Shown: positions 1 to 64,000 of the stretch, one piece after another
Position numbering within the stretch: position 1 is the stretch's first letter
Layout: every line of letters starts with the position of its first letter
Assembly: GCA_003152105.1 (NCBI GenBank)
Contig: PLZJ01000003.1
Span: 6,899 to 70,898 of the forward strand
Origin: Candidatus Levyibacteriota bacterium
Lineage (GTDB): Bacteria > Patescibacteriota > Microgenomatia > Levybacterales > UBA12049
DNA length: 64,000 nt
Direction: 5' to 3'
Made by a program: the position numbers and the translations under genes
Notes under the pieces: model-generated
Seen by the model: the letters and a program-made list of their open reading frames with translations, nothing else
What the model was told of the DNA's origin: nothing
Databases searched by the model: none

Positions 1-67
1 TTTAATCTCTAGATTTAAAATTGCCTATAGCTCTTTCGACAGATCTACACGTATTGCTATTCTAGCA

Positions 68-2497
68 ATGCTTCTGATAGTTATTGCTACTCCAATTGTT
101 ATTAAATCAGTCACTACCTCTTCTCAACACGCTTCGACAACTGCTTCAGTTTACTTTGGTGCAACTATTAAAGCATATCCAAATAACCCTTATTACCCAA
201 CTGCCTGCAAAGATGATCCGCCCTGGTCAACGCTAGATAATGATCCTTGTAATCCATGGTCACTTTTTAATCAAAATGCTGGAAAAAATGTATCTATGTT
301 ATCAATTGGCTTTCCTTGGTTTAACAGCAAAAGTTGGCCAACAAATAATTATTTCCCTTTTGATACGGTTCTTTTGGATACAATCAGAAATCAAGGAGTA
401 ATTCCATTTGTTAACTGGTATAGCGCGGACGGTGATGCAAATTCTACAAGCGGTGGGGGATTATTTGATACTAATCAACCAAATTTTTCTCTTTCAAAAA
501 TTATTCAGGGAAATATATATGGTGCAAATTGCGATACCGCTTCAAATCCTTCCTGTGTTACGTTTGATCAATATATTACCCAATTTGCTACTGCAGCAAA
601 AACATGGGCTCATCCATTTTTCCTTCGATTTGACTGGGAAATGAACGGAAATTGGACTGTTTATAACGAAAGTCAAAATGGGAACACTGCAGGACAATAT
701 GTTGCTGCATGGAGACACGTGCATGATATTTTTACAAAAGTGGGGGCAACAAATGTTACATGGGTGTGGTGTCCAAACGTTGAATCATCTTCTCAACAAT
801 ATGGTGATTATTATCCAGGAGATAATTACGTAGACTGGACTTGTTTTGATGGTTACAACACACCTTCTCAACAAGGAGGATCAATTCATAATTGTACAAG
901 TAGTTCATGTCAGTGGTTATCATTTGCTGATATATACAGCGGCAGCAAAGCAAACGGCAATTATAATAGCTATAAAGACATGCTTTCTCTTGCTCCATCA
1001 AAACCAATTATTATTGGTGAATTTGCATCTGATGAATATGGAGACGATGGAACAAAAAAAGCAAGTTGGATAACAGATACTTTCTTAACGCAACTCCCAT
1101 TAAATTATCCACAAATAAAAGGGTTTATTTGGTTTGACTGGTCAATTAATACAGGTTGTTACCCAATCGAAAGCACCCCAGGATGTACTGCAAATGGAAC
1201 AGCATCTAAAGCTCAGGCCGCTTTTGCAAACGCAATGGCATCATCATATTATCAAGGATCAGATGCATCAAATTCTTTTGGCGGTGCATTAACTGATCTA
1301 CAGCCAATTAAACCATTAATTGGCCCAAGTCCAACACCAACAACAATTCCTTCACCAACACCTATTCCAGTCATTAATCTTATACAAAACGGGTCATTTG
1401 AAGGAACAGCAAGTACATGGGATAATCCATGGGATTTCCAAGATAGAACCGGAGCAACAGCAACAATTTCACAGGATACAACAACTGCATCAAGCGGAAA
1501 TAGTTCAGCAAAAATCACAGTTACACAGGCAAATACTACTCCATGGTATGTTCAACTTCTTCAAGGTAATATTCCCGTTACAGCTGGTCAAACATATACG
1601 GTAACATTTTCTGCAAAAGCTGACTCTTCAAAAGCAATAAATGTCGTTGCACAAAATGCTTCAACATATAAAGAAACGACAAATCAAAATGTCACAGTAT
1701 CTACAAACTGGCAACCATATACAATAACCTTTACTCCTGTTAATACTGAAACAGATCTACTTGCATTTAATCTTGCAAATTCGACAGGCACTTTGTGGCT
1801 TGATAACGTATCTATTACCGCTTCTACTATTCCTTCTCAAACACCAAGTAATACGCCTACGCTCACTCCAACTTCAACCCCGTCTCCAACCCCTACGCCA
1901 ACCCCAACACCAACTCCAACACCACTTCCTACAGATACACCTACTCCGTTGCCAACTGATACTCCAACACCACTTCCTACAGATACACCTACTCCGTTGC
2001 CAACTGATACTCCAACGCCTACCCTAACTCCAACGCCAACTCCTGCGGTAAACATCTTGCAAAACTATGGATTTGACTTTAGTAACTATTCACCTTGGTA
2101 CACCGTTGTGCATTCAGGAGCAAATGGTAACACTGCGCAAGATAATTCAACATATGTCAGTTGGCCAAATTCTATACATGTAACTATTACTCAGGCAAAC
2201 AAAACAAATTGGCTTTATCAACTAGGACAAAATCATATCGTTTTAAACCCTAATCAAACGTATACCATTAGCTTTATGGCAAGAGCCTCCACAAATAGAT
2301 ATATAGCATTTGGGTTACAACAAAACTATTCACCATGGAAAGTATATTATGGGAAAACTTCATATCTAAAAACCTATTGGCAAAAATTCACTTACACATT
2401 TACACAAAGTGTATATGAACATAATGCCTGGTTATCGTTTGATCTATCCTCCAATACAGGTTCTGTCTGGATAGATAATGTAATACTTACTCAATAG
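68..2497 (+). CDS. Secreted GH26-like (clan GH-A) beta-mannanase-type glycoside hydrolase with two CBM-like beta-sandwich modules separated by Pro-Thr linkers
   Basis: N-terminal signal-like hydrophobic segment. [12 protein letters not shown] motif is typical of GH26. Two regions with LWLDNVSI / VWIDNVIL resemble CBM4/9-type modules. Long PT-rich linkers. Confidence 0.55.
1921..2016 (+). repeat. Tandem 48-nt repeat (x2) encoding PTPLPTDT linker units inside the GH26-like gene
   Basis: Read directly: ccacttcctacagatacacctactccgttgccaactgatactccaaca occurs twice in tandem. Confidence 0.8.
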
Positions 2498-2566
2498 TTA
2501 AAACATCCCCACAACTTACGTATACATAGTACGTCTATATTTTTCTTCATGGATTTTTTTGCCTAG

Positions 2567-2587
2567 ATGTAAATAGTTTATTTACAT
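2567..2587. terminator. AT-rich perfect palindrome (ATGTAAATA-gtt-TATTTACAT) between convergent genes; candidate bidirectional terminator
   Basis: 9-bp inverted arms with a 3-nt spacer, lying between the 3' ends of the 68..2497 (+) and 2663..6829 (-) genes. Confidence 0.3.
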
Positions 2588-2662
2588 TTACTACAAAAGG
2601 TGCATATCAAACTAATATAATGTATGAAAAGAAAGTATCTACTCGATTAATATTTATGATAC

Positions 2663-5600
2663 TTATTTTATTAAGATGTGAATTTTTACAATATTTATTG
2701 TCATTGCATTATCATTTGATCTACTCATTTGATACTTTCCAGATTTATCCGTATATGTAGCCCATATTGTCTCGGTTCCAAGTTGTGATGGGTTTGTGCT
2801 TGTGCTATCAATTGCAACAAAAGTACACAATATTGATGATCCATTTTTGCTATAGTAGTCATAAAATTCTCCTGTTAACTTACCTTTCTTGTTATAAAAA
2901 GCAATATTTCCTTTTTTTGGAAATGTGCCATCTATAAGCGTAGTGATAGATTTAAAGCAAATACCACTTTTTAAATTTGCAGATGTTGGTGGAACTGCAG
3001 GTATAGTTGTAGTAATTTGAGTACTTGTAAAAATCTTATGAACCGGTGGAGAAATGTGCCAATTTCTATCACACGTTGCTATCCCTCGATTAAATCCATT
3101 CTCAAAAGTTAATGAATTACCAAGTTCAGCTTTTAAAGGATCTGATGACGTGTCATTCCACGCATAGGCAAGAAGTGATACTGCTCCATTAGTACAAAAA
3201 CTTTGAGATTGCGTTGCAATATCTTGTGCACGTGGGTTAATATAATTTTGAGTTGGAATATAAAATGTTTGTGGTGTACCGATGATTGGTTGCATTTTTG
3301 CATCCCACCCGTTCCACTGTAACTCAGATAGTAAATATGACAGCAACGTACTCATTGACCAATCTATACGTGTTGCGTCACCGTTTATATTTCTATAGTT
3401 ACCAGCGTAAATATATAATGAAATATAATTACATGCGTCGGGAGAATAATTTACGATTGCTCTATCAAATTGGCCTCTAGATACCTGCGTTAATGTGGAA
3501 CCAGTATAATAGTCTAAGCTTGCACCATATGCACAAACGGTAGGTAGAAATTTTTGTGTGTGAGCATTATTTTGATCAACTAGATTCTGTACAAGTTCTA
3601 AAGCATCCTTAACATTTCCAACATAATCATCTTGAAGATAATACCCTGCAATTAAAGGATCATTATTTGTTTTATGCAAATAGCTAGTTGTATCGTGAGA
3701 AAGTAGTTGTAGGTCTGAGTTAGAAATCGAACAGTTTTGATCTCGAGTATGAAGCGCAGGTACGAGTGGACAGGATTTATTTAAATATTTGTTAATTAAT
3801 ATAAGTAACGAATTATCCAAATAGGTAATGTGATTTGCTTTATATAATGCATACAACGGAGAATTTTTCGCAATATGTGAACTAACCGTATAAGTTATAC
3901 CAAGCGATGAAGCTTCCTCTAAAGCAGCTTCATTTGAGGCAATTGCATTTTTATTTACATTTGTAATATCATATGCGCCAAACTTATTTTGTAACGACAA
4001 AGATGAGCGATCTGTTGAAGGTAAAGATTTAATAATTACCGCAAAATAATCAACTGGTAAAGTAAGGTTTATTGAACCACTTCCTATTTGTGAAGAAACA
4101 TATGCGCCAAAAGTATTATAAATATATGCCGTAAGCGTGGAGTTATCATTATATGTATAAATGCCTGATTTTTGGGTTAATATCTTATCAGTTCCGATTA
4201 TATAATCTTGATGCAACTCAAGTGGAGTAATTGGATATATTTTGGTAAGAATATTGTTAGTTGTGGAAAATGGAACTGCCGAAGCATAATACAATACACC
4301 GTAATGAAGATAATTTCGAAGTATTTGCGCATGTGTTTGATCTGCATCTTTTGCATTATCAATATACGGTTTTGAGAATCCATTTACCGAATAGCTATCA
4401 ATTTTTTCGTAAGCAATTGGCGAAAACAATTGCGCTTGCGGGGCAACTTTTCCTTGTAAATCATAATTTAAATCTTCGGCGAATCTAGGAATATGCATAT
4501 CTGGCAAATACTCTTCGTTTAATTCCGGTACGTAATTGGCAATAGCTGACTTACTACTTTGCTGGGTAACAAAATCAACTAAATCTTTTTGTGCTAAAGG
4601 ATAATGAAGTGATAAATCTTCTTTTTCGTTTACAATTTGAAATGTTACTGGATTAATGTCAGCAGTATTTAAATCTTGATTTGTGGATTTCGAAGTACTA
4701 CTACCATAATTATATGCTTTAACATACCATGGATGAGGAAAACTTGGATCATTAGTTGGATCAATACCACTGACTAGATTATTACCGAGGGTATTCGCAT
4801 AGCCTTCAAAATCATCAAAGTATATACCATCAATTCCATAATTTTGTAACATGGTTGTTAATACCTGCTTAAGATGTGACGTATAAGATAAATTCGGATC
4901 ATTTAAAAATAAATTAAATGCAAATGGTTTATAAAATTGATATGAAGTACAGTTTGGATAATTAGTATCTATAGATTTAGAAACACGTTGACACACTAAA
5001 TTATCCGTTGAAGGAGATTGTGGTTGGCTTAAGGGATAGGCATAATTTGCCGAACACATGTTGCTATTTTTTAAGGCCGATATTTCACTATTTGCTTGTG
5101 ATATCGAAACCCTTGTATCTGCCAATCCACAACTATAGGTATATGATTTACTCGTCGTAGAAGCACCTAATACAGAACTGTCAGGAAGAGTAGTAGTTTG
5201 ATCATATACCGGAGTAGGAATAGTATGAGGCGGCAAAAATACCTTATTATTAATTACAACTGTTGGAGTAGGCAAAGCAGAGGGCGTTGGCGAAACTGTT
5301 GCAAGAGGTGAAGATAGGCTTGGTGTAGTATTTATTAATGCATCACTGTATGTATTTCCATATGATCCGTCTGGATTATCATCAGAACCAACATTATGTT
5401 CAAAGTAAACGAGCACTTTTACTTTTTTCTTTGTCAGTACCGAAGCACGTTTTATTTGTTTAATAACAGGAATTAATACGTTGTTAATTTGAGAAGTATT
5501 GATAGTAGCTGAGTTTCCAAACGTATACTTTAGATACGTAAGTCCTGGAATTGGATTATCATTTAAATCATATGCTTGCTGAGTAGATGATAAAGACTGA

Positions 5601-6829
5601 GCTAAAATTATATATTTTGCTCCCGTACTATCTAAATAACTTACTAATTTAGGAGTATTGTAAAAATCACTGTATGGCATACTAATTAAATGACTTTGCG
5701 ATGGATCGGAATTGACACTAAACGTATCAAAGACACCACTTCCACCACTTGGTTGACTTGTTTGCGATATGTTGCCAACAAGCGTTGTACCATCTACAGC
5801 AAAATTTGTGTTTAAATCGTTTCTCAAACTATTAATAAAACTAAAATAATCAGTGCCAAGCGTTGGATAGATATACCAAACTTTTGTATAAGATTGACCT
5901 GATTTAATCATAAATTTATCATCTATAAGTCCCCCTTGATTTATGTTTTGTTCATACATTTCCTTTGTATGAACCCTTGATACGTCATCTCCGTTGTATA
6001 GACCTATGCCATTGACATTGTCGCTATAGAAAAAAGTGTCATTGCTACTTGCGGTGTTTATAAAGGTAGTATTTGATACACAGTACTGATGTTGTGGTAC
6101 ACCATTTATGGTAACATCGTTTTGGACAAGCGTAACTGCCGGACTAATAGCTTTTATTGCAGTTAATAAATTGTTAGCAGTATATGTGCCTACACTATAA
6201 CACGGATGCAAATCACCATTTGGGTTACTAAGTGAAACGCCGCCTACAAAGATGTTATTTAGATTCCCATTTTGCGAAGTAGTAATATAGTTTTTATTCA
6301 TGATCCCAACATCGCTGTTGCCTATATTCGTATACGTATCAGTAACCATTATTCGGCTGCTGCTGACTTTTTGAACTACTCTTACCAATTTATAATTCTG
6401 GTCAGCAGAAGTTATCGTATATTTTTGATTTAGTATGTTTGCGATTGTGCTCGTATTTGCCCATAATGGCTCAGAACTTGCTGAAACAGGAAAGGTGTTC
6501 CAATTACCGCTTTTTTGATTAGGATAGGAAAAATATGATGTTAACGCAAATGTGCTATTATTCTGCGATCCATTAACTAAAACTGAAATTTGTCCGTTAG
6601 TAACCTGTAAAGTAAAAGGTACTGACCAGGTGGTTTTTGGACCAATTACTTGACCAGATGCATTTTGGAAAAACGTTTGATACATCAAAACTCCCGAAGG
6701 AGTACCAAGAAGAAGCAGAATGAAAGATATTATAGCGATCTTTAAAAATGTTGATAAACTATTGAACTGGTGTGTAATCCTTATAACTATATTTTTACGT
6801 TTAAGATTTTGCATCAATATTTTAGCCAT
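2663..6829 (-). CDS. Giant secreted multidomain protein (1388 aa). Central GIDGIYFDDFEG glycoside-hydrolase-like module, PT linkers, and a C-terminal domain paralogous to the 14329..16275 protein
   Basis: N-terminal TM/signal segment. C-terminal ~330 aa (GAYDITNV...YLQDD...IDWSMS...PQTFYIP) aligns by eye to residues ~95-420 of the 648-aa protein. Confidence 0.55.
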   Translation of the reverse strand: MAKILMQNLKRKNIVIRITHQFNSLSTFLKIAIISFILLLLGTPSGVLMYQTFFQNASGQVIGPKTTWSVPFTLQVTNGQISVLVNGSQNNSTFALTSYFSYPNQKSGNWNTFPVSASSEPLWANTSTIANILNQKYTITSADQNYKLVRVVQKVSSSRIMVTDTYTNIGNSDVGIMNKNYITTSQNGNLNNIFVGGVSLSNPNGDLHPCYSVGTYTANNLLTAIKAISPAVTLVQNDVTINGVPQHQYCVSNTTFINTASSNDTFFYSDNVNGIGLYNGDDVSRVHTKEMYEQNINQGGLIDDKFMIKSGQSYTKVWYIYPTLGTDYFSFINSLRNDLNTNFAVDGTTLVGNISQTSQPSGGSGVFDTFSVNSDPSQSHLISMPYSDFYNTPKLVSYLDSTGAKYIILAQSLSSTQQAYDLNDNPIPGLTYLKYTFGNSATINTSQINNVLIPVIKQIKRASVLTKKKVKVLVYFEHNVGSDDNPDGSYGNTYSDALINTTPSLSSPLATVSPTPSALPTPTVVINNKVFLPPHTIPTPVYDQTTTLPDSSVLGASTTSKSYTYSCGLADTRVSISQANSEISALKNSNMCSANYAYPLSQPQSPSTDNLVCQRVSKSIDTNYPNCTSYQFYKPFAFNLFLNDPNLSYTSHLKQVLTTMLQNYGIDGIYFDDFEGYANTLGNNLVSGIDPTNDPSFPHPWYVKAYNYGSSTSKSTNQDLNTADINPVTFQIVNEKEDLSLHYPLAQKDLVDFVTQQSSKSAIANYVPELNEEYLPDMHIPRFAEDLNYDLQGKVAPQAQLFSPIAYEKIDSYSVNGFSKPYIDNAKDADQTHAQILRNYLHYGVLYYASAVPFSTTNNILTKIYPITPLELHQDYIIGTDKILTQKSGIYTYNDNSTLTAYIYNTFGAYVSSQIGSGSINLTLPVDYFAVIIKSLPSTDRSSLSLQNKFGAYDITNVNKNAIASNEAALEEASSLGITYTVSSHIAKNSPLYALYKANHITYLDNSLLILINKYLNKSCPLVPALHTRDQNCSISNSDLQLLSHDTTSYLHKTNNDPLIAGYYLQDDYVGNVKDALELVQNLVDQNNAHTQKFLPTVCAYGASLDYYTGSTLTQVSRGQFDRAIVNYSPDACNYISLYIYAGNYRNINGDATRIDWSMSTLLSYLLSELQWNGWDAKMQPIIGTPQTFYIPTQNYINPRAQDIATQSQSFCTNGAVSLLAYAWNDTSSDPLKAELGNSLTFENGFNRGIATCDRNWHISPPVHKIFTSTQITTTIPAVPPTSANLKSGICFKSITTLIDGTFPKKGNIAFYNKKGKLTGEFYDYYSKNGSSILCTFVAIDSTSTNPSQLGTETIWATYTDKSGKYQMSRSNDNAMTINIVKIHILIK

Positions 6830-6919
6830 ACATAAATTATTATAGATAACTTAATTATGATCAATTTTTAAAGCAGAGTCAAACAAAAGATTTTTACGTT
6901 TAACTAAAATATTGAGTAC

Positions 6920-6948
6920 TTGACTTGTCAGTACATTATCAGTACAAT
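6920..6948 (+). promoter_or_regulatory. Sigma70-like promoter (TTGACT-17-TACAAT) with two CAGTACA direct repeats 11 bp apart; candidate autoregulatory operator of the TA module
   Basis: Read directly upstream of ATG 6955. The -10 box is only 6 nt from the start codon. Confidence 0.45.
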
Positions 6949-6954
6949 ATTACT

Positions 6955-7197
6955 ATGTTAATTCAAAAGATATACAGAAACGGCAATTCTCTCGCAGTTA
7001 CAATTCCTAAACAATACTTGGAAGATCTCTCCTTAATAGAGGGTTCACAAGTTGTCGTTGAAAAGAAAGGTAATGGCATTCTTCTCACAACTAAAAAACA
7101 AACATTAGCACCTGATGTTGATGGTAAGTTCATGAAAATGGTTGATAGCTTCATCGATAAACATGAGGATGTACTTCAAAAACTCGCAAATAAGTGA
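6955..7197 (+). CDS. AbrB/MazE (SpoVT-AbrB fold) family antitoxin
   Basis: MLIQKIYRNGNSLAVTIPKQYLEDL matches the swapped-hairpin N-terminus of AbrB/MazE antitoxins. The ORF-track TTG start at 6925 was replaced by ATG 6955. Confidence 0.7.
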   Translation: MLIQKIYRNGNSLAVTIPKQYLEDLSLIEGSQVVVEKKGNGILLTTKKQTLAPDVDGKFMKMVDSFIDKHEDVLQKLANK

Positions 7198-7592
7198 ATA
7201 AAAAACACCATTATATAACCCCCAGTCAAGTGCTTGCAATTCATGATCAAGTGATAGAAAGATTTGGAGGATCAACAGGTCTTCGAGATTTAAGCCTACT
7301 TATATCTTCTGTACTTAGACCTCAAGCTAGTTTCGACGGTAATGATTTATATCCAACTCTATTTGAAAAAGCCGCGGCGTTGCTTCAATCACTTCTTAAA
7401 AATCACCCGTTTGTTGATGGAAATAAAAGAACATCGTTAACTTCGACTGGTATTTTTCTACAACTTAATGGATGGGAAATTGAAAATAGTCATGGTGAGG
7501 AAGTAGATTTTGCTATTAGAGTAGATAATGAGAACTTAACTTTGGAGCAAATTTGTTTGTGGTTAAAACAGCATTCTAAAGAACAAAATTAA
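7194..7592 (+). CDS. doc: Doc (death-on-curing) Fic-family toxin
   Basis: Fic/Doc motif HPFVDGNKRTS. The GTG start overlaps the antitoxin stop (GTGA), indicating translational coupling. Confidence 0.8.
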   Translation: MNKKHHYITPSQVLAIHDQVIERFGGSTGLRDLSLLISSVLRPQASFDGNDLYPTLFEKAAALLQSLLKNHPFVDGNKRTSLTSTGIFLQLNGWEIENSHGEEVDFAIRVDNENLTLEQICLWLKQHSKEQN

Positions 7593-7616
7593 TTTATCCT
7601 TAAGCATAGGACTTTG

Positions 7617-7690
7617 TGGACGATTAGGGATTCGGACCCCAGACCTCTTCAGTGTAAATGAAGCGCTCTAACCAGCTGAGCTAATCGTCC
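7617..7690 (-). tRNA. tRNA-Val (anticodon TAC)
   Basis: Reverse complement folds as a cloverleaf: GGACGAT acceptor, GCTCAGCTGGTTAGAGC D-arm, anticodon loop TTTACAC, T-loop GGTCCGAATCC. Confidence 0.85.
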
Positions 7691-7818
7691 AATTCACTCT
7701 CCGTGAGTTTTCATATTATACAAAAATAATTACCTTAGTCACAAGATGTTGAATAAATCACTATCTTGCCACGAAGTAAGCACTTAAAATCTTTGTATTG
7801 TAGTGCTATAATGCTGGC

Positions 7819-8262
7819 ATGAAACTTTTTATATATTCATTATTTACCTTCATGCTTTTTTCGATTTTTGGAGCTTCTGCACATTCTTCATTTGCACAAG
7901 CTACTCCCGTCGAATTTAATTCATTTACGACAAAAGATACGGCAACATATGTTGCATCAACCTTAAATACACAATGCTCAAAACGATTATTAACAGATAT
8001 TTTAAAAAAATATATTGTTACAGATACGATTTATCAAGATACGCTTCATAAGGAAATATACTTCAACGTATTACATCTTAAAGGAAATAGGCAAGATCAA
8101 GTATATGGGTATAAATTTGGGGATGGAAAGCCAAAAGGAATAAGAAATACGCTTTGTGTAGAAATTGCAGCATCAGATTCGTATATGCGTTTGAATTTTG
8201 ATGCAAATAAAATAGTAAAAATATATTTATTTACGAGCAGTACGTTTCCTTTTGGAACATAA
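7819..8262 (+). CDS. Small secreted hypothetical protein
   Basis: N-terminal signal peptide (MKLFIYSLFTFMLFSIFGASAHS). Low GC like the host. Confidence 0.45.
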   Translation: MKLFIYSLFTFMLFSIFGASAHSSFAQATPVEFNSFTTKDTATYVASTLNTQCSKRLLTDILKKYIVTDTIYQDTLHKEIYFNVLHLKGNRQDQVYGYKFGDGKPKGIRNTLCVEIAASDSYMRLNFDANKIVKIYLFTSSTFPFGT

Positions 8263-8289
8263 TAACTCAAATATTTTAGTCCTGTAGTA

Positions 8290-8317
8290 TTGACATACCC
8301 TCTTTTTCTGTTATAAT
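8290..8317 (+). promoter_or_regulatory. Near-consensus sigma70 promoter (TTGACA-16-TATAAT) ahead of the GC-rich cassette; ~190-nt leader follows
   Basis: Read directly. Confidence 0.5.
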
Positions 8318-8543
8318 TTCACCTAACGAATGTGTTAAAGCTAAACATTTGCTGTTTAACGTAAGATACGTTCGAAAAAGCACTTTTACAAGAAAGGAAA
8401 TAACCAACAATCCTTCTAGCGAATAGTTTTTTAGCCTTGGCGAAAGCGTAAAGCGTCTCAGAATTGTGAAATTTAAATGACAATATCACGTCCTGGAGCA
8501 TTTTGCGCTTTTGTTAAAGCACCTATTCTACTATGGAGGCAGT

Positions 8544-8984
8544 ATGACCCCTTTTCGAGTCGTTCGTTCGTCGTATAGAATGACCGTTTCGTACGAAGAT
8601 GGCCCCGGTTCACTTACAAATCCTGAGCAAGTACTCAGCGCAAAACACGTCGTTTTGACTGGTCAATGCAAAGATCCGAGTCTTTTGACGGCTGAAGCAC
8701 TTAGCTTCCATATCAGTCGTTTTCCTACATGTGATTACGAAGATTTTGGACCGGCAGTTGGAGATCATGATTATTCATACGAACTCCAAAAGAAAGAGGG
8801 AGACAAGTGGGTGTATGTCACTTTTTTGAATCCTTATGGTCGTAAGATCACATGTGAACATCAGAGTGAATACGATGAAGACCCAGAACTGTGGCCAGAG
8901 GAAGAAGACGAAGACGAAGAACCAAGGCTACCTCCCGCAACTGTTTTTAAACGATTTTCGACACACTTCAATCAAAGGAGATAA
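8544..8984 (+). CDS. Hypothetical protein with acidic C-terminus, in the GC-rich cassette
   Basis: ORF with strong RBS (GGAGG-4nt-ATG at 8544; the ORF-track start is 8511). GC is markedly higher than surrounding DNA. No recognisable motif. Confidence 0.45.
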   Translation: MTPFRVVRSSYRMTVSYEDGPGSLTNPEQVLSAKHVVLTGQCKDPSLLTAEALSFHISRFPTCDYEDFGPAVGDHDYSYELQKKEGDKWVYVTFLNPYGRKITCEHQSEYDEDPELWPEEEDEDEEPRLPPATVFKRFSTHFNQRR

Positions 8985-8986
8985 CA

Positions 8987-9421
8987 ATGATTGATACTAA
9001 AAATCCGTTCACCAATCTTGACGAAGTCAGAACCGCACGTGAGTACTGTATCACAATCAGAGATCACGCCGACGCGTTCATCGCTCACAGGCACTTTGAT
9101 CGGTACAGAAACGGGACAATTCCGAGCATTTCAACTCGTCAGTTCAAACTCGTTGAATCGACGTGCATCGAAGCAGAAGATATTCCAGCTCACCCAACAC
9201 TTCCTTACGAGGACGTGCCGGAACTATTCCTTCAACCTACATTTATGTGTGTTGTTTACAGCTCACATAAAGTCGCACACTTTCCGGACAAAGACGTGCA
9301 TCTGAGGATGATTCACCTTTGTGCAGAATGGGAGCAAGAGTATCACCTCTATATCGTCGACGATCAGGTCGTTATGACGCTTTTGAGTCGCAATCAAGGA
9401 CGGTTAAATCCCATTAGCTAG
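8987..9421 (+). CDS. Hypothetical protein, in the GC-rich cassette
   Basis: AGGAG RBS 8 nt upstream. Starts 3 nt after the previous stop. GC-rich. No recognisable motif. Confidence 0.45.
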   Translation: MIDTKNPFTNLDEVRTAREYCITIRDHADAFIAHRHFDRYRNGTIPSISTRQFKLVESTCIEAEDIPAHPTLPYEDVPELFLQPTFMCVVYSSHKVAHFPDKDVHLRMIHLCAEWEQEYHLYIVDDQVVMTLLSRNQGRLNPIS

Positions 9422-9513
9422 AGTCGGAATCGACGCGTTGGTTTAGGGTAATAAGCAGAAGGAAATTCATGTAGCTACTTTGTTACATACAACCCCTTCT
9501 CACCCTTCCTTTC

Positions 9514-9567
9514 TTTCCGTCTACTGCTATAAGCAGTACTGATGAGTCCTTTTAGGACGAAACGAGA
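9514..9567 (+). ncRNA. Type III hammerhead self-cleaving ribozyme
   Basis: Read directly: stem III 5' strand ..ccGUC, with cleavage expected after C9521; stem I hairpin UACUGC-UAUAA-GCAGUA; core CUGAUGA; stem II GUCC-UUUUA-GGAC; GAAAC with A15.1 pairing to U16.1. All invariant core nucleotides are present in canonical order. Confidence 0.7.
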
Positions 9568-9852
9568 TACTTCGATTATATATAGTGCCCCATATGGGAC
9601 GATGTTCGAACCTATTTGTGCCTAAACATCGATCAGGGTGAAAAGACAAGCTTGCTTTCTGCAATTAATCACTTCAAAAAGAAGGAAATTGAATGAAAAT
9701 TTATTTTCTTCCTTCCAATAATGAGGTTGGAACAATTTCTTCGACCATTCTCCAAACCAGATCTTTAGGAAACTCACTGTATCATATGTGACAAAAGCTT
9801 CTCCTTACAAACGGTTGAATTAAGAGCATCTAAGAATAACTAAGAATAATTA

Positions 9853-9881
9853 TTGACAAACTTATATTTGAGCACTATAAT
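9853..9881 (+). promoter_or_regulatory. Perfect consensus sigma70 promoter (TTGACA-17-TATAAT), 8 nt upstream of ATG 9889
   Basis: Read directly. Preceded by the direct repeat CTAAGAATAA x2 at 9829-9848. Confidence 0.6.
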
Positions 9882-9888
9882 AAATAAA

Positions 9889-10260
9889 ATGACTAAAGAA
9901 AGTATAGATCCAAACAAAGTTTACACCACTCAAGAAGCAGCAGATGTCCTTGGTGTTTCTGAACAAATACTAGTTATGCAATTAAGGAATGGTAAAATTA
10001 CTGGACAATATATTGGAAAAGGGTGGAAAATATTGGGTCAGAACATCATTGACTTTCTAAAAAAACCTCAAGGATTAATTGAGCGGTTAGCTGAAACTAT
10101 GCTGGAAGAAGAAAGTAAGTCAGACTCGTCAAATAAACAAAGCCCTGTAGAAAATGCTGTTCAAAGATTACTCAATGGTAGCTCAACATCTCCAAGATAT
10201 ACTCCTGAACAAATTGATTTAGCACTAAAACAATACAAAGAAAAGAAAGGAATTACCTAA
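9889..10260 (+). CDS. Helix-turn-helix DNA-binding protein (excisionase/MerR-like HTH) with a low-complexity C-terminus
   Basis: YTTQEAADVLGVSEQILVMQLRNGKI is a typical excisionase-family HTH. The ORF-track TTG start at 9853 lies inside the promoter and was replaced by ATG 9889. Confidence 0.55.
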   Translation: MTKESIDPNKVYTTQEAADVLGVSEQILVMQLRNGKITGQYIGKGWKILGQNIIDFLKKPQGLIERLAETMLEEESKSDSSNKQSPVENAVQRLLNGSSTSPRYTPEQIDLALKQYKEKKGIT

Positions 10261-10262
10261 TT

Positions 10263-10694
10263 ATGCCAAGTCTTAAAATGGTCAAGCACCAGGCATGGGC
10301 TTTTTATAGTAAATGGAAAAAACAAAAAACTTTCTCTCCAGCTTTCAACTCTGATGTTAGAGTATCACTTAAAGGTTGGTACCACATAACTGGAGCAAGA
10401 GGATTCAAACAGAGAAGTGCAGGCGATGTATATCGAAGACTTATGATTTTACATCATGCAAAAACTATAATTGAAACAGCAACCACGATTCAAAACGTTC
10501 AAGTCAAAGGGAAAATCACTTATTATGCCTTAGACTCTGTTACGCAAGTTTCAGAAAATGACAAAACTGAGTGGAGAAAATTAAGAGTAATTATTATTGA
10601 CGATATTAAAGGAAACAAAGTTTTTTATTCAGTTATGGATAAAAAACCAAGTATAAGACCTAAAATACAAAAAAAGAGGATGCCTCACCCTTAG
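10263..10694 (+). CDS. Hypothetical basic protein, coupled to the HTH gene
   Basis: Starts 3 nt after the HTH gene's stop. No recognisable motif. Confidence 0.4.
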   Translation: MPSLKMVKHQAWAFYSKWKKQKTFSPAFNSDVRVSLKGWYHITGARGFKQRSAGDVYRRLMILHHAKTIIETATTIQNVQVKGKITYYALDSVTQVSENDKTEWRKLRVIIIDDIKGNKVFYSVMDKKPSIRPKIQKKRMPHP

Positions 10695-10790
10695 GAATTA
10701 ACGTTAGGGTACTGAGCGGTAAAAACCGCTTCATCCTCAAAAGAAGTATAACAAAATAAAATATTTTTGTCAACCTCTACTATAGGCCTG

Positions 10791-10878
10791 TGGTGCGGAT
10801 GAGAGGACTTGAACCTCCACGCCTTATTCAGGCACAGCCACCTCAAGGCTGCGTGTATGCCAATTTCACCACATCCGC
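10791..10878 (-). tRNA. tRNA-Leu (anticodon GAG), type II with long variable arm, CCA encoded
   Basis: Reverse complement GCGGATGTGGTGAAATTGGCA...anticodon loop TTGAGGT...long variable arm...GGTTCAAGTCC...CGCACCA. Confidence 0.85.
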
Positions 10879-10931
10879 ATGTGTAACATTATACCTAATA
10901 TATTCTCTATTTTAAACCTTACATCTATATG

Positions 10932-11015
10932 TACCGTGGAGAGGAGTCGAACCTCCATGCCTTTTTGGGGCACTGGTACCTGAAACCAGCGCGTCTGCCA
11001 TTTCGCCACCACGGT
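10932..11015 (-). tRNA. tRNA-Leu (anticodon CAG), type II
   Basis: Reverse complement ACCGTGG-TG-GCG-AAATGGCAGA-CGC...anticodon loop TTCAGGT...variable arm TGCCCCAAAAAGGCA...TTCGACT T-loop. Confidence 0.8.
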
Positions 11016-11111
11016 TTATGTAAAATGGTGCTATGTATTATAACGTAGCTTCGATTGTAACAAAGTCATATTGTATTGACAAGGAACCTTAAATATGTAA
11101 ATATTATATGA

Positions 11112-11699
11112 ATGAGGAAGTTTATTCTGCTCGCAACTTTCTTAATCGTAACTCCAATATTTCTAATTTTTAGCATCATATTTGTTGCTTTGATTCATTT
11201 TGAGCATATTCAGTCTCAATTCTTAACAAGCGTAGCTCAGCCGCAAACAGTTGCGTATGCAGCTTTACCTACAACCCAAAATAGCCTTTCTGATCAAATA
11301 ATAGAACAAAATGCCAGAGCTGAGATGTTAACGCAGTTTTTTGAGCAATATAATTCACCCCTTGCGCCGTACGCACAAACAATCGTAGATGAAGCTGATG
11401 CATATAATCTTGATTTTAGACTTCTTCCCGCAATAGCTATGCAAGAATCTGATGGTTGTTTAAAAGCACCACCTAACTCTGATAATTGCTGGGGATTTGG
11501 TATCTATGGCCATACGGTAACTCGCTTTGATTCATACCCAAGTGCTATTCAGGCAGTAAGTAAGGCTTTAGCCGAAAAATATGCCTCAAAAGGTCTTAAA
11601 ACTCCTGAGCAAATAATGAGTATTTATGACCCTCCAAGCTCGGCAAATGGAGGAAGATGGGCCGATAGCGTAAGCTATTTCATGAATAAACTTCAATAG
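11112..11699 (+). CDS. Membrane-anchored peptidoglycan hydrolase of the lysozyme-like superfamily (GH73 glucosaminidase-like / SLT-like)
   Basis: N-terminal TM. AIAMQESDG catalytic-Glu motif and NCWGFGIY motif. Paralog of the 11884..12444 gene. Confidence 0.5.
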   Translation: MRKFILLATFLIVTPIFLIFSIIFVALIHFEHIQSQFLTSVAQPQTVAYAALPTTQNSLSDQIIEQNARAEMLTQFFEQYNSPLAPYAQTIVDEADAYNLDFRLLPAIAMQESDGCLKAPPNSDNCWGFGIYGHTVTRFDSYPSAIQAVSKALAEKYASKGLKTPEQIMSIYDPPSSANGGRWADSVSYFMNKLQ

Positions 11700-11712
11700 A
11701 ACACTCAATGTC

Positions 11713-11741
11713 TTGACAAACCTATAGCTTTCTGCTATACT
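11713..11741 (+). promoter_or_regulatory. Sigma70-like promoter TTGACA-17-TATACT
   Basis: Read directly. Confidence 0.4.
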
Positions 11742-11752
11742 CTTTTTCAGAT

Positions 11753-11795
11753 CCTAAGGTAAGCCTTCCACACCGCTTACGTTAGGATTTTTTTA
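11753..11795 (+). terminator. 12-bp stem hairpin (CCTAAGGTAAGC...GCTTACGTTAGG) followed by a T-run; intrinsic terminator or attenuator between the two hydrolase paralogs
   Basis: Read directly. One G-G mismatch in the stem. Followed by ATTTTTTTA. Confidence 0.45.
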
Positions 11796-11883
11796 TGGAA
11801 TAATGCCACCATGATGTTTTGGCAACAATCTGGTTACAAAATTATCAATTTACAAAGGCAATTACTCTTATTCCAATTATCCT

Positions 11884-12444
11884 ATGAAAAACCTATTACG
11901 AATTACATTTGTGCTTATCGTACTTGTAATACTATTTACGCCTAAAGAGGCTTATGCGTCTGATGAGACGATTAACTCTACAGAGGCTATAAGTACTGTG
12001 CTTCCTCAAATAACAGCTCAAAATGCCCAAATTAACGCCCTACAGGGGTATTTAACAGCACAGAATTCACCACTTGCACCATATGCTAAATCTATGGTTG
12101 AAAATGCAAACGAGAATAACATTGACTGGAGACTCGTTGCAGCTATCTCAGGCGTAGAATCTAGCTTTGGTCTTGATTTACCTACCAACTCATATAACTG
12201 TTGGGGTTTTGGTATCTATGCTGATAATGTAAGATATTTTGCATCATATTCAGATGGGATTGAAACAGTGTCCAAATCTCTTCGACAGGATTATCTTGGG
12301 CAAAACCAAGCAACAAACGTGTATCTTATTGGAAGTAAATACGCTGCAGATCCGAACTGGGCTTCGCGAGTAGAGACGTATATGGATGCTATTTCTTCAT
12401 ATCAAGCAAATACACAAATAAATCAGCTTCCGCTTTCTCTCTAA
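11884..12444 (+). CDS. Membrane-anchored peptidoglycan hydrolase, GH73 glucosaminidase-like (second paralog)
   Basis: AISGVESSFG and NCWGFGIY motifs, plus YAADPNWASRVETYM resembling the GH73 YATDPxYA motif. Confidence 0.5.
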   Translation: MKNLLRITFVLIVLVILFTPKEAYASDETINSTEAISTVLPQITAQNAQINALQGYLTAQNSPLAPYAKSMVENANENNIDWRLVAAISGVESSFGLDLPTNSYNCWGFGIYADNVRYFASYSDGIETVSKSLRQDYLGQNQATNVYLIGSKYAADPNWASRVETYMDAISSYQANTQINQLPLSL

Positions 12445-12476
12445 ATTCGCTATAATATACGAAAGGCATTACGCTT

Positions 12477-12560
12477 GCCGGGATGGCGAAATGGTAGACG
12501 CGCATGGTTTAGGACCATGTGCCCTTAAAAGGCATGGAGGTTCGAGCCCTCTTCCCGGCA
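12477..12560 (+). tRNA. tRNA-Leu (anticodon TAG), type II
   Basis: GCCGGGA acceptor, GCG-AAATGGTAGA-CGC D-arm, anticodon loop TTTAGGA, long variable arm, GGTTCGAGCCC T-arm. Confidence 0.85.
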
Positions 12561-12595
12561 CATCTTGTGATATAATAGGCATCCAAACAAGCACT

Positions 12596-13423
12596 ATGGC
12601 AACAACATTACAAAAAGCAATAGACGGAACAATTACCTTAACAATCGCAATTCCTGCTGCAGATATTGAAAAGGCAAAAAAAGAAGTACTTGAATCATTT
12701 TCTAAAGAAGCGCAAGTAGCTGGATTTCGAAAAGGAAAAGCTCCTAAAAAACTAGTTGAAGATAAGGTGAATGAAGATAAGCTACGTGAAGAAATTCTTC
12801 GAACTACACTTCCCAAAGCATATGTTGCTGCGGTTACAGAACAAAAGTTGCAACCAGTTCTTAATCCAAAAATTCATATTAATAAAATAGAGGAGGGGAA
12901 AGACTGGACTTTTACTGCAGTTACTTGTGAAGCGCCAAAACTTAATCTTGGAGATTATAAAAAAAGAGTACAAGATGTAACGGCAAAAAGCAAAATTATT
13001 GTCCCTGGAAAAGAGCAAACTTCACCAAGTCTTGATGATATTGTTTCAGCACTTTTGTCAGGAATTGATGGCGCAATTCCTTCGGTTATTTTAGATCAAG
13101 AAGTTGATAGACTGCTCGCACAAACCCTTGATGAAATTAAAACGCTTGGTATATCGCTTGAGCAATATCTTTCTTCAACAAACAGAACAGTTGAGGGAAT
13201 TAGGCAAGAGTATAAAAAAAGAGCTGAAAATGATGTCAAATTAGAATTTGCGCTTCAACAAATAGCTGAAGATGCAAAAATTGTTATTGAAGAAAAAGAA
13301 ATAGATGAGGCAATACAAAAAGCCAAAGACAAGAAAGAACAAGAACAAATGCAGGCCAATCGCTATTTATTAACGAGTATTTTACGACAACAAAAAACCT
13401 TTGATTATTTAAAAAACCTATAG
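12596..13423 (+). CDS. tig: Trigger-factor-like protein (short, ~276 aa; N-terminal ribosome-binding domain signature)
   Basis: GFRKGKAPKKLV matches the trigger factor GFRxGxxP ribosome-docking signature. The start was moved to ATG 12596 to clear tRNA-Leu. Confidence 0.5.
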   Translation: MATTLQKAIDGTITLTIAIPAADIEKAKKEVLESFSKEAQVAGFRKGKAPKKLVEDKVNEDKLREEILRTTLPKAYVAAVTEQKLQPVLNPKIHINKIEEGKDWTFTAVTCEAPKLNLGDYKKRVQDVTAKSKIIVPGKEQTSPSLDDIVSALLSGIDGAIPSVILDQEVDRLLAQTLDEIKTLGISLEQYLSSTNRTVEGIRQEYKKRAENDVKLEFALQQIAEDAKIVIEEKEIDEAIQKAKDKKEQEQMQANRYLLTSILRQQKTFDYLKNL

Positions 13424-13456
13424 TATTCACTACTATATTGATTTTTCTCATTCTTT

Positions 13457-14149
13457 GTGGTACGCTGCCCACAGAATATGGCTATAACATCTAAATTAAC
13501 AAAGCGAAATTTCTCTCTCCCAGACCCATTTGAATCTTTTGAAACACTAAGAGAAAGTACAACAGGTGCTGCAAAAGGCACTGCTTCAGTCATAAAACAA
13601 ACAAGCATAGAGGTTGTTCAAGAAGCAACAACCCAAGCAAGCGGTGTATTTGGAGAAGCGCTGGGACAATTATTTGGTGATTTAGCACCAAATGAAGAAT
13701 TTAGTTTACCTTCAGCTCGAAAAGCACAAAGTGAAAAACAAGAATCAGCTTCAAAACCTAGAAAAGAAGCAGGAATTGACTATTTTTCTGAAATTATTCA
13801 TGGTGAAACAAGAATTCATAGAACACAGTCCCAAGAATTACAAACAAAAATTTCTGAAATTATGAAGGAAGTAACCTTACTTATGAAAGCATCAAGCGAA
13901 CTTCAGATGCAGTTTAAAGAGGTTTCAGTTGAAAAAGTTACCAAATCACCAGGTAAATATCATGAATCTTTCTTTGAATGGCTTCTTATTACCGTACGAA
14001 CCATTCGAATACGAGTAGATGATAGTGCAAATTGGTTAGCAGTGATGGGGAACAAAAAGGAGAAAAAATCTTACTGGAATATGTTTAAAAAACATGGCAC
14101 TACTTTTGGAATGTCAGGCGAACGATCTGTTTCAAATCAGGTTGCATAA
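13457..14149 (+). CDS. Hypothetical protein
   Basis: ORF only. The start may be the internal Met at 13478. Confidence 0.35.
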   Translation: MVRCPQNMAITSKLTKRNFSLPDPFESFETLRESTTGAAKGTASVIKQTSIEVVQEATTQASGVFGEALGQLFGDLAPNEEFSLPSARKAQSEKQESASKPRKEAGIDYFSEIIHGETRIHRTQSQELQTKISEIMKEVTLLMKASSELQMQFKEVSVEKVTKSPGKYHESFFEWLLITVRTIRIRVDDSANWLAVMGNKKEKKSYWNMFKKHGTTFGMSGERSVSNQVA

Positions 14150-14243
14150 CTACTGCTTTTTATAAAACTTCTCTTAATTGATTGCATAAACCTATTTTGC
14201 TACAATATGTTACGTCCTAATAACTTTTTACATAGTTATTTTT

Positions 14244-14317
14244 GGGCTTATAGCTCAGCTGGTTAGAGCGTTGCATTGACATTGCAAAGGTCAGAGGTTC
14301 GAGTCCTCTTAGGCCCA
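14244..14317 (+). tRNA. tRNA-Val (anticodon GAC)
   Basis: GGGCTTA acceptor, GCTCAGCTGGTTAGAGC D-arm, anticodon loop TTGACAT, GGTTCGAGTCC T-arm. Confidence 0.85.
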
Positions 14318-14328
14318 CACGACTTTTA

Positions 14329-16275
14329 CTATCTAATATTTCCGCTTTCACTTGCGGAACAACCAGTAGCTACTCCATAATTTAAATACGTTTTTGTATA
14401 GCCAGCACTTCCTTTATAGTAATAATTTACGTCATCAACAAATGGAGCTGAAATATAATTTAATCCATTCACAAGAGGCAGTGGAAAACTTGCATGCCCA
14501 TTGATAACTTGAGCGCTAATACTTGCTACATTTGTATGAACTATTCCTTGGTTATCTTGAATAGTAATATGTATATGACCATTCGGTGCAATAGGACCTC
14601 CATAATTTTGAACGCGTACGGTAGCTAGAGGACATGCGTCAGTTCCTTTTGGACCAGCTGATGCATTAATTGCTGTTGAAGTTGGATCTTTTGCTATAGT
14701 TAACACTATTGGCAAGCTACTGGTTGTTTGTCTTGCCTGTGTTGTATCAATATACTCAGCAATTACTGATTCACTTCCCGAAATAAGAGGATCAAAAGTT
14801 AGTAAGTCTGGGATTGCCGACGTACAAAGTAATGTTTGTGTTTGTCCCATCTTGAGTGTTCGAAAACCAAGAATTGAAGCATTATCTTTAAATACAATAT
14901 CTCCTGCTGGATGATTACCATATTGATCAGTTACTGAAGCTTCATAACAAGTTCCGGCATTGAGCGAAGTTATAAGAGGTGTACTTGAAGTAATTTTAAC
15001 GCTCACAAGTTTACTTCCTTGTTTTACCCAATCAGAATTACACTTACTTGTTCCATCAAGAAATCCCGCCTGCATACTATTTGCATTACCAAGTTCAATT
15101 TTACCTACTTCAGTCGACGAATCATCAAATGCGTAGGGAAGTATACCAACTGCTCCGCTCCCACAAAAACTTTGAATTTGTGTAGAAATATCAATCGCCC
15201 GTGGTAAAATGCTGTTTGCGATAGTTAAATCAGGATAATAAAATGTCTGAGGAATACCTATTAATGGTTCCATATTTTGATCCCATCCAAGAAGCGATAG
15301 TTGCGCTTTAAAATCGGGCAGTAATTGCTTCATTGACCAATCTATTTTCGATGCATCACCATTTACCCATGAATAAACTCCATATGGATAAAAGCTCACA
15401 TAATCACACGCATCTGGAGAAAAATTACTAACTGATAAAGCGAGATTGTGTCGACTATAACGTGTAAATACACCGTTTGCGTTATAATAATCGAGCCCTG
15501 CTCCAAACGCACAAAGAGTGGATCTATGTAAGACGCTTGTTCTATTTGCATTTTGTATTATTTGATGAATTAAAGGCAGTACATTTTTTGTGTTTCCAAT
15601 ATTATCATCTTGTAGATAAAAACCTAAAATTGCTTGATCATTTTCTATTTTTGGGGAGGTAACATACTGCTGAACATCTCTTAGTAATAGTTGCAAATTG
15701 TCACCAGTTATTTGACATGTGGGATCGTGTCTCACTGAAATTGGTTTATTAGTTTTTGCACTTGTTGGTATGGGACAGGCAATTTGTAAATAGTAATTTA
15801 TTTTTCCAAGCAACGTACCGTCTACATATTTCATATGGTTACGTTTTAAAACTGCATACATTGCACTTTCGGAAGACACATAGGAACGAATGCTATAAGA
15901 AATTCCTAAGGTATGGGCAAGCTGTACTTCTTTTTCATTAGAACGCTCCGTATTTTTGTAAAATACACCGATATCATATGCGCCAATTTTATTTGACAAA
16001 CTATAAGAATGAGATTGAGGTGAGGTTGTATCAGCAAAATTATGGATCGTTTGAGTATTGGAAACTATAAGTGGGGTAGCAAGAATTAGCAAAAACAAAG
16101 ATACTATGCCTATTTTTGCTGTTTTATCAATCTTATCAAGTTCAGTTTGTAATATACTTATTACATTTTTAAAACTATTATTGTTGTGATTTTTACTTAA
16201 AATATTAGGCATATAATGCCTATTAAGTATGAGGAAAAAAATGAAGTATGTCAATAAAAATGAGATGAAAAACAA
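14329..16275 (-). CDS. Secreted carbohydrate-active-like protein. Its N-terminal domain is paralogous to the C-terminus of the 1388-aa protein; its C-terminal Ig-like domains are shared with the GH5-like protein
   Basis: Signal-anchor at N-terminus. Blocks FYLQDDNIGN, KIDWSMKQL and PQTFYYP align to the 2663..6829 protein. C-terminal ~200 aa aligns to the C-terminus of 16285..18777. Confidence 0.55.
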   Translation of the reverse strand: MFFISFLLTYFIFFLILNRHYMPNILSKNHNNNSFKNVISILQTELDKIDKTAKIGIVSLFLLILATPLIVSNTQTIHNFADTTSPQSHSYSLSNKIGAYDIGVFYKNTERSNEKEVQLAHTLGISYSIRSYVSSESAMYAVLKRNHMKYVDGTLLGKINYYLQIACPIPTSAKTNKPISVRHDPTCQITGDNLQLLLRDVQQYVTSPKIENDQAILGFYLQDDNIGNTKNVLPLIHQIIQNANRTSVLHRSTLCAFGAGLDYYNANGVFTRYSRHNLALSVSNFSPDACDYVSFYPYGVYSWVNGDASKIDWSMKQLLPDFKAQLSLLGWDQNMEPLIGIPQTFYYPDLTIANSILPRAIDISTQIQSFCGSGAVGILPYAFDDSSTEVGKIELGNANSMQAGFLDGTSKCNSDWVKQGSKLVSVKITSSTPLITSLNAGTCYEASVTDQYGNHPAGDIVFKDNASILGFRTLKMGQTQTLLCTSAIPDLLTFDPLISGSESVIAEYIDTTQARQTTSSLPIVLTIAKDPTSTAINASAGPKGTDACPLATVRVQNYGGPIAPNGHIHITIQDNQGIVHTNVASISAQVINGHASFPLPLVNGLNYISAPFVDDVNYYYKGSAGYTKTYLNYGVATGCSASESGNIR

Positions 16276-16284
16276 GAATATTTA

Positions 16285-18777
16285 TTACGGAGTAGAACAT
16301 CCAAGAGGTGCTCCGTATTTTACATACGTTTCAGTTTGACCTGCACTACTCGTGTAGTAAAAATTCACATCATCAGTATATGTTGCAGTAATTTTGTTAT
16401 TCCCATTAACAAGTGGTAATGAAAATGTAGATACACCACTAGTGACTACTCCTGTTGCTACTTGAGAATGAAGTACTCCTGCATCATCAAGTATAGAAAT
16501 AGTAACGTGTCCGTTTGCTTTAGCAGGTCCACCAAAATTTTTGACTGTTACTGTTGCAAGAGGACATGTATTAGTACCCCCTGATCCAGCAGATGCTTTA
16601 ATGCTTGTTTGCGATGAGTCTTTTAAGATGGTTAGTACCACAGGTGAAGATGTGCTTGATTGATATGTAGCACTTGTAGGCGTAAATACCGCAGTTACTG
16701 TTTCAGTACCTGAAATAGTTGGATCTACAACTGTTGTGTCGGGAAGGGAAGACGTACACAAATTTGCTGTTTGGGTACTTTGTGTTATGTTTCTTATACC
16801 AAGTGTTTGACTTTTATCTTTAAAGATAATTGTACCAAGTGGTACTGTACCATCTGAGTTGGAAACTGTTGCATCATAACAGGTTGGGTAGTGTAGATTT
16901 AATGTGGTTGAAGAACTAAGATACGAAAGCGTAGTTGATGTCGTTGTAGTACTAACAGGTGCTTCCGATGTAAATGTCACAGGATTAGAAAGTTGTGCAA
17001 GATAATTTTGATCCCCTAAATATAATATTGTTACTTTATGTATTCCTTGTGTAAATAGCTGAGGTGGTATGGTAAATGTTCCATCAGATTGTATTGGAAA
17101 AATAGCCTCACTTGCTCCATTATCTTTTAACTGAATATTTCCTGTTGGAATAGATCCTGTATAAATCAGTTTTCCTAAAAGCGTAACTGGACTTGTCGTT
17201 GTAACCTGGAGTTGCGTTAGCGAAAGCAAAACTTGAGGAGTACTTTTTGCAGCCCAATTGGTAAAGAGAGTAATCACATCATGTCCAGCACCTCCTGGAT
17301 AATTTGCAGGAGCTTGTCCACTTGGAAATTCTGACGCGCATTCAGTAGGATCCCACGTCCAAGCAGTTGCTAAGTTGTGTATATTATTTGTACTAGCATG
17401 GCTAACTATTTGACTTGAACTTACAGAATCTCCAACCCATGGAACAAGTCCTATATTTCTTGTATTTAAGTAAGAGAAAAATACAGAAGCAATTGCAGGT
17501 CCAGTATCACATTGTGTTCCTGAGTAATCCCATTCTGTAGCAACCACAGGCGCAATTTTACTTAAATCTCCAAATTCAGTATTCCATATACAATTGCTCG
17601 TATTTGTTCCTGTGCACTTTGCAAGTTCATTTTTATCAACAACTTTAGTTGCCACATTGTTAATGGTTTTTGTTTTATTTAAATGGTCTTGAAACGTATA
17701 TGGATGCACTGCATATGCAATACCATATCCTGGATTTTCAATTGGTTCTGAGAGACAATATTGACAAGCAATACCAGCTGAGGAGGTTCCATTGCCAATA
17801 ATCCCATCAAACGTAACTGCTTTTTTCGGTCCATCAACAATCACAAGATTCCTTGCGCCAACAGAACGAATACCATTTAAAAGTGTTTGTTCATCACTTT
17901 GCCAAGTTGACCATTCACTTGCAGTTGGAGAAATTAACGGATCATTTGGAACACCATGCGTAAATCCAATATGTGGCTCATTATATAGTTCAAATACCAC
18001 TTTCTGGTCAGTTGCAAAAAGTGGGGCAAGATATTGCCATGCAGAAAGGGTAGTTGCAGTTGGACTTCCTGTATAAATATCAGTAAATGTTGAGGTAGCA
18101 GTCGAATGAATGTCGCATTTATTATGATCATCCATCCACATTGCAAGTATTGGCACAATATGTGCTGATTCTAAAAGCGATACATCACGCTCTAATTGAT
18201 ACGTATAATATTGTTGTTCTGTAAGATTCGTAGGCAGAGGTGGCGTAAATCCAGGATCAATTACACTTACAGCTGTGGTGTCATTTAGCGCACTCTCGTC
18301 AATTTGGAGTCTTATCGTATTTATGTGCCATGTGTTACGCAAAATTTGAAGCTCGTTGTTGCCATCACTATTATATAAATGAGCCTCGGCTTGTAACGGT
18401 TCCCCGAATGGATTTGATGCGCTTCCATATTTACAATCTGGCGTATTTCTTGAAGCTATCATATTTAAACCATGCATTACAAATGGTTGTTCATTAAAAA
18501 ACACGATATTATTTCTTGCTTGAATATAGCCTGCTACTTGCCAATTCGCAGTAAATGTAGGAAGAAGGGGAGCTTGTGCATTTTGCTCAAACTCTTGCCA
18601 TGTTAATACCCCAAAAGGTGTTGCAATAAGAAAAAAGAGTATGGTAAAAAGAGAATATCGTATTGCTTTTGGTAACTTCAGGAATGATTTTCTTGCTTTT
18701 TTTAGCAGTTCTGCTTTAGAGATTGTACTCACTTCATGTGCCATATCTATAAAATAGTATGTGGGAAAAATAATCAC
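16285..18777 (-). CDS. Secreted GH5-family (cellulase-like) glycoside hydrolase with C-terminal Ig-like domains
   Basis: ELYNEPH (GH5 acid/base NEP motif) and WNTEFGD (GH5 nucleophile TEFG motif). N-terminal TM. C-terminal domains paralogous to 14329..16275. Confidence 0.6.
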   Translation of the reverse strand: MIIFPTYYFIDMAHEVSTISKAELLKKARKSFLKLPKAIRYSLFTILFFLIATPFGVLTWQEFEQNAQAPLLPTFTANWQVAGYIQARNNIVFFNEQPFVMHGLNMIASRNTPDCKYGSASNPFGEPLQAEAHLYNSDGNNELQILRNTWHINTIRLQIDESALNDTTAVSVIDPGFTPPLPTNLTEQQYYTYQLERDVSLLESAHIVPILAMWMDDHNKCDIHSTATSTFTDIYTGSPTATTLSAWQYLAPLFATDQKVVFELYNEPHIGFTHGVPNDPLISPTASEWSTWQSDEQTLLNGIRSVGARNLVIVDGPKKAVTFDGIIGNGTSSAGIACQYCLSEPIENPGYGIAYAVHPYTFQDHLNKTKTINNVATKVVDKNELAKCTGTNTSNCIWNTEFGDLSKIAPVVATEWDYSGTQCDTGPAIASVFFSYLNTRNIGLVPWVGDSVSSSQIVSHASTNNIHNLATAWTWDPTECASEFPSGQAPANYPGGAGHDVITLFTNWAAKSTPQVLLSLTQLQVTTTSPVTLLGKLIYTGSIPTGNIQLKDNGASEAIFPIQSDGTFTIPPQLFTQGIHKVTILYLGDQNYLAQLSNPVTFTSEAPVSTTTTSTTLSYLSSSTTLNLHYPTCYDATVSNSDGTVPLGTIIFKDKSQTLGIRNITQSTQTANLCTSSLPDTTVVDPTISGTETVTAVFTPTSATYQSSTSSPVVLTILKDSSQTSIKASAGSGGTNTCPLATVTVKNFGGPAKANGHVTISILDDAGVLHSQVATGVVTSGVSTFSLPLVNGNNKITATYTDDVNFYYTSSAGQTETYVKYGAPLGCSTP

Positions 18778-18840
18778 ATGTCAAATAGAGGAGCTATTGT
18801 AATATTTCTAATAAATGCATTTTTTTGCTATAGTTAAAGA

Positions 18841-19407
18841 ATGAGTAGAACTGAGGCATATCTTATTTTAACAAAATATTTGAAAAACCCAAACTTATTA
18901 AAACATTCTTTAGCGTGCGAAGCAGCAATGAAAATGATTTACAAAAAAATTACGCAACCTCCATATGACCCAGACGTAGAACAAATGTGGGGAATAACCG
19001 GACTTTTGCACGATGCAGATTATGAAATGACAGCTGGTAAACCAGAAATTCATGGCATATATTTATTTCAAAAAGAACCAATGATTCCCAAAGATATTGA
19101 ATATGCAATTAAAGCACATAATCCTAGAACCAGTATTACTCCTAAATCACAAATGGACTGGGCGATTCGAACCGTAGATCAATTAACTGGCCTCATAGTT
19201 GCAGCGACGCTTGTTCATCCTGATAAGAAATTAGCCAGCATTACCCCTGAGTTTGTATTAAATAGATTACATGAAAAAACATTTGCAAAAGGAGCAGATA
19301 GAACACAGATGAAACTGTGTGAGGAAAAACTGGGAATTCCACTCAATGAATTTGTGGCAATTACTCTTTTGGCAATGCAAGGCATAAGTAATGACCTTCA
19401 TCTTTGA
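18841..19407 (+). CDS. HD-domain phosphohydrolase
   Basis: LLHDADYE HD motif and an upstream His. Confidence 0.6.
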   Translation: MSRTEAYLILTKYLKNPNLLKHSLACEAAMKMIYKKITQPPYDPDVEQMWGITGLLHDADYEMTAGKPEIHGIYLFQKEPMIPKDIEYAIKAHNPRTSITPKSQMDWAIRTVDQLTGLIVAATLVHPDKKLASITPEFVLNRLHEKTFAKGADRTQMKLCEEKLGIPLNEFVAITLLAMQGISNDLHL

Positions 19408-19413
19408 TATTAT

Positions 19414-21417
19414 CTACGGTGCTACTTCTTGCCAAATATAATTTGTTCTACTGAGCGTAAATGGTGATTGATTAAGAATATTATTTATGTAAAAATCCGC
19501 TCTTTCATCAACAGTAAATACTGGAGAATTTTGATTACCATCTAAAAGTGTTCTTTCGTTAAAAAAGTCATATTTTGCAGGGTCTAATTGTTGGTCCGTA
19601 TATTTATAATTTCCATTTGCATTTGTAAGAACTGAACCGCCAATATTTAACTGATTATCAGGAACAAACAATCCTGACAATGAATTACCGCATTCTGATT
19701 GATATGGTGTATCAAATAACGATGCGATATAAAATTGGTCCGTCGAATACGTTCCTTCAATATCACAACTTTCATGTCCGTTTCCACAAGTTACAAGTAA
19801 AGCCCCTGGATCTTGATAACTGCCTTTTGGTTCGCCAACATTTCCGCATACTACTGTTTTCTGATTTACTACAAATGTTAATGTTGCGGAAGGATCAACT
19901 AAAATTTTATTTTTAATAAAGAAATTACCGTTTACAAGTATTGTATAGTGTCCATTATTTGAAAGACGGATACTGCCTCTTTGTGCAACGTTTCCATTAA
20001 TTTGAAATAATCCAGTAGTATAATTGTTGAAAATAGAATTTAAACAATCAGTTCCTCCAACTCCAATGTCACAATTTGAATACGTAGCTGTTGGACTAAG
20101 CTGTCCATTGGAGATTAATTTACTATAATTAGTATAAGAAGTTGTCAGATAAGATCTATTTGTATTAAAAAAGTTCTCTGCAAACGAATCTCCTCCTGCT
20201 AACCAATTATCAGTTCCGCCTTGATTTCCAATTTGAGCAGGAGCAATTGGGGCAAAACCACCGCTAAATAATATGCCGTTGCTTGTACTATTTGATGACC
20301 CTGAGTTATTTGGGTAATTACCAATATACATTATCGGTTGACCAGAAGAAGGATTATCATTTACCCCTGCATCAACTCTTGCGTCAGAACCACCAATTGA
20401 ATACCAAGGAGTATAACAAGTAGATATTATTTTATCCAATTCATTTTGCAAATTATTTCGATTTGCTGCGTTATATTCATAACTATTATTTAATGCTTGT
20501 ATTTTTTGGAAAAATACTAAATTTTGACCACCTAACCCACCACTTGGATCTCCATACCCAAATAAATCATAGAGAATTTGTGGCGTTCCATTTTTATTTC
20601 CATTTGGAGTTGCATTATTATTTATTTCAGTATAGGTTTGATCATCAGCTCGTGGCCAAAACGTTGAAAAATCAGTTGAAGCCGTCCATTTATCTGGTTC
20701 AAAAGGATTTGTTAAAAATGGAGGAAAATATGGAGCTGGAGCCCAAAATGTATAAGGCGGATTTCCATATTGCGGATTTATGCTATTAAAACCTACATTT
20801 GCATCTCCATCTGAAAGCATGATAACTACATGCGTATATCCATCAGTTAAATTGTTTAACATTTTATCAGCTAAAATAGCACCTCCTACGGCAAATGTTC
20901 CAAATCGTAACTTACTTAAATTGTTATCAATATTTACTAAGTCTTTATTTACTGCAACAGCATTATTTATTGGCTCAACTACGCTCGTGCCTACATCCGG
21001 ATTTTGCTGCCCAGATCCTAAGTTTTCTGTATATTCGTCACCTGGAATCTCATCAACTATGTCGCTGCCTCTTTTTGTATTTAAACCACTCATTCTGACA
21101 ATACCAATATTAACGGCTACTTTATTTGTAGAGGAAGACTTTGAAGCTTTTGTAACAAATGACTTAATAGCAGTAATAACATTATCAATTCTTTTCTGTC
21201 CATTACCACCATCGCATGCATTCATGCTATCATCGCATGCATTCATGCTATTTGAGGTGTCAACTAAAAAGACAACATCTGCAGTACAGGACGATCCGCC
21301 ACCTCCTCCGCCTCCAATGATGAGAGCGTCTTCTTTTTGAGGTTGTAAAATAAAAAGACCTATTACTAATACACAAAGTATTGCACTAATTCTTGCGATT
21401 AGTTTTATGGCAGACAT
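19414..21417 (-). CDS. Membrane-anchored von Willebrand factor A (VWA) domain protein; candidate adhesin
   Basis: N-terminal TM, Gly run, then VVFLVDTSNSM MIDAS (DxSxS) motif. Large Asn/Gly-rich C-terminal region. Confidence 0.6.
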   Translation of the reverse strand: MSAIKLIARISAILCVLVIGLFILQPQKEDALIIGGGGGGGSSCTADVVFLVDTSNSMNACDDSMNACDGGNGQKRIDNVITAIKSFVTKASKSSSTNKVAVNIGIVRMSGLNTKRGSDIVDEIPGDEYTENLGSGQQNPDVGTSVVEPINNAVAVNKDLVNIDNNLSKLRFGTFAVGGAILADKMLNNLTDGYTHVVIMLSDGDANVGFNSINPQYGNPPYTFWAPAPYFPPFLTNPFEPDKWTASTDFSTFWPRADDQTYTEINNNATPNGNKNGTPQILYDLFGYGDPSGGLGGQNLVFFQKIQALNNSYEYNAANRNNLQNELDKIISTCYTPWYSIGGSDARVDAGVNDNPSSGQPIMYIGNYPNNSGSSNSTSNGILFSGGFAPIAPAQIGNQGGTDNWLAGGDSFAENFFNTNRSYLTTSYTNYSKLISNGQLSPTATYSNCDIGVGGTDCLNSIFNNYTTGLFQINGNVAQRGSIRLSNNGHYTILVNGNFFIKNKILVDPSATLTFVVNQKTVVCGNVGEPKGSYQDPGALLVTCGNGHESCDIEGTYSTDQFYIASLFDTPYQSECGNSLSGLFVPDNQLNIGGSVLTNANGNYKYTDQQLDPAKYDFFNERTLLDGNQNSPVFTVDERADFYINNILNQSPFTLSRTNYIWQEVAP
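21211..21252. repeat. 21-bp in-frame tandem duplication (x2) inside the VWA gene next to the MIDAS motif
   Basis: atcgcatgcattcatgctatc / atcgcatgcattcatgctatt, encoding a DSMNACD duplication. Confidence 0.8.
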
Positions 21418-21608
21418 AGTAAAATCATATGATGATTACTTGTAGTTTGTCAAGAAGGTTGGAAAGGACGTTAGGTACAGGGAAAGGCGCAATGCCAAGA
21501 AAACAAAAAAATTGAGATTATGAACAAGCTAGTTGCTTGACAAACCGCATTTTTTTGCAATCTTTTGTACCTAACGCACTACTTAACCCGATCAGGTCGA
21601 CTTACCGG

Positions 21609-22322
21609 TTACCGGTTCCATTTCGGGCAGTAGTATAGATCCCACGTCGTAGAAACCTTATGGCCTGGCTTGTACCACGAAGGGTTCGTGACACTATTGA
21701 TGTTGTAAAGACCGCCGGCCTTTGGAGTTTTGAGCGTCGTCTTTGATCCCTTGTATTGGAAGTGACTACCGATCGTGTTTGGCAAATCAGCGTAAATCCA
21801 GTACTTTGGAAGACCACCGACGAGTTTGGCTACTGCTTTCATGTTCGAAATTGACGGACAATTCGATGGTTGAGCAGGATGTTGATATGCGCACGTGAAT
21901 TGGGCTTGTGACTCCATTCGCTTGACACCAGGTGGGTCGATTCTGTAAAGAAGCAGATCATGGTCCAGCTTTGGTTTGAGATATGCTCCAAACAGTGTTC
22001 CGACCGAAGCGGCAGGTGCAGTGAGGGCAACCTTTGTCGTAGCGTTTGGGTTATTGATGTCAGAATAGAAATCCCACATCAGTATGTTAGTTGAAGGATC
22101 TCCATTGTTTTCCCAATCATACTCAGTTCCACCAACCGTAGATGCTGGAGTTGAGGTAGTATTGTTACTCTGACAATACGTTGGCGACTGCGACTTAGAT
22201 GAAAGAACAACTTGTGCTTGCTGCGAAACGTGCCGGGCGCTAGCGATAGTGCTTGGAAACGTAATGGCAACAAGTGTCAAAGCGATGAAAGCGCAAAACG
22301 ATGCGATAAATCTGTTGTACAC
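21609..22322 (-). CDS. Secreted hypothetical protein, GC-rich relative to the neighbourhood
   Basis: Signal peptide MYNRFIASFCAFIALTLVAITFPSTIASA. Composition is visibly more GC-rich. No recognisable motif. Confidence 0.45.
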   Translation of the reverse strand: MYNRFIASFCAFIALTLVAITFPSTIASARHVSQQAQVVLSSKSQSPTYCQSNNTTSTPASTVGGTEYDWENNGDPSTNILMWDFYSDINNPNATTKVALTAPAASVGTLFGAYLKPKLDHDLLLYRIDPPGVKRMESQAQFTCAYQHPAQPSNCPSISNMKAVAKLVGGLPKYWIYADLPNTIGSHFQYKGSKTTLKTPKAGGLYNINSVTNPSWYKPGHKVSTTWDLYYCPKWNR

Positions 22323-22740
22323 GTATTACTCCTTTTTGTTTTTTGAGACGTTGCTTAAGTAGTGGCTATAAGATGTGTGTATCGTTGGTCTCCTTGGGTT
22401 TTTTTGGTGCTGGACGGAAAAACAAGAAACAATTACTATATGCGTTCATTTCTTAACTTTTCGCCCAGTACCAATTGTTAGAATACAAATTTCCCTGTAC
22501 TTTTTAATGTGCAAAAAGCTTTTGGAACGCAGGTCAAACAGCTCTTGTTTGCATGTATTGAAAAAGCAATACTATTATACCATAAAATGCAAGCTAAGCA
22601 ATACTTATAGGCTTATTGCTCAGTAAGAGATAGTAACGAAGTAATCTCTTTATGTAATAAATATCTTATGCCAATAAGTTAATTACTATTTTTGTTTGCT
22701 ATCTTTTGTCAACATGATTTTTTTGCTATAGTTTACCTAT

Positions 22741-24483
22741 ATGAAATCAAATGATTTGGAACTTGCTAATTTGCGTCATTCTGCCGCTCATTTACTTGCA
22801 GCATCTGTTTTATCTCTTTATCCACATGCAAAAAATGCAATAGGTCCTTCAATTGAACATGGGTTTTATCAAGACTTTGATTTTGGTGAAGTAAAACTGT
22901 CAGAAGATGATTTTCCTAAAATTGAGAAAAAAATGCACGAACTGGTGAAAACCTGGACTGGATTTGCAAAAAGTGAAATGACAAAAGAAGAAGCACTTGC
23001 AAAATATCCCTTGAATGAATACAAACGGGAACTCATTGAAGAAATTGCAAAAAATGGAAAATCAATTTCATTTTATAAAAGTGGCGACTTTTTAGATCTA
23101 TGTAAAGGCGGACACATAGAAAATCCATCTTCGTCTCTTTTGTATTTTACCTTACTTTCCATTGCAGGTGCATATTGGCGCGGTAATGAGAAAAATAAAA
23201 TGCTAACACGCATTTATGGAACTGCATTTTTTACGCAAAAAGAACTTGATGATTATCTTACTATGCTTTCGCAAGCAAAAAAAAGAGACCATCGGAAAAT
23301 TGGCAAAGAATTAGATCTTTTTGTTTTTTCAGATCTTGTTGGGGCAGGACTACCTTTGTTTACGCCAAAAGGTACAGTTCTTCGAGAAGAACTCATCGCT
23401 TTTTCTGAAAAATTACAAAAAAAACATGGCTATCAAAAAGTGTGGATTCCGCATATTACAAAAGTCGATTTATATAAAAAATCAGGCCATTTTGATAAAT
23501 TTGGCGATGAACTCTTTCAAGTAAAAAGTCAAGAGACAACTGATAAATTTGTCTTAAAACCAATGAATTGCCCACACCATATTCAAATATATGCATCTCG
23601 TCCAAGAAGCTATAAAGAACTTCCCATAAGATACATGGAAACAACCGTACAGTATAGAGACGAAAAGGCAGGGGAAATGCTAGGACTTTCTCGAGTTCGT
23701 GCAATTTCAATAGATGATTCACATGTATTTTGTAGCTTAGATCACGTTGAGGAAGAGTTTGCAAAAGTATTATCAATGGTAAAAGAACTCTACACAGCGC
23801 TTGGACTATCTTATACTGCAAGGCTTTCTTTTCGAGATGAAAGCGATAAGTATCTTGGAGAGAAAAAAGATTGGGATCATGCACAAAACGCCATTGAAAA
23901 AATTGCAAAAGAAGAAAAACTTCCTTATACAATCGCGCTTGGAGAAGCAGCATTTTATGGTCCAAAAATTGACATAATGGTTGTTGATGCGCTTGGAAGA
24001 GAATGGCAATGTGCAACTGCACAACTTGATTTTATTCAACCAAAACGATTTGAACTTACCTATGTTGATAATGATGGGAAAGAAAAAACACCTGTGATGG
24101 TACATAAAGCACTCCTTGGTTCAATTGAGCGATTTTTGTCAGTATACATTGAACATACTGAAGGAAAATTTCCATTATGGCTTTCTCCGGTGCAAATCAT
24201 ACTCCTTCCCATAGCAGAAAGACATGAAATTTATGCAGAAACAATCGCACAAATGTGCAAAGAAAAAGGCATTAGAGTATCAGTTGATAACCGAAATGAA
24301 TCGCTTCGCGCAAAAATTCGAGATGCAACGTTGCAGAAAATTCCTCTTTTAGGTATAATAGGTGACGAGGAAACGGCAGAAAATAAAATTGCTGTCCGGG
24401 AAAGGAACGGAAATGACTTGGGTAAACTAAGCGTTTCAGACTTTCTCCAAAAAATTTTAGACGACATTGATAAAAAGGTATAA
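22741..24483 (+). CDS. thrS: Threonyl-tRNA synthetase (short form lacking the N-terminal TGS/editing extension)
   Basis: Class II aaRS motifs. KPMNCPHHIQIY zinc-site motif of ThrRS. C-terminal anticodon-binding domain. Confidence 0.9.
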   Translation: MKSNDLELANLRHSAAHLLAASVLSLYPHAKNAIGPSIEHGFYQDFDFGEVKLSEDDFPKIEKKMHELVKTWTGFAKSEMTKEEALAKYPLNEYKRELIEEIAKNGKSISFYKSGDFLDLCKGGHIENPSSSLLYFTLLSIAGAYWRGNEKNKMLTRIYGTAFFTQKELDDYLTMLSQAKKRDHRKIGKELDLFVFSDLVGAGLPLFTPKGTVLREELIAFSEKLQKKHGYQKVWIPHITKVDLYKKSGHFDKFGDELFQVKSQETTDKFVLKPMNCPHHIQIYASRPRSYKELPIRYMETTVQYRDEKAGEMLGLSRVRAISIDDSHVFCSLDHVEEEFAKVLSMVKELYTALGLSYTARLSFRDESDKYLGEKKDWDHAQNAIEKIAKEEKLPYTIALGEAAFYGPKIDIMVVDALGREWQCATAQLDFIQPKRFELTYVDNDGKEKTPVMVHKALLGSIERFLSVYIEHTEGKFPLWLSPVQIILLPIAERHEIYAETIAQMCKEKGIRVSVDNRNESLRAKIRDATLQKIPLLGIIGDEETAENKIAVRERNGNDLGKLSVSDFLQKILDDIDKKV

Positions 24484-25057
24484 GAAAAAACAAGACAATA
24501 GGAAATTTTATCGTATCAACGATAGAATTTATGCCAATTCGCTTAGAGTACTAGATGCCGAAGGTAAGCAAATTGGTATTTTTAGTAGAAATGATGCACT
24601 GCGCCAATCACGTGATGCTAATCTTGATCTTGTTGAAATTGCTCCGCAGGCAAGTCCTCCGGTTGCAAAGATAATTGATTACAACAAATTCTTATATCAA
24701 GAAGAGAAAAAGAAACGGGAAGAGAAAAAAAACGCAAAGGCAAGCGAAACAAAAGAAATTAGACTTGGACCATTTATGAATGATCATGATTTAGAAGTCA
24801 TGATAAGACGAGGACGAGAATTTCTAGAAGATAGTGATAAGGTAAGATTTGTTTTGAAATTTATAGGAAGACAAATTGTGCACCCAGAATTTGGACAAGA
24901 AGTAATGAATAAAGTAATTCATTCACTCTCTGATATATCCAAAATAGAAAGGGAACCACATTTTGAAGGAAAACAATTAGTAGCACTAGTTGTTCCAGAA
25001 AGGAAAAAAACACATGCCAAAACAGAAGACACACAAAGGGATAGCGAAACGATTTAA
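24467..25057 (+). CDS. infC: Translation initiation factor IF-3
   Basis: RINDRI...LRVLDAEGKQIGI...LDLVEIAPQASPPVAKIIDYNKF aligns with IF-3. The start is uncertain, since IF-3 often uses ATT/ATA. It overlaps the thrS 3' end. Confidence 0.8.
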   Translation: MIKRYKKKQDNRKFYRINDRIYANSLRVLDAEGKQIGIFSRNDALRQSRDANLDLVEIAPQASPPVAKIIDYNKFLYQEEKKKREEKKNAKASETKEIRLGPFMNDHDLEVMIRRGREFLEDSDKVRFVLKFIGRQIVHPEFGQEVMNKVIHSLSDISKIEREPHFEGKQLVALVVPERKKTHAKTEDTQRDSETI

Positions 25058-25208
25058 GTTGACCAAAACAGGAAAACTCATGTTTTCTCATCAAAATCAA
25101 CAACATCATAAACTTGTCCGAAATAAAAGACGAACAAGAAGAGGTAAAGAACCAGGAGTATTAACTGGTGTTTTTGCTAAAAAACTAAAACGCGCACTTA
25201 GCGCATAA
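25014..25208 (+). CDS. rpmI: 50S ribosomal protein L35
   Basis: MPKQKTHKGIAKRFKLTKTGKL. The start was set at the internal ATG 25014 with an upstream AGGA. It overlaps the infC 3' end in another frame. Confidence 0.85.
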   Translation: MPKQKTHKGIAKRFKLTKTGKLMFSHQNQQHHKLVRNKRRTRRGKEPGVLTGVFAKKLKRALSA

Positions 25209-25212
25209 TTAT

Positions 25213-25563
25213 ATGGCAAGAGTTAAAAGAGGCGTTGTATCAAAACGCAGACATAATAAATTACAAGATTTAACAAAAGGTCATCGCGGAAGTAGAAACC
25301 GATTAATTCGTGTTGCAAAAGAATCGTCACTTCATGCAGATGCATATGCTTTTCATGGAAGAAAACTTCGAAAACGAGATTTTCGTTCGTTATGGATTGT
25401 GCGTATTTCAGAAGCAGCAAAAATTGAAGGCATTTCTTATAGCGTTTTGATGAATAAGTTAAAAAAAGGAAATGTTACCTTAGATAGAAAAATACTCGCA
25501 GATCTTATTGTTTCTGATCGAGAAACCTTTACAAAAGTAGTAAACGCAGTTAAAAGCCTCTAA
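25213..25563 (+). CDS. rplT: 50S ribosomal protein L20
   Basis: MARVKRGVVSKRRHNK...GRKLRKRDFRSLWIVRI. Confidence 0.9.
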   Translation: MARVKRGVVSKRRHNKLQDLTKGHRGSRNRLIRVAKESSLHADAYAFHGRKLRKRDFRSLWIVRISEAAKIEGISYSVLMNKLKKGNVTLDRKILADLIVSDRETFTKVVNAVKSL

Positions 25564-25645
25564 GTAGATACATTGCTATACCCCAAAACTTACAGAGTGA
25601 AATTACACGTAAAATCTGTTATTCTAAAAAGTACCAAACGTATCT

Positions 25646-26677
25646 ATGCAAGAAGAACTTTTACAAATCAAAAACTCCGCAATGTACTTTATCATGGATG
25701 CAAAAAATCCCAAAGAACTTGAAGAAATAAAATTAGATTTTTTAGGAAGAAGTGGAAAACTAACCTTAATAATGAAAGAACTCGCAAAACTTCCAATGGA
25801 TAAACGAGTTGAAATTGGAAGACTTGCAAATGAAGTAAAAAACGCAATAGAAGATGCATTGCAAACTGCAGAAGATAGTTTTTCTCAAAAAAAAATCGAT
25901 AAAATATCACGAATTGATATTTCCGAACCCGGAATACTGCCTACACTTGGACATTTACATTTAGTAACGCAAGCAATTGATGAGATTGCACAAATATTTG
26001 CTCGCATTGGATTTGAGCGCGTACGATATCCTGAAGTAGAATGGGACTATTTTGCATTTGAAGCATTAAACTTTCCAAAAAATCACCCAGCTCGCGATGA
26101 TTGGGAAACGTTTTTTACCACAGAAACACCCCATGCCAGATATGGCCCACAAGTTCTTACGCCTCATACGTCAAATGGTCAAATAAGAGAAATGGTAAAA
26201 AATGTATTACCTATTAAAATGCTAAATATTGCAAAAACGTATCGTAGACAGTCTGATATATCTCATACACTTATGTTTCATCAGTTTGAAACGTTATGCG
26301 TTTCTGAAAATATATCTATAGCAGATCTAAAAGGAACTCTTGCATATTTTGCGAAATCATATTTTGGTGAAAAAAGAAAAACACGTATTCGGCCGTATCA
26401 TTTCCAATTTACTGAACCTTCATTTGAAGTTGATATTTCCTGCGGTTTATGTAATGGAAAAGGGTGTAAATTCTGTAAAGAGGGGTGGCTTGAACTTGGG
26501 GGAGCTGGGATGGTTCATCCAAATGTACTCAAAGAAGTAGGTATTAATCCTAAAAAATATGCAGGATTTGCTTCTGGTTTTGGTGTAGAACGAGTACTCA
26601 TGATGAGAGAGGATATGCATATTGACGATCTACGACTTCTCTACGCAAATAAATTGGAGTTTTTACAGCAATTTTAA
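25646..26677 (+). CDS. pheS: Phenylalanyl-tRNA synthetase alpha subunit
   Basis: Class II core FQFTEPSFEVD...GGAGMVHPNVL...GFGVERV. Confidence 0.9.
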   Translation: MQEELLQIKNSAMYFIMDAKNPKELEEIKLDFLGRSGKLTLIMKELAKLPMDKRVEIGRLANEVKNAIEDALQTAEDSFSQKKIDKISRIDISEPGILPTLGHLHLVTQAIDEIAQIFARIGFERVRYPEVEWDYFAFEALNFPKNHPARDDWETFFTTETPHARYGPQVLTPHTSNGQIREMVKNVLPIKMLNIAKTYRRQSDISHTLMFHQFETLCVSENISIADLKGTLAYFAKSYFGEKRKTRIRPYHFQFTEPSFEVDISCGLCNGKGCKFCKEGWLELGGAGMVHPNVLKEVGINPKKYAGFASGFGVERVLMMREDMHIDDLRLLYANKLEFLQQF

Positions 26678-26679
26678 TT

Positions 26680-28635
26680 ATGAATATAAAATTACTTGAT
26701 AGTTGGATTAGAGAATTTGTTGACACAAAAGCAACAGCAAAAGAACTAGCAGATGCACTTTCTCTTTCAAGTGTTTCTGTTGAAAAGATTGAAAAAGTTG
26801 GTCAAGACTTTCTCTATGATATTGAAGTAACAACAAACAGAGTAGATCTTATGTCAGTTCTTGGTATTGCAAGAGAAGTAGCAGCAATACTTCCTCAGTC
26901 ACACATTCCCGCTCGTTTTATACCACTCCATCTAGAAAAAGTGCCTGGCGGTATGCATGAACAGTTTCCGGTTCAAATTAGAAACGATGAAGCGCTTGTT
27001 TCAACTATTTGCGCTGCTGTTTTGGATGTAACAATAGATGAGTCATCAAAAGAAATCAAAGAACGACTAGAAACAAGTGGCATTAGAAGCTTAAATAATG
27101 TTATTGATATAACAAATTATGTAATGAGAGTTATTGGTCATCCAACACACGTGTTTGATTATGACCGTCTACGTACAAGAACTATTCAAATTAGAAAATC
27201 GAGGAGAAATGAAAAAATTAAAACACTTGATGGAAAAGAATATATCTTACAAGGAGACGATATTGTTGCTGAAGATGGAGCAGGAAATATTATTGACTTG
27301 CTCGGTATTATGGGACTTGAAAATAGTGTTGTGACAAAAGATACCAAAACAATTGTATTTTTTATTGATAATGTCAATGCAGACTATATTCGAAAAACAT
27401 CAATGACTCATGGCATAAGAACTGAAGCAGCTGTGCTTAATGAAAAAAATGTTGACCCAAAAGCAGCTCATGATGCATTGCTGTATGGCATAACACTTTT
27501 TAAAAAACATGCAAATGGCAAACTACTTTCAGATACATTTGATGCACATGAAAAAGCAGACAAGGATCATTTTATATCTGTAAATAAACAGCAGATAGAA
27601 AAAGTAATTGGTATTTCCATTGAACAAAAAACTATTTCACAAATACTTGCAAATTTAGGGTTTTCTTTAACTGAGGAGAAAGATACCTATGAAATCAGAG
27701 TACCTTCTTACCGAATAAACGACGTTAAAAACGAAGAAGACATTATTGAAGAAATCGCCAGAGTATTTGGCTATCATAATATTCCAAGTCGTTTACCTGA
27801 ATTTATTCCACCCTCAATAACTAATGGAATCTTTACTTCATTTTATTTTGAGTCACGCATTAAAGAAGCAATGAAATATTGGGGATTTACCGAAGTATAT
27901 ACCTACCCAATTGTATCTGAAGAAATGTTTGAAGGACCAACGAGTGAAGCGATTACGCTTAAAAATCCATTAGGTGAAGAGTTTGCATTTATGAGAAAAA
28001 CACTCGTACCAAGTTTACTCTCAGTACTACAAGAAAATAAAAACTACAAAGAAGCAAAGTTATTTGAAATTGCAAATGTTTACCACAAGGTGCCAAATGA
28101 TTTACCAAATGAAAAACTTATGTTTGCAGGAGTAATAAAAAAAGACCACGTTTCTTTTTTTGAAGTAAAAGGCGTCATAGAACAAGTACTCTGTGATATT
28201 GGTATAAAAGATTTGGTATTTAAAAAAGCAGATGATGGAGGTATTGGAGCAGATGTGTATATTGCTTCTGATCTAATTGGAAAAGTAGAGGTGCTTGATG
28301 AATATGTCGTAACCTTTGAAATTGATCTTCAAAAAACGTTTCCCTTTGCAACAACAAAAAAAATATTTAATCAGCTTCCAAAATATCCACCGGTATTTGA
28401 AGACATTTCAGTTGTACTTTCACATGATACTTCAACTGGCGACATTATAGAAACAATTAAAAAACAAAATCCGTTAATAAAAGAAGTGGAACTCTTCGAT
28501 AAATATGAAAACACAAGATCATTTCATATCACTTATGTAAGTCAAGATAAAAATTTAACTACTGAAATTGTTTCCGAAATTCGTGAGTCAGTTCAAAAAG
28601 CACTTGAAGAAACATTCAAGGCAACAATAAAGTAG
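26680..28635 (+). CDS. pheT: Phenylalanyl-tRNA synthetase beta subunit (short, 651 aa)
   Basis: B3/B4 and B5 domains, C-terminal FDX-ACB-like region. Immediately downstream of pheS. Confidence 0.85.
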   Translation: MNIKLLDSWIREFVDTKATAKELADALSLSSVSVEKIEKVGQDFLYDIEVTTNRVDLMSVLGIAREVAAILPQSHIPARFIPLHLEKVPGGMHEQFPVQIRNDEALVSTICAAVLDVTIDESSKEIKERLETSGIRSLNNVIDITNYVMRVIGHPTHVFDYDRLRTRTIQIRKSRRNEKIKTLDGKEYILQGDDIVAEDGAGNIIDLLGIMGLENSVVTKDTKTIVFFIDNVNADYIRKTSMTHGIRTEAAVLNEKNVDPKAAHDALLYGITLFKKHANGKLLSDTFDAHEKADKDHFISVNKQQIEKVIGISIEQKTISQILANLGFSLTEEKDTYEIRVPSYRINDVKNEEDIIEEIARVFGYHNIPSRLPEFIPPSITNGIFTSFYFESRIKEAMKYWGFTEVYTYPIVSEEMFEGPTSEAITLKNPLGEEFAFMRKTLVPSLLSVLQENKNYKEAKLFEIANVYHKVPNDLPNEKLMFAGVIKKDHVSFFEVKGVIEQVLCDIGIKDLVFKKADDGGIGADVYIASDLIGKVEVLDEYVVTFEIDLQKTFPFATTKKIFNQLPKYPPVFEDISVVLSHDTSTGDIIETIKKQNPLIKEVELFDKYENTRSFHITYVSQDKNLTTEIVSEIRESVQKALEETFKATIK

Positions 28636-28640
28636 TTGCT

Positions 28641-30914
28641 TTATCCCGGAGTAGGTGTTGGCGTTTGAGTTGGCGTAAGTGTTCCCGTTGGAGTAGGTGT
28701 TGGCGTTGGTTCATCAGGAGGATGATACAATGGATCGTCTTTGTGATTTTGATCAATCCATGCATCTATTCCTTCTTGCCATCTATTTTTACCATCAGTT
28801 GATACGGGGTCATCTTCTTTAAATTCAAGATAATCTTTTCCGTTAATATTTTTATATATAGGAGAGGAGGCAGTTGGCTCAGTACCTTTTATAAAATACT
28901 CTGAGCGCTGAGGTTGCGTAGGAACTGGTAAGCCACCTCCTAATGCATCAATTTGCATTGCAATAACATCATCTGGTTTTTTGGGTTGCTCATCAGGTTT
29001 TCCCTTTAATACTGCTGTCATTATTCTATTCCAAATTGGTGAAGCACCTGTTTCTCCAGAGGAAATAATTGGATTCATAGGAGTATTGTCATTATTTCCA
29101 ACCCAAACGCCAACAACATACGATGGTGTATAACCACTTGCCCAGTTATCTCTTTTTTCATCAGTTGTTCCTGTTTTAACTGACACAGTTTTTCCAGGTA
29201 TTACTAGGTAGGAATTTGGACCAAATTCAGCAGTTCTTGCATTATTATCAAGTAAAATATGTGAAATGATAAAAGCAACTCCGTCTGGCAACACTCTTGT
29301 TCCTGAATTTGGTTTATATTGATAGAGCGAATTACCTTTACTATCAGAAACAGATAAAATGGAAACAGGATCATGACGAATACCACCTGTTGCAAAAACT
29401 CCATATGCAGTTGTCTCGTCAAGGAGCGATACTCCTTTCCCTCCAAGAACGAGTGAAAGACCAACAGTAGAAAGATTTTGTGGGGTAGGATCCCAAGTAG
29501 AAATACCCATATTATATCCTTGCTGCATAGCAGCTTTTAGTCCAACACGAGCAAGCATTTTTACTGCTGGAATATTTTCTGAATTACCAAGCGCAAACCT
29601 TAGTTGCATTGGCCCTGCAAACTTTCCGCTATAATTGACCGGTATATAATCAGGGTCAGAATCAGTAGGTTTAAAATTCGTCTGCACATCCATTACCATG
29701 GTTGAGGCAGTATATCCTTGCTCAAGTGCAGTAGCATAAACAATAGGTTTCAAAGAAGAACCTGGTTGTCTATTTGTGGAAATAGCTACATTAAAATTCC
29801 CATCATTTGCTGTATCAAAATAATCTTCGCTTCCTACCATAGCCAGTATTTCACCTGTTTTTGGATCAGTAACAATAGCAGCTCCATTTGATACATGATA
29901 TGGCTTAAGCAGTGCAACCTGCGATTTTACAATTTGCTCAGCTTGTTTCTGAATTGAATAGTCAAGTGTTGTCACAATTTTTAATGCGCCGTTTTCAATA
30001 TATTGCTCTCCAAAATCCCTAGCAAGAAGCGCTTTTACATACATTACAAAATGAGGCGCTTTGATTTCTGAATCATTTTGAGAAAACTGGGTATTTTTAA
30101 TTTCTGAAAGTGCATCAGTATTTTGTTTTTGTGTAATATACCCCTGATCAGCCAGTGCTTGAAGCACAATTGCAGTTCTATCAATATAATATTTATTACC
30201 ACTATAAGGGGAGTATTCAGATGGACTTTGTGGAAGTCCAGCCAAAAATGCAGACTGTGCTAGGTCTAAATCTTTTACATTTTTACCAAAATATTCCTCA
30301 GCTCCTGCTTCAACACCAACTGCAGTGCCACCATAAGGAACATCATTTAAATACATTTCAAGAATTTGATCTTTTGAATATTTCTTATCAACTTGAATGG
30401 CAAGTATTAATTCTTTTATTTTTCGAGATATACTTTGTTGAGAAGTTAACAATACGTTTTTTACCAATTGTTGGGTAAGCGTAGAACCTCCTTGAATTTG
30501 GTGATATAACACAATATCCCGAATGGCACGTAAATAACCTGTTAATGAAAAGCCTTGATTTTGATAAAAATTTCGGTCTTCAACTGCAATAGTGGCATGT
30601 TGTAAATTAAGTGGGATTTGTGGAAGCTTTACGTACGTTCTGTTTTGATTTTGATATAAAGAATAGAGGAGTATGCCATTTCTATCATATATTTTTGTTG
30701 ATTCTCCCAAAGGCGCATTGGCAAGCTTACCTGGTTGTGGTAAATCACGGCTATACCAATAAAAAAGAAAAACACCAATAATAATACAAGCGATAAAACC
30801 AAAAAAGAGAAGCTTCGCTAACCTACTCCAAAGAACTATATGTGAATCATGGTTACCAAAATATTTTTTTCTTCTAGAAAATCGTTTTAACCGTCTACTA
30901 TTGTAGTCAACCAT
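28641..30914 (-). CDS. Class A penicillin-binding protein (bifunctional transglycosylase/transpeptidase, PBP1A-like) with PT-rich C-terminal tail
   Basis: Glycosyltransferase motif AVEDRNFYQNQG. Transpeptidase SSLKP (SxxK), SEN and KTGT motifs. N-terminal TM. Confidence 0.85.
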   Translation of the reverse strand: MVDYNSRRLKRFSRRKKYFGNHDSHIVLWSRLAKLLFFGFIACIIIGVFLFYWYSRDLPQPGKLANAPLGESTKIYDRNGILLYSLYQNQNRTYVKLPQIPLNLQHATIAVEDRNFYQNQGFSLTGYLRAIRDIVLYHQIQGGSTLTQQLVKNVLLTSQQSISRKIKELILAIQVDKKYSKDQILEMYLNDVPYGGTAVGVEAGAEEYFGKNVKDLDLAQSAFLAGLPQSPSEYSPYSGNKYYIDRTAIVLQALADQGYITQKQNTDALSEIKNTQFSQNDSEIKAPHFVMYVKALLARDFGEQYIENGALKIVTTLDYSIQKQAEQIVKSQVALLKPYHVSNGAAIVTDPKTGEILAMVGSEDYFDTANDGNFNVAISTNRQPGSSLKPIVYATALEQGYTASTMVMDVQTNFKPTDSDPDYIPVNYSGKFAGPMQLRFALGNSENIPAVKMLARVGLKAAMQQGYNMGISTWDPTPQNLSTVGLSLVLGGKGVSLLDETTAYGVFATGGIRHDPVSILSVSDSKGNSLYQYKPNSGTRVLPDGVAFIISHILLDNNARTAEFGPNSYLVIPGKTVSVKTGTTDEKRDNWASGYTPSYVVGVWVGNNDNTPMNPIISSGETGASPIWNRIMTAVLKGKPDEQPKKPDDVIAMQIDALGGGLPVPTQPQRSEYFIKGTEPTASSPIYKNINGKDYLEFKEDDPVSTDGKNRWQEGIDAWIDQNHKDDPLYHPPDEPTPTPTPTGTLTPTQTPTPTPG

Positions 30915-30993
30915 TCATTAGATTATAGCGAACTACACATTGACTGACAACTTCTCATTTAAATGTCAGTTTATCATATGATATACTGAGCCT

Positions 30994-32178
30994 ATGGACG
31001 CGATTGAACAATTACTAACAAGAGGAGTTAGCCAAATATATCCTTCAAAAGAAAAACTTGAAACTTTACTTCGAAGTGGAAAAAAAGTAACTATTTATCA
31101 AGGCTTTGATCCAACAGGAACAAAACTACACATCGGTCATATGGTTGGACTATTAAAACTACGACAATGGCAAGACTTAGGGCACAAAGTAATATTCTTA
31201 ATAGGAACAGGAACAGGACTTGCAGGAGATCCATCTGGAAAGCAAACTTCTCGAACTGTTTTTTATACACATGAACAATTAAAAGAAAATGCAAAAGATT
31301 ATGTATTGCAGGCACGAAAAATTGTTCGATTTGAAGGAGAAAATCCAGTTGAAATTTTATATAACGGAGACTGGTTAAACAAACTAACTCTCAAAGACAT
31401 TTTAGATATTGCAGGCCATTTCACACTGCAACAGTTCTCAGAACGTGATTTATTTCAGGAAAGAATAAAAAAAGGAGAACCAGTTAGTCTTCGTGAATTT
31501 ATGTATCCAATGCTTCAAGCATATGATTCTGTTGCTATGAAAGTAGACGTAGAGCTTGGAGGAACAGATCAAATGTTTAACATGCTCATGGGTCGAAATC
31601 TTGTTGAAAAAATGCAGCACCGAGAAAAGTTTGTAATGACAACGCCACTGCTTGAAGACTCTTTGGGCAGGAAAATAGGAAAGACAGAAGGAAATGTCAT
31701 TGCGCTAACAGATAGCCCTTCTGATCTATATGCAAAAATAATGGCACTTCCCGATGACATTGTTGTCAATGCATTTGCATATCTTACAACACTACCAATG
31801 CATGAGATTTTAAAAATTAAAGAAGATTTAGCAAATGGGCAAAATCCAATTACAAGTAAGAAAAAATTAGCGCTAACAATTGCTTCACAGTTATATAGTC
31901 ATGAAGATGCAAAACAAGCAGAGCAATCATTTACTACTGTTGTACAGCAAGGGAATTTAAGCAATGACATAAACAAAGTTACTGTTTTAGAAAATACACC
32001 ACTCATTGATATGCTCCTTCATTTTACCCTTATAGAGAGTAAATCTGAGGCAAAAAGACTCGTCTTACAAAACGGCATTCGAGTAAATAGTGAAATTGTT
32101 TCTGATTTAGATATGACACTTTACGATAATGATCTTGTTGAAGTTGGAAAAAGAAAAACAGTTCGTATTGTTATATAA
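30994..32178 (+). CDS. tyrS: Tyrosyl-tRNA synthetase
   Basis: GFDPTGTKLHIGHMVG (HIGH) motif, KIGKTEG (KMSKS-like) motif, C-terminal S4-like domain. Confidence 0.8.
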   Translation: MDAIEQLLTRGVSQIYPSKEKLETLLRSGKKVTIYQGFDPTGTKLHIGHMVGLLKLRQWQDLGHKVIFLIGTGTGLAGDPSGKQTSRTVFYTHEQLKENAKDYVLQARKIVRFEGENPVEILYNGDWLNKLTLKDILDIAGHFTLQQFSERDLFQERIKKGEPVSLREFMYPMLQAYDSVAMKVDVELGGTDQMFNMLMGRNLVEKMQHREKFVMTTPLLEDSLGRKIGKTEGNVIALTDSPSDLYAKIMALPDDIVVNAFAYLTTLPMHEILKIKEDLANGQNPITSKKKLALTIASQLYSHEDAKQAEQSFTTVVQQGNLSNDINKVTVLENTPLIDMLLHFTLIESKSEAKRLVLQNGIRVNSEIVSDLDMTLYDNDLVEVGKRKTVRIVI

Positions 32179-32201
32179 CAATATCGTATTATAATTACAC
32201 T

Positions 32202-32306
32202 ATGGATGTATTTCAAAAACATATGTGGGTGTTTAAAATAATTATTGCAATAGCATCGCTTGCTATTGTTATTGCCCCATTTTTAGCACTATTTTTTAAT
32301 CAATAG
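32202..32306 (+). CDS. Possible 34-aa hydrophobic micro-protein (MDVFQKHMWVFKIIIAIASLAIVIAPFLALFFNQ)
   Basis: Short ORF in the tyrS-recG gap with a single predicted TM helix. No further support. Confidence 0.2.
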   Translation: MDVFQKHMWVFKIIIAIASLAIVIAPFLALFFNQ

Positions 32307-32312
32307 CTTCAT

Positions 32313-34328
32313 ATGGATTTTAATCTACCGGTTAAAAAATCTCCGTTTAGGAGTATTAAACTCTACGCAAGTAGACTTGAGAAACTACATATTTCAACTC
32401 ACTTGGATTTTATCTATCATATGCCAAGTCGTTATGAAGACTTTTCTCATATTGCTCCTGTTGCAAACATACAAGTAGGAGAAATAGTAACAATACATGC
32501 AAACGTAATAGACGCAAAAACAAGTTATTTAAGAAATCGAAAATCAATCCAAAGAGCAACCTTTTCTGATGGAACGGGAAGTATTTTTGTTACATGGTTT
32601 AATCAACCATATTTAGTAAAACAATTACCAGTCGGGACATCGGTCTGGCTATCTGGAAGAGCTGACATATTTAATAAAAAGCTAACCATGCAATCACCTG
32701 ATTATGAAATTGAAACAAGTGAACCTATACATACTGGCAGACTTGTTCCCATATATCCTGAAACATATGGAGTATCTTCAAAATGGTTAAGAAGACAAAT
32801 TCATTCACTCTTAAAAGAAATAGAAAATGAAAAAGAATTCCTCCCACCATATCTTTTAAAAGAAAATAACCTTATGGAGTACCCCCTTTCTTTGCAAAAA
32901 ATTCATTTTCCGCTTTCTTTGGAAGAAAGTAATAAAGCAAGACAGCGACTTGCATTTGACGAGCTATTTTTCCTACAAGTTTCTGCACTCCATAGAAAAA
33001 GAGAATGGAAATCTGTTCAAAAAAGCGTCAGCTTAACTGTTTCTAAACATCATGAAAAACTCGAGAAACTGTATAATTCTTTACCGTTTACTTTAACTAA
33101 TGCGCAAAAAAAAGCAGTTGAAGATATATGTTCAGACATCGCAAAAAGGAGCCCCATGAATAGACTTCTTGAAGGAGATGTAGGAAGCGGAAAAACAGTT
33201 GTTGCTGGAATTGCAATGTATATAACATTTTTAAATGGTTACCAATCAGTTCTTATGGCACCAACTGAAATTCTTGCAATGCAACATTTTCAAACCATTG
33301 AGCGACTCTTTACTCCTTTTGGCGTTCGTATTGGCCTCGCAACAGGGAGTAAAAAAATACAACTTGATGACTTTGATGTATTAATTGGTACACATGCTCT
33401 GCTTTCTGAAAAAATACAGTTTAAAAAACTAGCTTTTGTCATAATTGATGAGCAACAACGATTTGGTGTTTCCCAACGCGCTCTTATTCGAAAAAAGGGA
33501 ATAAGTGCACATTTGTTAACCATGACGGCAACGCCGATTCCAAGAACAATTGCACTTACCATGTACGGTGATTTAGATGTATCGTTTCTTGATGAATTAC
33601 CAAAAGGAAGACAAGAAATTAAAACATGGTTTGTACCAAAAGATAAGCGCGAAGCAGCATATAGATGGATTGAGCAACAAATTACAAAAGAAAAAAGTCA
33701 GGCTTTTATTATTTGCCCATTTATTGAAACTTCAGAAAGCATGCAAACAGTTAAAGCAGCAAGCGTTGAATTTGCAAGATTAAAAAAAGACATCTTTCCT
33801 AACCTTACCCTTGGTCTACTTCACGGAAATCTCAAAGCAAAAGAAAAAGATGAGGTACTTCGCAACTTTAACAACAAAGTATTTGATATCTTAGTCGCAA
33901 CGCCTGTTGTTGAAGTCGGAATTGATATTCCAAATGCAACAATAATGATGATAGAAGCAGCTGAGCGATTCGGTTTATCACAACTACATCAATTGCGTGG
34001 AAGAGTTGGAAGAGGAAAGAAGCAGTCTTACTGTCTTTTGTTTTCTGATGCGTTTAGTAAAACTTCCTATGCAAGACTCAAAGCAATGGAAAAATTACAT
34101 ATTGGCGCAGAACTTGCTGAACTTGATTTACGACTTCGAGGCCCTGGAAGTATATATGGCACAGAACAAAGTGGAAAAACGTTGCTTAAAATTGCAACAT
34201 TTTCAGATACGTTCTTACTACAAAAAGCAAAAATTGCTGCAGAACAAATCTTTCCCAATATGGAAGAGTTTCCAGAGATACGTGGAAAAATGAAACAACT
34301 TCAAACACAAGATATTTCTCCAGATTAA
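32313..34328 (+). CDS. recG: ATP-dependent DNA helicase RecG
   Basis: Walker A GDVGSGKTVVA; IIDEQQRFGV (DEQHRFG-type box II); QLRGRVGRG; N-terminal wedge-like region. Confidence 0.85.
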   Translation: MDFNLPVKKSPFRSIKLYASRLEKLHISTHLDFIYHMPSRYEDFSHIAPVANIQVGEIVTIHANVIDAKTSYLRNRKSIQRATFSDGTGSIFVTWFNQPYLVKQLPVGTSVWLSGRADIFNKKLTMQSPDYEIETSEPIHTGRLVPIYPETYGVSSKWLRRQIHSLLKEIENEKEFLPPYLLKENNLMEYPLSLQKIHFPLSLEESNKARQRLAFDELFFLQVSALHRKREWKSVQKSVSLTVSKHHEKLEKLYNSLPFTLTNAQKKAVEDICSDIAKRSPMNRLLEGDVGSGKTVVAGIAMYITFLNGYQSVLMAPTEILAMQHFQTIERLFTPFGVRIGLATGSKKIQLDDFDVLIGTHALLSEKIQFKKLAFVIIDEQQRFGVSQRALIRKKGISAHLLTMTATPIPRTIALTMYGDLDVSFLDELPKGRQEIKTWFVPKDKREAAYRWIEQQITKEKSQAFIICPFIETSESMQTVKAASVEFARLKKDIFPNLTLGLLHGNLKAKEKDEVLRNFNNKVFDILVATPVVEVGIDIPNATIMMIEAAERFGLSQLHQLRGRVGRGKKQSYCLLFSDAFSKTSYARLKAMEKLHIGAELAELDLRLRGPGSIYGTEQSGKTLLKIATFSDTFLLQKAKIAAEQIFPNMEEFPEIRGKMKQLQTQDISPD

Positions 34329-34409
34329 ACGTGCCTCATCTGCTTGCGAAAACACCGTAAATACAGTACAATACGCATATAGTTTAATCTAAACGAAAAG
34401 GAACGTACT

Positions 34410-34613
34410 ATGCCACAAGAGCCAAAACGCAGACATTCCAAACAAAGAAAAGGTAAAAGACGAGCATCAATTCATTTTGACTCGCCACAAGTCCTACTAT
34501 GCCCAAATTGCAAGGCACCTATTGCTCCTCATGTCATTTGTAAAAATTGTGGCTTTTATAAAGGTAAAGAAGTAATACATAAAAAACCACAAAAGAAAAA
34601 AGACAACGAATAA
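34410..34613 (+). CDS. rpmF: 50S ribosomal protein L32 (zinc-ribbon form)
   Basis: MPQEPKRRHSKQRKGKRRA plus a CxxC...CxxC zinc ribbon. Confidence 0.85.
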   Translation: MPQEPKRRHSKQRKGKRRASIHFDSPQVLLCPNCKAPIAPHVICKNCGFYKGKEVIHKKPQKKKDNE

Positions 34614-34628
34614 TAAAGCGTAATTGCA

Positions 34629-34976
34629 ATGAAAAATCCTCTTGATCCAAGACACCAAAAAAGAAAATTATATTTGGAAGATTTGTTTAAAATTGAATTC
34701 CATAAACAAAAAGTAAGCCCAAAAGTAACTGATATTTTATCAAACCAAGTCGTCATTGACGAATATATATCAAAAGCAGCACCTCAATTTCCCATTGAAA
34801 AAATAAATAAAATAGATCTTGCAATTTTACGACTTGCTGCATTTGAACTCATTATTGATAAATCAGAACCACCTAAAGTCATAGTTGATGAAGCAATAGA
34901 ACTTGCAAAAGAATATGGCAATGATTCAAGTCCATCTTTTATCAATGGTGTACTTGGCGCTTTAGTACCAAAATGA
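34629..34976 (+). CDS. nusB: Transcription antitermination factor NusB-like
   Basis: [11 protein letters not shown] and [10 protein letters not shown] motifs typical of NusB. Confidence 0.65.
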
Positions 34977-35635
34977 AACAATTACCTACGTTTACCAATC
35001 AAAAACTTTACGAGCAAGCGTTTATTCACCGTTCGTTTCTAAATGAAACAAAAGATAAACTCGCATCAAATGAGCGTTTAGAATTTTTAGGTGATAGTGT
35101 TTTGTCATTTATCGTCTCTAACTATTTATATACAACATACCCTGATTTTAATGAAGGAATGTTAACAAATTTACGTGCACTTCTTGTAAATACAAAAATT
35201 CTTGGACAAATTGCAAAAGAACTTGATTTTGGAAGCTTAATGAAACTTTCTCGTGGTGAAGATGAAGCAAAGGGGAGAGAAAATATTTCACTGCTTGCAG
35301 ATTGTTTTGAAGCATTTGTAGGAGCGTTGTTTCTTGATCAAGGTCTTGAAACGACAATATCATTTATAAAAGAAATGCTCCTTGATAAAGCTGAGAGTTT
35401 TGTACAGAAAAAAACATTAAAAGACCCAAAAAGCTTACTACAAGAATATGTTCAAGCAAAAAAACAACATACACTCGCTTACAAAGTGTTATCTGAAGAA
35501 GGACCAGCACATGAAAAAACATTTACCGTTGGTGTATTTGTTCAACAAGTACAAGTTGGCGTAGGGGTTGGCAAATCAAAACAAGAGGCAGAAGAAAAAG
35601 CAGCAAATGAAGCACTTGAGAAGATGGCTAAATAA
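34973..35635 (+). CDS. rnc: Ribonuclease III
   Basis: [11 protein letters not shown] catalytic signature and C-terminal dsRBD. Confidence 0.9.
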
Positions 35636-35659
35636 TGCTAAAATAGCATTTACCTAGAT

Positions 35660-35884
35660 ATGGTAGTAATTAGATTAACAACAGTCGGAAAAAAAGGAGA
35701 AAGAAAATACAGAATTGTCGTTAAAGAAAAACGAACTCGTCGTGATGGAAAATCAGTCGAAGTACTTGGTTGGTATCAAAAATCTGAAAAAGGGGAGAAT
35801 AAACAACTAAATGTGGAAAGATATAATTATTGGCTCTCCGTTGGCGCAATTCCATCACCACAAGTTAAAAAAATAGCAGCATAA
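35660..35884 (+). CDS. rpsP: 30S ribosomal protein S16
   Basis: MVVIRLTTVGKKGERKYRIVV. Confidence 0.9.
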   Translation: MVVIRLTTVGKKGERKYRIVVKEKRTRRDGKSVEVLGWYQKSEKGENKQLNVERYNYWLSVGAIPSPQVKKIAA

Positions 35885-36138
35885 TGAAAGATATAATTAC
35901 CTTTATCGTTACAACCCTTGTTGATAAAAAAGACGAGATTACTGTGGTTGAAGAAGAAAAAGAAGGCATATTATACTTAACCATCTCAGCTGCAAAAGAA
36001 GATATGGGCAAAATTATAGGAAAAAATGGTAAGGTAATTCGAGCAATTAGAAGTGTTATGAAAATTCCCGCAATAAAACAAAATAAAAGAGTATATGTTT
36101 CAATTGCAGATTCTGAACAAGCGCCAGCCGTTTCATGA
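35884..36138 (+). CDS. KH-domain RNA-binding protein (YlqC-like)
   Basis: GKIIGKNGKVIRAIR KH motif. Conserved position between rpsP and trmD. Confidence 0.7.
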   Translation: MKDIITFIVTTLVDKKDEITVVEEEKEGILYLTISAAKEDMGKIIGKNGKVIRAIRSVMKIPAIKQNKRVYVSIADSEQAPAVS

Positions 36139-36836
36139 TAATCTCCATTTTAACTCTGTTTCCCAACATGTTCCAAGGCCCCTTTAGTGAATCAATTGTC
36201 AAAAGAGCAATTGAGGACAAATATATTCAGCTAAACTTCATACAAATTCGTGATTTTGGCATAGGCAAACATCAAGAAGTAGATGATAGACCTTTTGGAG
36301 GAGGCATAGGAATGGTCATGAGAGTAGATGTGCTTGAGAAGGCTATTGAAAAAACAAGAATTCCTGGCAAAAAAGAAAAAGTAATACTGCTTAGTGCAAA
36401 AGGACAAACATTTACTCAACAAATGTCGATGTCTTTTGCAAAACTAGATCATCTTATTCTTATCTGTGGTCATTACGAAGGAGTTGACGAACGAATCCTG
36501 CATTTTATAGATGGGCAGGTTTCAATAGGAGATTTTATTGTTACAGGCGGAGAAATTCCTTCAATGCTTATTATTGACGCAGTAACAAGACTAATTCCGG
36601 GAGTTTTAAAAAGCGGTGCAACAGAACACGAATCCTTTTCAAAGCTAGTAACAAATGATTCGAAAGCGTATCTTGAATACCCCCAGTATACAAGACCAGA
36701 TACGTTTAAAAAACTACACGTACCAGATATACTACTTTCTGGAAATCATAAAGAAATACAGTTATGGAGAGAAAAAGAAGCAAAAAGGGTAACAAAAGTT
36801 AATCGTCCAGATCTTCTCGTTAAAAAAAATTCCTGA
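36135..36836 (+). CDS. trmD: tRNA (guanine37-N1)-methyltransferase
   Basis: ILTLFPNMF, DDRPFGGG, LICGHYEGVDER SPOUT motifs. Confidence 0.9.
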   Translation: MIISILTLFPNMFQGPFSESIVKRAIEDKYIQLNFIQIRDFGIGKHQEVDDRPFGGGIGMVMRVDVLEKAIEKTRIPGKKEKVILLSAKGQTFTQQMSMSFAKLDHLILICGHYEGVDERILHFIDGQVSIGDFIVTGGEIPSMLIIDAVTRLIPGVLKSGATEHESFSKLVTNDSKAYLEYPQYTRPDTFKKLHVPDILLSGNHKEIQLWREKEAKRVTKVNRPDLLVKKNS

Positions 36837-36852
36837 TAATATAAGTTCGTTG

Positions 36853-37923
36853 TTAAAGAGGCTGATTTTGACACACATTCGCGGCATTAAGATAAGCTTG
36901 CGGTGTAGTGTTAGTTCCCCCATAATCCGTTATAAAAGTGTCAAGTTGTGTTTGTGTATAGTTAGTTTGTAAATAATTGTTGTAGCAAACACAAAATGGA
37001 CTCGAAGTAGCACTGCTTGTTGAACATTTTCCCAGTGATCCTAATATAGCAGGTGGAATGGAAGAACTTTGGTTAGTTGTAGTTGATGTAGGAGTAGGGG
37101 AAAGAGATCCTCCATTTAGATATGCACCCGGAATTGGCGTAACAGAAGGGTTGGTAATAAGAGCAGAAGCTGTGGCTGCATTAGTCTCTTGCGCATCCTT
37201 CCACTTCTTAAAAACATTTATGGTATTAATATCATTATTAGAAAGCAAAAAAATAGGAGTTTTTGGATTATAACCAGCTTGTGTATACGGTTGGTAGAAA
37301 AACGAAGTATCAAGAGTAGCAGAGACATTATTTACAGACAAATCAGAAATTTCTGATAGGGGAATACTTTGAAGCAATTTTGTCGCAAAATGTTGCGTAT
37401 CAAAGGCACCGTTTGTTAATAATAAGCTTACAGAAAGAGAATTTTGGGTTGCTAATCTTGCAGAATTAGTGGCCAAATCTCCAACCTGAAATGTATAATC
37501 ACTTAACGTAGTATTTGAAGCATTTGCCGCACCTGCGATCGCTTGTATAACGCCAGTATAGTCTTTTTGCTGAGGAAGTACAGCAGAAACGGTAGCTAAA
37601 TATTCAGAGTAATTTTTATCATTAATACTACTCAATACTTTTTCATTTTCTCTAAGTTGATTGTTTGTTAAGGAAATTTGTGATACTTGACTTGTTAAAG
37701 TAGGTAACTGCTGTATTTGCGGATATTCAATAAAATAAAAAGCTACAAAAGTTAATAATAATACTAAATAAGGGATAAATAATGCTTTGTATTTTTTATA
37801 TAATACTTTTGCGCTTCCTTCAGAAAGAGTAATATTCCTGGTTTCACTTTGCATTGGCTTAATTGACTCACTAGGTTGGGCTGGTTGCACTTCTTGAACT
37901 GGCTGTATAGGATTAGTTGTCAT
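36853..37923 (-). CDS. Pilus assembly protein, PilO-like (single TM, Ser/Thr-rich extracytoplasmic domain)
   Basis: Position downstream of pilM/pilN. One TM helix. Weak PilO-like coiled region. Confidence 0.35.
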   Translation of the reverse strand: MTTNPIQPVQEVQPAQPSESIKPMQSETRNITLSEGSAKVLYKKYKALFIPYLVLLLTFVAFYFIEYPQIQQLPTLTSQVSQISLTNNQLRENEKVLSSINDKNYSEYLATVSAVLPQQKDYTGVIQAIAGAANASNTTLSDYTFQVGDLATNSARLATQNSLSVSLLLTNGAFDTQHFATKLLQSIPLSEISDLSVNNVSATLDTSFFYQPYTQAGYNPKTPIFLLSNNDINTINVFKKWKDAQETNAATASALITNPSVTPIPGAYLNGGSLSPTPTSTTTNQSSSIPPAILGSLGKCSTSSATSSPFCVCYNNYLQTNYTQTQLDTFITDYGGTNTTPQAYLNAANVCQNQPL

Positions 37924-38456
37924 AGTAAAGTAAGTGTTAAATCCATTTTAAATTGTCCTTGATTGTTATCTGCAGTTAAACCATCTTGATTTACAGATCG
38001 AATTATTTTTTTGTGTGAAACTAATGATTGCAGATTAGCTAAATAGGTATTTAAATCAGATAATGTAGGAGCTGTTGCTGATAATGTAACTGTTTTTTTA
38101 GAAATGGTAAAATTAGGAAAACTAACCGTTACCGGTGCTGCAGATAAAAGAACCCCCATTATTTTGTCATAGTTTTGACGATTATTTATAATTTTTGCAA
38201 TCCCTCTTAATCTATCATCAATGAGTTGCAGAGAATAAAATCTATTTTTATACGGAAGGAGAGAGGAAATAAGTTGATCTTGTTGATTATTTAAATTCGC
38301 GATAGTTGCATTTAATGTAAAAGTGATAGCATACACTCCTACCATACTAACAACAAATAACCCAACAATACAACCTGCGATTATCCAAGTAGTCAAAAGA
38401 GTTTTATTCGTTTGCTTTACAACAACGTTTTGATAGAGTAAGTTAATGTCATCCAT
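37920..38456 (-). CDS. pilN: Pilus assembly protein PilN-like
   Basis: Short bitopic protein with N-terminal TM. Overlaps the pilM stop. Confidence 0.5.
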   Translation of the reverse strand: MDDINLLYQNVVVKQTNKTLLTTWIIAGCIVGLFVVSMVGVYAITFTLNATIANLNNQQDQLISSLLPYKNRFYSLQLIDDRLRGIAKIINNRQNYDKIMGVLLSAAPVTVSFPNFTISKKTVTLSATAPTLSDLNTYLANLQSLVSHKKIIRSVNQDGLTADNNQGQFKMDLTLTLL

Positions 38457-39483
38457 TTGTTCTCATTGCAAGTCCTATTGCAATTGTATAATCAACTGCA
38501 TTATCTTGAAGTTCTTTTGGAATATTTTGCGCAACAACATTTTTCCATGGATTTGCTATAGCTGTTTCGATGTCTGTATTTTGAGCAAAATAAGCTTCTA
38601 TTCCTGGTAACTTAGCGGTTCCACCTGTTAACAAAATCTGACGGATAACATCGTCTCCTTTAAATTTTTCTGCATAAAAAGCGACTGCTTTTTTGATTTC
38701 GCTGAGTATTGATTGAATTATTGGTTCAGTTGTTTTTCCTAGCTTATTACCGACAGATTGGTTTGTTATTCCATAAGCTTTTTTATATTCCTCTGCTTGT
38801 GCTAAAGAAAAACCATAATCTGATGCAATCGCTCGAGAAATTGCACTTCCACCTGTAGGAGTTGAATATGAAAATACAATTATTCCAGTTCTCACAATTG
38901 CAATTGTCGTACTAACCGCTCCAATATTAACAATTAATGTAGGAGGTATATTTGATGATGGGATAAGTGCTCGAATAGATGAGAGAATTTCTGTTTCAAT
39001 AGATGCAATCGTTAAACCAGCTAGTCCCAAAATCTTTTTATGTCTTTCTATAAGTACTGTCGGTGCTCCTATCAGTAAAATTTCGACTTTAGACCCTTCT
39101 TCTTTTTTTTCTGGCTTTTTCAAAATAGCATGAGCTAACGTAATCCCGGACAAAGGAACAGGAATATATTGTTCTGCTTCATAATAAATAGCTTGATCAA
39201 GTTCATGATCATTAAGATATGGCATTTCTATGACTTTTGTATATATTTGATTTTCAGGAAATGCTATGTTTACTTCTTTGCTATCTATTTTTGCGTCAGA
39301 TAGTAATTTTTTAATAGCTTGCCCCATTTCCTCTTGATCCAGAGGAGAATCTGAAGACATACCCTTAATAGGGGTAGGACCCATAATTGCACTACGAAAT
39401 GAATACCCATTTTTTTGCTTTTGCAAATAAACAGCTTTCATTTTTGTAGCTCCTAAATCTAATCCAAATGCTTGTTGTTTCAT
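38449..39483 (-). CDS. pilM: Type IV pilus assembly protein PilM (actin-like ATPase fold)
   Basis: GLDLGATKMKAVYL N-terminus. FtsA/PilM-like architecture. Confidence 0.75.
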   Translation of the reverse strand: MKQQAFGLDLGATKMKAVYLQKQKNGYSFRSAIMGPTPIKGMSSDSPLDQEEMGQAIKKLLSDAKIDSKEVNIAFPENQIYTKVIEMPYLNDHELDQAIYYEAEQYIPVPLSGITLAHAILKKPEKKEEGSKVEILLIGAPTVLIERHKKILGLAGLTIASIETEILSSIRALIPSSNIPPTLIVNIGAVSTTIAIVRTGIIVFSYSTPTGGSAISRAIASDYGFSLAQAEEYKKAYGITNQSVGNKLGKTTEPIIQSILSEIKKAVAFYAEKFKGDDVIRQILLTGGTAKLPGIEAYFAQNTDIETAIANPWKNVVAQNIPKELQDNAVDYTIAIGLAMRTNG

Positions 39484-39494
39484 ATATTTATTTT

Positions 39495-40376
39495 CTAGGG
39501 TGCAAGTAATCCATAAAAATATTCGGCTGCCAATTGAGGGTAGCTTGCAAATACATTAATTCTTCGTTGCGTATTTCCATTTGATCCAAGTGCTGATACT
39601 AAATTACCTTGCTGAGGTAAAAAAGATGTGCTATCTACCAATATATCAGATGAATTATATAAAGGTATTATTCTAGCGAAAATTGCATCTTTAATTGGAA
39701 TAGTTCCTGTTGAATAATCAAAATGATACGTAGTATTATCATAGGGATAAATAAGGCTACTACCTGCAAACCTGCTAAGATCAGCAATATTACCAATACC
39801 GGCTTCTCTTTGCGCAGAACAAGGATCCCATGCATAACGATTAGTGTAATAATTGGTTCCACCAAATATAACAACAATTACTTCTATGCCTGCATCAGCT
39901 ATCGTACCACCGGCAGCTGAACATTGACTTGTGACATGATCAGAATAATGAATAGTAATACTCCCACTAGAAGGTCTTGTTGCAATATCTGGTATGTTAG
40001 GTTTTCCTGAAATATCATGTTTTACAAGCCATAAATCAGCTCCATCATCAACTGGAACTTTACTTCCATTATTCATTAAAAATTGAGCGCTGTTTTGAGG
40101 AACTGGTGATACAACAATATTTATGGTACTTGCAGGATCATTTGAAGGAGGAGTAGTTATACTATCACCATTTTTAAGTTGTTGCAGTACTGTTTCGACA
40201 CCACTCTCGGCAACTGCGTATGCTTTTTGAGATTCTTGTTGATTTACATTATCTTTTAATGAAACAATACTTCTCGCAGCTAAAGAAAGAGCAACAGTTA
40301 TGGCTGTTGCCATTATAATTATTACAAGAATAAGAGCTTGTCCTTTTTGATACATCATGGCAGTATTCTTCTTCAT
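39495..40376 (-). CDS. Pilin-like/minor pilin protein with atypical N-terminal hydrophobic segment
   Basis: MMYQKGQALILVIIIMATAITVALSLA resembles a class III signal / pseudopilin N-terminus. Confidence 0.4.
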   Translation of the reverse strand: MKKNTAMMYQKGQALILVIIIMATAITVALSLAARSIVSLKDNVNQQESQKAYAVAESGVETVLQQLKNGDSITTPPSNDPASTINIVVSPVPQNSAQFLMNNGSKVPVDDGADLWLVKHDISGKPNIPDIATRPSSGSITIHYSDHVTSQCSAAGGTIADAGIEVIVVIFGGTNYYTNRYAWDPCSAQREAGIGNIADLSRFAGSSLIYPYDNTTYHFDYSTGTIPIKDAIFARIIPLYNSSDILVDSTSFLPQQGNLVSALGSNGNTQRRINVFASYPQLAAEYFYGLLAP

Positions 40377-40467
40377 TTTAGAACTATATTAAGAGTATCA
40401 AGCATAAAGATACTATGTCAAGCATAAATTAATGCATTTTAAGCTCAATATAGCTAAAACTTATGGA

Positions 40468-41085
40468 CTAATTTGCATTGTTAAACATCTGGACAGAAGT
40501 TTCAAAATCTCCTTGATCATAATATTCATAAGTTTGAGGTATTCCTCCTGCTAAATTACTTTCTAAATTTAGATTTAAGGTAAATATAAATTTATTTTGT
40601 GCTTGAGCACAAGTAATACTACAAGAGTTAATAACAACCTTATTTGTATCCAATAATGTTTGTGGGAGTCCTCCTACACCTCCTAAAGGACTTGATATAG
40701 TGGTGATATTATTTGGACTATTTGTATCAGGACATTCAATTTGTACGTCATTATTATTTATATCAGTAAAATCTATATAATGAAGACCTGTAACATAATT
40801 AAGACCTGTAGCGGGATTAGCACATGCTGTTGTTTGAGGCCCAGAACTACTAGTACTTGCATAAGTAAAAGATTTAGCATTTCGAAGCATTTGACCAAGT
40901 ATATTAATTGTTTGCGATCCACTTTGTTGAATTGTATTCATTGTTGTTATTTGTTGGGAAATAGTCAGAGTAGAGGAAAGTGTATTAATTAAAAAGGTTC
41001 CGACTACTGCGAATAAAGCAATAGCAACAAGCAGTTCTACAAGTGTATAGCCATTTTTATAATCTGACGTATGTACTCTTTTCAT
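40468..41085 (-). CDS. Type IV prepilin-like minor pilin
   Basis: Prepilin peptidase site ...NG-YTLVELLVAIAL. Confidence 0.65.
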   Translation of the reverse strand: MKRVHTSDYKNGYTLVELLVAIALFAVVGTFLINTLSSTLTISQQITTMNTIQQSGSQTINILGQMLRNAKSFTYASTSSSGPQTTACANPATGLNYVTGLHYIDFTDINNNDVQIECPDTNSPNNITTISSPLGGVGGLPQTLLDTNKVVINSCSITCAQAQNKFIFTLNLNLESNLAGGIPQTYEYYDQGDFETSVQMFNNAN

Positions 41086-41592
41086 TTATGGTGACTGATA
41101 ATCATTAAAACAATTGTTAATACTGTATGAATTACAAAGTGGATGACCTATGTCACATTTTGAATCTGTCCAACTTACATTAACTTGTACTAGTTTTTCT
41201 ATACCAGGAGAACTATCACCACAACTATTTGCAAAAGTAACTGTTCTAATATAATTTATATTTAGCTTAGGGTTTAATGGTACAGGAATTACGCAAGCAC
41301 CAGGACTATAGGGAGTTAAACAAGTTATATCTAAGCTTTTCGTACCACCAGGGGCACAAGTTAACGGTAAGCAATATTTACCAATTGTTTCTCCGTAAAA
41401 CGTGCTGGCATTTATAGTTTGCATATTTTCCATTATATCGATACCTTCTTGAGCGTATTCTTTTGCATCTGATTGTGACTTTATATGAACCATATTTCCA
41501 AGTGATCCCACAGTAGATACGGTAGCTGAAGTTAGAATTAAAACCCCAATAGCAATTGCAATAAGTACTTCAATTAAAGCTTGTCCTCTCAT
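41086..41592 (-). CDS. Type IV prepilin-like minor pilin
   Basis: MRG-QALIEVLIAIAIG N-terminus. Confidence 0.6.
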   Translation of the reverse strand: MRGQALIEVLIAIAIGVLILTSATVSTVGSLGNMVHIKSQSDAKEYAQEGIDIMENMQTINASTFYGETIGKYCLPLTCAPGGTKSLDITCLTPYSPGACVIPVPLNPKLNINYIRTVTFANSCGDSSPGIEKLVQVNVSWTDSKCDIGHPLCNSYSINNCFNDYQSP

Positions 41593-42104
41593 GGTCCTTC
41601 TATTACTCCACTTTCTGTTACGTTAACTGGCTCAGTGAATGTACAATTTGAACTGCATATATTTATTGTTTGTCCTGATGAATTATAAAGAGCCCCTGTA
41701 AGTGTTACAAATTCAACTGTCTGAGGATTTTCAATATGAGCAACATACCCCGTTAAATCTACTTTAGCTCCTACTCTATTGTATGAATGATTATTTGAAT
41801 CATCAACACAATCTGCGATATAGGAATAAGACCCATTAAGAAATACAACCTGGTATCCAAATAAATGTAGCCCTGGACACGCATCACCCGTTGCCCATTT
41901 GGTAACTCCGTTAATAGCATCCGCTCTGAGGCTATTTAAATTTCCGATAATTGAAGACGTTGCAAGGTCTACGTTTTGTTTGGCTGTGTAATTTGTGACA
42001 GTTGGAATAGACATTGCGGTAAGAATTCCAATTAAGGCAAGAACTAGAAGTGCTTCTACAAGAGTAAATCCTAAGCTTGCAGTCTTGGCAGTAATAGAAT
42101 TCAT
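41589..42104 (-). CDS. Type IV prepilin-like minor pilin
   Basis: LG-FTLVEALLVLALIG. The start was trimmed to the internal Met to avoid overlap with the upstream gene. Confidence 0.6.
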   Translation of the reverse strand: MNSITAKTASLGFTLVEALLVLALIGILTAMSIPTVTNYTAKQNVDLATSSIIGNLNSLRADAINGVTKWATGDACPGLHLFGYQVVFLNGSYSYIADCVDDSNNHSYNRVGAKVDLTGYVAHIENPQTVEFVTLTGALYNSSGQTINICSSNCTFTEPVNVTESGVIEGP

Positions 42105-42106
42105 AG

Positions 42107-42625
42107 TTATGGATTTGTAACAACTATTTGTTGCGAACCGCCAGGACAAAGCTGTAATGCCCCAAGCGAAGGTGCTTGAGGACATCTTTGATTAGCACCT
42201 GCTTGATTTTCTAAACACATCTGCAAACAATACCCTTGATAATATGCAGAAGAACCAGCTTTCCCATTAATCGGGACATATTGATAAACTAAGCCATTGC
42301 TATTTATTGGATCACATGGAATTACATTCATAAATGTAGTAGTTCCATCAGTAATTTTTCCTCCACAAGGAAAAACAGTACCAGGATACCCATTATCTTG
42401 CGATCGAAACTCTTCAAGTGCAGATTGAATACTTGTAACATCAGCATTTCGCTGTGCATTTCTACCTTTTGCAAGTTGTGCATTTGGGTTTAAAAGCGAA
42501 ATCATAGTTGCTGAAATAATACCAATTATGGCTATGACAATTACAAGTTCAACAAGAGTAAACCCATTATTACTAATTCTATTTTTTGCATCGAAAAATC
42601 TCATATTACATACAGTATGAACCAT
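42107..42625 (-). CDS. Type IV prepilin-like pilin
   Basis: NG-FTLVELVIVIAIIG. Confidence 0.6.
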   Translation of the reverse strand: MVHTVCNMRFFDAKNRISNNGFTLVELVIVIAIIGIISATMISLLNPNAQLAKGRNAQRNADVTSIQSALEEFRSQDNGYPGTVFPCGGKITDGTTTFMNVIPCDPINSNGLVYQYVPINGKAGSSAYYQGYCLQMCLENQAGANQRCPQAPSLGALQLCPGGSQQIVVTNP

Positions 42626-42645
42626 TTTTTTTTAAAAAACAATAT

Positions 42646-43425
42646 CTATAGATAAGCAAATGACAAATGGAGAATATACTGCCAAATCATTGGTCCCCAG
42701 AATAAAGCAACATAGGTACCAAGGACTAAAAAAGGTCCAAAGGGAATAATATCACCGTGTAGTTTTTTCCTTTTACCTACTATCAGCAATACAGAAACAA
42801 TTGCACCCACTATAAACGCAATATAAAGCGCAACGATAGCAGAAGGAAAACTGAGAAGTATTCCAAGCCAAAAAGCATACTTTACATCTCCAAATCCTAT
42901 ACCTTTTCTTTTTGTAACTACAAAGATGAGTAAAAAGAGTAAAAAACAAAGTATTCCAGTTATCACTGAAATAAGCAATAAATTAGCATGTACAAGGGCA
43001 ATATAGACAATCGTAAGCACCATAATGGGGTAAAGAATTTTATCAGGAATAATATAGTACTTTATATCCGTTAGAAATATAATAAGCAGTGAAGATATAG
43101 TTACTAAATAAAATAGTACGCTGATAACATTTTCAACATTTAGAAATTGAATAAAAAAATAACCACTTAACGCAAAAACAATCCCAGTAATTAACTCAGA
43201 AAAAGGGTAATAAATAGATAATTTTTTTTTACAATATCTACATTTCCCCTTAAGCATTAAGTATGAAATTAAAGGAATTAAATCTAGTGTAGAAAGCGTA
43301 TGTTTACAATATTCACAATGCGATCTACCAGTAATAAAAGATTCATCTTTTACAATACGATCAGAAACAACATTAAAAAAACTTCCTAAAATAATGCCAA
43401 TAATAAAACTAAATAAATAAATCAT
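42646..43425 (-). CDS. pilD: Prepilin peptidase (A24 family) PilD
   Basis: Polytopic membrane protein with a CxxC...CxxC zinc motif (GRSHCEYCKH...KCRYCKKK). Confidence 0.8.
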   Translation of the reverse strand: MIYLFSFIIGIILGSFFNVVSDRIVKDESFITGRSHCEYCKHTLSTLDLIPLISYLMLKGKCRYCKKKLSIYYPFSELITGIVFALSGYFFIQFLNVENVISVLFYLVTISSLLIIFLTDIKYYIIPDKILYPIMVLTIVYIALVHANLLLISVITGILCFLLFLLIFVVTKRKGIGFGDVKYAFWLGILLSFPSAIVALYIAFIVGAIVSVLLIVGKRKKLHGDIIPFGPFLVLGTYVALFWGPMIWQYILHLSFAYL

Positions 43426-43484
43426 GACTAATAAAATTATACATGAGAATTTGAAAGTAGATATCTTCTAATTTTTGCAGAGGA

Positions 43485-44036
43485 TTATTGAGCGTGACAG
43501 TTAGCAGGTGCACCATATGCTCCTGGACACAATGCTGCTTGACAATAATATATTTGACCTTGATATGTTTCAATTGTTGTTGCTGGAACGATTGCTGGTG
43601 CTGCTGCTAAAAATGCTTTTTGATACGAAGATCGTGAATGAGAAACTCCACACACTATTGCATCTGAAACAGGGGTTGCACCATTTATGCGATACACATA
43701 TACTGCTCCGCCAGGTTGTGTTGGCACTGCATTGATTTCTGATGGTGCCAATGCTGCTGTTCCTGCTGGGAAACCAATTGCAGGATTATCAGTATCATAT
43801 CTTTGCGCAGCTCCGTAAATGGTATTAATATCAGAAACAACTTTTGAATCATTTGCAGAATTAATTTTATCTACTGGATCAATAAGTGCAATAAGAGCTG
43901 CTGCGAGAATACCAAGGATTGCGATAACGATGATTAACTCAATAAGAGTAAAACCTTTTTGAAGTCTTGTTAGTTTTTGGGCAGTTATTCTCATGTATCT
44001 TTTTTTATTGTAGAGCACTTTATTTTGTGTTGTCAA
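43485..44036 (-). CDS. pilA: Type IV major pilin (PilA-like)
   Basis: QKG-FTLIELIIVIAILG class III signal. Small size. Sits between pilC and pilD. Confidence 0.65.
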   Translation of the reverse strand: MTTQNKVLYNKKRYMRITAQKLTRLQKGFTLIELIIVIAILGILAAALIALIDPVDKINSANDSKVVSDINTIYGAAQRYDTDNPAIGFPAGTAALAPSEINAVPTQPGGAVYVYRINGATPVSDAIVCGVSHSRSSYQKAFLAAAPAIVPATTIETYQGQIYYCQAALCPGAYGAPANCHAQ

Positions 44037-44222
44037 GAGATCAATTATTAATCCTCAATGTAAGCTCTATATTAATTAGGCCAGAAATAAAATATCTTGT
44101 CAAGTAGTAAAAATGTGGCTAAAATGCATATATATAATTTTAATTTTATCTAAGATAAAGATAATTACAACTTTACTTCGGGGACTTATTGCAAGAACTA
44201 TTAACCTCCTTAGTTAGACAAT

Positions 44223-45422
44223 TTAAGTAGGTATATTATTAATAAGTGAATATATTGGAGAAATAACTGCTAACATTAAAAATCCAACTCCTGCTCCCAG
44301 AAAAACAATTATAAATGGTTCCATAAGCGTTGTAAGTGCTTTTACTCGTGCATCTACTTCTTGTTCATAATATGCAGAAACTCTAGTTAATGAATCATCA
44401 AGTTTTCCCGTTTGCTCACCGACTTTAACCATTTCAACAACTATTGGTGGAAAAAGTGAAGAATAAGACATTGATTCTCCAACCGAAACACCTTTTTCAA
44501 CATTTTTTGCAACTGCTAATATCGCATTTTTATATACAATATTATTTGCGACATCAGCTGATTGTTTTAAAGCATCAACTACAAGTATTCCTGCTCCCGA
44601 AAGTAATCCAAGAGTTCTTGTTACTTCAGTTATAATTGTGTCATGCACTAGTTTACCAAATACTGGAAGTTTTAAAACAATAGTATCTAGCAATATTTTT
44701 CCCGTTTGTGTTTTTTTCCATTGCATAAATGCAATGGTTACTACCGCAATTGCAATGAGTAAGATGTACCAAAAATGAATCATAAAATTTGAAATATAGA
44801 CAACAATTAATGTTGGAAGAGGAAGCTGTACGTGTAATTGATTATATACAGGTGTTAGCTGTGGAATAACAACTACCATGATAACTACCATAACAAGTGC
44901 CATACCAATTAAGACAATAATAGGGTATAGCAAGGCACCTTTTACTTGAGACGCGATTGATTGTTGTTTTTCCAAATTATCAGCTAGTCTTCCGAGTAAT
45001 TTATCCAGTTGACCAGAAGATTCACCCGCTCTTATCAGGGCAACATAGAGATCATCAAATGTATCAGGAAATTTTTGGAGTGCGCTTGCAAAAGAATTTC
45101 CATCTTCTATATCTATAACAACTGATCCAATTATGTTTTTAAGTTTACCATCGCTCATTTGTAGTTGTAGTGTTCTAAGTGACTGCATGAGCGTAAGTCC
45201 TGCTGTAAGCATTGAAGAAAGTTGTCGTGTAAAAAAGACGACATCTTTTTTTGAAGTTCCCAAAAATCCTAAACTTAATTGAAAATCAGACTTTGGAGTA
45301 ATATGTACGGGGATTAACTTTTTTGACCTAAGATATTTTGCCGCTTCTTCTACATCTTTTGCTTCAATAATGCCTCGTAGAGATTTTCCATCTGATGATA
45401 CCGCTTTATAGTTTAGTTTCAT
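44223..45422 (-). CDS. pilC: Type IV pilus platform protein PilC (GspF family)
   Basis: Two GspF-like repeats, three TM segments. Confidence 0.85.
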   Translation of the reverse strand: MKLNYKAVSSDGKSLRGIIEAKDVEEAAKYLRSKKLIPVHITPKSDFQLSLGFLGTSKKDVVFFTRQLSSMLTAGLTLMQSLRTLQLQMSDGKLKNIIGSVVIDIEDGNSFASALQKFPDTFDDLYVALIRAGESSGQLDKLLGRLADNLEKQQSIASQVKGALLYPIIVLIGMALVMVVIMVVVIPQLTPVYNQLHVQLPLPTLIVVYISNFMIHFWYILLIAIAVVTIAFMQWKKTQTGKILLDTIVLKLPVFGKLVHDTIITEVTRTLGLLSGAGILVVDALKQSADVANNIVYKNAILAVAKNVEKGVSVGESMSYSSLFPPIVVEMVKVGEQTGKLDDSLTRVSAYYEQEVDARVKALTTLMEPFIIVFLGAGVGFLMLAVISPIYSLINNIPT

Positions 45423-45433
45423 ACGTGGTTAAC

Positions 45434-46501
45434 TTATTTAATAAGTTCCAAAAATTCCTTATCATGGAGTGCATATGGTCTTGCAACATCAACGGGTACA
45501 ATCCCATTGTTTACAAGATCTGAAAGAGATTTATCAAAAGGAATCATACCGATTTCCTGTTGTGTTTGAATAATTGAATCAATTAAATGCGTTTTACCTT
45601 CTCTTATGTTGTTTGCGACTGCTGGTGTTGATATTAACACTTCAACTGCTGGAACTCTTCCTCCACCTTGTTTTGGAAGTAAGCGTTGTGAAATAACAGC
45701 TTTTAAGGTGAGTGATAGCTGTGCTCGAATTTGATTTTGTTGATGTGCAGGAAAGGAATCTACAATACGATCAATACTTTGAGAAGCAGAATTAGTATGC
45801 AACGTAGAAAATACTAAATGCCCTGTTTCTGCAATAGTTAAGGCCGCTGCCATGGTTTCAGGATCTCTCATTTCACCAATGAGCGCGACGTCTGGATCTT
45901 CTCGAAGAGCTGCTCGAAGAGAAGCACCCCAGGAATGCGTATCTGATCCAAGTTCTCGTTGAGAAATAATACTTTTTCCTTTTGGATACATATATTCAAT
46001 TGGGTCTTCAACAGTTAATATGTGAGCTCCTCTTGAAAGATTGATTTCATTTACCATAGCAGCAAGCGTTGTTGATTTACCATGTCCAGTAGGACCAGTT
46101 ACGAGAACAAATCCTTGTTTTGTTTTACTAAATTCATGGCAAATGGTTGGAATGCCAAGTTCTTCAAGGGTTCGAATATTTGGGGGAAGTAGTCGAAAGT
46201 CTGCTGACAAATAACCTCTTTGATAATAAATATTTACACGAAATCTTCCCTTATCCCCATATGCACCGCCTCCATATCCTAAGGAAAAATCAAGTTCTTT
46301 ATTTGCAAGCATCATTGTTTTTTGTTCTGGAGAAACAATGGAAAAAAGTAATTGCTCCATATCTTCTGGCGATACAACCGGATAATCTACAATTGCTTGC
46401 AGTTCTCCATCTACACGAAGGGTTGGAGGAATACCAACTAATAAATGCAAATCCGATGCATTTGAATTTACTGTTTGCTCTAATAAACTTTTAATTTCCA
46501 T
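45434..46501 (-). CDS. pilT: Type IV pilus retraction ATPase PilT
   Basis: GPTGHGKSTTLAAM Walker A plus Asp and His boxes. ~355 aa. Confidence 0.85.
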   Translation of the reverse strand: MEIKSLLEQTVNSNASDLHLLVGIPPTLRVDGELQAIVDYPVVSPEDMEQLLFSIVSPEQKTMMLANKELDFSLGYGGGAYGDKGRFRVNIYYQRGYLSADFRLLPPNIRTLEELGIPTICHEFSKTKQGFVLVTGPTGHGKSTTLAAMVNEINLSRGAHILTVEDPIEYMYPKGKSIISQRELGSDTHSWGASLRAALREDPDVALIGEMRDPETMAAALTIAETGHLVFSTLHTNSASQSIDRIVDSFPAHQQNQIRAQLSLTLKAVISQRLLPKQGGGRVPAVEVLISTPAVANNIREGKTHLIDSIIQTQQEIGMIPFDKSLSDLVNNGIVPVDVARPYALHDKEFLELIK

Positions 46502-46543
46502 ACCTTCTTTAATTAAGAAACATTTTGCTTAGTAAGTCAAGGG

Positions 46544-48406
46544 CTACTCTTGAGCAACTCTGAGGACTTCCTCAACAGTAGTAGCTCCTGCGAGTACCTT
46601 TAAATATCCATCCTGCTTCATGGTTATCATACCTTCTTCAATTGCTTTCTTTTCTATAGTAGTACTATCTGCTTTTTCAATAATGAGTTTTACAATACTG
46701 TCTGAAATAACTAATATCTCAAATATACCAACTCTACCAAGATATCCTGAATCACCACATTGACTACATCCTTTGCCCTTAAAAAACTTAATATCATTTG
46801 CGTTTTGTGGAAATAGCTTACCAAGTACCACCTTCATTTGTTCAATAATTGGATTTGGTGGAGCAAATGATATTTTGCAATGCTGACAAATCTTTCGAAC
46901 TATACGCTGTCCAAGTATTGCGTTCATGGTTGACGCAAGTAAAAAGCTTTCAGCACCAAGATCAGTAAGTCTTGGAAGTGCTCCAGCTGCATTTGAAGTA
47001 TGAAGGGTTGAAAAAACTAAATGACCAGTAAGTGCTGCTTGCACAGCAAGTCCTGTTGTTTCAGGATCTCTAATTTCACCAACTAAAATGATATTTGGAT
47101 CTTGTCGTAAAAAAGATCGAAGACCTGAGGCAAAAGTAAGACCTACTGCAGGATTTATTTGTACTTGATTAACTCCGGCCATTTGATACTCAACAGGATC
47201 CTCAAGTGACATTATATTAACACGTGCTGTATTGAGCCTTGATAAAACCGCGTAAAGTGTTGTAGTTTTTCCACTTCCGGTTGGTCCGCAAACAATTATT
47301 ATGCCATGTGGTCGAAGCATTGATGTTTCTAGATTTCGAAGCGCGGGCCCAGCCAAACCGAGTTCTCCAAGCGTTGGAACCCCTCCGCTTTTTCGAAGAA
47401 GTCTCATAACGATTTTTTCACCTGTAACAGTTGGAAGGACTGATACGCGAAGATCTACCTCTTCTTTTCCAACTTTAAAATTAAATCTTCCATCTTGAGG
47501 GATTCTATGTTCATCTATTTTCATTTCTGAAAGTATTTTGATACGAGAAATTAACGCTTCTTGTACGCTTTTTGGGAGCGTTAACTTATCGTATAAAATT
47601 CCGTCAATTCTATAACGAACACGAACTCTATTTTCCTGTGGTTCAATATGCACATCTGAAGCTCTACTTGAAACGGCAAAATCTAAAATTGTTGAAACAA
47701 TTTTTGCAATTGGTGCTTCTTTAATAATATCTCCAATTTTTGCACTATCTACTGTTGGGGCTTTATGTTCAATTTGTGTTTCTTTTATGGCTTCAGTGAC
47801 TTCACCAACAAGCTCTTGTCTGTATTGTTCTTCAATAGCTGTTTTTATTTCTGGTTCTGATGCTGCAAATGATTTTATGACACACCCTGTTTTTTGTTGC
47901 ACAAATGAAACAGCATCCAAATCAACTGGATTTGCCATAGCAATGGAAAGTGTATTTGACTTATCATCAAATAAAAATGGGATGAGTAGAAACCGCTCAG
48001 CAACACTCCTTGGGATTAAATTTAATGCTTGAGGAGAAAAAGCTGTTGTTGCAAGTGAGATGTAGGGAATACCAAACATTTGTGCTCTTGCTTCAGCAAT
48101 TTTTTCAACAGGAATAGTATGCATTTCCGAAAGCACCTCTTCAGACGTTTTACCCGTCATTGCAGACTGTACTTTTACTTGATCATATTGAGTTTTTGAA
48201 ATAGCTTGCTCATGTAACAAAATATCGAGTATTGAATTCGAACTTACTGAAGAAAGTCCTGCTCCATTTTCATTAATTGGAACATCAGGTATAGGAGGGG
48301 TTACAACAAGATCAGGCATTATAGTAATAGTATCATACCTATAATCGGTGTCAATCATAAACGACAATAGTTCATGATACAATCGAGGCATTATGATAAG
48401 CACCAT
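46544..48406 (-). CDS. pilB: Type IV pilus assembly ATPase PilB (GspE family)
   Basis: GPTGSGKTTTLYA Walker A, CxxC tetracysteine motif, N-terminal GSPII_E_N region. The true start is probably internal. Confidence 0.85.
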   Translation of the reverse strand: MVLIIMPRLYHELLSFMIDTDYRYDTITIMPDLVVTPPIPDVPINENGAGLSSVSSNSILDILLHEQAISKTQYDQVKVQSAMTGKTSEEVLSEMHTIPVEKIAEARAQMFGIPYISLATTAFSPQALNLIPRSVAERFLLIPFLFDDKSNTLSIAMANPVDLDAVSFVQQKTGCVIKSFAASEPEIKTAIEEQYRQELVGEVTEAIKETQIEHKAPTVDSAKIGDIIKEAPIAKIVSTILDFAVSSRASDVHIEPQENRVRVRYRIDGILYDKLTLPKSVQEALISRIKILSEMKIDEHRIPQDGRFNFKVGKEEVDLRVSVLPTVTGEKIVMRLLRKSGGVPTLGELGLAGPALRNLETSMLRPHGIIIVCGPTGSGKTTTLYAVLSRLNTARVNIMSLEDPVEYQMAGVNQVQINPAVGLTFASGLRSFLRQDPNIILVGEIRDPETTGLAVQAALTGHLVFSTLHTSNAAGALPRLTDLGAESFLLASTMNAILGQRIVRKICQHCKISFAPPNPIIEQMKVVLGKLFPQNANDIKFFKGKGCSQCGDSGYLGRVGIFEILVISDSIVKLIIEKADSTTIEKKAIEEGMITMKQDGYLKVLAGATTVEEVLRVAQE

Positions 48407-49064
48407 AGTTATCGGTAGTAGTCCTGAAAAAAGAATAGCGGCAGTACTGCAAATATGCAGTAGCGAAGGAATTGATGCGCTAGATATTGCAGTTTACAGC
48501 ATGTATGAGGAAGTAAAAGGAAAAAAAACAACGGTTTTAGGTATAGAAAATATACGAGAAGCTTCTGAAAATATGCATCTTTCTCCTTTTAAAGGGGAAC
48601 AAAAAGCACTCATATTTCATGCCGAAGATATTACCATACAAGCGCAAAATGCACTACTTAAAGTATTTGAAGAACCACCAAGACACACCACAATTTTCTT
48701 GTCTCTTACAAACAGTACAAATCTTCTTTCAACTATCTTATCCAGATCAAAACTACAACAACTTGAGGAAACGATATTGGTAGATGACGCAAGTTTTAAA
48801 AAGTTACAGGATATTTTAACTCTTTCACTACCTGCAAAGCTCAAAATGGCACAGGACATAGGAAAAGACAAAGGTGAAGCATTATTTTTTCTTTATGGAA
48901 TTTTGACCTCTTATGAGAAAGCATTATATGCACAAGATGAAAAGGTAGCTTTTTCGAATACTGAGCTTGTGATACTTAAAAAAATTCAAAACGCCTATCA
49001 AACAATAACAAAAACAAATGTTTCACCGCGCTTTGTTTTAGAACATTTATTTTTATCACTGTAA
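48393..49064 (+). CDS. holB: DNA polymerase III delta-prime-like clamp-loader subunit (degenerate P-loop)
   Basis: ALLKVFEEPP box and SRS sensor-like motif. N-terminal P-loop region is degenerate. Confidence 0.55.
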   Translation: MISTIVIGSSPEKRIAAVLQICSSEGIDALDIAVYSMYEEVKGKKTTVLGIENIREASENMHLSPFKGEQKALIFHAEDITIQAQNALLKVFEEPPRHTTIFLSLTNSTNLLSTILSRSKLQQLEETILVDDASFKKLQDILTLSLPAKLKMAQDIGKDKGEALFFLYGILTSYEKALYAQDEKVAFSNTELVILKKIQNAYQTITKTNVSPRFVLEHLFLSL

Positions 49065-49499
49065 TTTACCAAGACTTCTAAGCTTTTTTCTAATTTTTTG
49101 CCCTTCATACAAATGTCTTTTATAAAATGGGACACGAACAACAGGGAAACCTTTTTCTTCAAAAATGCCATTTGACCATTCATTTTGACCAAATGTTACC
49201 TCAAAGTTGGAAACAAGTTTTGTTATGTCTTTAAACCATTTTTCATCACTAGGTGAATCTGCTAGACCGTAGATATTAGCAACTCTGTCTTTTATTCCAA
49301 GTTCAGCAATTTTTTCCTCAACCCATTTCCTTCTTTTGTCATATGAATAAGGATTATCATTATCATGTTTATCAATGCTTCCTATTATAATAGTGATTGT
49401 TTTAGCATGTTTTAACGATTCAGTTATAAGATATAAGTGGCCTTTATGCAGTGGTTGAAATCTACCAATAACGAGTCCATGTTTCCATTTTGCTATCAT
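49056..49499 (-). CDS. Cytidylyltransferase-family nucleotidyltransferase (NMN adenylyltransferase-like)
   Basis: GRFQPLHKGH (HxGH) nucleotidyltransferase motif. ~147 aa. Confidence 0.55.
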   Translation of the reverse strand: MIAKWKHGLVIGRFQPLHKGHLYLITESLKHAKTITIIIGSIDKHDNDNPYSYDKRRKWVEEKIAELGIKDRVANIYGLADSPSDEKWFKDITKLVSNFEVTFGQNEWSNGIFEEKGFPVVRVPFYKRHLYEGQKIRKKLRSLGKLQ

Positions 49500-49559
49500 A
49501 TTGTAATAGTATTATATAGTAACGGTTGTAGAAATATGTAAATAAATTTGGTAGAATAA

Positions 49560-51521
<1,962 letters not shown>

Positions 51522-51547
51522 ATATATAATAGTAGATGCAATAGATT

Positions 51548-51739
51548 ATGGTGAAGTTTGTTTTAGCGGCAATATTTTTTGCAGTTTCGGCAATAGTTTA
51601 TTTTGTAAACAATACCGTTGTCGCGAATAATCCAACCTTCCAAGAAGGATTAGATTTATTATTATCAATCGCATTTATTGGATGCAGTGTCTATTTTTTT
51701 GTAAAACACGAGGGGGTGAAAAAAGAACATGAATTATAA
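51548..51739 (+). CDS. Small two-TM membrane protein
   Basis: ORF only. Hydrophobic. Confidence 0.3.
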   Translation: MVKFVLAAIFFAVSAIVYFVNNTVVANNPTFQEGLDLLLSIAFIGCSVYFFVKHEGVKKEHEL

Positions 51740-52250
51740 ACAGCTAAAAACAGGAAAAAATCCAAACGAAGGAGAACTGAATGTATTTATAGAAATACCA
51801 AAGGACTCAAGTATTAAATATGAATTAGATAAAGAATCTGGGGTTATTATGGTAGATCGATTTCTCTATACTGCAATGGCATTTCCTTTTAATTATGGAT
51901 TTGTGCCACAAACACTTGCTGAAGATGGTGATCCGTTAGATGTATTAGTACTTGCAGATAAATCAGTTGCACCAGGAACTGTCATGCCTTCAGTGGTAAT
52001 TGGCATGCTCGAAATGGAAGACGAAGCAGGCATTGATACAAAGATTCTCTGTGTTCCAACAGAAAAAATTGATCCACTCTTTGGAGCATATAAAGACATT
52101 ACAGATGTACCTTTGGCATTAAAACAAAAAATTAAGCATTTTTTTGAAAACTATAAAACACTTGAAAAAGGTAAATGGGTAAAATTAAAAGATTTCTTAG
52201 GAAAGGATCTTGCACTCGAAGCAGTGAAGAAATCACTCACTTCTGCCTAA
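51729..52250 (+). CDS. ppa: Inorganic pyrophosphatase (family I)
   Basis: DGDPLDVLV and EDEAGIDTKIL family I PPase motifs. Confidence 0.85.
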   Translation: MNYKQLKTGKNPNEGELNVFIEIPKDSSIKYELDKESGVIMVDRFLYTAMAFPFNYGFVPQTLAEDGDPLDVLVLADKSVAPGTVMPSVVIGMLEMEDEAGIDTKILCVPTEKIDPLFGAYKDITDVPLALKQKIKHFFENYKTLEKGKWVKLKDFLGKDLALEAVKKSLTSA

Positions 52251-52297
52251 AAATGCCCAATTTCGAGTATAGTAAACTGCTTTAGAAAGGTAATAGT

Positions 52298-54832
52298 ATG
52301 GATATTGGAAAAATTAATAAAATAGAAATTACAAAAGAAGTTAAAAAAGCGTACTTAAATTACGCTATGTCAGTTATTGTTTCCCGTGCGCTTCCTGACG
52401 CAAGAGATGGTTTAAAACCAGTACACAGAAGAATTCTTTTTGCCATGCATGAAATGAATTTAACGCATACAGCAAAATATGCAAAAAGCGCAAAAATCGT
52501 CGGAGAAGTTATGGGTAAATACCATCCTCATGGCGATGTGCCTATTTATGATTCACTTGTTCGACTTGCGCAAGACTTTGCAATGCGTTATCCTCTCATT
52601 CAAGGACAAGGTAACTTCGGTTCTATTGATGGCGATCCTCCTGCTGCAATGCGTTACTCTGAAGCCCGAATGGCAGCAATTACCTCAGAACTTCTTGCTG
52701 ATTTAGATAAAGAAACCGTTGATTTTATTCCAAACTTTGATGGTTCAGAAAATGAACCAGTGTACATGCCAGCAAAACTTCCCAATTTACTGCTCATGGG
52801 ATCTGAGGGTATTGCGGTTGGTATGGCAACTAAAATTCCTCCACATAATTTAACTGAGGTAATTAATGCAATTACTTACATGATTGGGAAAACGACTGTT
52901 TCTGATCCTTCAAAAAAGCCAACTGCAAAAAGTAAAGCAATAGAGGAAGATACGAATGAAACAAAAGCAAATGCGCTAACAATTACCTCAGACGTAAGTG
53001 TTGAGGAACTCCTTGAATACATTAAAGGTCCTGATTTTCCAACTGCAGGTAGTATTTATGACTGGAGTGAAATACGAAATGTTTACACAACCGGTCGCGG
53101 AAAAATCCTAATTCGAGGCAAAGCTGATATTGAAGAAATAGGACAAGGAAAATCTGCAATTATTATCACTGAACTTCCTTATCAGGTAAATAAAGCACTC
53201 CTTGTTGCCAGAATTGCACAACTGGTCAAAGAAAAGAAACTAGATGGCATTACCGATCTTCGAGATGAGTCAGACAGGCATGGTATACGAGTTGTGATAG
53301 AACTAAAACGTGATACAACTCCCAAAAAAGTACTCAATAATCTGTTCAAACACACAACTTTGCAAACTAGTTTTCCAGCAAATATTGTAGCGCTCGTAAA
53401 TGGAACTCCACAAACGCTCAATTTAAAAGCAATTCTTGAGGAATATTTAAGACATCGATATATCGTTATTCGAAGAAGATCTGAATTTGAACTTAGACAA
53501 GCAAAGGCAAGAGAACACATCCTAGAAGGATTAAAAATTGCTGTAGATCATATTGACGAGGTAATAAAAACTATTCGTGCATCACAAACACAAGAAGAAG
53601 CAAAACAAAACTTAATGAAAAACTTCAAATTGTCAGAACTACAAGCAGTTGCCATATTAGATATGCAACTTCGACGACTTGCAGCGCTTGAGCGAAAAAA
53701 GATTGAAGATGAATTAAAATCTGTCAGAGAAACAATAGCGTTTTTAGAAGATCTACTCGCACATGGAGAAAAAATACTCGATGTAATCAAAACTGAACTT
53801 GCACACATTAAAGATAAATATGGCGATGCAAGACGAACAAAGGTATATAAAGGAAAAGTTGGTGAATTTTCAGAAGAAGATCTTATTCCAAATGAATCAA
53901 CCGTCATAACGCTTACTGCTACTGGCTATATTAAAAGACAAAGCATGACCTCTTTTAGAACACAACATAGAGGTGGAAAAGGAGTAAAAGGAATGACTAC
54001 AAAAGATGAAGATACAATCGCACACATTCATTACGCACAAACCCATGACTTTATTCTCTTTTTCACAAACAAAGGGAAAGTATATCAACTCCGTGCATTT
54101 GAAATTTCTGAAACGCAGCGAACAAGCAAAGGTACTGCAATTGTTAATTTATTAAATATTGAAGCTGGTGAAGTTGTTGAATCATTTATTACCTATAAAA
54201 AGGACGAGATAAAGAATAAAAATATCTTCTTAACAACAAGAAAAGGAACAGTTAAAAAAACAAAAGTTTCTGAGTTTGAAAATATACGTCGCTCTGGCAT
54301 TGTTGCCATACGACTTGATAGCGGAGATGAGCTTGTATGGAGTTTGCTCACTGATGGAACAGCAGACATTTTGCTCATTACTCGAAACGGCAAAGCAATC
54401 AGGTTTACCGAAAGCGCAGTCAGACCTCTTGGACGAGCAACACAAGGAGTTCGGGGCATTAAACTAAAGGCTGACGATTATGTTATTGGCATGGATATTA
54501 TTGAAAAAGGCAAGAAACACGATGTACTTGTTATTATGGAAAATGGACTTGGAAAAAGAACAACGTCTGAGATGTTTAGAAATCAAAGTAGGGGAGGACA
54601 AGGTGTACTGCTTGCAAACGTAACACAAAGAACTGGAAAAGTAGCAGTAGCACAAATACTTCCTCCTGATACAAATGGACTTATTATCACTTCAAAAAGA
54701 GGACAGGTTGTCAAGCTCTCAACAGATACTATTCCAAAATTATCAAGAGTCACGCAGGGCGTTATACTTATGCGCTTCTCAAACACAAATGATAAAGTAG
54801 TATCAGCAACAAGCGTTGAATCTGAAACATAA
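52298..54832 (+). CDS. gyrA: DNA gyrase subunit A
   Basis: AAMRYSEARM active-site Tyr motif, beta-pinwheel C-terminal repeats. Confidence 0.95.
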   Translation: MDIGKINKIEITKEVKKAYLNYAMSVIVSRALPDARDGLKPVHRRILFAMHEMNLTHTAKYAKSAKIVGEVMGKYHPHGDVPIYDSLVRLAQDFAMRYPLIQGQGNFGSIDGDPPAAMRYSEARMAAITSELLADLDKETVDFIPNFDGSENEPVYMPAKLPNLLLMGSEGIAVGMATKIPPHNLTEVINAITYMIGKTTVSDPSKKPTAKSKAIEEDTNETKANALTITSDVSVEELLEYIKGPDFPTAGSIYDWSEIRNVYTTGRGKILIRGKADIEEIGQGKSAIIITELPYQVNKALLVARIAQLVKEKKLDGITDLRDESDRHGIRVVIELKRDTTPKKVLNNLFKHTTLQTSFPANIVALVNGTPQTLNLKAILEEYLRHRYIVIRRRSEFELRQAKAREHILEGLKIAVDHIDEVIKTIRASQTQEEAKQNLMKNFKLSELQAVAILDMQLRRLAALERKKIEDELKSVRETIAFLEDLLAHGEKILDVIKTELAHIKDKYGDARRTKVYKGKVGEFSEEDLIPNESTVITLTATGYIKRQSMTSFRTQHRGGKGVKGMTTKDEDTIAHIHYAQTHDFILFFTNKGKVYQLRAFEISETQRTSKGTAIVNLLNIEAGEVVESFITYKKDEIKNKNIFLTTRKGTVKKTKVSEFENIRRSGIVAIRLDSGDELVWSLLTDGTADILLITRNGKAIRFTESAVRPLGRATQGVRGIKLKADDYVIGMDIIEKGKKHDVLVIMENGLGKRTTSEMFRNQSRGGQGVLLANVTQRTGKVAVAQILPPDTNGLIITSKRGQVVKLSTDTIPKLSRVTQGVILMRFSNTNDKVVSATSVESET

Positions 54833-54843
54833 TGTAAAAGCGC

Positions 54844-55689
54844 ATGAAACTTGATGGAAAAATACTTGCACAAGAAATCTATAACCAACTTTTAGTAAAA
54901 GTAAAAAAGAGTAAAAAAAACGGCAGCACCCCAACACTTGCAGTACTTCTTATTGGCGATTTGCTACCTTCTAAAATCTACGTAGAACAAAAACAAAAAC
55001 ATGCAAAAGCTATTGGCGCAAAAGTAGTCGTATATACCTATCCAACGACCGTAAAAAAAGAAACACTGCTTAAAAAACTACTCATCCTCAATAATGATAA
55101 CAAAACACATGGCATTATTATCCAACAACCATTACCAAGCCATTTGTCCGCAGATGAACTTTTACATGTTGTAGAAAATGAAAAAGACGTTGATGGACTT
55201 GCAAAAGAAACAAATTTTGTTTTTCCTCTCTCACTTGCGCTCCTTCGCGTATTACAAGAAGTGTTTGATTTGGAAAAAGCAAAAGGAACATTTATGTCCT
55301 GGCTTTTAAAACAGCGTATTGTTATTGTTGGTAAAGGAAAAACAGGAGGAGGACCTTTATTTCATACGCTTACTAAACTTGGCGTAAAGCCGCAAGTTGT
55401 TGATAGTAAAACAAAAAATGCGTTAGTGCTTTATAAAAACGCAGATATTGTAATTTCTGCAGTTGGTAAGAAAAACGTGGTAACAGGGAAAATGATAAAA
55501 AAAGGCGCAATTGTTATTGGCGTTGGACAACATAGGGAAAATGATGGTAAGTTACACGGCGATTTTAATCAAACTGATATAGCAAAAGTAGCAAAATATT
55601 ATACGCCAACACCAGGTGGTATGGGTGCATTAAACGTTGCATTTTTGATGGAAAACGTTGTCAAAGCAGCAAAGCAGCAAAAGAAATAA
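54844..55689 (+). CDS. folD: Bifunctional methylene-THF dehydrogenase/methenyl-THF cyclohydrolase
   Basis: TPTPGGMGALNVAFLMENV and GKKNVVTGKMIKKGAIVIGVG motifs. Confidence 0.85.
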   Translation: MKLDGKILAQEIYNQLLVKVKKSKKNGSTPTLAVLLIGDLLPSKIYVEQKQKHAKAIGAKVVVYTYPTTVKKETLLKKLLILNNDNKTHGIIIQQPLPSHLSADELLHVVENEKDVDGLAKETNFVFPLSLALLRVLQEVFDLEKAKGTFMSWLLKQRIVIVGKGKTGGGPLFHTLTKLGVKPQVVDSKTKNALVLYKNADIVISAVGKKNVVTGKMIKKGAIVIGVGQHRENDGKLHGDFNQTDIAKVAKYYTPTPGGMGALNVAFLMENVVKAAKQQKK

Positions 55690-55732
55690 TAATATTGACA
55701 ATTAAAACAATTTAGATCACTATATAGCTAAG

Positions 55733-56197
55733 ATGGTAAAAATAATATCAGTTGATCCAGAAGCAAATAGACGTAAAAGAGAAGCAGCTTATAGTAAGTT
55801 CATGGCAAGCTTTTCTGCAATGGATTCATTTAGTAAGTTAATGGCAGTTACGTTTGTTATTTTGCTCATTTTAACCCCTATTGTTGTCTTTAATACGCAG
55901 CTATATACTACCTCACAAAACGCCTCATCTGAGTTTAAAATAACTTCTCCTCTTAATAACTCTATAGTGCTTAAAAATGCGCAAGTATCTGTGGAAGCAG
56001 CTGCTACTGATCCTACAATTACAAAAGTTGATATGTATGTACAAGGAAAATTCTTATGCGAATCAGTAGCTAAACCATTTTTATGCATATGGGAAGTGCC
56101 TAATTTAAGTGACCAACAGTTCGTCATTCAAGCAAAAGCATTTACCAGTTCCCAAGAGCTACCTGAACAATCAATAACCGTTTCAACAGGGCATTAA
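55733..56197 (+). CDS. Membrane-anchored hypothetical protein with Ig-like ectodomain
   Basis: One TM helix, then a beta-rich region. No motif. Confidence 0.35.
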   Translation: MVKIISVDPEANRRKREAAYSKFMASFSAMDSFSKLMAVTFVILLILTPIVVFNTQLYTTSQNASSEFKITSPLNNSIVLKNAQVSVEAAATDPTITKVDMYVQGKFLCESVAKPFLCIWEVPNLSDQQFVIQAKAFTSSQELPEQSITVSTGH

Positions 56198-56244
56198 ACC
56201 CTCCTTTTTTTCGTGCGTATTTAGGCACGATTTAATCTTATAGT

Positions 56245-56790
56245 TTGATTTTTGGCTTCTTTTTGGGTATAATTACCTTTTACCAATTTCTTATGAAAAA
56301 CGTAAAACAACGACTACTTGACTTAAAAAACCTTCGTTTTGAAGTAAAAGATGCAATGCGTTATGACGACGTAGGTGATTATTATGGAAACACCATTGTT
56401 ACCTATGATATGCAAGATGATATTGTTAATAATGCGATTTTAATCCATGAATTTATTGAATATACGCTCATTCGATCAGCTGGACTTTCTTCAGAACTGA
56501 TTGATCTTTTTGATAATGATGACGATGCTCCTGATAAGTTTCCAAAAGAATACAAATTATATAAAAAGTTCCATAATATGGCAAATAAGGTTGAGAGACA
56601 ATTTATTGAAAATTTAGGCCTCTCGTGGAAACGACATGACAATATTATCTATACTACGCCAGTAACCGTTGCAAAAGCAGTGCAACATATTACCGATACT
56701 ATGCATAAACATCAAAATGAAGTAAATGATCGAAAAATTGAAAAAGCAAAACACGTTGTTGAGGAAAGTGCAGAAAAAAAATCTTCGTAG
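56245..56790 (+). CDS. Hypothetical protein
   Basis: ORF only. Confidence 0.3.
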   Translation: MIFGFFLGIITFYQFLMKNVKQRLLDLKNLRFEVKDAMRYDDVGDYYGNTIVTYDMQDDIVNNAILIHEFIEYTLIRSAGLSSELIDLFDNDDDAPDKFPKEYKLYKKFHNMANKVERQFIENLGLSWKRHDNIIYTTPVTVAKAVQHITDTMHKHQNEVNDRKIEKAKHVVEESAEKKSS

Positions 56791-56794
56791 GCTT

Positions 56795-58204
56795 TTATTT
56801 AATTTCTCCAACCTTTACGTTAAAAGGAAGTTGATATAACCCTCGTTCGAGTCCGTAATTTAGCCGATTTATAATAGAACTTGAGTAATCAAGGGAAAGG
56901 TAATCATCTTTTGGTCGGTAATAAGCTCCCACAAACGAAAAACCTTCAACGTTTTTATACAACCGGGTAATTGCCTCGTCAATTGATTTGCCAAAACCAG
57001 TAACAACTGCTAAATTCCAATCTGATCCAACGCAAACAAGTCCACCTTTGTTTGTTTTCTTCACATCCCAAAGCCATAAGTCTTTTTCTATTTCTGGTCT
57101 ATAATCAATCGTCATATTTGCGGAAACCTGATTATCTTCCTCATCAGTATTCATATTAAATATACGCACACTTGTTGCAACTGTTCCGAGCGTAAATGGG
57201 TTTTGTTTTGCAACAATTTTTTCAAAGAATTCATGCACATGTCCGCACTGAGCAAGTTCTGTAAAAATAGTGTTGTATCCAGGTCTATTTGAACAAAATT
57301 CACCAAAATATATTTTTCCATCCCGTTTAGAAATAAGTAGTGATGCATCCCAGATAAAGAGTCCTTTATGTCTTTTTGCCATTTGATCAACAATTTCTGG
57401 AAAGGCAATTTTATTAATACGATCATCCATGTATGTTGGAAAAACAAGATCTTGCGAACAGCCAGTTTGTACGGATAAATTTCCACTTCCAAATGACTTG
57501 TTCTCTAAATCTATACTTGTTCCCAAAGGCACACCATCATAATAAAGCTTCTCAGGCGTAAGTTCTATAATACCAGGAACAAATTCTTCAAGAATAAAAC
57601 CAAGTTTTTCATATTTATCTGGAAAGTTATCAAGCATTTCAATAATTTGATTTGATGCAAGTCGACTATCTGTTGAATCAGGAACAAAGGTTGGCGCACT
57701 GTCGTGTTGCCCTTTGAGTACCCAAAATTCTTCACTGTCTTTTAAGAAATTAATTCCCTCTTTTATAGAGTTAAATTCCTTTACGCGTGGGGTATAGAGC
57801 TTTCCATAATGTTCTTTTACAAATTCCTTTGCCTTATCACGATCTACTTCAAACATGTAGTCTTCTTTTGTAGGGAAATTACCTTCAAATCCAAGATCTT
57901 TTACTTTATCAGCCCAGCGGTACAAATTATTTTCTTCAAAGAACACAAAATAATTATGAGGATCTTTAATATCTTTCATCTTTTCAACTAACTTATTTGC
58001 TTCTTGAACTGGGAGGAGGCCTTTAAACAGTTCTAGTCTTCTTTTTTTATCAAAATCGCTTTCGTATGCTTTATCCACTTCTTCTTCCATAACATAATCT
58101 TTTACATCTTCAATCATGCCAATTGTTACCTCAAAACCTTCTTGTTGCAGCTTATATGCAATGGGGAGTGAAAGACCAGAAAAAGAGATAAAAATATATT
58201 TCAT
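56795..58204 (-). CDS. ATP-grasp enzyme, phosphoribosylamine-glycine ligase (PurD)-like
   Basis: LEEFVPGIIELTPE and IYFGEFCSNRPG resemble the PurD ATP-grasp motifs VIEEFL.GEE and LEFNCRFGDPE. N-terminus MKYIFISFSG resembles PurD MKVLVIGSGG. Confidence 0.4.
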   Translation of the reverse strand: MKYIFISFSGLSLPIAYKLQQEGFEVTIGMIEDVKDYVMEEEVDKAYESDFDKKRRLELFKGLLPVQEANKLVEKMKDIKDPHNYFVFFEENNLYRWADKVKDLGFEGNFPTKEDYMFEVDRDKAKEFVKEHYGKLYTPRVKEFNSIKEGINFLKDSEEFWVLKGQHDSAPTFVPDSTDSRLASNQIIEMLDNFPDKYEKLGFILEEFVPGIIELTPEKLYYDGVPLGTSIDLENKSFGSGNLSVQTGCSQDLVFPTYMDDRINKIAFPEIVDQMAKRHKGLFIWDASLLISKRDGKIYFGEFCSNRPGYNTIFTELAQCGHVHEFFEKIVAKQNPFTLGTVATSVRIFNMNTDEEDNQVSANMTIDYRPEIEKDLWLWDVKKTNKGGLVCVGSDWNLAVVTGFGKSIDEAITRLYKNVEGFSFVGAYYRPKDDYLSLDYSSSIINRLNYGLERGLYQLPFNVKVGEIK

Positions 58205-58251
58205 TAACTAAACTATTGTAACCCTTTTTACTAAAAAATGTAATATGTTTT

Positions 58252-58575
58252 TTATGATGAAAGCGAAGAAATATCGTGTTCTAGTTCTTTTACAATAAGT
58301 GTCAGGGCGTGTCTTAACTTTTCTTCAATTGCAATACTTCTTTCTTTTAAAAATTCCCAAAGCTCCTCATAATCTCCTTCTGCTTCTTGATCAATAAAGT
58401 GTTTTTTATCACTTTCTGAAAGATGATCTAAGATAGTATGCATTGCAGTATTTCGAAGTGTGAGTTCAAAAAGTTCCTGTAAATGCGCTTTTTCTGTCGT
58501 ATCTATGGGAAGAGAATCTAATTTCGCATAGATAGTTTCCGCATGTACTAAATGACTATAAAAATATGTTTTCAT
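58252..58575 (-). CDS. Small acidic helical hypothetical protein
   Basis: ORF only. Confidence 0.3.
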   Translation of the reverse strand: MKTYFYSHLVHAETIYAKLDSLPIDTTEKAHLQELFELTLRNTAMHTILDHLSESDKKHFIDQEAEGDYEELWEFLKERSIAIEEKLRHALTLIVKELEHDISSLSS

Positions 58576-58578
58576 ATA

Positions 58579-59463
58579 TTATTTTTCATTAAGCGGTCCA
58601 AGTGGTAACGTATTACTTGGATCATCTATAAAAAAATATAGTACCGGACCTTTATCTGATCCATCAACTCGATCTAAATAATACATTAATTCTGGTGAAC
58701 CACCAAGTTGTTTTCCTGTCCAAGGAGCGGGTCCTGAATCACCGATTACTGACACAACTGCTTTTCCATTTTGCGGATTTACAACAAGCATTTTCCTCCA
58801 TTTAAAAAAAGCATTATATTGTGCGGTATTTTCATTATACCCAGGTGAGAGGAAAGTGGGAACAGCAATATACCATTTTTCTCTATCACTATCAATTTGC
58901 GTCATGTCAGCCTCATCACTTGCAAAATATCCCCAGGCAGAAAGTCCTGGCGCCATGCCACTTGCTCCATACGTATCCATATCTTCTTGACTTGAAAAAT
59001 GCGTAGCAACACTGTCCCCTGGATATCTTGCTAAATGTTGCTCAGCGCCAATATAGCCGTAATTTTGATTGAGTCGAATACCTTGCATCTGAGCTTGAAC
59101 CGACACATTATAATCTCGACTTATTACATGTATTACTTCATTTTCTTGACTTTGCGATAACGGCGAAACTGTTGAAGGAAGTACATGGGAAAGATCAGAG
59201 ATGATAAAGACATTTTTAGCAATTGCGCCAAGTGTTGCGTTTTGTGAAACGTTTGTTTCTTGGGGGTGAGGTGCTGCTGATATTGGTGTCACAAGAAGTA
59301 AAAATGCGCCAATTGTTGACACTGTAGAGTGTTTAATTTTTGACTGTGCATAAGAGAGTGCGTCAAAATGTCTTTCCCAAAGAGATTTTTGAATTGCCCT
59401 ATTCTTATCAACCCATTTATCTTTTAACGAGTCATAACTTGTTGCAAGGTTTTGCGATGACAT
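58579..59463 (-). CDS. Secreted/membrane-anchored hypothetical protein
   Basis: Internal hydrophobic signal-anchor (VSTIGAFLLLVTPISAAP). No motif recognised. Confidence 0.35.
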   Translation of the reverse strand: MSSQNLATSYDSLKDKWVDKNRAIQKSLWERHFDALSYAQSKIKHSTVSTIGAFLLLVTPISAAPHPQETNVSQNATLGAIAKNVFIISDLSHVLPSTVSPLSQSQENEVIHVISRDYNVSVQAQMQGIRLNQNYGYIGAEQHLARYPGDSVATHFSSQEDMDTYGASGMAPGLSAWGYFASDEADMTQIDSDREKWYIAVPTFLSPGYNENTAQYNAFFKWRKMLVVNPQNGKAVVSVIGDSGPAPWTGKQLGGSPELMYYLDRVDGSDKGPVLYFFIDDPSNTLPLGPLNEK

Positions 59464-59793
59464 ACTCTTGTATTATTATAAATTAAATTCATTTCGTCTA
59501 TATGTAATTACAAAAGTGAAAACAAGTAGTTTTATTAGTTTTGTTTTTTTGTTTTTACATTTTTACCTCATCTATATCGAATATATGTTGGTAAAAATTT
59601 TGGTTTTTACTGTAATAATTGGATAAATACCACTTGACGACGTATTTTTTTTCTATTATGCTTGAGGTGTGTTGCTGCCAGTTGTAAAAACATAGCACTA
59701 TGATTTTACTCTCGGATTGTTTTCTACATCTTGCCTACTGCTCCCCGAAATTAAAAACACAACATATGAAATCACGAAAGGAGGTGAAAATAT

Positions 59794-60006
59794 ATGAATA
59801 AAAATACAATGTGGATAGTTGTCGTTATTGCACTTTTAATAGGTGCCTACATAGGATATGCATATGAAAAACCTAAATTAACAGCAAGCATGATGATGAG
59901 CGCAGACTTACAAAACCAATTAAATACAGCAAAAGGTGAAAATGCAAAATTAATGAAGAGTAATGCACAAGTATCAGTAACACCATCAACAGCACCAACT
60001 CAGTAA
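59794..60006 (+). CDS. Small single-TM protein
   Basis: Strong RBS AAAGGAGGTG 8 nt upstream. One TM helix. Confidence 0.4.
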   Translation: MNKNTMWIVVVIALLIGAYIGYAYEKPKLTASMMMSADLQNQLNTAKGENAKLMKSNAQVSVTPSTAPTQ

Positions 60007-60063
60007 AATAGGTTTTTAAACTAGCAGTATCATTGCACATAGGATGTATAATAGGATTGTGGT

Positions 60064-60612
60064 ATGAAAAAGTACATTGTTGTGGTCGTACTTATTGTTG
60101 TTATCATCATTTTCCTTCTTATTGCAAGATTTAGTAGTGTGGCAAAAACCACAACACTCTCACAAGTTCCCGGCCCTTCGGGTTCTGGACAGGTTATTGC
60201 TGGCTCTTTTGACACAAGTAAATTTAAATCAGATTTGCAGTGGAAAAAAATACTCACACCATTTCAGTTTCAAATACTGCGTCAGGCAGGAACAGAAGTA
60301 CCGTTTACAGGCAGTCTTGACTATGAAAAACGAACAGGCACCTATTATAGTATAGGGTGCAATGAAGCAGTATTCTCATCAGCTCAAAAATATGATTCAG
60401 GCACAGGATGGCCAAGTTTCTGGAATCCTATTCAAAGCAATGCCTTAGTACTTCGCACAGATAATAGCATACCCGCAGAACCGAGAGTAGAGGTTTTGGA
60501 TAAATGCGGAAATCACTTAGGGCATGTATTTGACGATGGGCCACCGCCAACGGGAAAAAGATATTGTATTAATTCTTCGGCACTTCGATTTGTTCCTTCA
60601 AATTCACTATAG
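60064..60612 (+). CDS. msrB: Membrane-anchored peptide-methionine (R)-S-oxide reductase MsrB
   Basis: GTGWPSF and RYCINSSALRF MsrB signatures after an N-terminal TM helix. Confidence 0.8.
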   Translation: MKKYIVVVVLIVVIIIFLLIARFSSVAKTTTLSQVPGPSGSGQVIAGSFDTSKFKSDLQWKKILTPFQFQILRQAGTEVPFTGSLDYEKRTGTYYSIGCNEAVFSSAQKYDSGTGWPSFWNPIQSNALVLRTDNSIPAEPRVEVLDKCGNHLGHVFDDGPPPTGKRYCINSSALRFVPSNSL

Positions 60613-60619
60613 CGCCCTA

Positions 60620-61027
60620 TTATTCTTTAATAACTTTGGGAAGTGGCGTAGCTATTGGAATAAAACGCATAGACATTGAATTAACACAATGTCTTGTGTC
60701 TTTATCGGTAAAATGTTCTCCTTCAAATACATGTCCTAAATGAGCATTGCAATTCTGACAGAGGATCTCAGTACGATTACCATCTGCATCTGTAACTCGT
60801 TTTACAGCACCGGGGAAATCATCATCAAATGTAGGCCAGCCGCATCCTGCATCAAATTTACTTTTTGAAGAATAAAGTGGCGCATTACAACTTTTGCAAA
60901 TATACGTTCCTTCTTCATAAAAATTATCATATTCACCGGAAAAAGGAATTTCTGTTCCTTTTCTCATAATAATACGCTCTTCTTCTTTGGTAAGTTTATT
61001 AAACTGCATAGCAAGAGTATATCGCAT
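60620..61027 (-). CDS. msrB: Peptide-methionine (R)-S-oxide reductase MsrB (zinc-binding form)
   Basis: CxxC...CxxC zinc motifs, GCGWPTF, HLGHVF, RHCVNSMSMRF. Confidence 0.85.
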   Translation of the reverse strand: MRYTLAMQFNKLTKEEERIIMRKGTEIPFSGEYDNFYEEGTYICKSCNAPLYSSKSKFDAGCGWPTFDDDFPGAVKRVTDADGNRTEILCQNCNAHLGHVFEGEHFTDKDTRHCVNSMSMRFIPIATPLPKVIKE

Positions 61028-61153
61028 TGAGAAAATTGACGCAAAGAAATTGCTATTTGTTTTTCATTTCTTACGTAGTCCTTACATAATTCATATTCAC
61101 TCCTAACTCATCTGATATATGGTATAGTAGGTACAAGAGAGGGAGGTGAACAA

Positions 61154-61483
61154 ATGAATATGCTAAAACATGAACCAAAAAAGAAAAGCGGCGTAAGTCC
61201 TGCTGCTGCAGTAGTAACAGGAGTAGTAGTCGGTGCTGCTTTTGTAGGAGCACGAGAAGTGCTTAAAAACAAAAAGAATCGGGCAAAACTTAAGCATGCA
61301 TTGCATTCTGCCAAAAACCAGGCACTAGATTATATATCTACGTTACCTGATAAAACCGAACAAGCCAGAGAACAAATGGCAAAAGTGGTAAAAACTGCAT
61401 CAGACACAATGAATGCTAATTCAAAGGCAAAAAAAGTTGCTCCTAAAAGAAAAACAGTGAAAAAAACTGTTGCAGCAAAATAA
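61154..61483 (+). CDS. Small Lys-rich protein with one TM helix
   Basis: ORF with GGGAGGTG RBS. No motif. Confidence 0.35.
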   Translation: MNMLKHEPKKKSGVSPAAAVVTGVVVGAAFVGAREVLKNKKNRAKLKHALHSAKNQALDYISTLPDKTEQAREQMAKVVKTASDTMNANSKAKKVAPKRKTVKKTVAAK

Positions 61484-61539
61484 CCGAACATACAGTTCTT
61501 CACTTGACAGATAAATAGCACGTGTGAGATAGTTGTTGT

Positions 61540-63159
61540 ATGGAAGAGTTGGAAAACTCAGGTGAAGAAATAGATTCAAGAGGTTTTTTAAAACAGCTTT
61601 GGTTTGATATTAAAAAAAGCAAACCGTCACAAAAAATTTCACTTCTTTCACTTCTTTTAGCAGTTGTAGCACTACCAGTTGTAATTGGCGTTACAACAAA
61701 TAGTAGTAATACCGTAACCTATCAGCAACATGCTGCAAGCAATATTTCTCCAACACCTTCATTTGGTCAACTTGGCATAATCTATTCACCTTCCCAGATT
61801 AAAATAACTGTTACTTCTGGTGGATCATCCCAAATTGCCCTCTCACTTATTAAAACATCTCCAAATACAACAACCTATACGCTTTCCATTACTAATCTAA
61901 AAGATGAGACTGGTCGGCAAATTAATGCCTCATCATATTTTGTCTTTCCCTCTTCAGGAACACTCGCAGTTACAAATATTCCACTACTTCTCTCTGCAAA
62001 AAGTACTACACCAGGTGGCACCTATACAGGAGTGGTAATTCTCACAAATCCAGCAAATAACTTATTTGTACAAATTCCTATATCAATAACTGTTACCACA
62101 CCACTTGGTATTTCTTATTCTCCTGCCTCATATACCGCAACTATTATGCCAAATGGTCCTCCTGTAAATGCAATGCAAATACAACTGCAAGCTCCAAATC
62201 CAAATGGAGAGTATTGTTTCTCTGTTTACAATTTTAAAGATCCAAATGGAAAAGCTATTGCAATTCCAGGCTACTTCTTTCCAAATACTGGCGTTTGTGG
62301 AGGAATAAGCACTCAACTTCAACCACTTGATATCTATGCAGAAGATGGTACGCCACTTGGTGTATATAAAGGAACAGGAAGACTTACCAATACTACCTCA
62401 AATACTTCCTCTTCTCCTTATGTTGAATTTCCCGTAACACTAGATGTTGTAGTAAATCCAAATGAACTTGGTATTTCTTATTCGCCAAAAAGTTTTTCTG
62501 CAACAGTTGTTGCAGGGGGAGCACCAGTTAGCGGTATGAATATACGATCGACAGGAGCAAGCGGTTTTCAATTTGAAGCAACAACGCTTAAAAATCCAAG
62601 TGGTGTTGCTATTTTCCCACAAACATATTTTGAAGGATTTGGAGTAACCGGCGGCTTATCAAACACAACAGGCGGTTTATTTGTAAATGCATACATAAAT
62701 ACACCTCCTGGCGTATATACAGGAACTGGAAAACTCATAAATGGAGAAAATAGTGCATATTATGCAACATTCCCTATTTCAGTAACTGTTCTACCACCAG
62801 CAGAGACGCCAACACCAACTACCTCACCACTTGGTATTACTATAACACCTTTACATCCTCAGGTAACTATCGTTTCAGGCGGACAACCAGTAACACTATT
62901 TTCCATGCATTCAACTGGCGCAACGCAATTTGGATTTCATATGCAGTTTCAAACGCCAGTTCCGGGTTTAAATAATTACGGCTCAAATGGAGGACTGATT
63001 AATGGGGAAACAACAACAGATTCAGACTATGCCTATGCAAATACACCTGCTGGAACATATAGCGGAACTGGATCACTTACGTCAAATCTCTCAAGCACAC
63101 CACTTACATTTCCAATAACTATTACAGTTATAACGCCGACTCCTACACCAACTCCATAA
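61540..63159 (+). CDS. Secreted protein with four internal ~110-aa Ig-like repeats and a PT-rich C-terminus
   Basis: Repeating blocks (Q/P)LGI(S/T)YSP...SGG.PV... recur four times by eye. N-terminal TM. Confidence 0.5.
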   Translation: MEELENSGEEIDSRGFLKQLWFDIKKSKPSQKISLLSLLLAVVALPVVIGVTTNSSNTVTYQQHAASNISPTPSFGQLGIIYSPSQIKITVTSGGSSQIALSLIKTSPNTTTYTLSITNLKDETGRQINASSYFVFPSSGTLAVTNIPLLLSAKSTTPGGTYTGVVILTNPANNLFVQIPISITVTTPLGISYSPASYTATIMPNGPPVNAMQIQLQAPNPNGEYCFSVYNFKDPNGKAIAIPGYFFPNTGVCGGISTQLQPLDIYAEDGTPLGVYKGTGRLTNTTSNTSSSPYVEFPVTLDVVVNPNELGISYSPKSFSATVVAGGAPVSGMNIRSTGASGFQFEATTLKNPSGVAIFPQTYFEGFGVTGGLSNTTGGLFVNAYINTPPGVYTGTGKLINGENSAYYATFPISVTVLPPAETPTPTTSPLGITITPLHPQVTIVSGGQPVTLFSMHSTGATQFGFHMQFQTPVPGLNNYGSNGGLINGETTTDSDYAYANTPAGTYSGTGSLTSNLSSTPLTFPITITVITPTPTPTP

Positions 63160-63181
63160 ATAATCTAAGATGTAGCTCTAT

Positions 63182-63811
63182 TTAACTATTTCGAAGTCTT
63201 ATAGAAGAGGGAAGATCTATGAAACGTGTGAATTTTACATCTGTTAATCCAGATTCATTTCTTCCAATTTCATACACTCTTGCTTTTATGGGTTGCAACG
63301 TATTTGGGTCTGAAAGATTAGGATCAAATCCAATTGCAACTCTATCTACTTCTCCAATTTCTACTCCTATTACGGGGTATTTAAAAAGCTGTTGACCGCC
63401 CGTATATGAATACGTACGATCAACTAATCCTCCTTTTTGTCCAAGTGGAAGCTCTTGCCACGAAGCAATTCTGAAAACACCTGACTGTGAACTAGAAAAT
63501 TGTGTTTGTAAACTTGTGCCATCATATTCACCGTTTAAGTAAAAAGAAATGGTGTTTCCTGTAGCTTTTTGGTAAGGCACATCAGTAACTGATCCATCTG
63601 GAGCATAACCAATTACATGTGGCCTATCTGCTTTCAACAATAACTCTTGTTGTCTTGTAAGTGACGGGCTTACTTCTTCTTTATATATATCCTGTGCGGT
63701 AAGTGTACCAATAACTCCAGCTACGATTCCTACACCAACTTTGAGAAAATCTGCTCTATTTATCTTTTTTTGAAATATTCCTTCTCCGAAACCTCCTGGC
63801 GTCTCTTTCAT
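63182..63811 (-). CDS. Membrane-anchored hypothetical protein
   Basis: ORF with N-terminal TM (FLKVGVGIVAGVIGTLTA). Confidence 0.35.
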   Translation of the reverse strand: MKETPGGFGEGIFQKKINRADFLKVGVGIVAGVIGTLTAQDIYKEEVSPSLTRQQELLLKADRPHVIGYAPDGSVTDVPYQKATGNTISFYLNGEYDGTSLQTQFSSSQSGVFRIASWQELPLGQKGGLVDRTYSYTGGQQLFKYPVIGVEIGEVDRVAIGFDPNLSDPNTLQPIKARVYEIGRNESGLTDVKFTRFIDLPSSIRLRNS

Positions 63812-64000
63812 AACTTAGGAAGAATAACAAACGAAGATACGTAAGTCAATAATAGAAACAAAAGTAGTAGAAAAATCTGCTATTTCTTCGCAAGGGTAAA
63901 TATTTTCTCTGCAGTTTCAACAATAACTTGCGTATCTAGTTCTTTAATAACATCATTTAGCTCACTTTCACCTGCTATTCCTTGAAGTTCTGCGCGAATA

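Follow-up and report, generated by a model that had tools for sequence, protein, structure and literature searches.

What might modular secreted enzymes that share domains do in a tiny-genome CPR bacterium, and how did the shared domains come to lie in neighboring genes? In a 64,000-nucleotide stretch of DNA (the window, here always the whole stretch analyzed), a sequence-only reading had proposed a recombining, glycan-degrading cluster, notable if the genome were CPR-like, with one shared domain that it could assign to no family. The CPR affiliation is affirmed by GyrB, which is 74-79% identical to that of Candidatus Levyibacteriota / Patescibacteria MAGs; the sample name on the public record, WOOD18, suggests wood. 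Such enzymes are less unusual in this lineage than was supposed, as Microgenomates glycosidases have already been published and a survey of >2000 CPR genomes found Microgenomates to have the widest glycoside-hydrolase repertoire in CPR (PMC5581439). The modular make-up of the three secreted proteins is ordinary and old. Overall, the locus presents modular CAZyme paralogy together with a probable unclassified glycosidase family in a Levybacteria-like host.

Modular layout of the proteins

The three ORFs had been placed at 2663..6829 (p1388), 14329..16275 (p648) and 16285..18777 (p830), and all were found there, on the minus strand. The 1388-aa p1388 is membrane-anchored or secreted, is called as a gene of the same length on the public contig and gave no match when Pfam and NCBIfam were searched. 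It consists of a leader, an orphan N-terminal region, the shared barrel domain, which we call TIM-X, and one Ig-like domain. The leader (residues 1-58, 6656..6829), delimited by sequence and motif scan, comprises a basic stretch, a hydrophobic helix, GTP and then ...QNA, and matches the N-terminus of p830 (BLASTP E=3e-5). No search assigned a function to the orphan region (residues 59-942, 4004..6655), which carries a PT-rich linker at ~505-545 and the motif GIDGIYFDDFEG at residues 665-676 (nt 4802-4837): it gave no Pfam match even at E<=10, no PDB match, no relatives in a word-indexed search and a JGI metagenome scan, no internal repeats and no relation to the TIM-X profile, and its Endo H (GH18) motif match is weak and non-significant (E~0.4). 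TIM-X copy 1 follows at residues 943-1262 (3044..4003; family HMM E=4e-101), and the Big_3_5-like C-terminal Ig domain at residues 1283-1380 (2690..2983) scores below threshold (Big_3_5 E=0.032).

In p648, whose longest ORF spans 648 aa, the leader precedes TIM-X copy 2 (residues 88-420, 15016..16014) and a tail of two Ig-like domains (residues 435-527 and 528-640, 14356..14973) recognized by its match to the p830 tail; the first of these reaches Big_3_5 E=9e-5, below the gathering score. The public gene call is 627 aa, starting at ATG 16212, and family member P0001 is identical to p648 from Met22 on. Directly upstream on the same strand, at a distance of 9-72 bp, lies p830, 830 aa as the longest ORF and 819 aa in the public call, which starts at 18744; in it, the leader is followed by a GH5 barrel and three Ig-like domains. 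Its earlier description as GH5-like was confirmed by Pfam (residues 130-448, 17434..18390; PF00150 E=3e-17, 63.5 bits, cut-off 23.5), with LYNEP (residues 264-268) and ATEWD (residues 413-417) read in the sequence as the acid/base and nucleophile motifs. The Ig-like domains (residues 520-603, 625-717 and 718-828; 16294..17220) gave 69 bits for Big_3_5 over three stretches; residues 520-603 exceed the threshold by themselves in a per-domain scan, and the other two domains are paralogous to the p648 tail.

A fourth protein, on the plus strand, had been read as GH26-like with CBMs at 68-2497. Pfam supports the assignment, to GH26 (PF02156 34.1 bits, cut-off 20.2) and two CBM4_9 stretches (PF02018 87.6 bits), and the start is amended: the frame extends without a stop to window position 2, with the first ATG at 68, so the ORF (2..2497) is cut by the window edge. 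It contains WEMNG (residues 190-194 from ATG 68) and IGEFAS (residues 316-321), and its leader, of the type seen in the other three, carries ...QHAS. This leader, in which a basic stretch and a hydrophobic helix precede [A/G]TP and, after it, ...Q-N/H-(F)-A, is confined to these four CAZyme-like ORFs among the 238 scanned.

The TIM-X family and its predicted fold

The ~320-aa TIM-X domain, marked by YLQDD, IDWSM and PQTF, matched no sequence entry in Pfam, NCBIfam or PDB, whether the two window copies or any of 113 aligned members were searched, in agreement with the earlier view that its family could not be named. On this basis TIM-X is a small family named by none of these databases, although it may already hold a CAZy number. 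An exhaustive profile search among 1.84 billion entries returned 231 relatives at E<=1e-3, of which 204 reach E<=1e-10, counted as 50%-identity cluster representatives.

AlphaFold2, run on the 113-sequence alignment, predicted copy 2 with high confidence to be a (β/α)8 barrel (pLDDT 93.2, pTM 0.92) whose nearest solved folds are glycosidases, in line with the TIM-barrel fold for which the sequence-only reading had proposed a test. Foldseek against the PDB retrieved 174 chains at E<=1e-3; the best 50 are all glycoside hydrolases or related sugar-polymer hydrolases, namely BT_0435, GH164, GH5, GH2, Cwp19, GH99 and GH18. A viral structure search agrees, although lower-scoring matches there include AP endonuclease, luciferase-like and deacetylase barrels. 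These matches are remote (TM 0.43-0.58, 9-14% identity), and the fold alone therefore does not fix the activity. The best by E-value (1.3e-7) is BT_0435 (4h41), a single-domain barrel of 321 aa, close to TIM-X in size, a DUF4434 protein deposited as a 'putative alpha-L-fucosidase'; it differs in sequence (13% identity, TM 0.49), its Pfam model matches no TIM-X member and, since it is itself uncharacterized, it offers no functional transfer.

Conservation is concentrated at D136 (98%), D137 (96%), Y209 (96%), Y211 (98%), D225 (94%), W226 (91%) and W296 (91%), where D136/D137 close strand E129-136 of the model and Y209/Y211 lie within strand E205-211. Cysteines are near-invariant at C100, C168, C203, C284 and C325 (C76 is at 72%), which suggests disulfides and hence an extracytoplasmic protein. 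Copy 1 carries D1067-D1068 (YLQDD), D1156-W1157 (IDWSM) and Q1187 (PQTF), and copy 2 carries D223-D224, Y296/Y298, D312-W313, Q343 and F383.

Candidate activity and substrate

We favor, as a probable though far from certain reading, an old assembly within the lineage in which TIM-X is an extracytoplasmic glycoside hydrolase with an Asp-Asp site acting on a bacterial polysaccharide. Its active site would lie at the C-terminal ends of the barrel strands and, in p648 numbering, would comprise D223/D224 ending β4, Tyr296/Tyr298 on β6, Asp312-Trp313 in the β6 loop and a Trp ending β8. Because β7 would lack a carboxylate, Asp-based catalysis is the preferred proposal over the Glu/Glu pair of GH5/GH26: either the Asp-Asp pair may act in the manner of substrate-assisted N-acetylhexosaminidases (GH84/GH20 style), or the β4 Asp may act with the β6-loop Asp as in clan GH-D. 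Adjacent β4 carboxylates characterize the substrate-assisted hexosaminidases (GH84 Asp-Asp, GH20 Asp-Glu, GH18 DxxDxDxE). TIM-X resembles these in its near-invariant Asp-Asp ending β4, its missing β7 nucleophile, its conserved Tyr on β6 and Trp on β8, and the DegT and UDP-GlcNAc 2-epimerase genes beside its relatives; GH18 and hexosaminidase barrels occur among the weaker fold matches. The families differ in showing no sequence similarity to TIM-X, and GH84 and GH20 are absent among the 50 PDB matches listed, so we regard the resemblance as a lead by analogy. Two substitutions run against the favored reading: p648 has Phe at F383, the β8 site that is Trp in 91% of the family, and p1388 has Asn where 90% of the family has Asp204.

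The substrate would probably be bacterial, a surface polysaccharide or an exopolysaccharide that may contain amino sugars. We examined the genomic contexts of 12 relatives, 7 of which were uninformative. Wzy-type polysaccharide-biosynthesis loci recur among the others, around relatives <=36% identical to each other: DegT, Bac_transf, GT4 and methyltransferases; GT4, Wzy_C, methyltransferase, GT4, the TIM-X member and DegT, in that order; Bac_transf, UDP-GlcNAc 2-epimerase, GT4, heparinase II/III, the member, GT1 and Wzy_C, in that order; two neighboring members after a GT4-GT2 fusion; and DUF4012 with UDP-glucose dehydrogenase. Glycosidases encoded within exopolysaccharide-biosynthesis loci include PslG/GH39, PelA/GH166, Sph3/GH135 and Ega3/GH114, likewise secreted (β/α)8 hydrolases amid GT4, Wzy and sugar-modifying genes, and Spherulin-4-type barrels are among the viral fold matches to TIM-X. 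Unlike these, TIM-X is not a sequence member of GH39, GH166, GH135 or GH114, and the CPR copies adjoin GH5/GH26-type enzymes outside any biosynthesis locus. Relatives are fused to dockerin, LamG, surface Ig, F5/8 type C and PG_binding_1 domains. The relative bearing PG_binding_1 recalls Clostridioides difficile Cwp19 (5oq2; Foldseek E=4e-6), a GHL10-type peptidoglycan hydrolase and a surface-displayed TIM-barrel glycan hydrolase with wall-binding modules; Cwp19 is only 10% identical, and its PF02638 is absent from all TIM-X members. Leader and Ig-like tails would keep the window enzymes at the cell surface, where p648 would act beside the co-transcribed GH5 enzyme p830.

That the nearest partners in the window are plant-glycan-type enzymes (GH5, GH26/CBM4_9) also runs against the favored substrate, and a rather unlikely alternative makes TIM-X a partner of these proteins in plant-wall degradation, such as a hydrolase active on mannan or glucan. 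The p830-p648 adjacency and the name WOOD18 are consistent with it, as are dockerins on P0004 and P0022, the location of some relatives beside a β-helix/LamG/dockerin protein, and top TM-scores for GH5 β-mannanases (4qp0, TMq 0.58) and the GH164 β-mannosidase. Clan GH-A (GH5 mannanases 4qp0 and 3ziz; GH164 Bs164, 6t5o; GH2 β-glucuronidases) has the fold predicted for TIM-X, is represented among its strongest Foldseek hits (E between 1e-6 and 1e-5, TMq at most 0.58), and shares conserved polar residues ending β4, β6 and β8 and a secreted, modular organization with Ig/CBM appendages. However, identity is ~10% with no profile match, even to the adjoining GH5 domain of p830, and the defining signature is missing: β4 has Asp-Asp for Asn-Glu, and β7 has Gln (80%; the rest Met, Asp and others) for Glu. 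This missing Glu pair, together with several distant relatives inside bacterial polysaccharide-synthesis rather than plant-glycan utilization loci, tells against a plant-glycan role for the shared domain.

It is improbable that TIM-X is a carbohydrate-binding pseudoenzyme or another TIM-barrel class (esterase, lyase, deacetylase). The absent canonical Glu pair and the many chemistries of TIM barrels, including the weaker viral matches, would accommodate this. Against it, active glycosidases typically show such near-invariant acidic and aromatic residues where the strands reach their C-termini, and the best 50 of 174 PDB matches are all glycosidases or related sugar-polymer hydrolases.

Age of the shared modules

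Under BLASTP with composition-based statistics, p1388 residues 943-1378 align with p648 residues 90-527 (E=8e-88, 38% identity, 449 columns). The paralogy claimed earlier is thus real, and its extent is revised from ~330 to the C-terminal ~445 aa, as the alignment runs on through the Ig-like domain of p1388; both the ~320-aa catalytic-like domain and one Ig-like domain are shared. Paralogy of the ~200-aa Ig-like tails holds as proposed (p648 residues 438-640 against p830 residues 628-828; E=2e-57, 48% identity over 203 aa), and p1388 residues 1285-1378 match p830 residues 627-717 (E=7e-7, 33%), so that Big_3_5-like domains are common to all three C-termini. Both TIM-X copies carry YLQDD, IDWSM and PQTFY(I/Y)P (p1388 residues 1064, 1155 and 1186; p648 residues 220, 311 and 342). 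The copies are reciprocal best hits within the family (44% identity, 266 bits; <=186 bits to any other member), and this 1.14-Mb contig carries a third, stand-alone copy, P0003, at a distance of ~60 kb.

At the nucleotide level, the paralogous parts are only 65-68% identical over stretches of 142-315 bp, with nothing longer detected, from which we infer old duplications and fusions within a Levybacteria-like lineage rather than active shuffling. An actively recombining system, in which recent shuffling or gene conversion diversifies surface enzymes, is therefore largely refuted and very improbable; neighboring genes do carry shared modules in differing combinations, with tRNA and small HTH/toxin-antitoxin genes between them, but protein identity (38-48%) is also low. 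A compositional or low-complexity origin of the similarity is ruled out with near certainty: the proteins are S/T/N-rich with PT linkers, but the composition-adjusted E-values, the 204 independent relatives and the location of the similarity in conserved Cys, Trp and Asp blocks, rather than in PT- or N/S/T-rich sequence, exclude it.

The word 'cluster' fits the layout poorly, as 7.5 kb of unrelated genes separate p1388 and the GH26 gene from the p648/p830 pair, among them those for a toxin-antitoxin pair, five tRNAs and trigger factor.

Module architecture and age of the duplications

The four ORFs for CAZyme-like proteins were found where the sequence-only reading had placed them, each comprising an N-terminal leader followed by a distinct set of modules. 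The ORF at 2-2497 (plus strand) encodes a GH26 domain and two CBM4_9 stretches with PT linkers between the modules. Its GH26 match (PF02156, 34.1 bits against a cut-off of 20.2) covers profile positions 91-239 only and CBM4_9 (PF02018) scores 87.6 bits over the two stretches; these matches, together with a putative WEMNG acid/base motif (residues ~189-194) and a GEF nucleophile motif (residues 316-321), place the protein in both families. Its reading frame runs without a stop as far as window position 2, so that the window edge cuts the ORF and the true start lies further upstream; the hydrophobic leader includes the ATG at 68. The 830-aa protein (p830, 16285-18777, minus; proteins are named by the length of their ORFs) carries a GH5 domain and three Ig-like domains, and is assigned to GH5 by its profile match (PF00150, 63.5 bits, cut-off 23.5), the predicted NEP acid/base (residues 266-268 within LYNEP, 264-268) and the predicted β7 Glu nucleophile (TEW, residues 414-416 within ATEWD, 413-417). 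The 648-aa protein (p648, 14329-16275, minus) contains the unnamed domain that we call TIM-X (residues 88-420) and two Ig-like domains, and the 1388-aa protein (p1388, 2663-6829, minus) contains an orphan region of ~880 aa, TIM-X (residues 943-1262) and one Ig-like domain. On the public contig the genes start at 16212 for p648 (627 aa) and at 18744 for p830 (819 aa). Big_3_5 (PF16640, gathering score 35.5 bits) scores 69 bits over the whole of p830 and 43.5 bits over its first such domain; the shared tail domains alone score 15-29 bits (E from 0.03 to 1e-6), with two giving no match, and are therefore named Big_3_5-like.

The leader common to the four proteins is unusual and long, and consists of a basic stretch, ~15 hydrophobic residues, [A/G]TP, a further 10-13 residues and Q-N/H-(F)-A. 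A pattern scan of the 238 window ORFs of 60 aa or more located it in these four alone, at 6659-6745 (minus), 16033-16113 (minus), 18571-18651 (minus) and 2-139 (plus); the count is descriptive and not a test, the pattern having been drawn up after the four proteins were seen. The N-termini of p1388 and p830 match each other on their own at E=3e-5. The leader may serve for secretion or anchoring in a way specific to this lineage.

Composition-adjusted BLASTP aligned p1388 residues 943-1378 with p648 residues 90-527 (E=8e-88, 38% identity, 449 columns), p648 residues 438-640 with p830 residues 628-828 (E=2e-57, 48% identity over 203 residues) and the last ~95 residues of p1388 with p830 residues 627-717 (E=7e-7, 33% identity). 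These values, and the presence of YLQDD, IDWSM and PQTFY(I/Y)P in both TIM-X copies, bear out the paralogy proposed for the three proteins. The segment common to p1388 and p648 had been put at ~330 aa; the sharing stands, but the segment extends over ~445 aa, encompassing the barrel and one Ig-like domain. A low-complexity artefact is ruled out by the E-values and by the conserved blocks, since the similarity lies in Cys/Asp/Trp positions and not in PT or S/T/N runs.

The same proteins had been described as a recombining cluster, and neither part of that description was supported. Recent or ongoing recombination is rejected on the nucleotide identity of the paralogous parts, which is only 65-68% in stretches of 142-315 bp with nothing further detected, and the p1388 and p648 genes are split by 7.5 kb of other genes. 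The TIM-X copies of p648 and p1388 are reciprocal best hits (266 bits, 44% identity, against at most 186 bits for other family members), and a third, stand-alone copy of 363 aa (P0003; 33-36% identical) lies on the same contig at a distance of ~60 kb. By these comparisons the duplication is old and took place within the lineage, and the copies were then fused to different partners. Modular duplication of this kind is ordinary for carbohydrate-active enzymes. The leaders of the third copy and of another relative, P0004, likewise end in QNFA/QNA.

Extent and predicted fold of the TIM-X family

Pfam, NCBIfam and PDB sequences yielded no match over TIM-X in either window copy, none of 113 aligned members matched a Pfam model over the domain, and the family profile found no match among PDB sequences. 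The statement that no family could be named for the domain thus agrees with these three resources, and a recent CAZy family lacking a Pfam model could still include it. Word-indexed protein searches with the domain and with full-length p1388 returned nothing; with the 113-sequence profile they returned at least three proteins. The family became visible only by an exhaustive HMM search of 1.84 billion cluster representatives (50% identity), in which the two window copies as query recovered 231 representatives at E≤1e-3, of which 204 reached E≤1e-10 and 71 reached E≤1e-30. Most members of this rare, probably extracytoplasmic family are stand-alone proteins of ~330-370 aa in which a short N-terminal extension precedes a C-terminal TIM-X domain; others are fused to dockerin, LamG, surface Ig, F5/8 type C or PG_binding_1 domains, and the named sources include Chloroflexota MAGs and one Parcubacteria genome. 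A sequence match to GH42 (5xb7, E=0.52) is not significant and serves as a lead only, comparison of the TIM-X profile with the GH5 domain by hhalign indicated no relationship, and literature searches on DUF4434 and on Levybacteria glycoside hydrolases found nothing useful.

AlphaFold2 with the 113-sequence alignment predicted a (β/α)8 barrel of alternating strands and helices (pLDDT 93.2, pTM 0.92); the deep alignment was needed, as a two-sequence alignment gave a pLDDT of only 46. Foldseek matched the model to 174 PDB chains at E≤1e-3, and the best 50 of these were all glycoside hydrolases or related sugar-polymer hydrolases at 9-14% identity, among them BT_0435 (4h41, E=1.3e-7), GH164 β-mannosidase, GH5 mannanases (TMq up to 0.58), GH2 glucuronidases, Cwp19, GH99 and GH18, with the GH5, GH164 and GH2 matches at E~1e-6. 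A fold search of BFVD likewise returned barrels of these kinds, among them phage GH5, spherulin-4 and capsule-depolymerase proteins. The model and its matches answer positively the suggestion in the sequence-only reading of a TIM-barrel glycosidase fold: TIM-X is predicted to be a glycosidase-like TIM barrel remote from every solved family.

The N-terminal ~880 aa of p1388 gave neither a Pfam match at E≤10 nor a PDB match, and a scan of JGI metagenomes found no relatives of the region. It has no internal repeats and matched none of the 150 family proteins, and hhalign found the middle of the protein unrelated to the TIM-X profile. A short segment of this region, GIDGIYFDDFEG (p1388 residues 665-676, window 4802-4837, minus), resembles the catalytic LDGVDFDDE of Endo H (GH18) at E~0.4, which is not significant; we take it as a hint that the orphan region might form a second glycosidase-like barrel.

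Candidate active site and substrate

Conserved positions in TIM-X (domain numbering; adding 87 gives p648 numbers) were mapped onto the predicted strands. Asp136 and Asp137 (98% and 96%) end strand β4 (129-136), Asn197 and Asp204 (96% and 90%) precede β6, Tyr209 and Tyr211 (96% and 98%) lie on β6, Asp225 and Trp226 of the IDWSM block (94% and 91%) occupy the loop after β6, and Trp296 (91%; Phe in p648) ends β8. Six conserved Cys positions fit disulfides in an extracytoplasmic protein. TIM-X shares the (β/α)8 barrel with clan GH-A in the predicted structure, but the clan's Asn-Glu (NEP) acid/base at β4 is replaced by Asp-Asp, with Glu in one of 112 sequences. The site of the clan's β7 nucleophile Glu falls in the PQTF block, in the segment PLIGxPQ(A/T)F, where Gln256 is found in 80% of sequences (the remainder mostly Met or Asp) and the preceding position is variable. 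The candidate active site is therefore likely to differ from the GH5/GH26 type, and the predicted catalytic residues are unlike those of the closest barrels. Two known arrangements would accommodate these residues. The substrate-assisted enzymes of GH84, GH20 and GH18 place adjacent carboxylates after β4 and use no enzyme nucleophile, which would fit the Asp-Asp pair and the missing β7 carboxylate, although neither GH84 nor GH20 is among the best 50 of the 174 fold matches; clan GH-D pairs a β4 Asp with an Asp of the β6 region, an arrangement that the conserved residues would also fit.

A five-sequence TIM-X alignment led to two metagenome loci. Of 12 genomic contexts examined for members from outside the window, five are polysaccharide-biosynthesis loci, one places the member beside a LamG/β-helix/dockerin protein and six are uninformative. 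One locus (L086) carries DegT, Bac_transf, a TylF-type methyltransferase and two GT4 genes, and another (L090), on a 608-kb contig, reads GT4, Wzy_C, methyltransferase, GT4, the TIM-X member and DegT; the two members are only 36% identical, and the loci therefore count as independent observations. A further locus runs Bac_transf, UDP-GlcNAc 2-epimerase, GT4, heparinase II/III, the member, GT1, Asn synthase, GT4 and Wzy_C, and L094 holds DUF4012 and UDP-glucose dehydrogenase. In L092 (1-5660) a GT4-GT2 fusion is followed by two adjoining members, P0044 (349 aa) and P0033 (909 aa); since this contig is unrelated, local duplication of TIM-X is not peculiar to the Candidate Phyla Radiation (CPR) genome. 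Exopolysaccharide (EPS) loci often encode their own trimming hydrolase, such as PslG, PelA, Sph3 or Ega3, a habit that the loci of the TIM-X relatives resemble. By this analogy, the contexts point to bacterial surface glycans, possibly with amino sugars, as the ancestral substrate. A less probable but serious alternative is that TIM-X acts on plant-type glycans, because the p648 gene lies only 9-72 bp downstream of the GH5 gene, in the same orientation.

Extending the surface-glycan reading, one can picture TIM-X as a new glycoside-hydrolase family with a non-canonical β4 Asp-Asp centre and no β7 nucleophile, which in free-living bacteria would trim the cell's own Wzy-dependent amino-sugar EPS, and which ultra-small CPR bacteria would have acquired and then multiplied, to three copies in this ~1.1-Mb genome with one of them built into the 1388-aa protein, in order to cut the capsule or EPS of bacterial hosts or neighbours; we consider this full scenario rather unlikely. 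What the models and searches describe is a small, confidently folded family of predicted glycosidase-like barrels with non-canonical conserved residues, a recurring link to polysaccharide-biosynthesis loci and three copies in a CPR genome. Its characterisation would likely add a glycoside-hydrolase family and would provide a function for genes within many polysaccharide-biosynthesis loci.

Host and gene neighbourhood

The window derives from a 1.14-Mb metagenomic scaffold (WOOD18-1_SAMN07125042 scaffold_5). The guess that the genome is CPR-like was borne out by GyrB, which is 74-79% identical to Candidatus Levyibacteriota/Patescibacteria MAGs and at most 60% identical to all else, a few of the best matches being labelled 'uncultured Gammaproteobacteria'. 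The scaffold size, a DUF5660 protein, type IV pilus genes and a trigger factor in which no PPIase domain was matched are consistent with this placement; housekeeping genes and the pilus genes are found in the remainder of the window. The glycan-degrading enzymes had been considered notable for such an organism, but a survey of more than 2000 CPR genomes found in Microgenomates the widest glycoside-hydrolase range of the radiation (PMC5581439), so that CAZymes here are not surprising in themselves. Three TIM-X copies together with leader-sharing GH5 and GH26 proteins in a ~1.1-Mb genome would represent a sizeable predicted investment in surface-displayed polysaccharide-cutting enzymes, which bears on CPR feeding or attachment.

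The gap between the p1388 and p648 genes holds a MazE/Fic pair, five tRNAs, small HTH ORFs, two glucosaminidase-like paralogs, the trigger factor and the DUF5660 protein. The pair adjoining the p1388 gene, a MazE/AbrB-type antitoxin (90 aa) overlapping a Fic/Doc-family protein (132 aa; 6925-7592, plus; Pfam labels from the public contig gene table), is a toxin-antitoxin pair. The tRNAs (Val-tac, Leu-gag, Leu-cag, Leu-tag, Val-gac) are scattered in 7616-14318, as are small family-less ORFs, one with a faint HTH_17 (excisionase-like) match, and this region may be the remnant of an integrated element. The trigger-factor ORF as listed (12491-13423) shares its first 70 nt with tRNA-Leu(tag) (12477-12561), and its true start is probably the Met at ~12596 because the Trigger_N match begins at residue 36; the N- and C-terminal domains of the protein were matched and the PPIase domain was not. 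Two tandem paralogous small proteins (11112-11699 and 11884-12444, plus) have an N-terminal hydrophobic helix and a glucosaminidase-like domain (PF01832, E=2.8e-7 for the second), and are likely peptidoglycan hydrolases. They would be a further case in this region of a gene for a secreted glycan-active protein being duplicated locally. Just past the GH5 gene, a 667-aa protein (19414-21417, minus) with a weak, sub-threshold von Willebrand factor A match is flanked by two neighbours without family (18841-19407 and 21609-22322), and these may be further surface proteins.

What the first reader, a model, noticed from the sequence alone, without database searches (positions are those of the whole stretch)
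7617..10878. tRNA-bounded accessory stretch (tRNA-Val ... tRNA-Leu-Leu) with island-like content but no integrase
Between tRNA-Val (7617-7690, minus) and the tandem tRNA-Leu pair (10791-11015, minus) lie a small secreted protein, the GC-rich cassette plus ribozyme, and an excisionase-like HTH gene plus an unknown gene under a perfect TTGACA-17-TATAAT promoter. The 3' end of tRNA-Leu(GAG) faces this stretch, the usual geometry for tRNA-targeted integration. A Doc/AbrB TA module sits just outside the tRNA-Val. No integrase or att repeat was found by eye, so this could be a degraded or non-canonical island.
Basis: inference. Interest (0 to 1): 0.55.

Follow-up and report, generated by a model that had tools for sequence, protein, structure and literature searches.

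The report
Accessory islet splitting a tRNA operon
A 3.1-kb block of foreign genes with no recombinase sits between two tRNA genes that are 4 bases apart in a related bacterium; it is an ordinary kind of genomic islet, but it carries a hammerhead-tailed orphan gene pair and a previously uncatalogued small RNA paired with a putative RNase.

Summary
tRNA-Val(TAC) and tRNA-Leu(GAG)/Leu(CAG) bracket 3,100 bp (7691-10790). The stretch carries a signal-peptide gene, a GC-rich orphan gene pair with a hammerhead motif, and an HTH_17 gene plus a 143-aa gene behind a perfect promoter. The genome is a 1.14-Mb Levyibacteriota (CPR) scaffold.

In relative L005 the same tRNAs lie 4 nt apart with the right flank syntenic. 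In relative L007 the same tRNA-Leu(GAG) 3' end abuts a large serine recombinase with relaxase-like, TraG-like and Fic genes. No stretch gene recurs in the six related loci fetched. So the stretch is accessory and sits at a mobile-element hot spot.

No att repeat and no recombinase was found in the 64-kb window. The stretch is a mosaic of three promoter-equipped modules, and only the orphan pair has foreign composition.

Unexpected result: the 143-aa protein looks like a BECR-fold RNase (invariant His41 and Ser123). Its 3' end overlaps a convergent ~70-nt three-way-junction sRNA that has its own promoter and U-run. This RNA has 56 distinct copies in metagenomes, strong covariation and no Rfam match. 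It is a candidate RNA-antitoxin module.

As an island this is a new member of a known kind.

The parts
6925..7592 (+). AbrB/MazE-type antitoxin (6925-7197) and Doc/Fic toxin (7194-7592). A type II TA pair just outside the stretch, abutting the 3' end of tRNA-Val(TAC).
   Evidence: Pfam MazE_antitoxin E 1.8e-9 and Fic E 3.4e-19; PHROG Doc-like toxin E 1.3e-37. No homolog in related loci.
7616..7690 (-). tRNA-Val(TAC), left boundary. Its 5' end faces the stretch.
   Evidence: ARAGORN; Rfam 66.7 bits. In L005 it starts 4 nt after tRNA-Leu(GAG).
7715..7744 (-). Promoter-like site inside the inserted DNA, placed to drive tRNA-Val now that it is cut off from the tRNA-Leu promoter.
   Evidence: TTGTGA-18-TATAAT / GTGACT-16-TATAAT, 10 of 12 matches. 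The -10 box ends about 24 nt before the tRNA 5' end. Function is inferred.
7784..8262 (+). Module A: promoter-like site (7784-7812) and a 147-aa protein with a signal-peptide-like N-terminus (7819-8262).
   Evidence: No Pfam, NCBIfam or PHROG family. Host-like composition, GC3 0.19, CAI 0.71. Absent from related loci.
8290..8317 (+). Perfect extended -10 sigma-70 promoter of the GC-rich cassette.
   Evidence: TTGACA-16-TATAAT with TG, 12 of 12 matches.
8324..8543 (+). Structured 5' leader of about 220 nt. A long hairpin pairs the GGAGG Shine-Dalgarno sequence of the first cassette gene.
   Evidence: MFE -57.1 kcal/mol, z -3.4, 0 of 200 shuffles fold as well.
8544..9421 (+). Module B: two orphan genes (146 aa at 8544-8984 with an acidic tail; 144 aa at 8987-9421), both with strong SD sequences and foreign composition.
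   Evidence: Only self-hits among 5.8e9 proteins. Exhaustive HMMER on the second gene found only a spurious repeat protein. GC3 0.354 and 0.490, CAI 0.53 and 0.44, against background 0.202 +/- 0.022 and 0.681 +/- 0.019.
9514..9568 (+). Hammerhead ribozyme motif, type III topology, 93 nt after the cassette stop codon. Predicted cleavage is after C9521.
   Evidence: RF00008 36.1 bits (gathering score 48.5), E 3e-5 in 4.5 kb and 1.4e-6 in 201 nt. Perfect core, stems I and II formed, stem III only 3 bp plus a mismatch.
9853..9881 (+). Perfect TTGACA-17-TATAAT promoter. The -10 box ends 7 nt before the ATG at 9889, which implies a leaderless mRNA.
   Evidence: and the sequence.
9889..10260 (+). Module C gene 1: 123-aa excisionase-family (HTH_17 / MerR-like) DNA-binding protein.
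   Evidence: HTH_17 E 1.3e-5; TIGR01764 E 1e-5; MamR-like E 3.4e-12. The 38%-identical counterpart in L020 occupies the same position.
10263..10694 (+). Module C gene 2: 143-aa putative BECR-fold endoRNase from a family not in Pfam, NCBIfam or PADLOC.
   Evidence: AF2 model pLDDT 84.7. Foldseek: CdiA-CT Kp342 entry 6cp9, prob 0.99, TM 0.4-0.5; phage polyvalent proteins, E 1e-4, TMq 0.55-0.63. His41 and Ser123 invariant in 33 distinct members. Homologs sit in mobile-element or TA contexts.
10667..10738 (-). Module C gene 3: ~70-nt three-way-junction sRNA, convergent with the 143-aa gene and overlapping its last 19 nt. It ends in a 7-U run.
   Evidence: Covariance model R1: 75 bits, E 1.8e-20, the only copy in the window. 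In 49 sequences, 88.6% of cells pair against 32-46% for slid controls, with 18 covarying pairs. MFE equals the consensus, z -3.97. No Rfam hit.
10745..10773 (-). Promoter of the sRNA (TTGACA-17-TGnTATACT). The predicted transcription start is the first base of the closing stem.
   Evidence: 11 of 12 matches. An equivalent promoter (at least 9 of 12) lies at the same position in 37 of 47 other loci.
10791..11015 (-). tRNA-Leu(GAG) 10791-10878 and tRNA-Leu(CAG) 10931-11015, right boundary. The 3' end of Leu(GAG) faces the stretch.
   Evidence: Window, L005 and L007 diverge immediately after ...CATCCGCAC of tRNA-Leu(GAG).

Best explanation
The 3,100 bp between tRNA-Leu(GAG) and tRNA-Val(TAC) is horizontally acquired accessory DNA. 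It is lodged in what is, in relatives, one compact tRNA operon, at a tRNA 3' end that mobile elements use as a landing site in this lineage. It is not one intact island. It is a recombinase-less mosaic (an 'islet') of three self-contained, promoter-equipped modules.

Module A is a secreted-protein gene, plus a promoter that keeps the orphaned tRNA-Val expressed.

Module B is a recently acquired pair of orphan genes from a higher-GC donor. A consensus promoter transcribes it through a structured leader. I infer that a hammerhead ribozyme cuts the transcript at its 3' end, which would separate it from the genes downstream.

Module C is a small selfish cassette made of an HTH regulator, a BECR-like RNase and a convergent antisense sRNA. 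I read module C as a toxin-antitoxin-like module in which the sRNA restrains the RNase, by pairing with the 3' end of its mRNA and/or by binding the protein, and the HTH represses the operon. Such a module would also stabilise the islet after any integrase was lost.

Shown: absence from relatives, occupation of the same tRNA end by an integrative element in L007, the mosaic composition, and the conserved protein-sRNA pairing. Inferred: site-specific integration followed by loss of the recombinase, hammerhead cleavage, and toxin/antitoxin activity.
For: Synteny: in L005 Leu(GAG) and Val(TAC) are 4 nt apart and the right flank is conserved in L005-L007. Hot spot: in L007 a 512-aa Resolvase+Recombinase+Zn_ribbon_recom protein ends inside the tRNA-Leu(GAG) 3' end, preceded by Replic_Relax, Fic and TraG/TraD-like genes. 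None of the stretch proteins, nor AbrB, Doc or the large left-flank proteins, occurs in L005-L010. Mosaic: three to four separate near-consensus promoters; only cas1 and cas2 are compositionally foreign; both are orphans. Module C recurs elsewhere as a unit: L020 has HTH, an 80%-identical protein and the sRNA. The protein+sRNA core occurs with 45 of 56 distinct RNA sequences, in variable contexts beside AbiEii, IS21, tyrosine recombinases, Fic and T4SS pilins. The sRNA has covariation, a conserved promoter, terminators, and G.U exceeding A.C by 30 to 13 on the proposed strand. No conserved protein partner lies upstream of the RNase-like gene outside the window/L020 clade. BECR signature. An independent Logan assembly (L002) spans cas1 through to about 30 nt inside tRNA-Leu(GAG).
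Against: No att direct repeat, no partial tRNA copy and no recombinase or recombinase fragment was found, so integrase-mediated origin is unproven. The relatives are distant (trigger factor 54-57% identical), no empty-site strain was found, and the direction of change is argued by parsimony. Three of the five genes have host-like composition. The hammerhead scores below Rfam's gathering score and has a weak stem III. BECR assignment rests on weak Foldseek E-values (1e-2 against PDB, 1e-4 against BFVD) and on no sequence-family hit. Eleven sRNA variants stand alone, which a strict toxin-antitoxin pairing does not require and does not explain.
Confidence: 0.7

Rival explanations
1. The stretch is still a mobile, non-autonomous element (an integrative mobilisable element or satellite). 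A recombinase encoded elsewhere in the 1.14-Mb genome, or on a helper element, excises and integrates it, with the HTH_17 protein acting as its recombination directionality factor (Xis).
For: The HTH belongs to the excisionase family. The geometry at the tRNA 3' end is right. A related genome has a serine-recombinase element at this exact site. Serine recombinases need only a 2-bp crossover (established knowledge), so long att repeats are not mandatory.
Against: No recombinase homolog lies within 64 kb. An insertion into a tRNA gene would still leave a displaced tRNA fragment, and none exists. The junction lies just outside the tRNA. In L020 the HTH travels with the RNase-like gene and the sRNA, not with an integrase. 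The three modules differ in composition, which argues against one co-travelling unit.
Confidence: 0.12
2. The block is ancestral to this lineage and was deleted in the L005 and L007 lineages. It would then be native, lineage-specific DNA rather than an acquired islet.
For: Three of the five genes have host-like GC3 and CAI. The relatives are distant. There are no insertion scars.
Against: The compact Leu-Leu-Val-Phe tRNA array in L005 looks like the operon state, with a 4-nt spacer. The content differs completely between window, L005 and L007. cas1 and cas2 have GC3 values 7 to 13 SD above background and are orphans. Module C is found in unrelated contexts in dozens of metagenome contigs.
Confidence: 0.1
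3. Module C is an ordinary type II toxin-antitoxin pair, with the HTH_17 protein as antitoxin and the 143-aa protein as toxin. The convergent sRNA would be an unrelated or merely accessory regulator.
For: The genes are tightly coupled (stop at 10260, start at 10263). The order HTH first, toxin second is typical. The pair recurs in L020.
Against: The HTH gene is present in only 2 of 46 loci that carry the 143-aa family, and no other conserved upstream ORF exists. By contrast the sRNA accompanies all 9 homologs found by protein search, and 45 of 56 distinct RNA sequences have the protein.
Confidence: 0.2
4. The stretch is an assembly chimera that joins unrelated contigs at repeated tRNA sequence.
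For: Short Logan contigs break at tRNA-Leu(GAG) (L002 ends and L096 starts there). The two tRNA-Leu genes share 25-nt identities.
Against: The same arrangement is present in the ENA scaffold and in further long-contig records counted by the look-ups (source tags). L002 reads from cas1 through module C to about 30 nt into tRNA-Leu(GAG). L096 starts at the 3' end of tRNA-Leu(GAG), overlapping the end of L002, and continues into the right flank.
Confidence: 0.03

Closest known systems
tRNA-associated genomic islands / integrative elements (P4-type islands, ICEs and IMEs at tRNA 3' ends)
   Same: It lies against the 3' end of a tRNA gene and is absent from relatives. It carries cargo of TA-like, secreted and orphan genes and an excisionase-family HTH. 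The same tRNA end holds a recombinase-bearing conjugative or mobilisable element in relative L007.
   Different: It has no integrase, no att direct repeats and no displaced tRNA fragment. It is only 3.1 kb. It is bounded on the far side by another tRNA of the same operon rather than by an attR. Composition is heterogeneous, which indicates several acquisitions.
Type I toxin-antitoxin systems with 3'-overlapping antisense RNAs (Bacillus txpA/RatA, bsrG/SR4; own knowledge)
   Same: A small, constitutively promoted, structured antisense RNA is transcribed convergently and overlaps the 3' end of the partner mRNA. The module sits in mobile or accessory DNA.
   Different: The partner is a 130-150-aa soluble BECR-like protein, not a hydrophobic peptide under 60 aa. 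The overlap is short (about 20 nt of coding sequence, or only the 3' UTR). The RNA's three-way junction and its junction nucleotides are conserved beyond what antisense pairing needs. Eleven RNA variants occur alone.
Type III toxin-antitoxin systems (ToxIN, CptIN, TenpIN; own knowledge)
   Same: A putative endoRNase is paired with a structured non-coding RNA as its only conserved partner.
   Different: Type III antitoxins are tandem repeats upstream of the toxin on the same strand, processed by the toxin. Here there is a single-copy, convergent RNA with its own promoter.
BECR-fold RNases (colicin D, CdiA-CT Kp342, phage PBECR domains; PMC5512222, PMC9086364)
   Same: The predicted fold has N-terminal helices followed by a 4-stranded antiparallel sheet, with an invariant His in a helix and an invariant Ser in the last strand. 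It occurs as a solo domain in mobile elements that carry T4SS genes.
   Different: No sequence-level match to any Pfam PBECR or BECR family. Structural matches are weak (TM 0.4-0.63). Activity is untested.
Hammerhead ribozyme type III (Rfam RF00008)
   Same: Complete catalytic core, a GUC cleavage triplet, and closed stems I and II with an open stem III.
   Different: It scores below the gathering threshold. Both capping loops are very small, so the usual loop-loop tertiary contact is unlikely (inference). Stem III is weak. It sits in the 3' UTR of an orphan operon in a CPR genome. Three viral-contig hammerheads that share the core and stem II have a closed stem III, a different topology.

Membership tests
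tRNA-targeted integrative genomic island | Lies directly at the 3' end of a tRNA gene | tested here: met
   The 3' end of tRNA-Leu(GAG) at 10791 faces the stretch. Sequences of window, L005 and L007 diverge right after ...CATCCGCAC.
tRNA-targeted integrative genomic island | Encodes an integrase (tyrosine or serine recombinase) | tested here: not met
   No recombinase domain in the five ORFs. tblastn with one serine and two tyrosine recombinases finds nothing in 64 kb.
tRNA-targeted integrative genomic island | Flanked by direct repeats (attL/attR) that duplicate part of the tRNA | tested here: not met
   The repeat finder with seed 8 and blastn-short with word size 7: no partial copy of tRNA-Leu(GAG) or tRNA-Val(TAC) beyond the paralogous tRNAs.
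tRNA-targeted integrative genomic island | Absent from the same site in related genomes | tested here: met
   In L005, Leu(GAG) and Val(TAC) are 4 nt apart. L007 has different content at the site. No homologs of the stretch genes in L005-L010. The relatives are distant (54-57% trigger-factor identity).
tRNA-targeted integrative genomic island | Composition differs from the host | tested here: inconclusive
   cas1 and cas2 are clearly foreign (GC3 0.35 and 0.49 against 0.20 +/- 0.02). sec147, HTH and the 143-aa gene are host-like.
Excisionase / recombination directionality factor | Excisionase-family wHTH domain, encoded next to its integrase | tested here: inconclusive
   The domain is present just under threshold (HTH_17 25.8 bits against 27; TIGR01764 25.8 bits against 28.8). 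There is no adjacent integrase. In L020 the gene pairs with the 143-aa gene instead.
Hammerhead ribozyme type III (RF00008) | Conserved core (CUGAUGA, GAAA, NUH cleavage site) with three helices in type III order | tested here: met
   Alignment to RF00008 over model positions 1-54. Core identical, stem I 7 bp, stem II 5 bp, stem III 3 bp plus a mismatch.
Hammerhead ribozyme type III (RF00008) | Reaches Rfam's gathering score | tested here: not met
   36.1 bits against 48.5.
Hammerhead ribozyme type III (RF00008) | Self-cleavage | not testable with these tools
   Needs in vitro transcription and a cleavage assay.
BECR-fold endoRNase | Helix or helices followed by a 4-5-stranded antiparallel sheet | tested here: inconclusive
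BECR-fold endoRNase | Conserved His in an N-terminal helix and Ser/Thr in strand 4 (PMC5512222) | tested here: met
   H41 (helix 36-43) and S123 (strand 119-126) are invariant in 33 of 33 distinct members. The spatial arrangement was not inspected.
BECR-fold endoRNase | Sequence match to a described BECR/PBECR family | tested here: not met
   No Pfam, NCBIfam, PADLOC or PHROG hit for any of the 9 members scanned, and no PDB sequence hit.
Type I toxin-antitoxin system | Cis-encoded antisense RNA that overlaps the toxin mRNA | tested here: met
   A convergent sRNA gene with its own promoter and U-run overlaps the last 19 nt of the ORF. The arrangement recurs with 45 distinct RNA sequences. Transcription itself is predicted, not observed.
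Type I toxin-antitoxin system | Small hydrophobic or membrane-active toxin peptide | tested here: not met
   The partner is a 130-150-aa soluble alpha/beta protein.
Type III toxin-antitoxin system | Antitoxin is a tandem array of RNA repeats upstream of the toxin on the same strand | tested here: not met
   The covariance model finds a single copy on the opposite strand. No tandem array appears in the repeat search of 6500-11300.
Rfam RNA families (any) | Match of the three-way-junction sRNA to a curated covariance model | tested here: not met
   No hit at E up to 10 at 10667-10738, and none at the motif in nine other loci at E up to 5.

The most novel reading that the evidence does not exclude
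The BECR-like protein and the convergent three-way-junction sRNA (with an HTH regulator in the window's clade) form a previously undescribed family of RNA-antitoxin toxin-antitoxin or defence modules in CPR bacteria. The structured sRNA would neutralise an endoRNase by antisense pairing with the mRNA 3' end and/or by binding the protein as a pseudo-substrate, making it a hybrid of types I and III. In this window it would act as the addiction module that keeps a recombinase-less islet, including a hammerhead-processed orphan operon, fixed inside a tRNA operon.
Probability: 0.35. Interest if true: 0.7.

Novelty: new member of a known kind. Interest (0 to 1): 0.5.

Why it matters
As an island it mainly adds a documented example. 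A tRNA operon in a reduced CPR genome serves as a landing pad for mobile DNA, and cargo can persist there without any recombinase. That is useful for interpreting accessory DNA in Patescibacteria, where mobile elements are poorly charted.

The greater value lies in the cargo. First, there is a structured sRNA family with 56 distinct sequences, strong covariation, its own promoter and terminator, and no Rfam entry. It is tightly linked to an unannotated protein family with a BECR-RNase signature. If this is an RNA-antitoxin system, it would extend the known partners of RNA antitoxins to BECR nucleases and give CPR bacteria their first such module. Second, there is a hammerhead motif at the 3' end of a freshly acquired orphan operon. 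This is a concrete place to test what bacterial hammerheads do to operon transcripts.

Tried and rejected
1. att search: the repeat finder and blastn-short with the whole tRNAs and their flanks against the window, L005 and L007 found nothing beyond the paralogous tRNAs.
2. Recombinase search in the 64-kb window by tblastn: nothing.
3. Empty-site or variant strains: an exact look-up of the adjacent 195-aa protein returned only the same strain.
4. DNA similarity of the 3.1 kb to phage and plasmid collections, blastn 'distant' mode: no match.
5. Orphan pair: two indexed searches and one exhaustive HMMER search gave only self-hits plus a spurious repeat protein. The single-sequence AF2 model of the second gene had pLDDT 35 and was unusable.
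7. Reading the conserved 63-nt element as a DNA recombination site (integron attC-like) or as an integration target: rejected. It has a positioned promoter, U-run or hairpin terminators, and more G.U than A.C on one strand. The tyrosine recombinases that neighbour it lie on its promoter side, and only in a few contexts. attC core sites were checked by eye only.
8. An alternative small terminator hairpin (10677-10691) flagged is not conserved in other loci, judged by eye from the sequences.
9. Hammerhead relatives: three viral-contig hits share the core and stem II but have a different topology.
10. Four pattern hits (L041, L042, L053, L093) were dismissed as false positives by the covariance model.
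11. Literature searches for hammerheads in CPR, CPR islands, and RNA antitoxins with BECR toxins found nothing relevant.

Full report
OBSERVATION.
- tRNAs: ARAGORN and Rfam place tRNA-Val(TAC) at 7616/7617-7690, tRNA-Leu(GAG) at 10791-10878 and tRNA-Leu(CAG) at 10931-11015, all on the minus strand. The 3' end of Leu(GAG) and the 5' end of Val(TAC) therefore face the intervening 3,100 bp, 7691-10790.
- ORFs: a 147-aa protein with a signal-like N-terminus (7819-8262), two ORFs of 146 and 144 aa (8544-8984 and 8987-9421), a 123-aa HTH protein (9889-10260) and a 143-aa protein (10263-10694).
- Composition: GC rises to 0.44-0.47 across about 8400-9600, against 0.30-0.36 around it.
- Hammerhead: a type III motif lies at 9514-9568. 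It scores 36.1 bits, E 3e-5, below the gathering score of 48.5. It has a perfect core and well-formed stems I and II.
- Promoters: perfect sigma-70 consensus sites lie at 8290-8317 and 9853-9881.
- Left flank: AbrB/MazE and Doc lie just left of tRNA-Val.
- Negative results: repeat searches and short-word BLAST find no partial tRNA copy. tblastn with recombinases finds none in the window.

SOURCE AND RELATIVES. The sequence is part of a 1.139-Mb metagenome scaffold (ENA ERZ28653421, WOOD18-1_SAMN07125042). I scanned one genome per species with the nearby trigger factor and recovered six loci, among them a MAG labelled Candidatus Levyibacteriota and two labelled Patescibacteria. The best three are 54-57% identical. 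The host is therefore a CPR bacterium of the Levyibacteriota neighbourhood.

THE SYNTENY TEST.
- L005 carries tRNA-Leu(CAG), tRNA-Leu(GAG), tRNA-Val(TAC), tRNA-Phe and, after a GIY-YIG ORF, tRNA-Gly, all on one strand. Leu(GAG) and Val(TAC) are separated by 4 nt.
- The right flank is the same as in the window: two glucosaminidase-like genes, tRNA-Leu(TAG), trigger factor, DUF5660 and tRNA-Val(GAC). It is also conserved in L006 and L007.
- In L007 the tRNA-Leu pair is present, but the 3' end of Leu(GAG) is overlapped by the end of a 512-aa large serine recombinase (Resolvase, Recombinase, Zn_ribbon_recom). Upstream of it lie a Replic_Relax protein, a Fic-HTH protein and a TraG/TraD-type fragment. 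This is an integrative conjugative or mobilisable element at exactly this tRNA end.
- None of the five stretch proteins has a homolog in any of the six related loci. Neither do AbrB, Doc or the two large proteins to the left.
- The three genomes diverge immediately after ...CATCCGCAC of tRNA-Leu(GAG).

The stretch is accessory, and the site is a mobile-element hot spot in this lineage. One caveat: the relatives are distant, and I found no strain with an empty site. 'Insertion here' is the parsimonious reading, not a demonstrated one.

ANATOMY: A MOSAIC, NOT ONE ISLAND. Codon statistics against 21 long genes of the window give a background GC3 of 0.202 +/- 0.022 and CAI of 0.681 +/- 0.019. Only the two cassette genes are foreign (GC3 0.354 and 0.490; CAI 0.53 and 0.44). 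The secreted-protein, HTH and 143-aa genes are host-like. Each block has its own promoter.

Module A (7691-8270) holds the secreted-protein gene. On the minus strand it also holds a TATAAT-bearing promoter-like site about 24 nt upstream of tRNA-Val. That site would be needed because the insertion cuts tRNA-Val off from the promoter upstream of the tRNA-Leu pair. This is inference.

Module B (about 8290-9600) has four parts.
- A perfect extended -10 promoter.
- A 220-nt leader that folds into a long hairpin pairing the GGAGG ribosome-binding site (z -3.4).
- Two orphan genes. Both gave only self-hits among 5.8 billion proteins, and an exhaustive HMMER search on the second gene added nothing real.
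- The hammerhead, 93 nt after the stop codon.

No plus-strand terminator is predicted between the cassette and the next operon. Hammerhead cleavage after C9521 would therefore be the event that ends the cassette transcript and uncouples it from the downstream genes. This too is inference.

MODULE C IS THE SURPRISE. The 143-aa protein has eight homologs in the indexed protein database. All sit in accessory contexts:
- next to an AbiEii/DUF6922 pair;
- between an IS21 transposase/IstB pair and a tyrosine recombinase with a DUF87/TraG-type ATPase;
- beside T4SS pilins;
- in the closest case (L020, 80% identity), again directly behind an HTH_17 gene that is 38% identical to the window's.

Downstream of every homolog lies a conserved element of about 63 nt that usually overlaps the stop codon. 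It forms a three-way junction: a closing stem of 7-11 bp, a 5-bp hairpin with a UUUUUA loop, and a second hairpin. The junction nucleotides are conserved (CAUGAC, GUGAGGC).

A degenerate pattern for this element found 1 viral contig and 70 metagenome contigs. Four of the metagenome hits are false positives. On 49 distinct sequences:
- 88.6% of cells pair, against 32-46% when partners are slid;
- 18 of 23 pairs show compensatory changes (217 cells);
- no shuffle reaches the observed values (first seen on 8 sequences).

The strand of the RNA is the one opposite to the protein gene, on four grounds.
- In 37 of 47 loci a promoter with at least 9 of 12 matches sits at a fixed distance, so that transcription would start at the first base of the closing stem. 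In the window it is TTGACA-17-TGnTATACT at 10773-10745.
- The closing stem is followed by a U-run or by a separate GC hairpin plus U-run.
- G.U pairs outnumber A.C by 30 to 13 in the core helices, and by 9 to 0 in helix 2.
- The single-sequence MFE fold of the window copy equals the consensus (z -3.97).

A covariance model finds one copy in the window (10662-10744, minus strand, 75 bits, E 1.8e-20) and none in the related loci. Rfam 15 has no match.

Of 56 distinct RNA sequences, 45 have the protein gene convergent and abutting, and 11 are solo. Conversely, only the window and L020 have the HTH gene, and no other conserved ORF precedes the protein gene. The sRNA is thus the only conserved partner of the protein.

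THE PROTEIN. An AlphaFold model built from nine sequences is confident (pLDDT 84.7). It shows helices followed by a four-stranded antiparallel sheet.
- The only structurally sensible PDB match is the CdiA-CT/CdiI complex of K. pneumoniae 342: entry 6cp9, chains A/C/E/G, prob 0.99, TM 0.4-0.5, E about 1e-2. Its toxin is a BECR-fold tRNase with a helices-then-four-strands topology (PMC9086364).
- In the viral library the best matches are phage 'large polyvalent protein' entries (E 1e-4, TMq 0.55-0.63). Those proteins are rich in phage-BECR RNase domains (PMC5512222).
- That paper gives the usual BECR active site as a His in an N-terminal helix and a Ser/Thr in strand 4. In 33 distinct family members, H41 (helix 36-43) and S123 (last strand) are invariant.
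- No sequence library recognises the family.

I therefore call it a putative BECR-like endoRNase, with moderate confidence.

HOW IT MOST LIKELY WORKS.
Shown: accessory status, the hot spot, the mosaic composition, and the conserved protein-sRNA architecture.
Inferred:
- One or more elements integrated at, or recombined next to, the tRNA-Leu(GAG) 3' end. The recombinase-bearing part was then lost, leaving cargo.
- The cargo brought promoters that keep tRNA-Val and its own genes expressed.
- Module C behaves as a toxin-antitoxin-like cassette. The abundant sRNA counteracts the RNase by duplex formation with the convergent mRNA 3' end and/or by direct binding. The HTH represses a leaderless operon.
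- This addiction function would favour retention of the islet.

RIVALS.
- A still-mobile, non-autonomous element served in trans (0.12).
- An ancestral block deleted in the relatives (0.10).
- Module C as a plain type II pair with the HTH as antitoxin (0.20, at the sub-module level).
- An assembly chimera (0.03). An independent Logan contig reads from the cassette into tRNA-Leu(GAG), which argues against this.

COMPARISON WITH KNOWN SYSTEMS. As an island it resembles tRNA-associated islands and ICE/IME insertions, but it fails two defining tests: it has no integrase and no att repeats. It is best described as an islet or remnant at a tRNA hot spot. Module C works like a type I system with a 3'-overlapping antisense RNA, but its toxin class is wrong for type I and its RNA architecture is wrong for type III. 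The hammerhead meets the structural definition but not Rfam's score threshold.

NOVELTY AND SCORE. The island itself is a new member of a known kind, and for a specialist it is unsurprising. The sRNA family and its linkage to a BECR-like protein appear to be undescribed: there is no Rfam, Pfam or PADLOC entry, and the papers I could search hold nothing relevant. This is the most interesting lead, and I give it a probability of 0.35 of being a new RNA-antitoxin module. Overall interest is 0.5.

LIMITS.
- The relatives are distant.
- Only ±10 kb of each related locus was seen.
- There are no expression data.
- The fold evidence is weak, and two fold libraries were unavailable.
- The secreted protein was never searched against the large protein databases.
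- The metagenome pattern was strict, so the counts of solo versus paired RNAs are biased towards close variants.

Noticed in passing
window 10667-10738 (minus), promoter 10745-10773: A ~70-nt three-way-junction sRNA with its own near-consensus promoter and U-run, convergent with the 143-aa gene and overlapping its 3' end. There are 56 distinct homologous sequences in metagenomes, strong covariation and no Rfam match.
   Followed up: yes
window 10263-10694: The 143-aa protein belongs to an unannotated family with a predicted BECR-like RNase fold. His41 and Ser123 are invariant in 33 distinct members. Homologs lie beside AbiEii, IS21, tyrosine recombinases, Fic and T4SS pilin genes.
   Followed up: yes
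window 8324-8543: The 220-nt leader of the GC-rich cassette folds into a long hairpin (z -3.4) that pairs the GGAGG ribosome-binding site of the first orphan gene. It may be a translational control element.
   Followed up: partly
window 9853-9891: The perfect promoter's -10 box ends 7 nt before the ATG of the HTH gene, which implies a leaderless mRNA. L020 has a similar arrangement, with TTGACA about 28 nt before its ATG.
   Followed up: partly
L007:124-5574: The relative's tRNA-Leu(GAG) 3' end is overlapped by a 512-aa large serine recombinase. Upstream lie Replic_Relax, Fic-HTH and TraG/TraD-like genes. This is an ICE/IME-like element at the same site.
   Followed up: partly
window 10788-10794; compare 7613-7617 and 10928-10932: tRNA-Leu(GAG) is followed by an encoded CCA. 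The neighbouring tRNA-Val(TAC) and tRNA-Leu(CAG), and the Leu(GAG) orthologs in L005 and L007, are not.
   Followed up: no
L001:90-603 (about 1 kb left of the window start) and window 6925-7592: A ParE/PhdYeFM pair lies just beyond the window start. Together with AbrB/Doc and module C, that makes three TA-like modules within about 12 kb, interspersed with 809/843-aa and 1388-aa proteins that have no family. The variable zone probably extends left of tRNA-Val.
   Followed up: no
L005:7960-8062: Three tandem copies of a ~35-nt unit (GCCTGCACTGAGATCATTGTCAAATGACCGAAAT) lie between a GIY-YIG ORF and tRNA-Phe in the relative's tRNA cluster.
   Followed up: no
L020:1100-1156 versus window 10760-10800: The short L020 contig ends ...CTATAGTGCACCAT. 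This resembles the window's junction with the tRNA-Leu 3' end (...CTATAGGCCTGTGGTGCGG). Module C may sit against a tRNA 3' end there too, but only about 9 nt are available.
   Followed up: no
L002 end / L096 start (window about 10792-10820): Independent short-read assemblies break inside tRNA-Leu(GAG). This could reflect the 25-nt identity between the two tRNA-Leu genes, or strain heterogeneity at this junction.
   Followed up: no
window 12596-13423: The trigger factor here and in relatives is only about 275 aa, with Trigger_N and Trigger_C but no hit on record for a middle PPIase domain. The called ORF start (12491) overlaps tRNA-Leu(TAG) and is probably wrong.
   Followed up: no

Follow-up and report, generated by a model that had tools for sequence, protein, structure and literature searches.

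A compositionally foreign two-gene cassette with a phage-class type III hammerhead motif in a tRNA cluster of a Levybacteria-like CPR chromosome

What kind of element is a GC-rich pair of small genes that stands in the chromosome of an ultra-small bacterium, has a promoter of its own and is followed by a hammerhead ribozyme motif? This question is posed by a 64,000-nt stretch of DNA from a Levybacteria-like CPR genome (hereafter the window). The answer we favour, with moderate confidence, is that the cassette is a phage-type accessory operon that reached this variable site within a tRNA cluster by horizontal transfer, and that the ribozyme would cut its transcript at the 3' end. The features of the locus, in window coordinates, are as follows.

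7616–7690, minus strand: tRNA-Val(TAC), left border of the 3.1-kb stretch (ARAGORN and Rfam)
7691–10790, no strand: 3.1-kb stretch present here and missing from the closest relative
7819–8262: secreted-type ORF inside this stretch, upstream of the cassette
8290–8317, plus strand: sigma-70-type promoter TTGACA-16-TATAAT with a TG extension, in DNA of 30% GC
8324–8543, plus strand: 5' leader of ~220 nt, its start predicted from the promoter
8487–9662, no strand: GC-rich, compositionally foreign block of 1176 bp (maximum-sum segmentation)
8544–8984, plus strand: ORF1, 146 aa, pI 4.8, whose C-terminal tail is acidic and which belongs to a rare, uncharacterised family
8987–9421, plus strand: ORF2, 144 aa, pI 5.6, His-rich orphan starting 2 nt past the ORF1 stop
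9440–9510, plus strand: stable hairpin (RNAfold) with a C/U-rich tract behind it, in the gap from ORF2 to the ribozyme
9514–9568, plus strand: type III hammerhead motif (RF00008; phage model R1), 92 nt after the ORF2 stop
9853–10694, plus strand: neighbouring unit of promoter, HTH gene and basic ORF, host-like in composition
9853–9881, plus strand: second perfect promoter
9889–10260, plus strand: excisionase-like HTH gene (weak match), apparently leaderless
10263–10694, plus strand: basic ORF of 143 aa
10791–10878, minus strand: tRNA-Leu(GAG), right border of the 3.1-kb stretch (ARAGORN and Rfam)

Comparison with the closest relative (L006) revealed that tRNA-Val(tac) (8170–8244) and tRNA-Leu(gag) (8249–8332) are separated there by a gap of ~4 nt, and that the downstream order o195-o186-tRNA-Leu-trigger factor-o230-tRNA-Val is common to the two sequences. 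The stretch that fills this gap in the window contains the secreted-type ORF, the cassette, the HTH gene and the basic 143-aa ORF, and tblastn with its five ORFs gave no match in L006–L011; whether it was inserted here or lost there is polarised by L006 only. Foreign composition, a tRNA-adjacent position and absence from a relative are features of tRNA-linked genomic islands, whereas two other island features were not found: Pfam marked no integrase or recombinase within 10 kb on either side of the cassette, and no tRNA-derived or att-type direct repeats flanked the stretch. Apart from the weak excisionase-like HTH lead, no phage gene was found near the cassette.

Windowed GC, codon and tetranucleotide statistics, which the initial annotation had named as a check, set the cassette clearly apart from its flanks. 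The region described there as GC-rich at 8500–9700 was recovered by segmentation as 8487–9662, with 44.6% GC against 35.4% for the window, and it is the second-ranked GC segment of the window and the only compositionally foreign part of the 3.1-kb stretch. ORF1 and ORF2 together (8544–9421) showed 45.0% GC (z = 3.7 against equal-size windows), and the cassette region was the strongest tetranucleotide outlier (L1 distance 0.47; mean 0.30, sd 0.039). GC3 was 0.49 in ORF2 and 0.37 in ORF1, compared with 0.22 ± 0.06 for 57 window ORFs, among which ORF2 ranked first and ORF1 third in atypical synonymous codon use. Composition and codon use fit the horizontal acquisition that had been proposed, as does the finding that the syntenic tRNA cluster of L006 lacks the 3.1-kb stretch.

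The host-like composition of the promoter, of the first 90 nt of the leader and of the flanking ORFs of the stretch would also suit native, lineage-specific genes whose odd composition stems from amino-acid content or expression level, and a second GC-rich islet at 21575–22305, with a single gene, indicates that genes of this kind also occur elsewhere in the genome. However, amino-acid content cannot account for the raised GC3 of the two ORFs, GC3 is ~0.2 in trigger factor and other presumably well-expressed genes, and the stretch is missing from the syntenic site of L006. We consider a native origin very unlikely.

The promoter, first described as near-consensus, proved to be a perfect match (12/12). 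Perfect promoter matches occur twice in the 64 kb, against 0.1 expected, the second one being that of the neighbouring unit. The promoter falls outside the GC-rich block, and from the end of its −10 element to the ORF1 ATG the distance is ~226 nt rather than the ~190 nt originally given. Within the leader, a long hairpin (8412–8541; RNAfold −57.1 kcal/mol, z = −3.15) pairs at its base CCUUC (8412–8416) with the ORF1 Shine-Dalgarno GGAGG (8535–8539). Nine of its 47 pairs are G.U, and its fold energy is −41.4 kcal/mol on the sense strand against −32.8 kcal/mol on the antisense strand; this G.U richness and the greater sense-strand stability argue that the structure acts at the RNA level. A reading of the hairpins as attC sites of an integron cassette was rejected, since they are strand-specific and G.U-rich and no integrase is present.

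As first described, the two ORFs are tightly coupled and have strong ribosome-binding sites (GGAGG 4 nt before the ATG of ORF1, AAGGAG 6 nt before that of ORF2). Both are intact and show the coding-type order GC1 > GC3 > GC2, with values of 0.54, 0.49 and 0.35 in ORF2. Searches of Pfam, NCBIfam, PADLOC, PHROGs and PDB gave no match for either protein, in agreement with the initial description of the pair as lacking recognisable domains, although ORF1 does have relatives. A phmmer search of 1.84 billion representatives returned ~8 ORF1 homologues (E values from 2.6e-14 to 7e-4), and a profile search from their alignment (A1) added one member, P0012; a further phmmer match, the HYR-like repeat protein P0005, was discarded as repeat-driven. 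The family, sampled at roughly nine distant loci on mostly short contigs, is very rare and consists of small acidic proteins (pI 4.1–4.9) with the motifs YR(I/V)V, E(D/E)xPG(S/G) and GPxVGDx(D/E)YSYxLQ, every one of which ORF1 retains. Profile libraries scanned with each member of the alignment gave no match, and locus scans with the alignment found nothing in the metagenome and viral collections. A word-indexed homology search gave only self-matches. ORF2 returned only self-matches from sets of 5.8 billion and 1.84 billion proteins; a match to the low-complexity repeat protein P0009 was set aside as repeat-driven, and one to SufE in PDB (E = 0.08 over 30 residues) was not credible. Single-sequence AlphaFold models of ORF1 and ORF2 were poor (pLDDT 54 and 36).

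The ORF1 homologues occur alone or beside unrelated neighbours, and at none of the roughly nine loci was there an ORF2-like neighbour or a hammerhead; the "module" is therefore not conserved, and the self-contained set envisaged at first does not recur. This record also bears on the proposal of a toxin/immunity or defence cassette, which would cover a toxin-antitoxin, toxin-immunity or anti-phage pair with ORF1 as acidic neutraliser, ORF2 as effector, and the ribozyme and leader tuning their ratio. Two small genes lie 2 nt apart behind one strong promoter, addiction modules are abundant nearby (MazE-Doc at 6925–7592, ParE-Phd farther upstream), and the adjoining HTH gene and basic ORF resemble a toxin-antitoxin pair. 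Toxin-antitoxin pairs usually combine one acidic and one basic protein, whereas both proteins here are acidic (pI 4.8 and 5.6); neither has a match in PADLOC, Pfam, NCBIfam or PDB, ORF1 homologues never stand beside an ORF2 relative, and ORF2 is an orphan. The proposal thus found no support, and we regard it as rather unlikely. Our best guess for the protein role is a phage-style accessory or host-interference protein, in view of the small size, acidity, patchy distribution and foreign composition of the family.

In five of eight contigs, the ORF1 homologues lie 5–17 GC points above their surroundings. Discrete GC-rich islets were delimited in L137 (3900–5250; 55–60% GC, 38–40% outside) and L134 (250–1950; 57–62%, 41% outside), and others surround the homologues in L132 and L135. 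Between L134 and L137, which are orthologous loci, identity is 89% in the islet and 73.6% in the adjoining aaRS gene. This islet includes a conserved non-coding 3' segment of 310 nt; direct repeats of ~50 nt flank the L137 islet. The window, L135 and L137 have in common a promoter and, behind it, a long sense-specific hairpin rich in G.U pairs that lies immediately upstream of the ribosome-binding site. Leader sequence similarity across ORF1-family genes was absent except in the L134/L137 pair.

These islets might represent separate, undescribed small mobile cassettes in which one to four small genes lie between a 5' RNA hairpin and a structured RNA at the 3' end. Such cassettes, GC-rich and encoding small acidic proteins in ultra-small low-GC bacteria, would be exchanged, possibly via phages, without a linked recombinase, and would end in a ribozyme or an RNA of ~300 nt, the window hammerhead then being an integral end and one version of the 3' end. 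The discreteness of the four islets, the conservation of the L134/L137 islet beyond that of its flank, its 3' segment, the L137 repeats and the recurring promoter and hairpin leaders speak for this idea. However, comparison of the islets found no common sequence besides the ORF1-family gene, no recombinase was found, the hammerhead is absent from the other islets, and the evidence comes from about nine loci on mostly short contigs. In L133 and L138, moreover, the homologues stand among housekeeping genes with neither a composition shift nor an islet; membership of the family is therefore no strict mark of mobile DNA. We hold the separate-cassette idea, and with it the integral role of the hammerhead, to be doubtful.

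The hammerhead noted initially at the 3' end of the cassette was confirmed at 9514–9568 on the plus strand, with the following parts, all on that strand.

9514–9520 and 9562–9568: 5' and 3' strands of stem III
9519–9521: G-U-C, with predicted cleavage after C9521
9522–9527 and 9533–9538: stem I, 6 bp, UACUGC/GCAGUA
9539–9545 and 9559–9562: core, CUGAUGA and GAAA
9546–9549 and 9555–9558: stem II, 4–5 bp, GUCC/GGAC

The catalytic core is complete (C3-U-G-A-U-G-A9, G12-A-A14) with the cleavage site U16.1-H17, the core-adjacent pairs U-A, G-C and A-U (1.1-2.1, 10.1-11.1, 15.1-16.1) are intact in all three stems, and stems I and II both appear, loop-closed, in the minimum-free-energy fold; cleavage activity is plausible from the motif. 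RF00008 gave 36.1 bits (E = 4.3e-4, whole window), under its gathering score of 48.5. Model R1, built only from phage type III copies, gave 52.5 bits, a score that is inflated because its training set was picked by a pattern taken from the window. Stem III has three contiguous pairs, a C.A mismatch at 16.4/15.4, then U.G and U-A; the mismatched position is C-G in 57 of 66 phage-class sequences and unpaired in only three, and the loops UAUAA and UUUUA deviate from the class consensus. Because of the sub-threshold score, the short mismatched stem III and the deviating loops, the ribozyme may be slow or dead.

The score below the Rfam threshold and the rare mismatch would be expected if the block were a decaying foreign fragment, its hammerhead a relic and its ORFs, especially ORF2, not maintained genes; the missing ORF2 homologue, the single ribozyme in place of an array, and the failure to find an integrase or att sites point the same way. 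Yet the core and its adjacent pairs are intact, stem I differs from that of the nearest phage copy (L022) by compensating changes, the promoter is perfect, both ORFs are intact with strong ribosome-binding sites and coding-type composition, and ORF1 keeps all motifs of its family. Decay is in our view unlikely.

Two features would suit a circular RNA (viroid-like, retrozyme-like or satellite) represented here by a DNA copy or DNA stage, an origin also entertained in the initial annotation: the hammerhead is of type III, the usual type in viroid-like agents, and ~1.2 kb separate the predicted transcription start from the cleavage site. No second or relic hammerhead was found in the whole window, nor at 7000–11500 with speed filters off, and the single ribozyme, of one polarity, has neither tandem nor flanking repeats. 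Five independent assemblies agreed on the chromosomal junctions (100% identity), none of them had a circular junction, and the ribozyme class is multi-copy in dsDNA phage contigs. These results leave a viroid-like origin hardly credible.

The favoured reading, a phage-type accessory operon, draws on the class to which the ribozyme belongs. The same core and stem II were present in more than 120 IMG/VR contigs, and model R1 identified 67 copies in 33 viral loci, often 2–5 per contig on one strand and 0.3–3.8 kb apart (five in L038, four in L029). Copies added by R1, which had not been pre-selected by the search pattern, scored 41–67 bits. The class covaries strongly, with 96.9% of cells paired and both-side changes in 12 of 14 pairs. 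In the phage contigs, the ribozymes lie 2–38 nt past the stop of a same-strand ORF and delimit blocks of 1–3 small genes, many acidic and of unassigned function; the GC content of these contigs (32–67%, median 41%) is compatible with that of the 44.6% block.

The window resembles these type III arrays in its core, stem II (GUCC/GGAC), short stem III, post-stop same-strand placement, block size of ~1 kb and small acidic cargo, and the 5' strand of its stem III, UUUCCGUC, is as in phage copies L022 and L049. It differs in the distance from stop to ribozyme (92 nt, against 2–38 nt), in its C.A at 16.4/15.4, in its loops (~7 nt and NAAA in the class) and in its cargo, which is unrelated. The exact stem I was absent from the viral and metagenome collections, and a blastn search of phages with the 3' intergenic region gave no match. 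Against a phage origin, tblastn of ORF1, ORF2 and the 143-aa ORF found no match in phage and plasmid records, and the island proteins had none among the ORFs of 120 viral hammerhead loci; against a likeness to the arrays, the cassette has one hammerhead where they have several. At the family level, the GC enrichment around ORF1 homologues, the identity pattern of L134/L137 and the recurring promoter and hairpin leaders also favour the accessory-operon reading, while L133 and L138 count against it. We infer a phage origin on the strength of the ribozyme class and block layout.

Hammerheads in prophages have been found to flank single genes or short, non-constant gene blocks and were proposed to process long transcripts (Perreault et al. 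2011, PMC3088659). The window shares with those blocks a sense, intergenic hammerhead just downstream of a short, non-conserved block of small genes, foreign composition, a position beside tRNA genes and an excisionase-like HTH gene, and the proposed role, in which a longer transcript is trimmed to an mRNA the length of the operon. The prophage ribozymes, however, form pairs or arrays, and that paper presents type II as newly found, whereas the window has a single ribozyme of type III in a CPR host, with no integrase or other phage gene nearby; their block begins at a second ribozyme, ours at a promoter and structured leader. Compared with Rfam Hammerhead_3 (RF00008), the window copy has the full consensus core and the GUC triplet, its stems I and II are closed and its stem III is open; it differs in its lower score and in non-canonical stem III pairs that the Rfam alignment flags. 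Like tRNA-associated islands and phage 'morons', the cassette has foreign composition, its own promoter and an inter-tRNA site and is absent from a relative; unlike them, it lacks an integrase and att repeats, and only ~1.2 kb of the 3.1-kb variable stretch is clearly foreign. The cassette thus adds one more case to a phage-style arrangement that is already known, rather than representing a novel type of element.

Under the favoured reading, the perfect promoter would drive a transcript of ~1.2 kb, whose leader hairpin would occlude the ORF1 ribosome-binding site at its base and could tune translation or the stability of the mRNA, double-strand-specific cleavage and melting being two conceivable routes. 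ORF1 and ORF2 would be translated as a coupled pair. A consensus scan found no canonical intrinsic terminator from ORF2 to the next promoter, and transcripts that pass the 9440–9510 hairpin, possibly a 3'-end protecting stem or weak terminator, would include the hammerhead and be cut after C9521. The predicted mRNA would then carry a terminal 2',3'-cyclic phosphate downstream of a stable hairpin, and the RNA beyond the cut would start with a 5'-OH. Cleavage could in this way uncouple the cassette, with its strong transcription, from the next unit and its separate promoter.

The locus presents a clean, fully anchored type III hammerhead of the phage class in a CPR/Patescibacteria chromosome; among the top matches of a full-text literature search, none paired "hammerhead" with either phylum name. 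A ribozyme 3' of a strongly promoted orphan operon offers a simple system in which to test bacterial hammerheads as 3'-end or insulator elements. A further outcome is the definition of a rare protein family, small and acidic, whose genes recur as compositionally foreign DNA behind long structured leaders. Beside the cassette, the HTH gene and the basic 143-aa ORF form a pair that itself has a toxin-antitoxin-like look.

Compositional analysis placed the two-gene cassette within a block of foreign DNA, and its features were located in the window as follows:

8290–8317, plus strand: cassette promoter, a perfect TTGACA-16-TATAAT with a TG extension
8487–9662: GC-rich foreign block, limits by maximum-sum segmentation
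8544–8984, plus strand: ORF1, 146 aa, GGAGG 4 nt before the ATG
8987–9421, plus strand: ORF2, 144 aa, AAGGAG 6 nt before the ATG
9514–9568, plus strand: hammerhead with a complete core and GUC cleavage triplet, predicted cut after C9521

ORF1 and ORF2, separated by 2 nt, had a combined GC content of 45.0% versus 35.4% for the window (z = 3.7), and their region was the strongest tetranucleotide outlier in the 64 kb. Third-position GC reached 0.49 in ORF2 and 0.37 in ORF1 against 0.22 ± 0.06 for 57 window ORFs, among which the two stood first and third in how far their synonymous codon choice deviated, a GC shift thus not accounted for by amino-acid content. Two perfect TTGACA/TATAAT sites occurred in the window where 0.1 were expected, the other (9853–9881) serving the next downstream gene. 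The cassette promoter lay outside the foreign block, in 30%-GC DNA, as did the leader's initial ~90 nt. The initial annotation of a GC-rich, atypical stretch with an upstream promoter, two tightly coupled ORFs behind strong ribosome-binding sites and a 3' hammerhead agrees with these features.

The window belongs to the 1.14-Mb metagenomic scaffold WOOD18-1_SAMN07125042, and the closest relatives of its trigger factor (12590–13423; 54–57% identity) were found in MAGs including one named Candidatus Levyibacteriota, which identifies the host as a member of the CPR/Patescibacteria. Comparison with the closest relative's contig carrying the syntenic tRNA cluster (L006) revealed that tRNA-Val(TAC) and tRNA-Leu(GAG) are spaced ~4 nt there and 3.1 kb apart in the window (7691–10790), where a secreted-type ORF, the cassette, an excisionase-like HTH gene and a basic 143-aa ORF lie between them. 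After this pair, both share the order tRNA-Leu(CAG), two lytic-transglycosylase-like ORFs, tRNA-Leu(TAG), trigger factor, DUF5660 gene and tRNA-Val(GAC). Proteins of the 3.1-kb stretch gave no tblastn match in the relatives; its compositionally foreign part was confined to the 8487–9662 core. Native genes of odd composition are thus argued against by the raised third-position GC and by their absence from the syntenic site, and the proposed horizontal acquisition is upheld by GC, tetranucleotides, codon use and that absence, with insertion rather than loss judged from one comparator genome. No integrase was found within 10 kb of the cassette, nor any att-like repeats at the stretch. A viroid-like or satellite origin through a DNA stage, also considered initially, is not supported, as the ribozyme is single and of one polarity without repeats, and the linear chromosomal junctions are the same across five assemblies.

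The tRNA cluster, contiguous in L006, is split by the insertion in the window, and a minus-strand promoter-like site (7715–7744, TTGTGA-18-TATAAT) at the left end of the inserted DNA, directly upstream of tRNA-Val(TAC), may be the separated tRNA's own promoter. In L006, a 34-nt unit (GCCTGCACTGAGATCATTGTCAAATGACCGAAAT) occurs three times in tandem at 7968–8068, just upstream of tRNA-Phe in the cluster. Addiction modules cluster left of the cassette, with a MazE-type antitoxin and Doc/Fic toxin at 6925–7592 and, another ~7 kb upstream along the scaffold of origin (L001, 533–1046), ParE with Phd/YefM. Downstream, the HTH gene starts at ATG 9889 behind a promoter ending at 9881, so its mRNA is probably leaderless; its product is excisionase/MamR-like, and the very basic 143-aa ORF (pI 10.3), for which searches gave no matches, follows after 2 nt. 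This pair (the 9853–10694 unit) resembles an antitoxin–toxin arrangement.

Consistent with the earlier observation that the cassette proteins lack recognisable domains, neither matched Pfam, NCBIfam, PADLOC, PHROGs or PDB, and single-sequence AlphaFold models were poor, leaving fold searches with them uninformative. Searches of 5.8 billion clustered proteins and of 1.84 billion representatives found no homologue of ORF2. ORF1 had about nine distant homologues (26–47% identity, 109–170 aa), all acidic (pI 4.1–4.9), sharing the motifs YR(I/V)V, E(D/E)xPG(S/G) and GPxVGDx(D/E)YSYxLQ. A phmmer match (E = 5.6e-10) of its N-terminal motif TVSYEDGPGS to the TWSYDDGNGN segment in the ~90-aa unit that P0005, a 1712-aa giant repeat protein, contains 16 times was treated as repeat-driven, although the two could conceivably share a beta-hairpin motif.

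Neither an ORF2 relative nor a hammerhead, by Rfam or by the phage-class covariance model, was found near the ORF1 homologues, and the proposed self-contained module is not conserved. A toxin–antitoxin or defence module fits the gene size and spacing and nothing further, whereas both proteins are acidic and their pairing is not conserved. The homologues occupied variable, often housekeeping settings: in L133 the gene follows EF-G, in L138 it is flanked by FtsEX and a release-factor gene, and in L134 and L137 it lies upstream of a class I aaRS gene. In five of eight contigs the homologue lay 5–17 GC points above the rest of its contig, and the orthologous L134 and L137 loci contained sharply limited islets of 1.3–1.7 kb with 89% nucleotide identity, versus 73.6% for the neighbouring aaRS gene. 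ORF1-family islets may yet form a separate class of mobile cassette, but the contigs are few and mostly short. Three loci, those of the window, L135 and L137, have a sigma-70-like promoter and, after it, a long hairpin immediately 5' of the ribosome-binding site; these hairpins have no common sequence, and because they are G.U-rich and clearly stabler on the sense strand, they are RNA structures rather than DNA recombination sites.

Apart from the shared ORF1-family gene, L134 1–2260 and L137 3700–5510 are mosaic in gene content. Their islets have in common a conserved 3' non-coding segment, 310 nt long and finishing in a terminator-like hairpin, as well as a 12-bp hairpin on the 5' side (AAGATTGGTGGC...GCCATCAATCTT), which in L134 carries a MITE-like insertion. 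L137 also carries complementary 12-mers either side of the islet (~3893 and ~5216) and ~50-nt direct repeats at 3707–3757 and ~5380–5435.

The window hammerhead has closed stems I (6 bp) and II (4–5 bp), with core-adjacent pairs intact in all three stems. It scored 36.1 bits against RF00008 (Rfam Hammerhead_3), below the gathering score of 48.5 (E = 4.3e-4, whole window), and 52.5 bits against a phage-class model built from 16 phage copies with the window sequence left out, a score inflated because the training set was picked by a pattern taken from the window. Its activity is uncertain because stem III is atypical, with a C.A at 16.4/15.4, where just 3 of 66 class members are unpaired, and its loops deviate from the class consensus. 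The ribozyme may be a relic given this stem III defect, but the promoter, ribosome-binding sites, ORFs and ribozyme core are all intact.

The core and stem II of the window hammerhead were present in more than 120 IMG/VR contigs, ~20 of them type III, their 5' strand likewise reading UUUCCGUC or CCGUC. The phage-class model found 67 copies in 33 viral loci, many not selected by pattern (41–67 bits), often with 2–5 copies per contig on one strand, spaced 0.3–3.8 kb. Covariation was strong, with 96.9% of cells paired and both-sided changes in 12 of 14 pairs. The phage ribozymes lie 2–38 nt beyond the stop of an ORF on their own strand and bound blocks of 1–3 small genes, many acidic and mostly of unknown function. 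This layout matches the prophage hammerheads of Perreault et al. (PMC3088659), which flank single genes or short runs of variable genes and for which those authors proposed a role in processing long transcripts. The initial reading was partly right, in that the DNA is foreign, the proteins are uncharacterised and the ribozyme is a real motif. As a whole, the arrangement belongs to a known kind, the accessory gene block delimited by phage-type hammerheads, and not to a new element class. Here the copy is solitary and sits in a CPR chromosome, a moderately interesting test bed for bacterial hammerhead function and the small acidic ORF1 family.

Eleven viral loci (L018, L029, L031, L038, L048, L065, L098, L106, L120, L122, L130) carry arrays of 3–5 type III hammerheads of a single covarying class, on one strand per contig and 0.3–2.3 kb apart, delimiting small, often acidic ORFs. 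Two proteins are found repeatedly between the ribozymes: a conserved basic one of ~290–330 aa and an amidotransferase-like one of ~375 aa.

In the mechanism we propose, the promoter would produce a ~220-nt leader whose hairpin (8412–8541, z = −3.15) would occlude the ORF1 Shine-Dalgarno, and ORF1 and ORF2 would be translated as a coupled pair. No canonical terminator was called between the cassette and the next promoter, and a stable hairpin (9440–9510) precedes the ribozyme. Self-cleavage after C9521 would leave a ~1.2-kb mRNA with a cyclic phosphate end behind this hairpin, and a downstream RNA starting with a 5'-OH. The 5'-OH product of the Bacillus glmS ribozyme is an RNase J1 substrate; the cut would therefore uncouple the strongly transcribed cassette from the HTH unit and from the tRNA genes that follow it in antisense orientation. 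A candidate 32-codon ORF (9693–9791, MKIYFLPSNNEVG..., with GAAGGAAA in front) is situated downstream of the ribozyme and ahead of the next promoter, overlapping the hairpin GAAGGAA...UUCCUUC.

A second GC-rich islet (21575–22305, 47.9% GC) was the top-ranked segment in the window. Its minus-strand ORF (21609–22322, 237 aa) had no credible Pfam match and no hammerhead nearby; it has a signal-like N-terminus, flat GC of ~0.47 at all three codon positions and atypical codon use as in ORF2, and a possible promoter at 22712–22685 would give it a ~355-nt leader.

Follow-up and report, generated by a model that had tools for sequence, protein, structure and literature searches.

The window, as the whole 64-kb stretch of DNA analysed here is called, carries a type III hammerhead ribozyme on the + strand at 9514-9568. 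The element is intergenic, lies on the coding strand and stands behind a compositionally foreign operon of two orphan genes; a first-pass annotation of this DNA had described the hammerhead and the GC-rich two-gene operon before it. The features of the locus are listed below; both promoters are matches to the consensus only.

8290-8317, +: consensus promoter TTGACA-16-TATAAT with TG (extended -10), 12/12 positions; predicted driver of the operon and ribozyme transcript
8544-8984, +: orphan ORF A, 146 aa, 44.0% GC; gene call in contig L001
8987-9421, +: orphan ORF B, 144 aa, 46.0% GC; gene call in contig L001
9440-9509, +: stable imperfect stem-loop directly 5' of the ribozyme; minimum free energy (MFE) -20.4 kcal/mol, z = -3.1
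9514-9568, +: type III hammerhead ribozyme, whole element; from its sequence, a full-length match to Rfam RF00008, our own covariance model and a descriptor simulation
9514-9520, +: stem III 5' strand (16.7-16.1); 9518-9520 and 9515-9516 paired, C9517 mismatched
9519-9521, +: cleavage triplet GUC, from the sequence
C9521/U9522, +: predicted cleavage site, from its position in the hammerhead core
9522-9538, +: stem I hairpin UACUGCU/AUA/AGCAGUA; 7 bp (9522-9528/9532-9538) with a triloop
9539-9545, +: catalytic core strand C3-A9, CUGAUGA; invariant in both alignments, though fixed by the search pattern
9546-9558, +: stem II hairpin GUCCU/UUU/AGGAC; 5 bp, the same in L191 and L245
9559-9568, +: core G12 A13 A14, then stem III 3' strand ACGAGAU (15.1-15.7), from the sequence
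9853-9881, +: consensus promoter TTGACA-17-TATAAT, 12/12 positions; ends 7 nt before ATG 9889
9889-10260, +: excisionase-like HTH gene, from the gene call

Genes and signals around the ribozyme

ORFs A and B were called as overlapping-frame genes upstream of the ribozyme. Their GC content compares with 35.4% for the window and falls in the top 0.5% of equal-sized windows, which agrees with the earlier description of a GC-rich two-gene operon. The GC-rich block extends from about 8450 to about 9650 (41-49% GC) and takes in the ribozyme. A word-indexed search of 5.8 billion proteins returned only the sequences themselves for both ORFs, and an exhaustive HMMER search of 1.8 billion representatives with the upstream ORFs added only a repetitive, probably spurious protein of 692 aa. 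AlphaFold2 single-sequence models of the two products are poor (pLDDT 36 and 52). Its high GC content in a 35% GC genome and its orphan ORFs make the block at 8450-9650 a probable recent arrival from a foreign source.

Weaker hints of such an origin are the GC-rich orphan ORFs, the excisionase-like HTH gene, a 143-aa ORF behind it and a MazE/Doc pair. The latter, a MazE-like antitoxin with a Doc (Fic family) toxin at 6925-7592, is located directly upstream of a tRNA-Val gene (7616-7690, - strand), and two tRNA-Leu genes lie further downstream of the ribozyme. No convincing att-like repeats or tRNA fragments were found to bound the island, and no integrase or phage structural gene was found near the ribozyme. 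Comparison of the neighbouring genes with phage and defence libraries gave nothing meaningful. Elsewhere in the window, a trigger factor of 310 aa (12491-13423) matches the N- and C-terminal domains only, with no match to the central domain, and is followed by a DUF5660 protein at 13457-14149. These two proteins, the 35% GC and the 1.14-Mb metagenome scaffold that carries the window point indirectly to a Patescibacteria/CPR genome.

The stop codon of ORF B ends at 9421, 92 nt before the ribozyme and 100 nt before the predicted cut, so the figure of about 95 nt given earlier was fair. No intrinsic terminator was detected on either strand between 8300 and 10400. The HTH gene shows no evident Shine-Dalgarno sequence, and because its own promoter ends 7 nt before the start codon, its transcript from that promoter is probably leaderless. 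Regions similar to the -35 elements of the two perfect sigma-70 promoters recur at 11064-11081 and 11713-11726.

Sequence, fold and statistical support

The element at 9514-9568 (+) reads UUUCCGUC up to the predicted cut site and continues with UACUGCU-AUA-AGCAGUA, CUGAUGA, GUCCU-UUU-AGGAC, GAA and ACGAGAU. It contains the full hammerhead core, C3 U4 G5 A6 N7 G8 A9 with G12 A13 A14, as CUGAUGA at 9539-9545 and GAA at 9559-9561. The cleavage triplet follows the NUH rule (G9519 U9520 C9521, with H17 not G), and the A15.1-U16.1 pair is formed by A9562 and U9520. The topology is that of type III, with stem III open and stems I and II closed by loops. Every element that the first-pass annotation had listed on the + strand was thus found in its place. 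Stem I, listed there as 6 bp (9522-9527/9533-9538), can be extended to 7 bp with the loop AUA, and stem II, listed as the 4 bp GUCC/GGAC (9546-9549/9555-9558), can be extended to 5 bp with the loop UUU. The catalytic guanines are G5 at 9541, G8 at 9544 and G12 at 9559; position 9543, proposed as a G for a control mutant, is in fact U7, the least conserved position of the core.

Stem III is the weak part of the structure. Three contiguous Watson-Crick pairs (A9562-U9520, C9563-G9519 and G9564-C9518) are followed by an A9565.C9517 mismatch and then by two further pairs, G9566-U9516 and A9567-U9515; relatives usually have a stem III of at least 4 bp. When folded in isolation, the 55-mer keeps stems I and II (z = -3.0), and its MFE fold pairs CGUC with GAUG of the core instead of forming stem III, a common inactive alternative. 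The loops AUA and UUU (or UAUAA and UUUUA, with the shorter stems) are not conserved within the triloop subclass. They differ from the dominant GUGU/AAAA pair, so that a tertiary contact for fast cleavage is only putative here. The weakness of stem III and the atypical loops raise real concern about the predicted catalysis, because fast cleavage at low or physiological Mg2+ needs a tertiary contact between loops I and II (PMC6155905). The word 'canonical', as applied to this element in the first-pass annotation, was therefore too strong: its stem III is among the weakest of 149 type III elements, its loops are unlike those of the dominant class and its Rfam score is below gathering.

In the covariance-model check that had been proposed, the Rfam model Hammerhead_3 (RF00008) aligns to the element end to end (model positions 1-54) with 36.1 bits, corresponding to E = 3.4e-6 in a 501-nt search and E = 4.3e-4 over 64 kb, both strands and all 4227 Rfam families, while lying under the RF00008 gathering score of 48.5. 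Fourteen clearly related elements score between 35.4 and 49.6 bits, and 13 of them (35.4-47.2 bits) are also below gathering. At 36.1 bits the element falls inside this range and is no exception in its group, so that the low value is not evidence against it. For this hammerhead subgroup, the Rfam gathering threshold is conservative, and routine Rfam annotation would therefore leave most such elements unannotated. The 13 of 14 elements missed at the gathering score were seen across L010, L045, L078, L139, L163, L191 and L245.

Two further analyses address how readily such a match could arise. A strict descriptor combined CUGAUGA and GAAA with minimum lengths of 4 bp for stem II, 5 bp for a directly adjacent stem I hairpin and 3 bp for stem III, with U16.1 and with any base but G at H17. 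It finds one match in the window and none in 400 first-order Markov simulations of a 64-kb window. Under our own covariance model (R1), built from 149 type III sequences, the element scores 54.1 bits and the runner-up within the window 11.7 bits. The hammerhead is thus single-copy in 64 kb by the R1 search. Searching the 64 kb with all Rfam families returned nothing besides the hammerhead and five tRNAs; neither Rfam nor our own model found a second ribozyme or another RNA family in the intergenic region.

Relatives, covariation and comparison with known hammerheads

Relatives were searched for with the pattern CTGATGAGTCC-N3-8-GGACGAAAC in species-representative genomes and viral contigs. At least 119 stretches in species-representative genomes and at least 120 in viral contigs match, and a narrower pattern with a 5-bp stem II and a triloop gives at least 120 matches in metagenomes. 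These counts are samples restricted to a GUCC/GGAC stem II and are not a measure of abundance. Of the 131 genome matches listed, 108 have the type III layout, 14 are of type I or II and nine fit neither; the metagenome and viral matches listed are mostly type I or II, with 28 and 35 of type III, respectively. The exact geometry of the window's element is common to 12 elements among the matches listed. L191 and L245 have a stem II and loop identical to those of the window and a stem I of UAUCGAU/AUCGAUA, compared with UACUGCU/AGCAGUA in the window.

The predicted helices are supported by covariation. In the 13 sequences of the same geometry, 89.5% of the cells at paired positions are paired, as compared to 29-49% when the partners are slid out of register; for the 149 type III elements, the values are 90.5% and 32-44%. 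The relatives had been pre-filtered for minimum lengths of stem I (4 bp) and stem III (3 bp), come from non-orthologous loci and have a core and stem II fixed by the pattern; the paired fractions are therefore inflated and stem II is uninformative. Double (compensatory) changes occur across the relatives at all seven stem I pairs and at five of the seven stem III pairs. With the window, L191 and L245 alone as input, RNAalifold recovers all three helices unguided and finds compensatory changes at three stem I pairs and one stem III pair. Position 15.4/16.4 is paired in 143 of the 149 relatives; the window, with A.C, is among the six that are unpaired there, which places its stem III in the weakest 4%. 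Its core, its topology and the covariation together place the element among the type III hammerheads.

The relatives of the triloop subclass sit at the 3' ends of genes or between co-directional genes. Those in L139, L163 and L253 stand directly before an intrinsic terminator, and those in L191 and L245 lie between co-directional genes and end 18 nt before the next start codon. The L139 element (738-792) lies about 1.9 kb from a 16S rRNA gene (2645-4315); weak matches to group I introns occur within this gene and close to it, as is typical for CPR.

Conservation was also examined at loci that share genes with the window. Four contigs with the same orphan ORF (L001-L004) are 100% identical to the window and hence uninformative. 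Because the ORFs at 8544 and 8987 lack homologs, conservation of the motif at orthologous positions behind them, for which a search had been suggested, could not be shown. The 143-aa ORF (10263-10694), which follows the HTH gene, has eight homologs with 45-80% identity; its family looks like a small one carried by mobile elements. Members of this family (L125-L134) adjoin integrases, IS21 transposase/IstB, T4SS pilins, TraG-like ATPases or AbiEii. The pair of HTH gene and 143-aa ORF is kept only in L124 among the ten loci fetched, and none of the ten, L124 included, has a hammerhead at E <= 1. The absence of a hammerhead from these loci, together with the orphan status of the upstream ORFs, indicates that the ribozyme is not tied to either flanking gene set, so that the link to a particular kind of cassette raised in the first-pass annotation falls away.

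Many of the relatives come from Patescibacteria. About 82 of the 119 genome stretches listed carry Patescibacteria names (Saccharibacteria, Paceibacterota, Parcubacteria), and model R1 gives 140 matches in the 685 kb of L005-L123, loci chosen for carrying the pattern, with up to seven per 8 kb. Dense examples are L010:3338-6412, L045:2060-7186, L078:2599-6336, L013 and L049. The statement that hammerheads are rare in bacterial chromosomes thus fails for this lineage. The high frequency of type III elements with this GUCC/GGAC stem II among Patescibacteria MAGs is a lead rather than a measured enrichment. Full-text searches found no literature linking hammerheads with CPR, Patescibacteria or Saccharibacteria, subscription literature being outside their reach.

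The dominant form in these genomes is cUGUC / 6-7 bp stem I / (A)UGUGU(A) / GUCC-AAAA-GGAC / GAAACAG, and nearly all of its flanking ORFs are small and without Pfam domains. The class also tends, to a significant degree, to have a hairpin immediately before stem III: the 45 nt upstream of 115 elements fold with a mean of -12.3 kcal/mol, as compared to -6.4 for shuffled sequences and -8.5 at 200 nt away. A 3' GUUCUUU motif (AAaAaUGUUCUUU.AAA) stands 0-8 nt after stem III and is found within 30 nt downstream in 46 of 132 elements versus 2 of 130 upstream. Pairing of this motif with upstream sequence so as to extend stem III was considered and rejected, with 6.02 of 7 pairs against 5.98 in shuffles. 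Like the dominant class, the window's element is of type III, has the same first four stem II pairs and a short stem III, follows a hairpin, lies between or after small orphan ORFs and scores below the Rfam threshold. It differs in having triloops in place of GUGU/AAAA, in lacking the GUUCUUU motif, in its longer hairpin, which is not directly fused to stem III, and in being single in 64 kb rather than one of several per 8 kb.

Compared with the type III members of RF00008 (sTRSV, PLMVd, bacterial and phage), the window has the same core (C3-A9 and G12-A14, A15.1-U16.1 and C17) and the same topology, whereas its score of 36.1 bits is below the gathering value and its stem III is very short and interrupted. 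Viroid and satellite ribozymes have longer interacting loops where the window has the triloops AUA and UUU, and they belong to rolling-circle replicons, whereas the window's element is single-copy in a DNA genome. The first four pairs of stem II, GUCC/GGAC, are those of the sTRSV-derived ribozyme, the sequence of which appears in L032. That contig (RAYF01000220.1, 'Bacterium D16-36') starts, at L032:1-56, with TTCCGGTCTGATGAGTCCGTGAGGACGAAACAGCCTCTACAAATAATTTTGTTTAA, the 3' part of the synthetic RiboJ insulator; because of this match, the contig is probably contaminated by an engineered construct. RiboJ, a synthetic insulator derived from sTRSV, resembles the window's element in being of type III, in lying between transcription units and in its core and GUCC/GGAC stem II. 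It differs in being engineered and placed in 5' UTRs, with a 3' hairpin that exposes the RBS, whereas the window's element is natural and located in a 3' UTR or read-through region.

Hammerheads of types I and III in bacterial intergenic regions, with hundreds of bacterial examples, were published in 2011, as were their clustering around small ORFs without known function and the idea of polycistronic processing (PMC3088659, PMC6155905). Cutting of polycistronic RNA by clustered bacterial hammerheads was shown both in vitro and inside E. coli (PMC3088659). Jimenez et al. 2011, as cited in PMC6155905, also reported intergenic hammerheads in bacteria and prophages. The window's element is one more example of these bacterial intergenic hammerheads, known since that year. 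The elements of Perreault et al. 2011 (PMC3088659) likewise occupy intergenic regions on the coding strand, beside small ORFs that vary from case to case and have no known function. Those elements are typically clustered and near integrase or prophage genes, whereas the one in the window is single and has no integrase nearby; its probable host group, the Patescibacteria, was not sampled in 2011.

Predicted self-cleavage and its possible role

We consider it probable that the element is a genuine type III hammerhead acquired with the orphan operon as its 3' terminal module, and that by cutting itself it sets the 3' end of the operon mRNA and uncouples the read-through RNA. Transcription would start at the 8290-8317 promoter and proceed through ORFs 8544-8984 and 8987-9421. 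Meeting no intrinsic terminator, the polymerase would pass the stem-loop at 9440-9509 and then the hammerhead. Stems I and II and the short stem III would fold, and the RNA would cut itself between C9521 and U9522. The upstream mRNA would then end in a 2',3'-cyclic phosphate about 12 nt after the hairpin, which would be protective, and the downstream read-through RNA would begin with a 5'-OH. Because stem III is short, the products would be expected to separate rather than religate. The net effect would be a terminator-independent 3' end and an operon mRNA uncoupled from the HTH gene, which has its own promoter.

This 3'-end model is supported by the promoter at 8290-8317, the lack of a terminator, the separate promoter of the HTH gene, the hairpin (z = -3.1), the extent of the GC-rich block, which takes in the ribozyme, the placement of the subclass relatives and the published cutting of polycistronic RNA by clustered hammerheads. 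Against it stand the sub-gathering score, the weak stem III, the divergent loops, the inactive MFE fold, the fact that no homologous locus conserves the element and the nature of the promoters, which are consensus matches only. The first-pass annotation had proposed that self-cleavage would define the 3' end of this mRNA. That proposal fits the lack of a terminator and the separate promoter of the next gene; the analysis shows the sequence, its fold, covariation in the relatives and the missing terminator signals, whereas transcription through the site, the cleavage itself and a physiological role are what we infer.

The weak stem III could also mean that the element is a true hammerhead by descent that arrived with the cassette but retains little or no activity and does nothing for the host. 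Three viral (IMG/VR) type III hammerheads, L278, L347 and L374, have the same stem III 5' strand, UUUCCGUC, with a fully complementary 3' strand, ACGGAAA or ACGGAAU, and this comparison suggests that ACGAGAU of the window may be a degraded version of that strand. The place of the element among the six of 149 that are unpaired at 15.4/16.4, its single copy in 64 kb and its absence from L124 point the same way. Neutral decay, however, would be expected to strike the core and stems I and II as often as stem III, and here all 11 invariant core positions, A15.1-U16.1, C17 and perfect stems I and II of 7 and 5 bp are intact. Stem III could, moreover, still form five of its seven pairs. We regard a relic as unlikely. 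Somewhat less probable still is a role on the downstream side, in which cleavage would give the 5'-OH end of a non-coding RNA or leader at 9522-9852 or would insulate the HTH gene in the manner of the synthetic RiboJ. The ribozyme is followed by 285 nt without an ORF, its closest relatives among the matches listed, L191 and L245, end just upstream of a start codon, and in a quarter of the class the next ORF on the same strand is no more than about 52 nt away, all of which would suit such a role. However, a 12/12 promoter of its own stands 7 nt ahead of the ATG of the HTH gene, which shows no evident Shine-Dalgarno sequence, and a processed read-through leader is therefore not needed for it. 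In addition, region 9569-9852 has no RNA family match and is unique, being common to none of the loci fetched, and the fold of the whole intergenic region is unremarkable (z = -1.9).

A fortuitous match to the hammerhead consensus, unrelated by descent to ribozymes, appears very improbable. The score under gathering, the look-elsewhere effect of scanning for striking motifs and the lack of an orthologous copy would all be expected of such a match, but E = 4.3e-4 for the window and 0 of 400 simulated windows with the descriptor would not, nor would a stem II and loop identical to those of L191 and L245, which also have the same stem I geometry, or the abundance of such elements in the lineage. 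Hammerheads also bound mobile or circular RNA elements in eukaryotes and subviral RNAs. The least probable reading by our estimate is that the one in the window is part of such a retrozyme- or viroid-like element, for the 64 kb hold one hammerhead only and no member of another ribozyme family, flanking repeats are lacking, and no reverse transcriptase was found near the ribozyme.

The preferred reading, a hammerhead that forms the 3' end of the operon mRNA, concerns an arrangement that is clean: a consensus promoter, two orphan genes, a hairpin, a ribozyme, no terminator and a separately promoted gene. The locus is thus a convenient test case for the role of chromosomal bacterial hammerheads, a question that the field has called open (PMC6155905). 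A wider proposal is that CPR bacteria, and probably their phages too, use type III hammerheads with a short stem III across the lineage for terminator-free mRNA 3' ends and operon processing, and that these elements are largely missed by the Rfam threshold and absent from the searchable literature, with the window's element as a divergent triloop member. We put this forward tentatively, as a possibility to which we give somewhat less than even weight. This wider point may matter more than the single locus, as small-genome CPR bacteria appear rich in hammerheads that fall below the Rfam threshold. If it is true, it would point to RNA processing by ribozymes as a routine part of gene expression in a large bacterial lineage that is still poorly understood.
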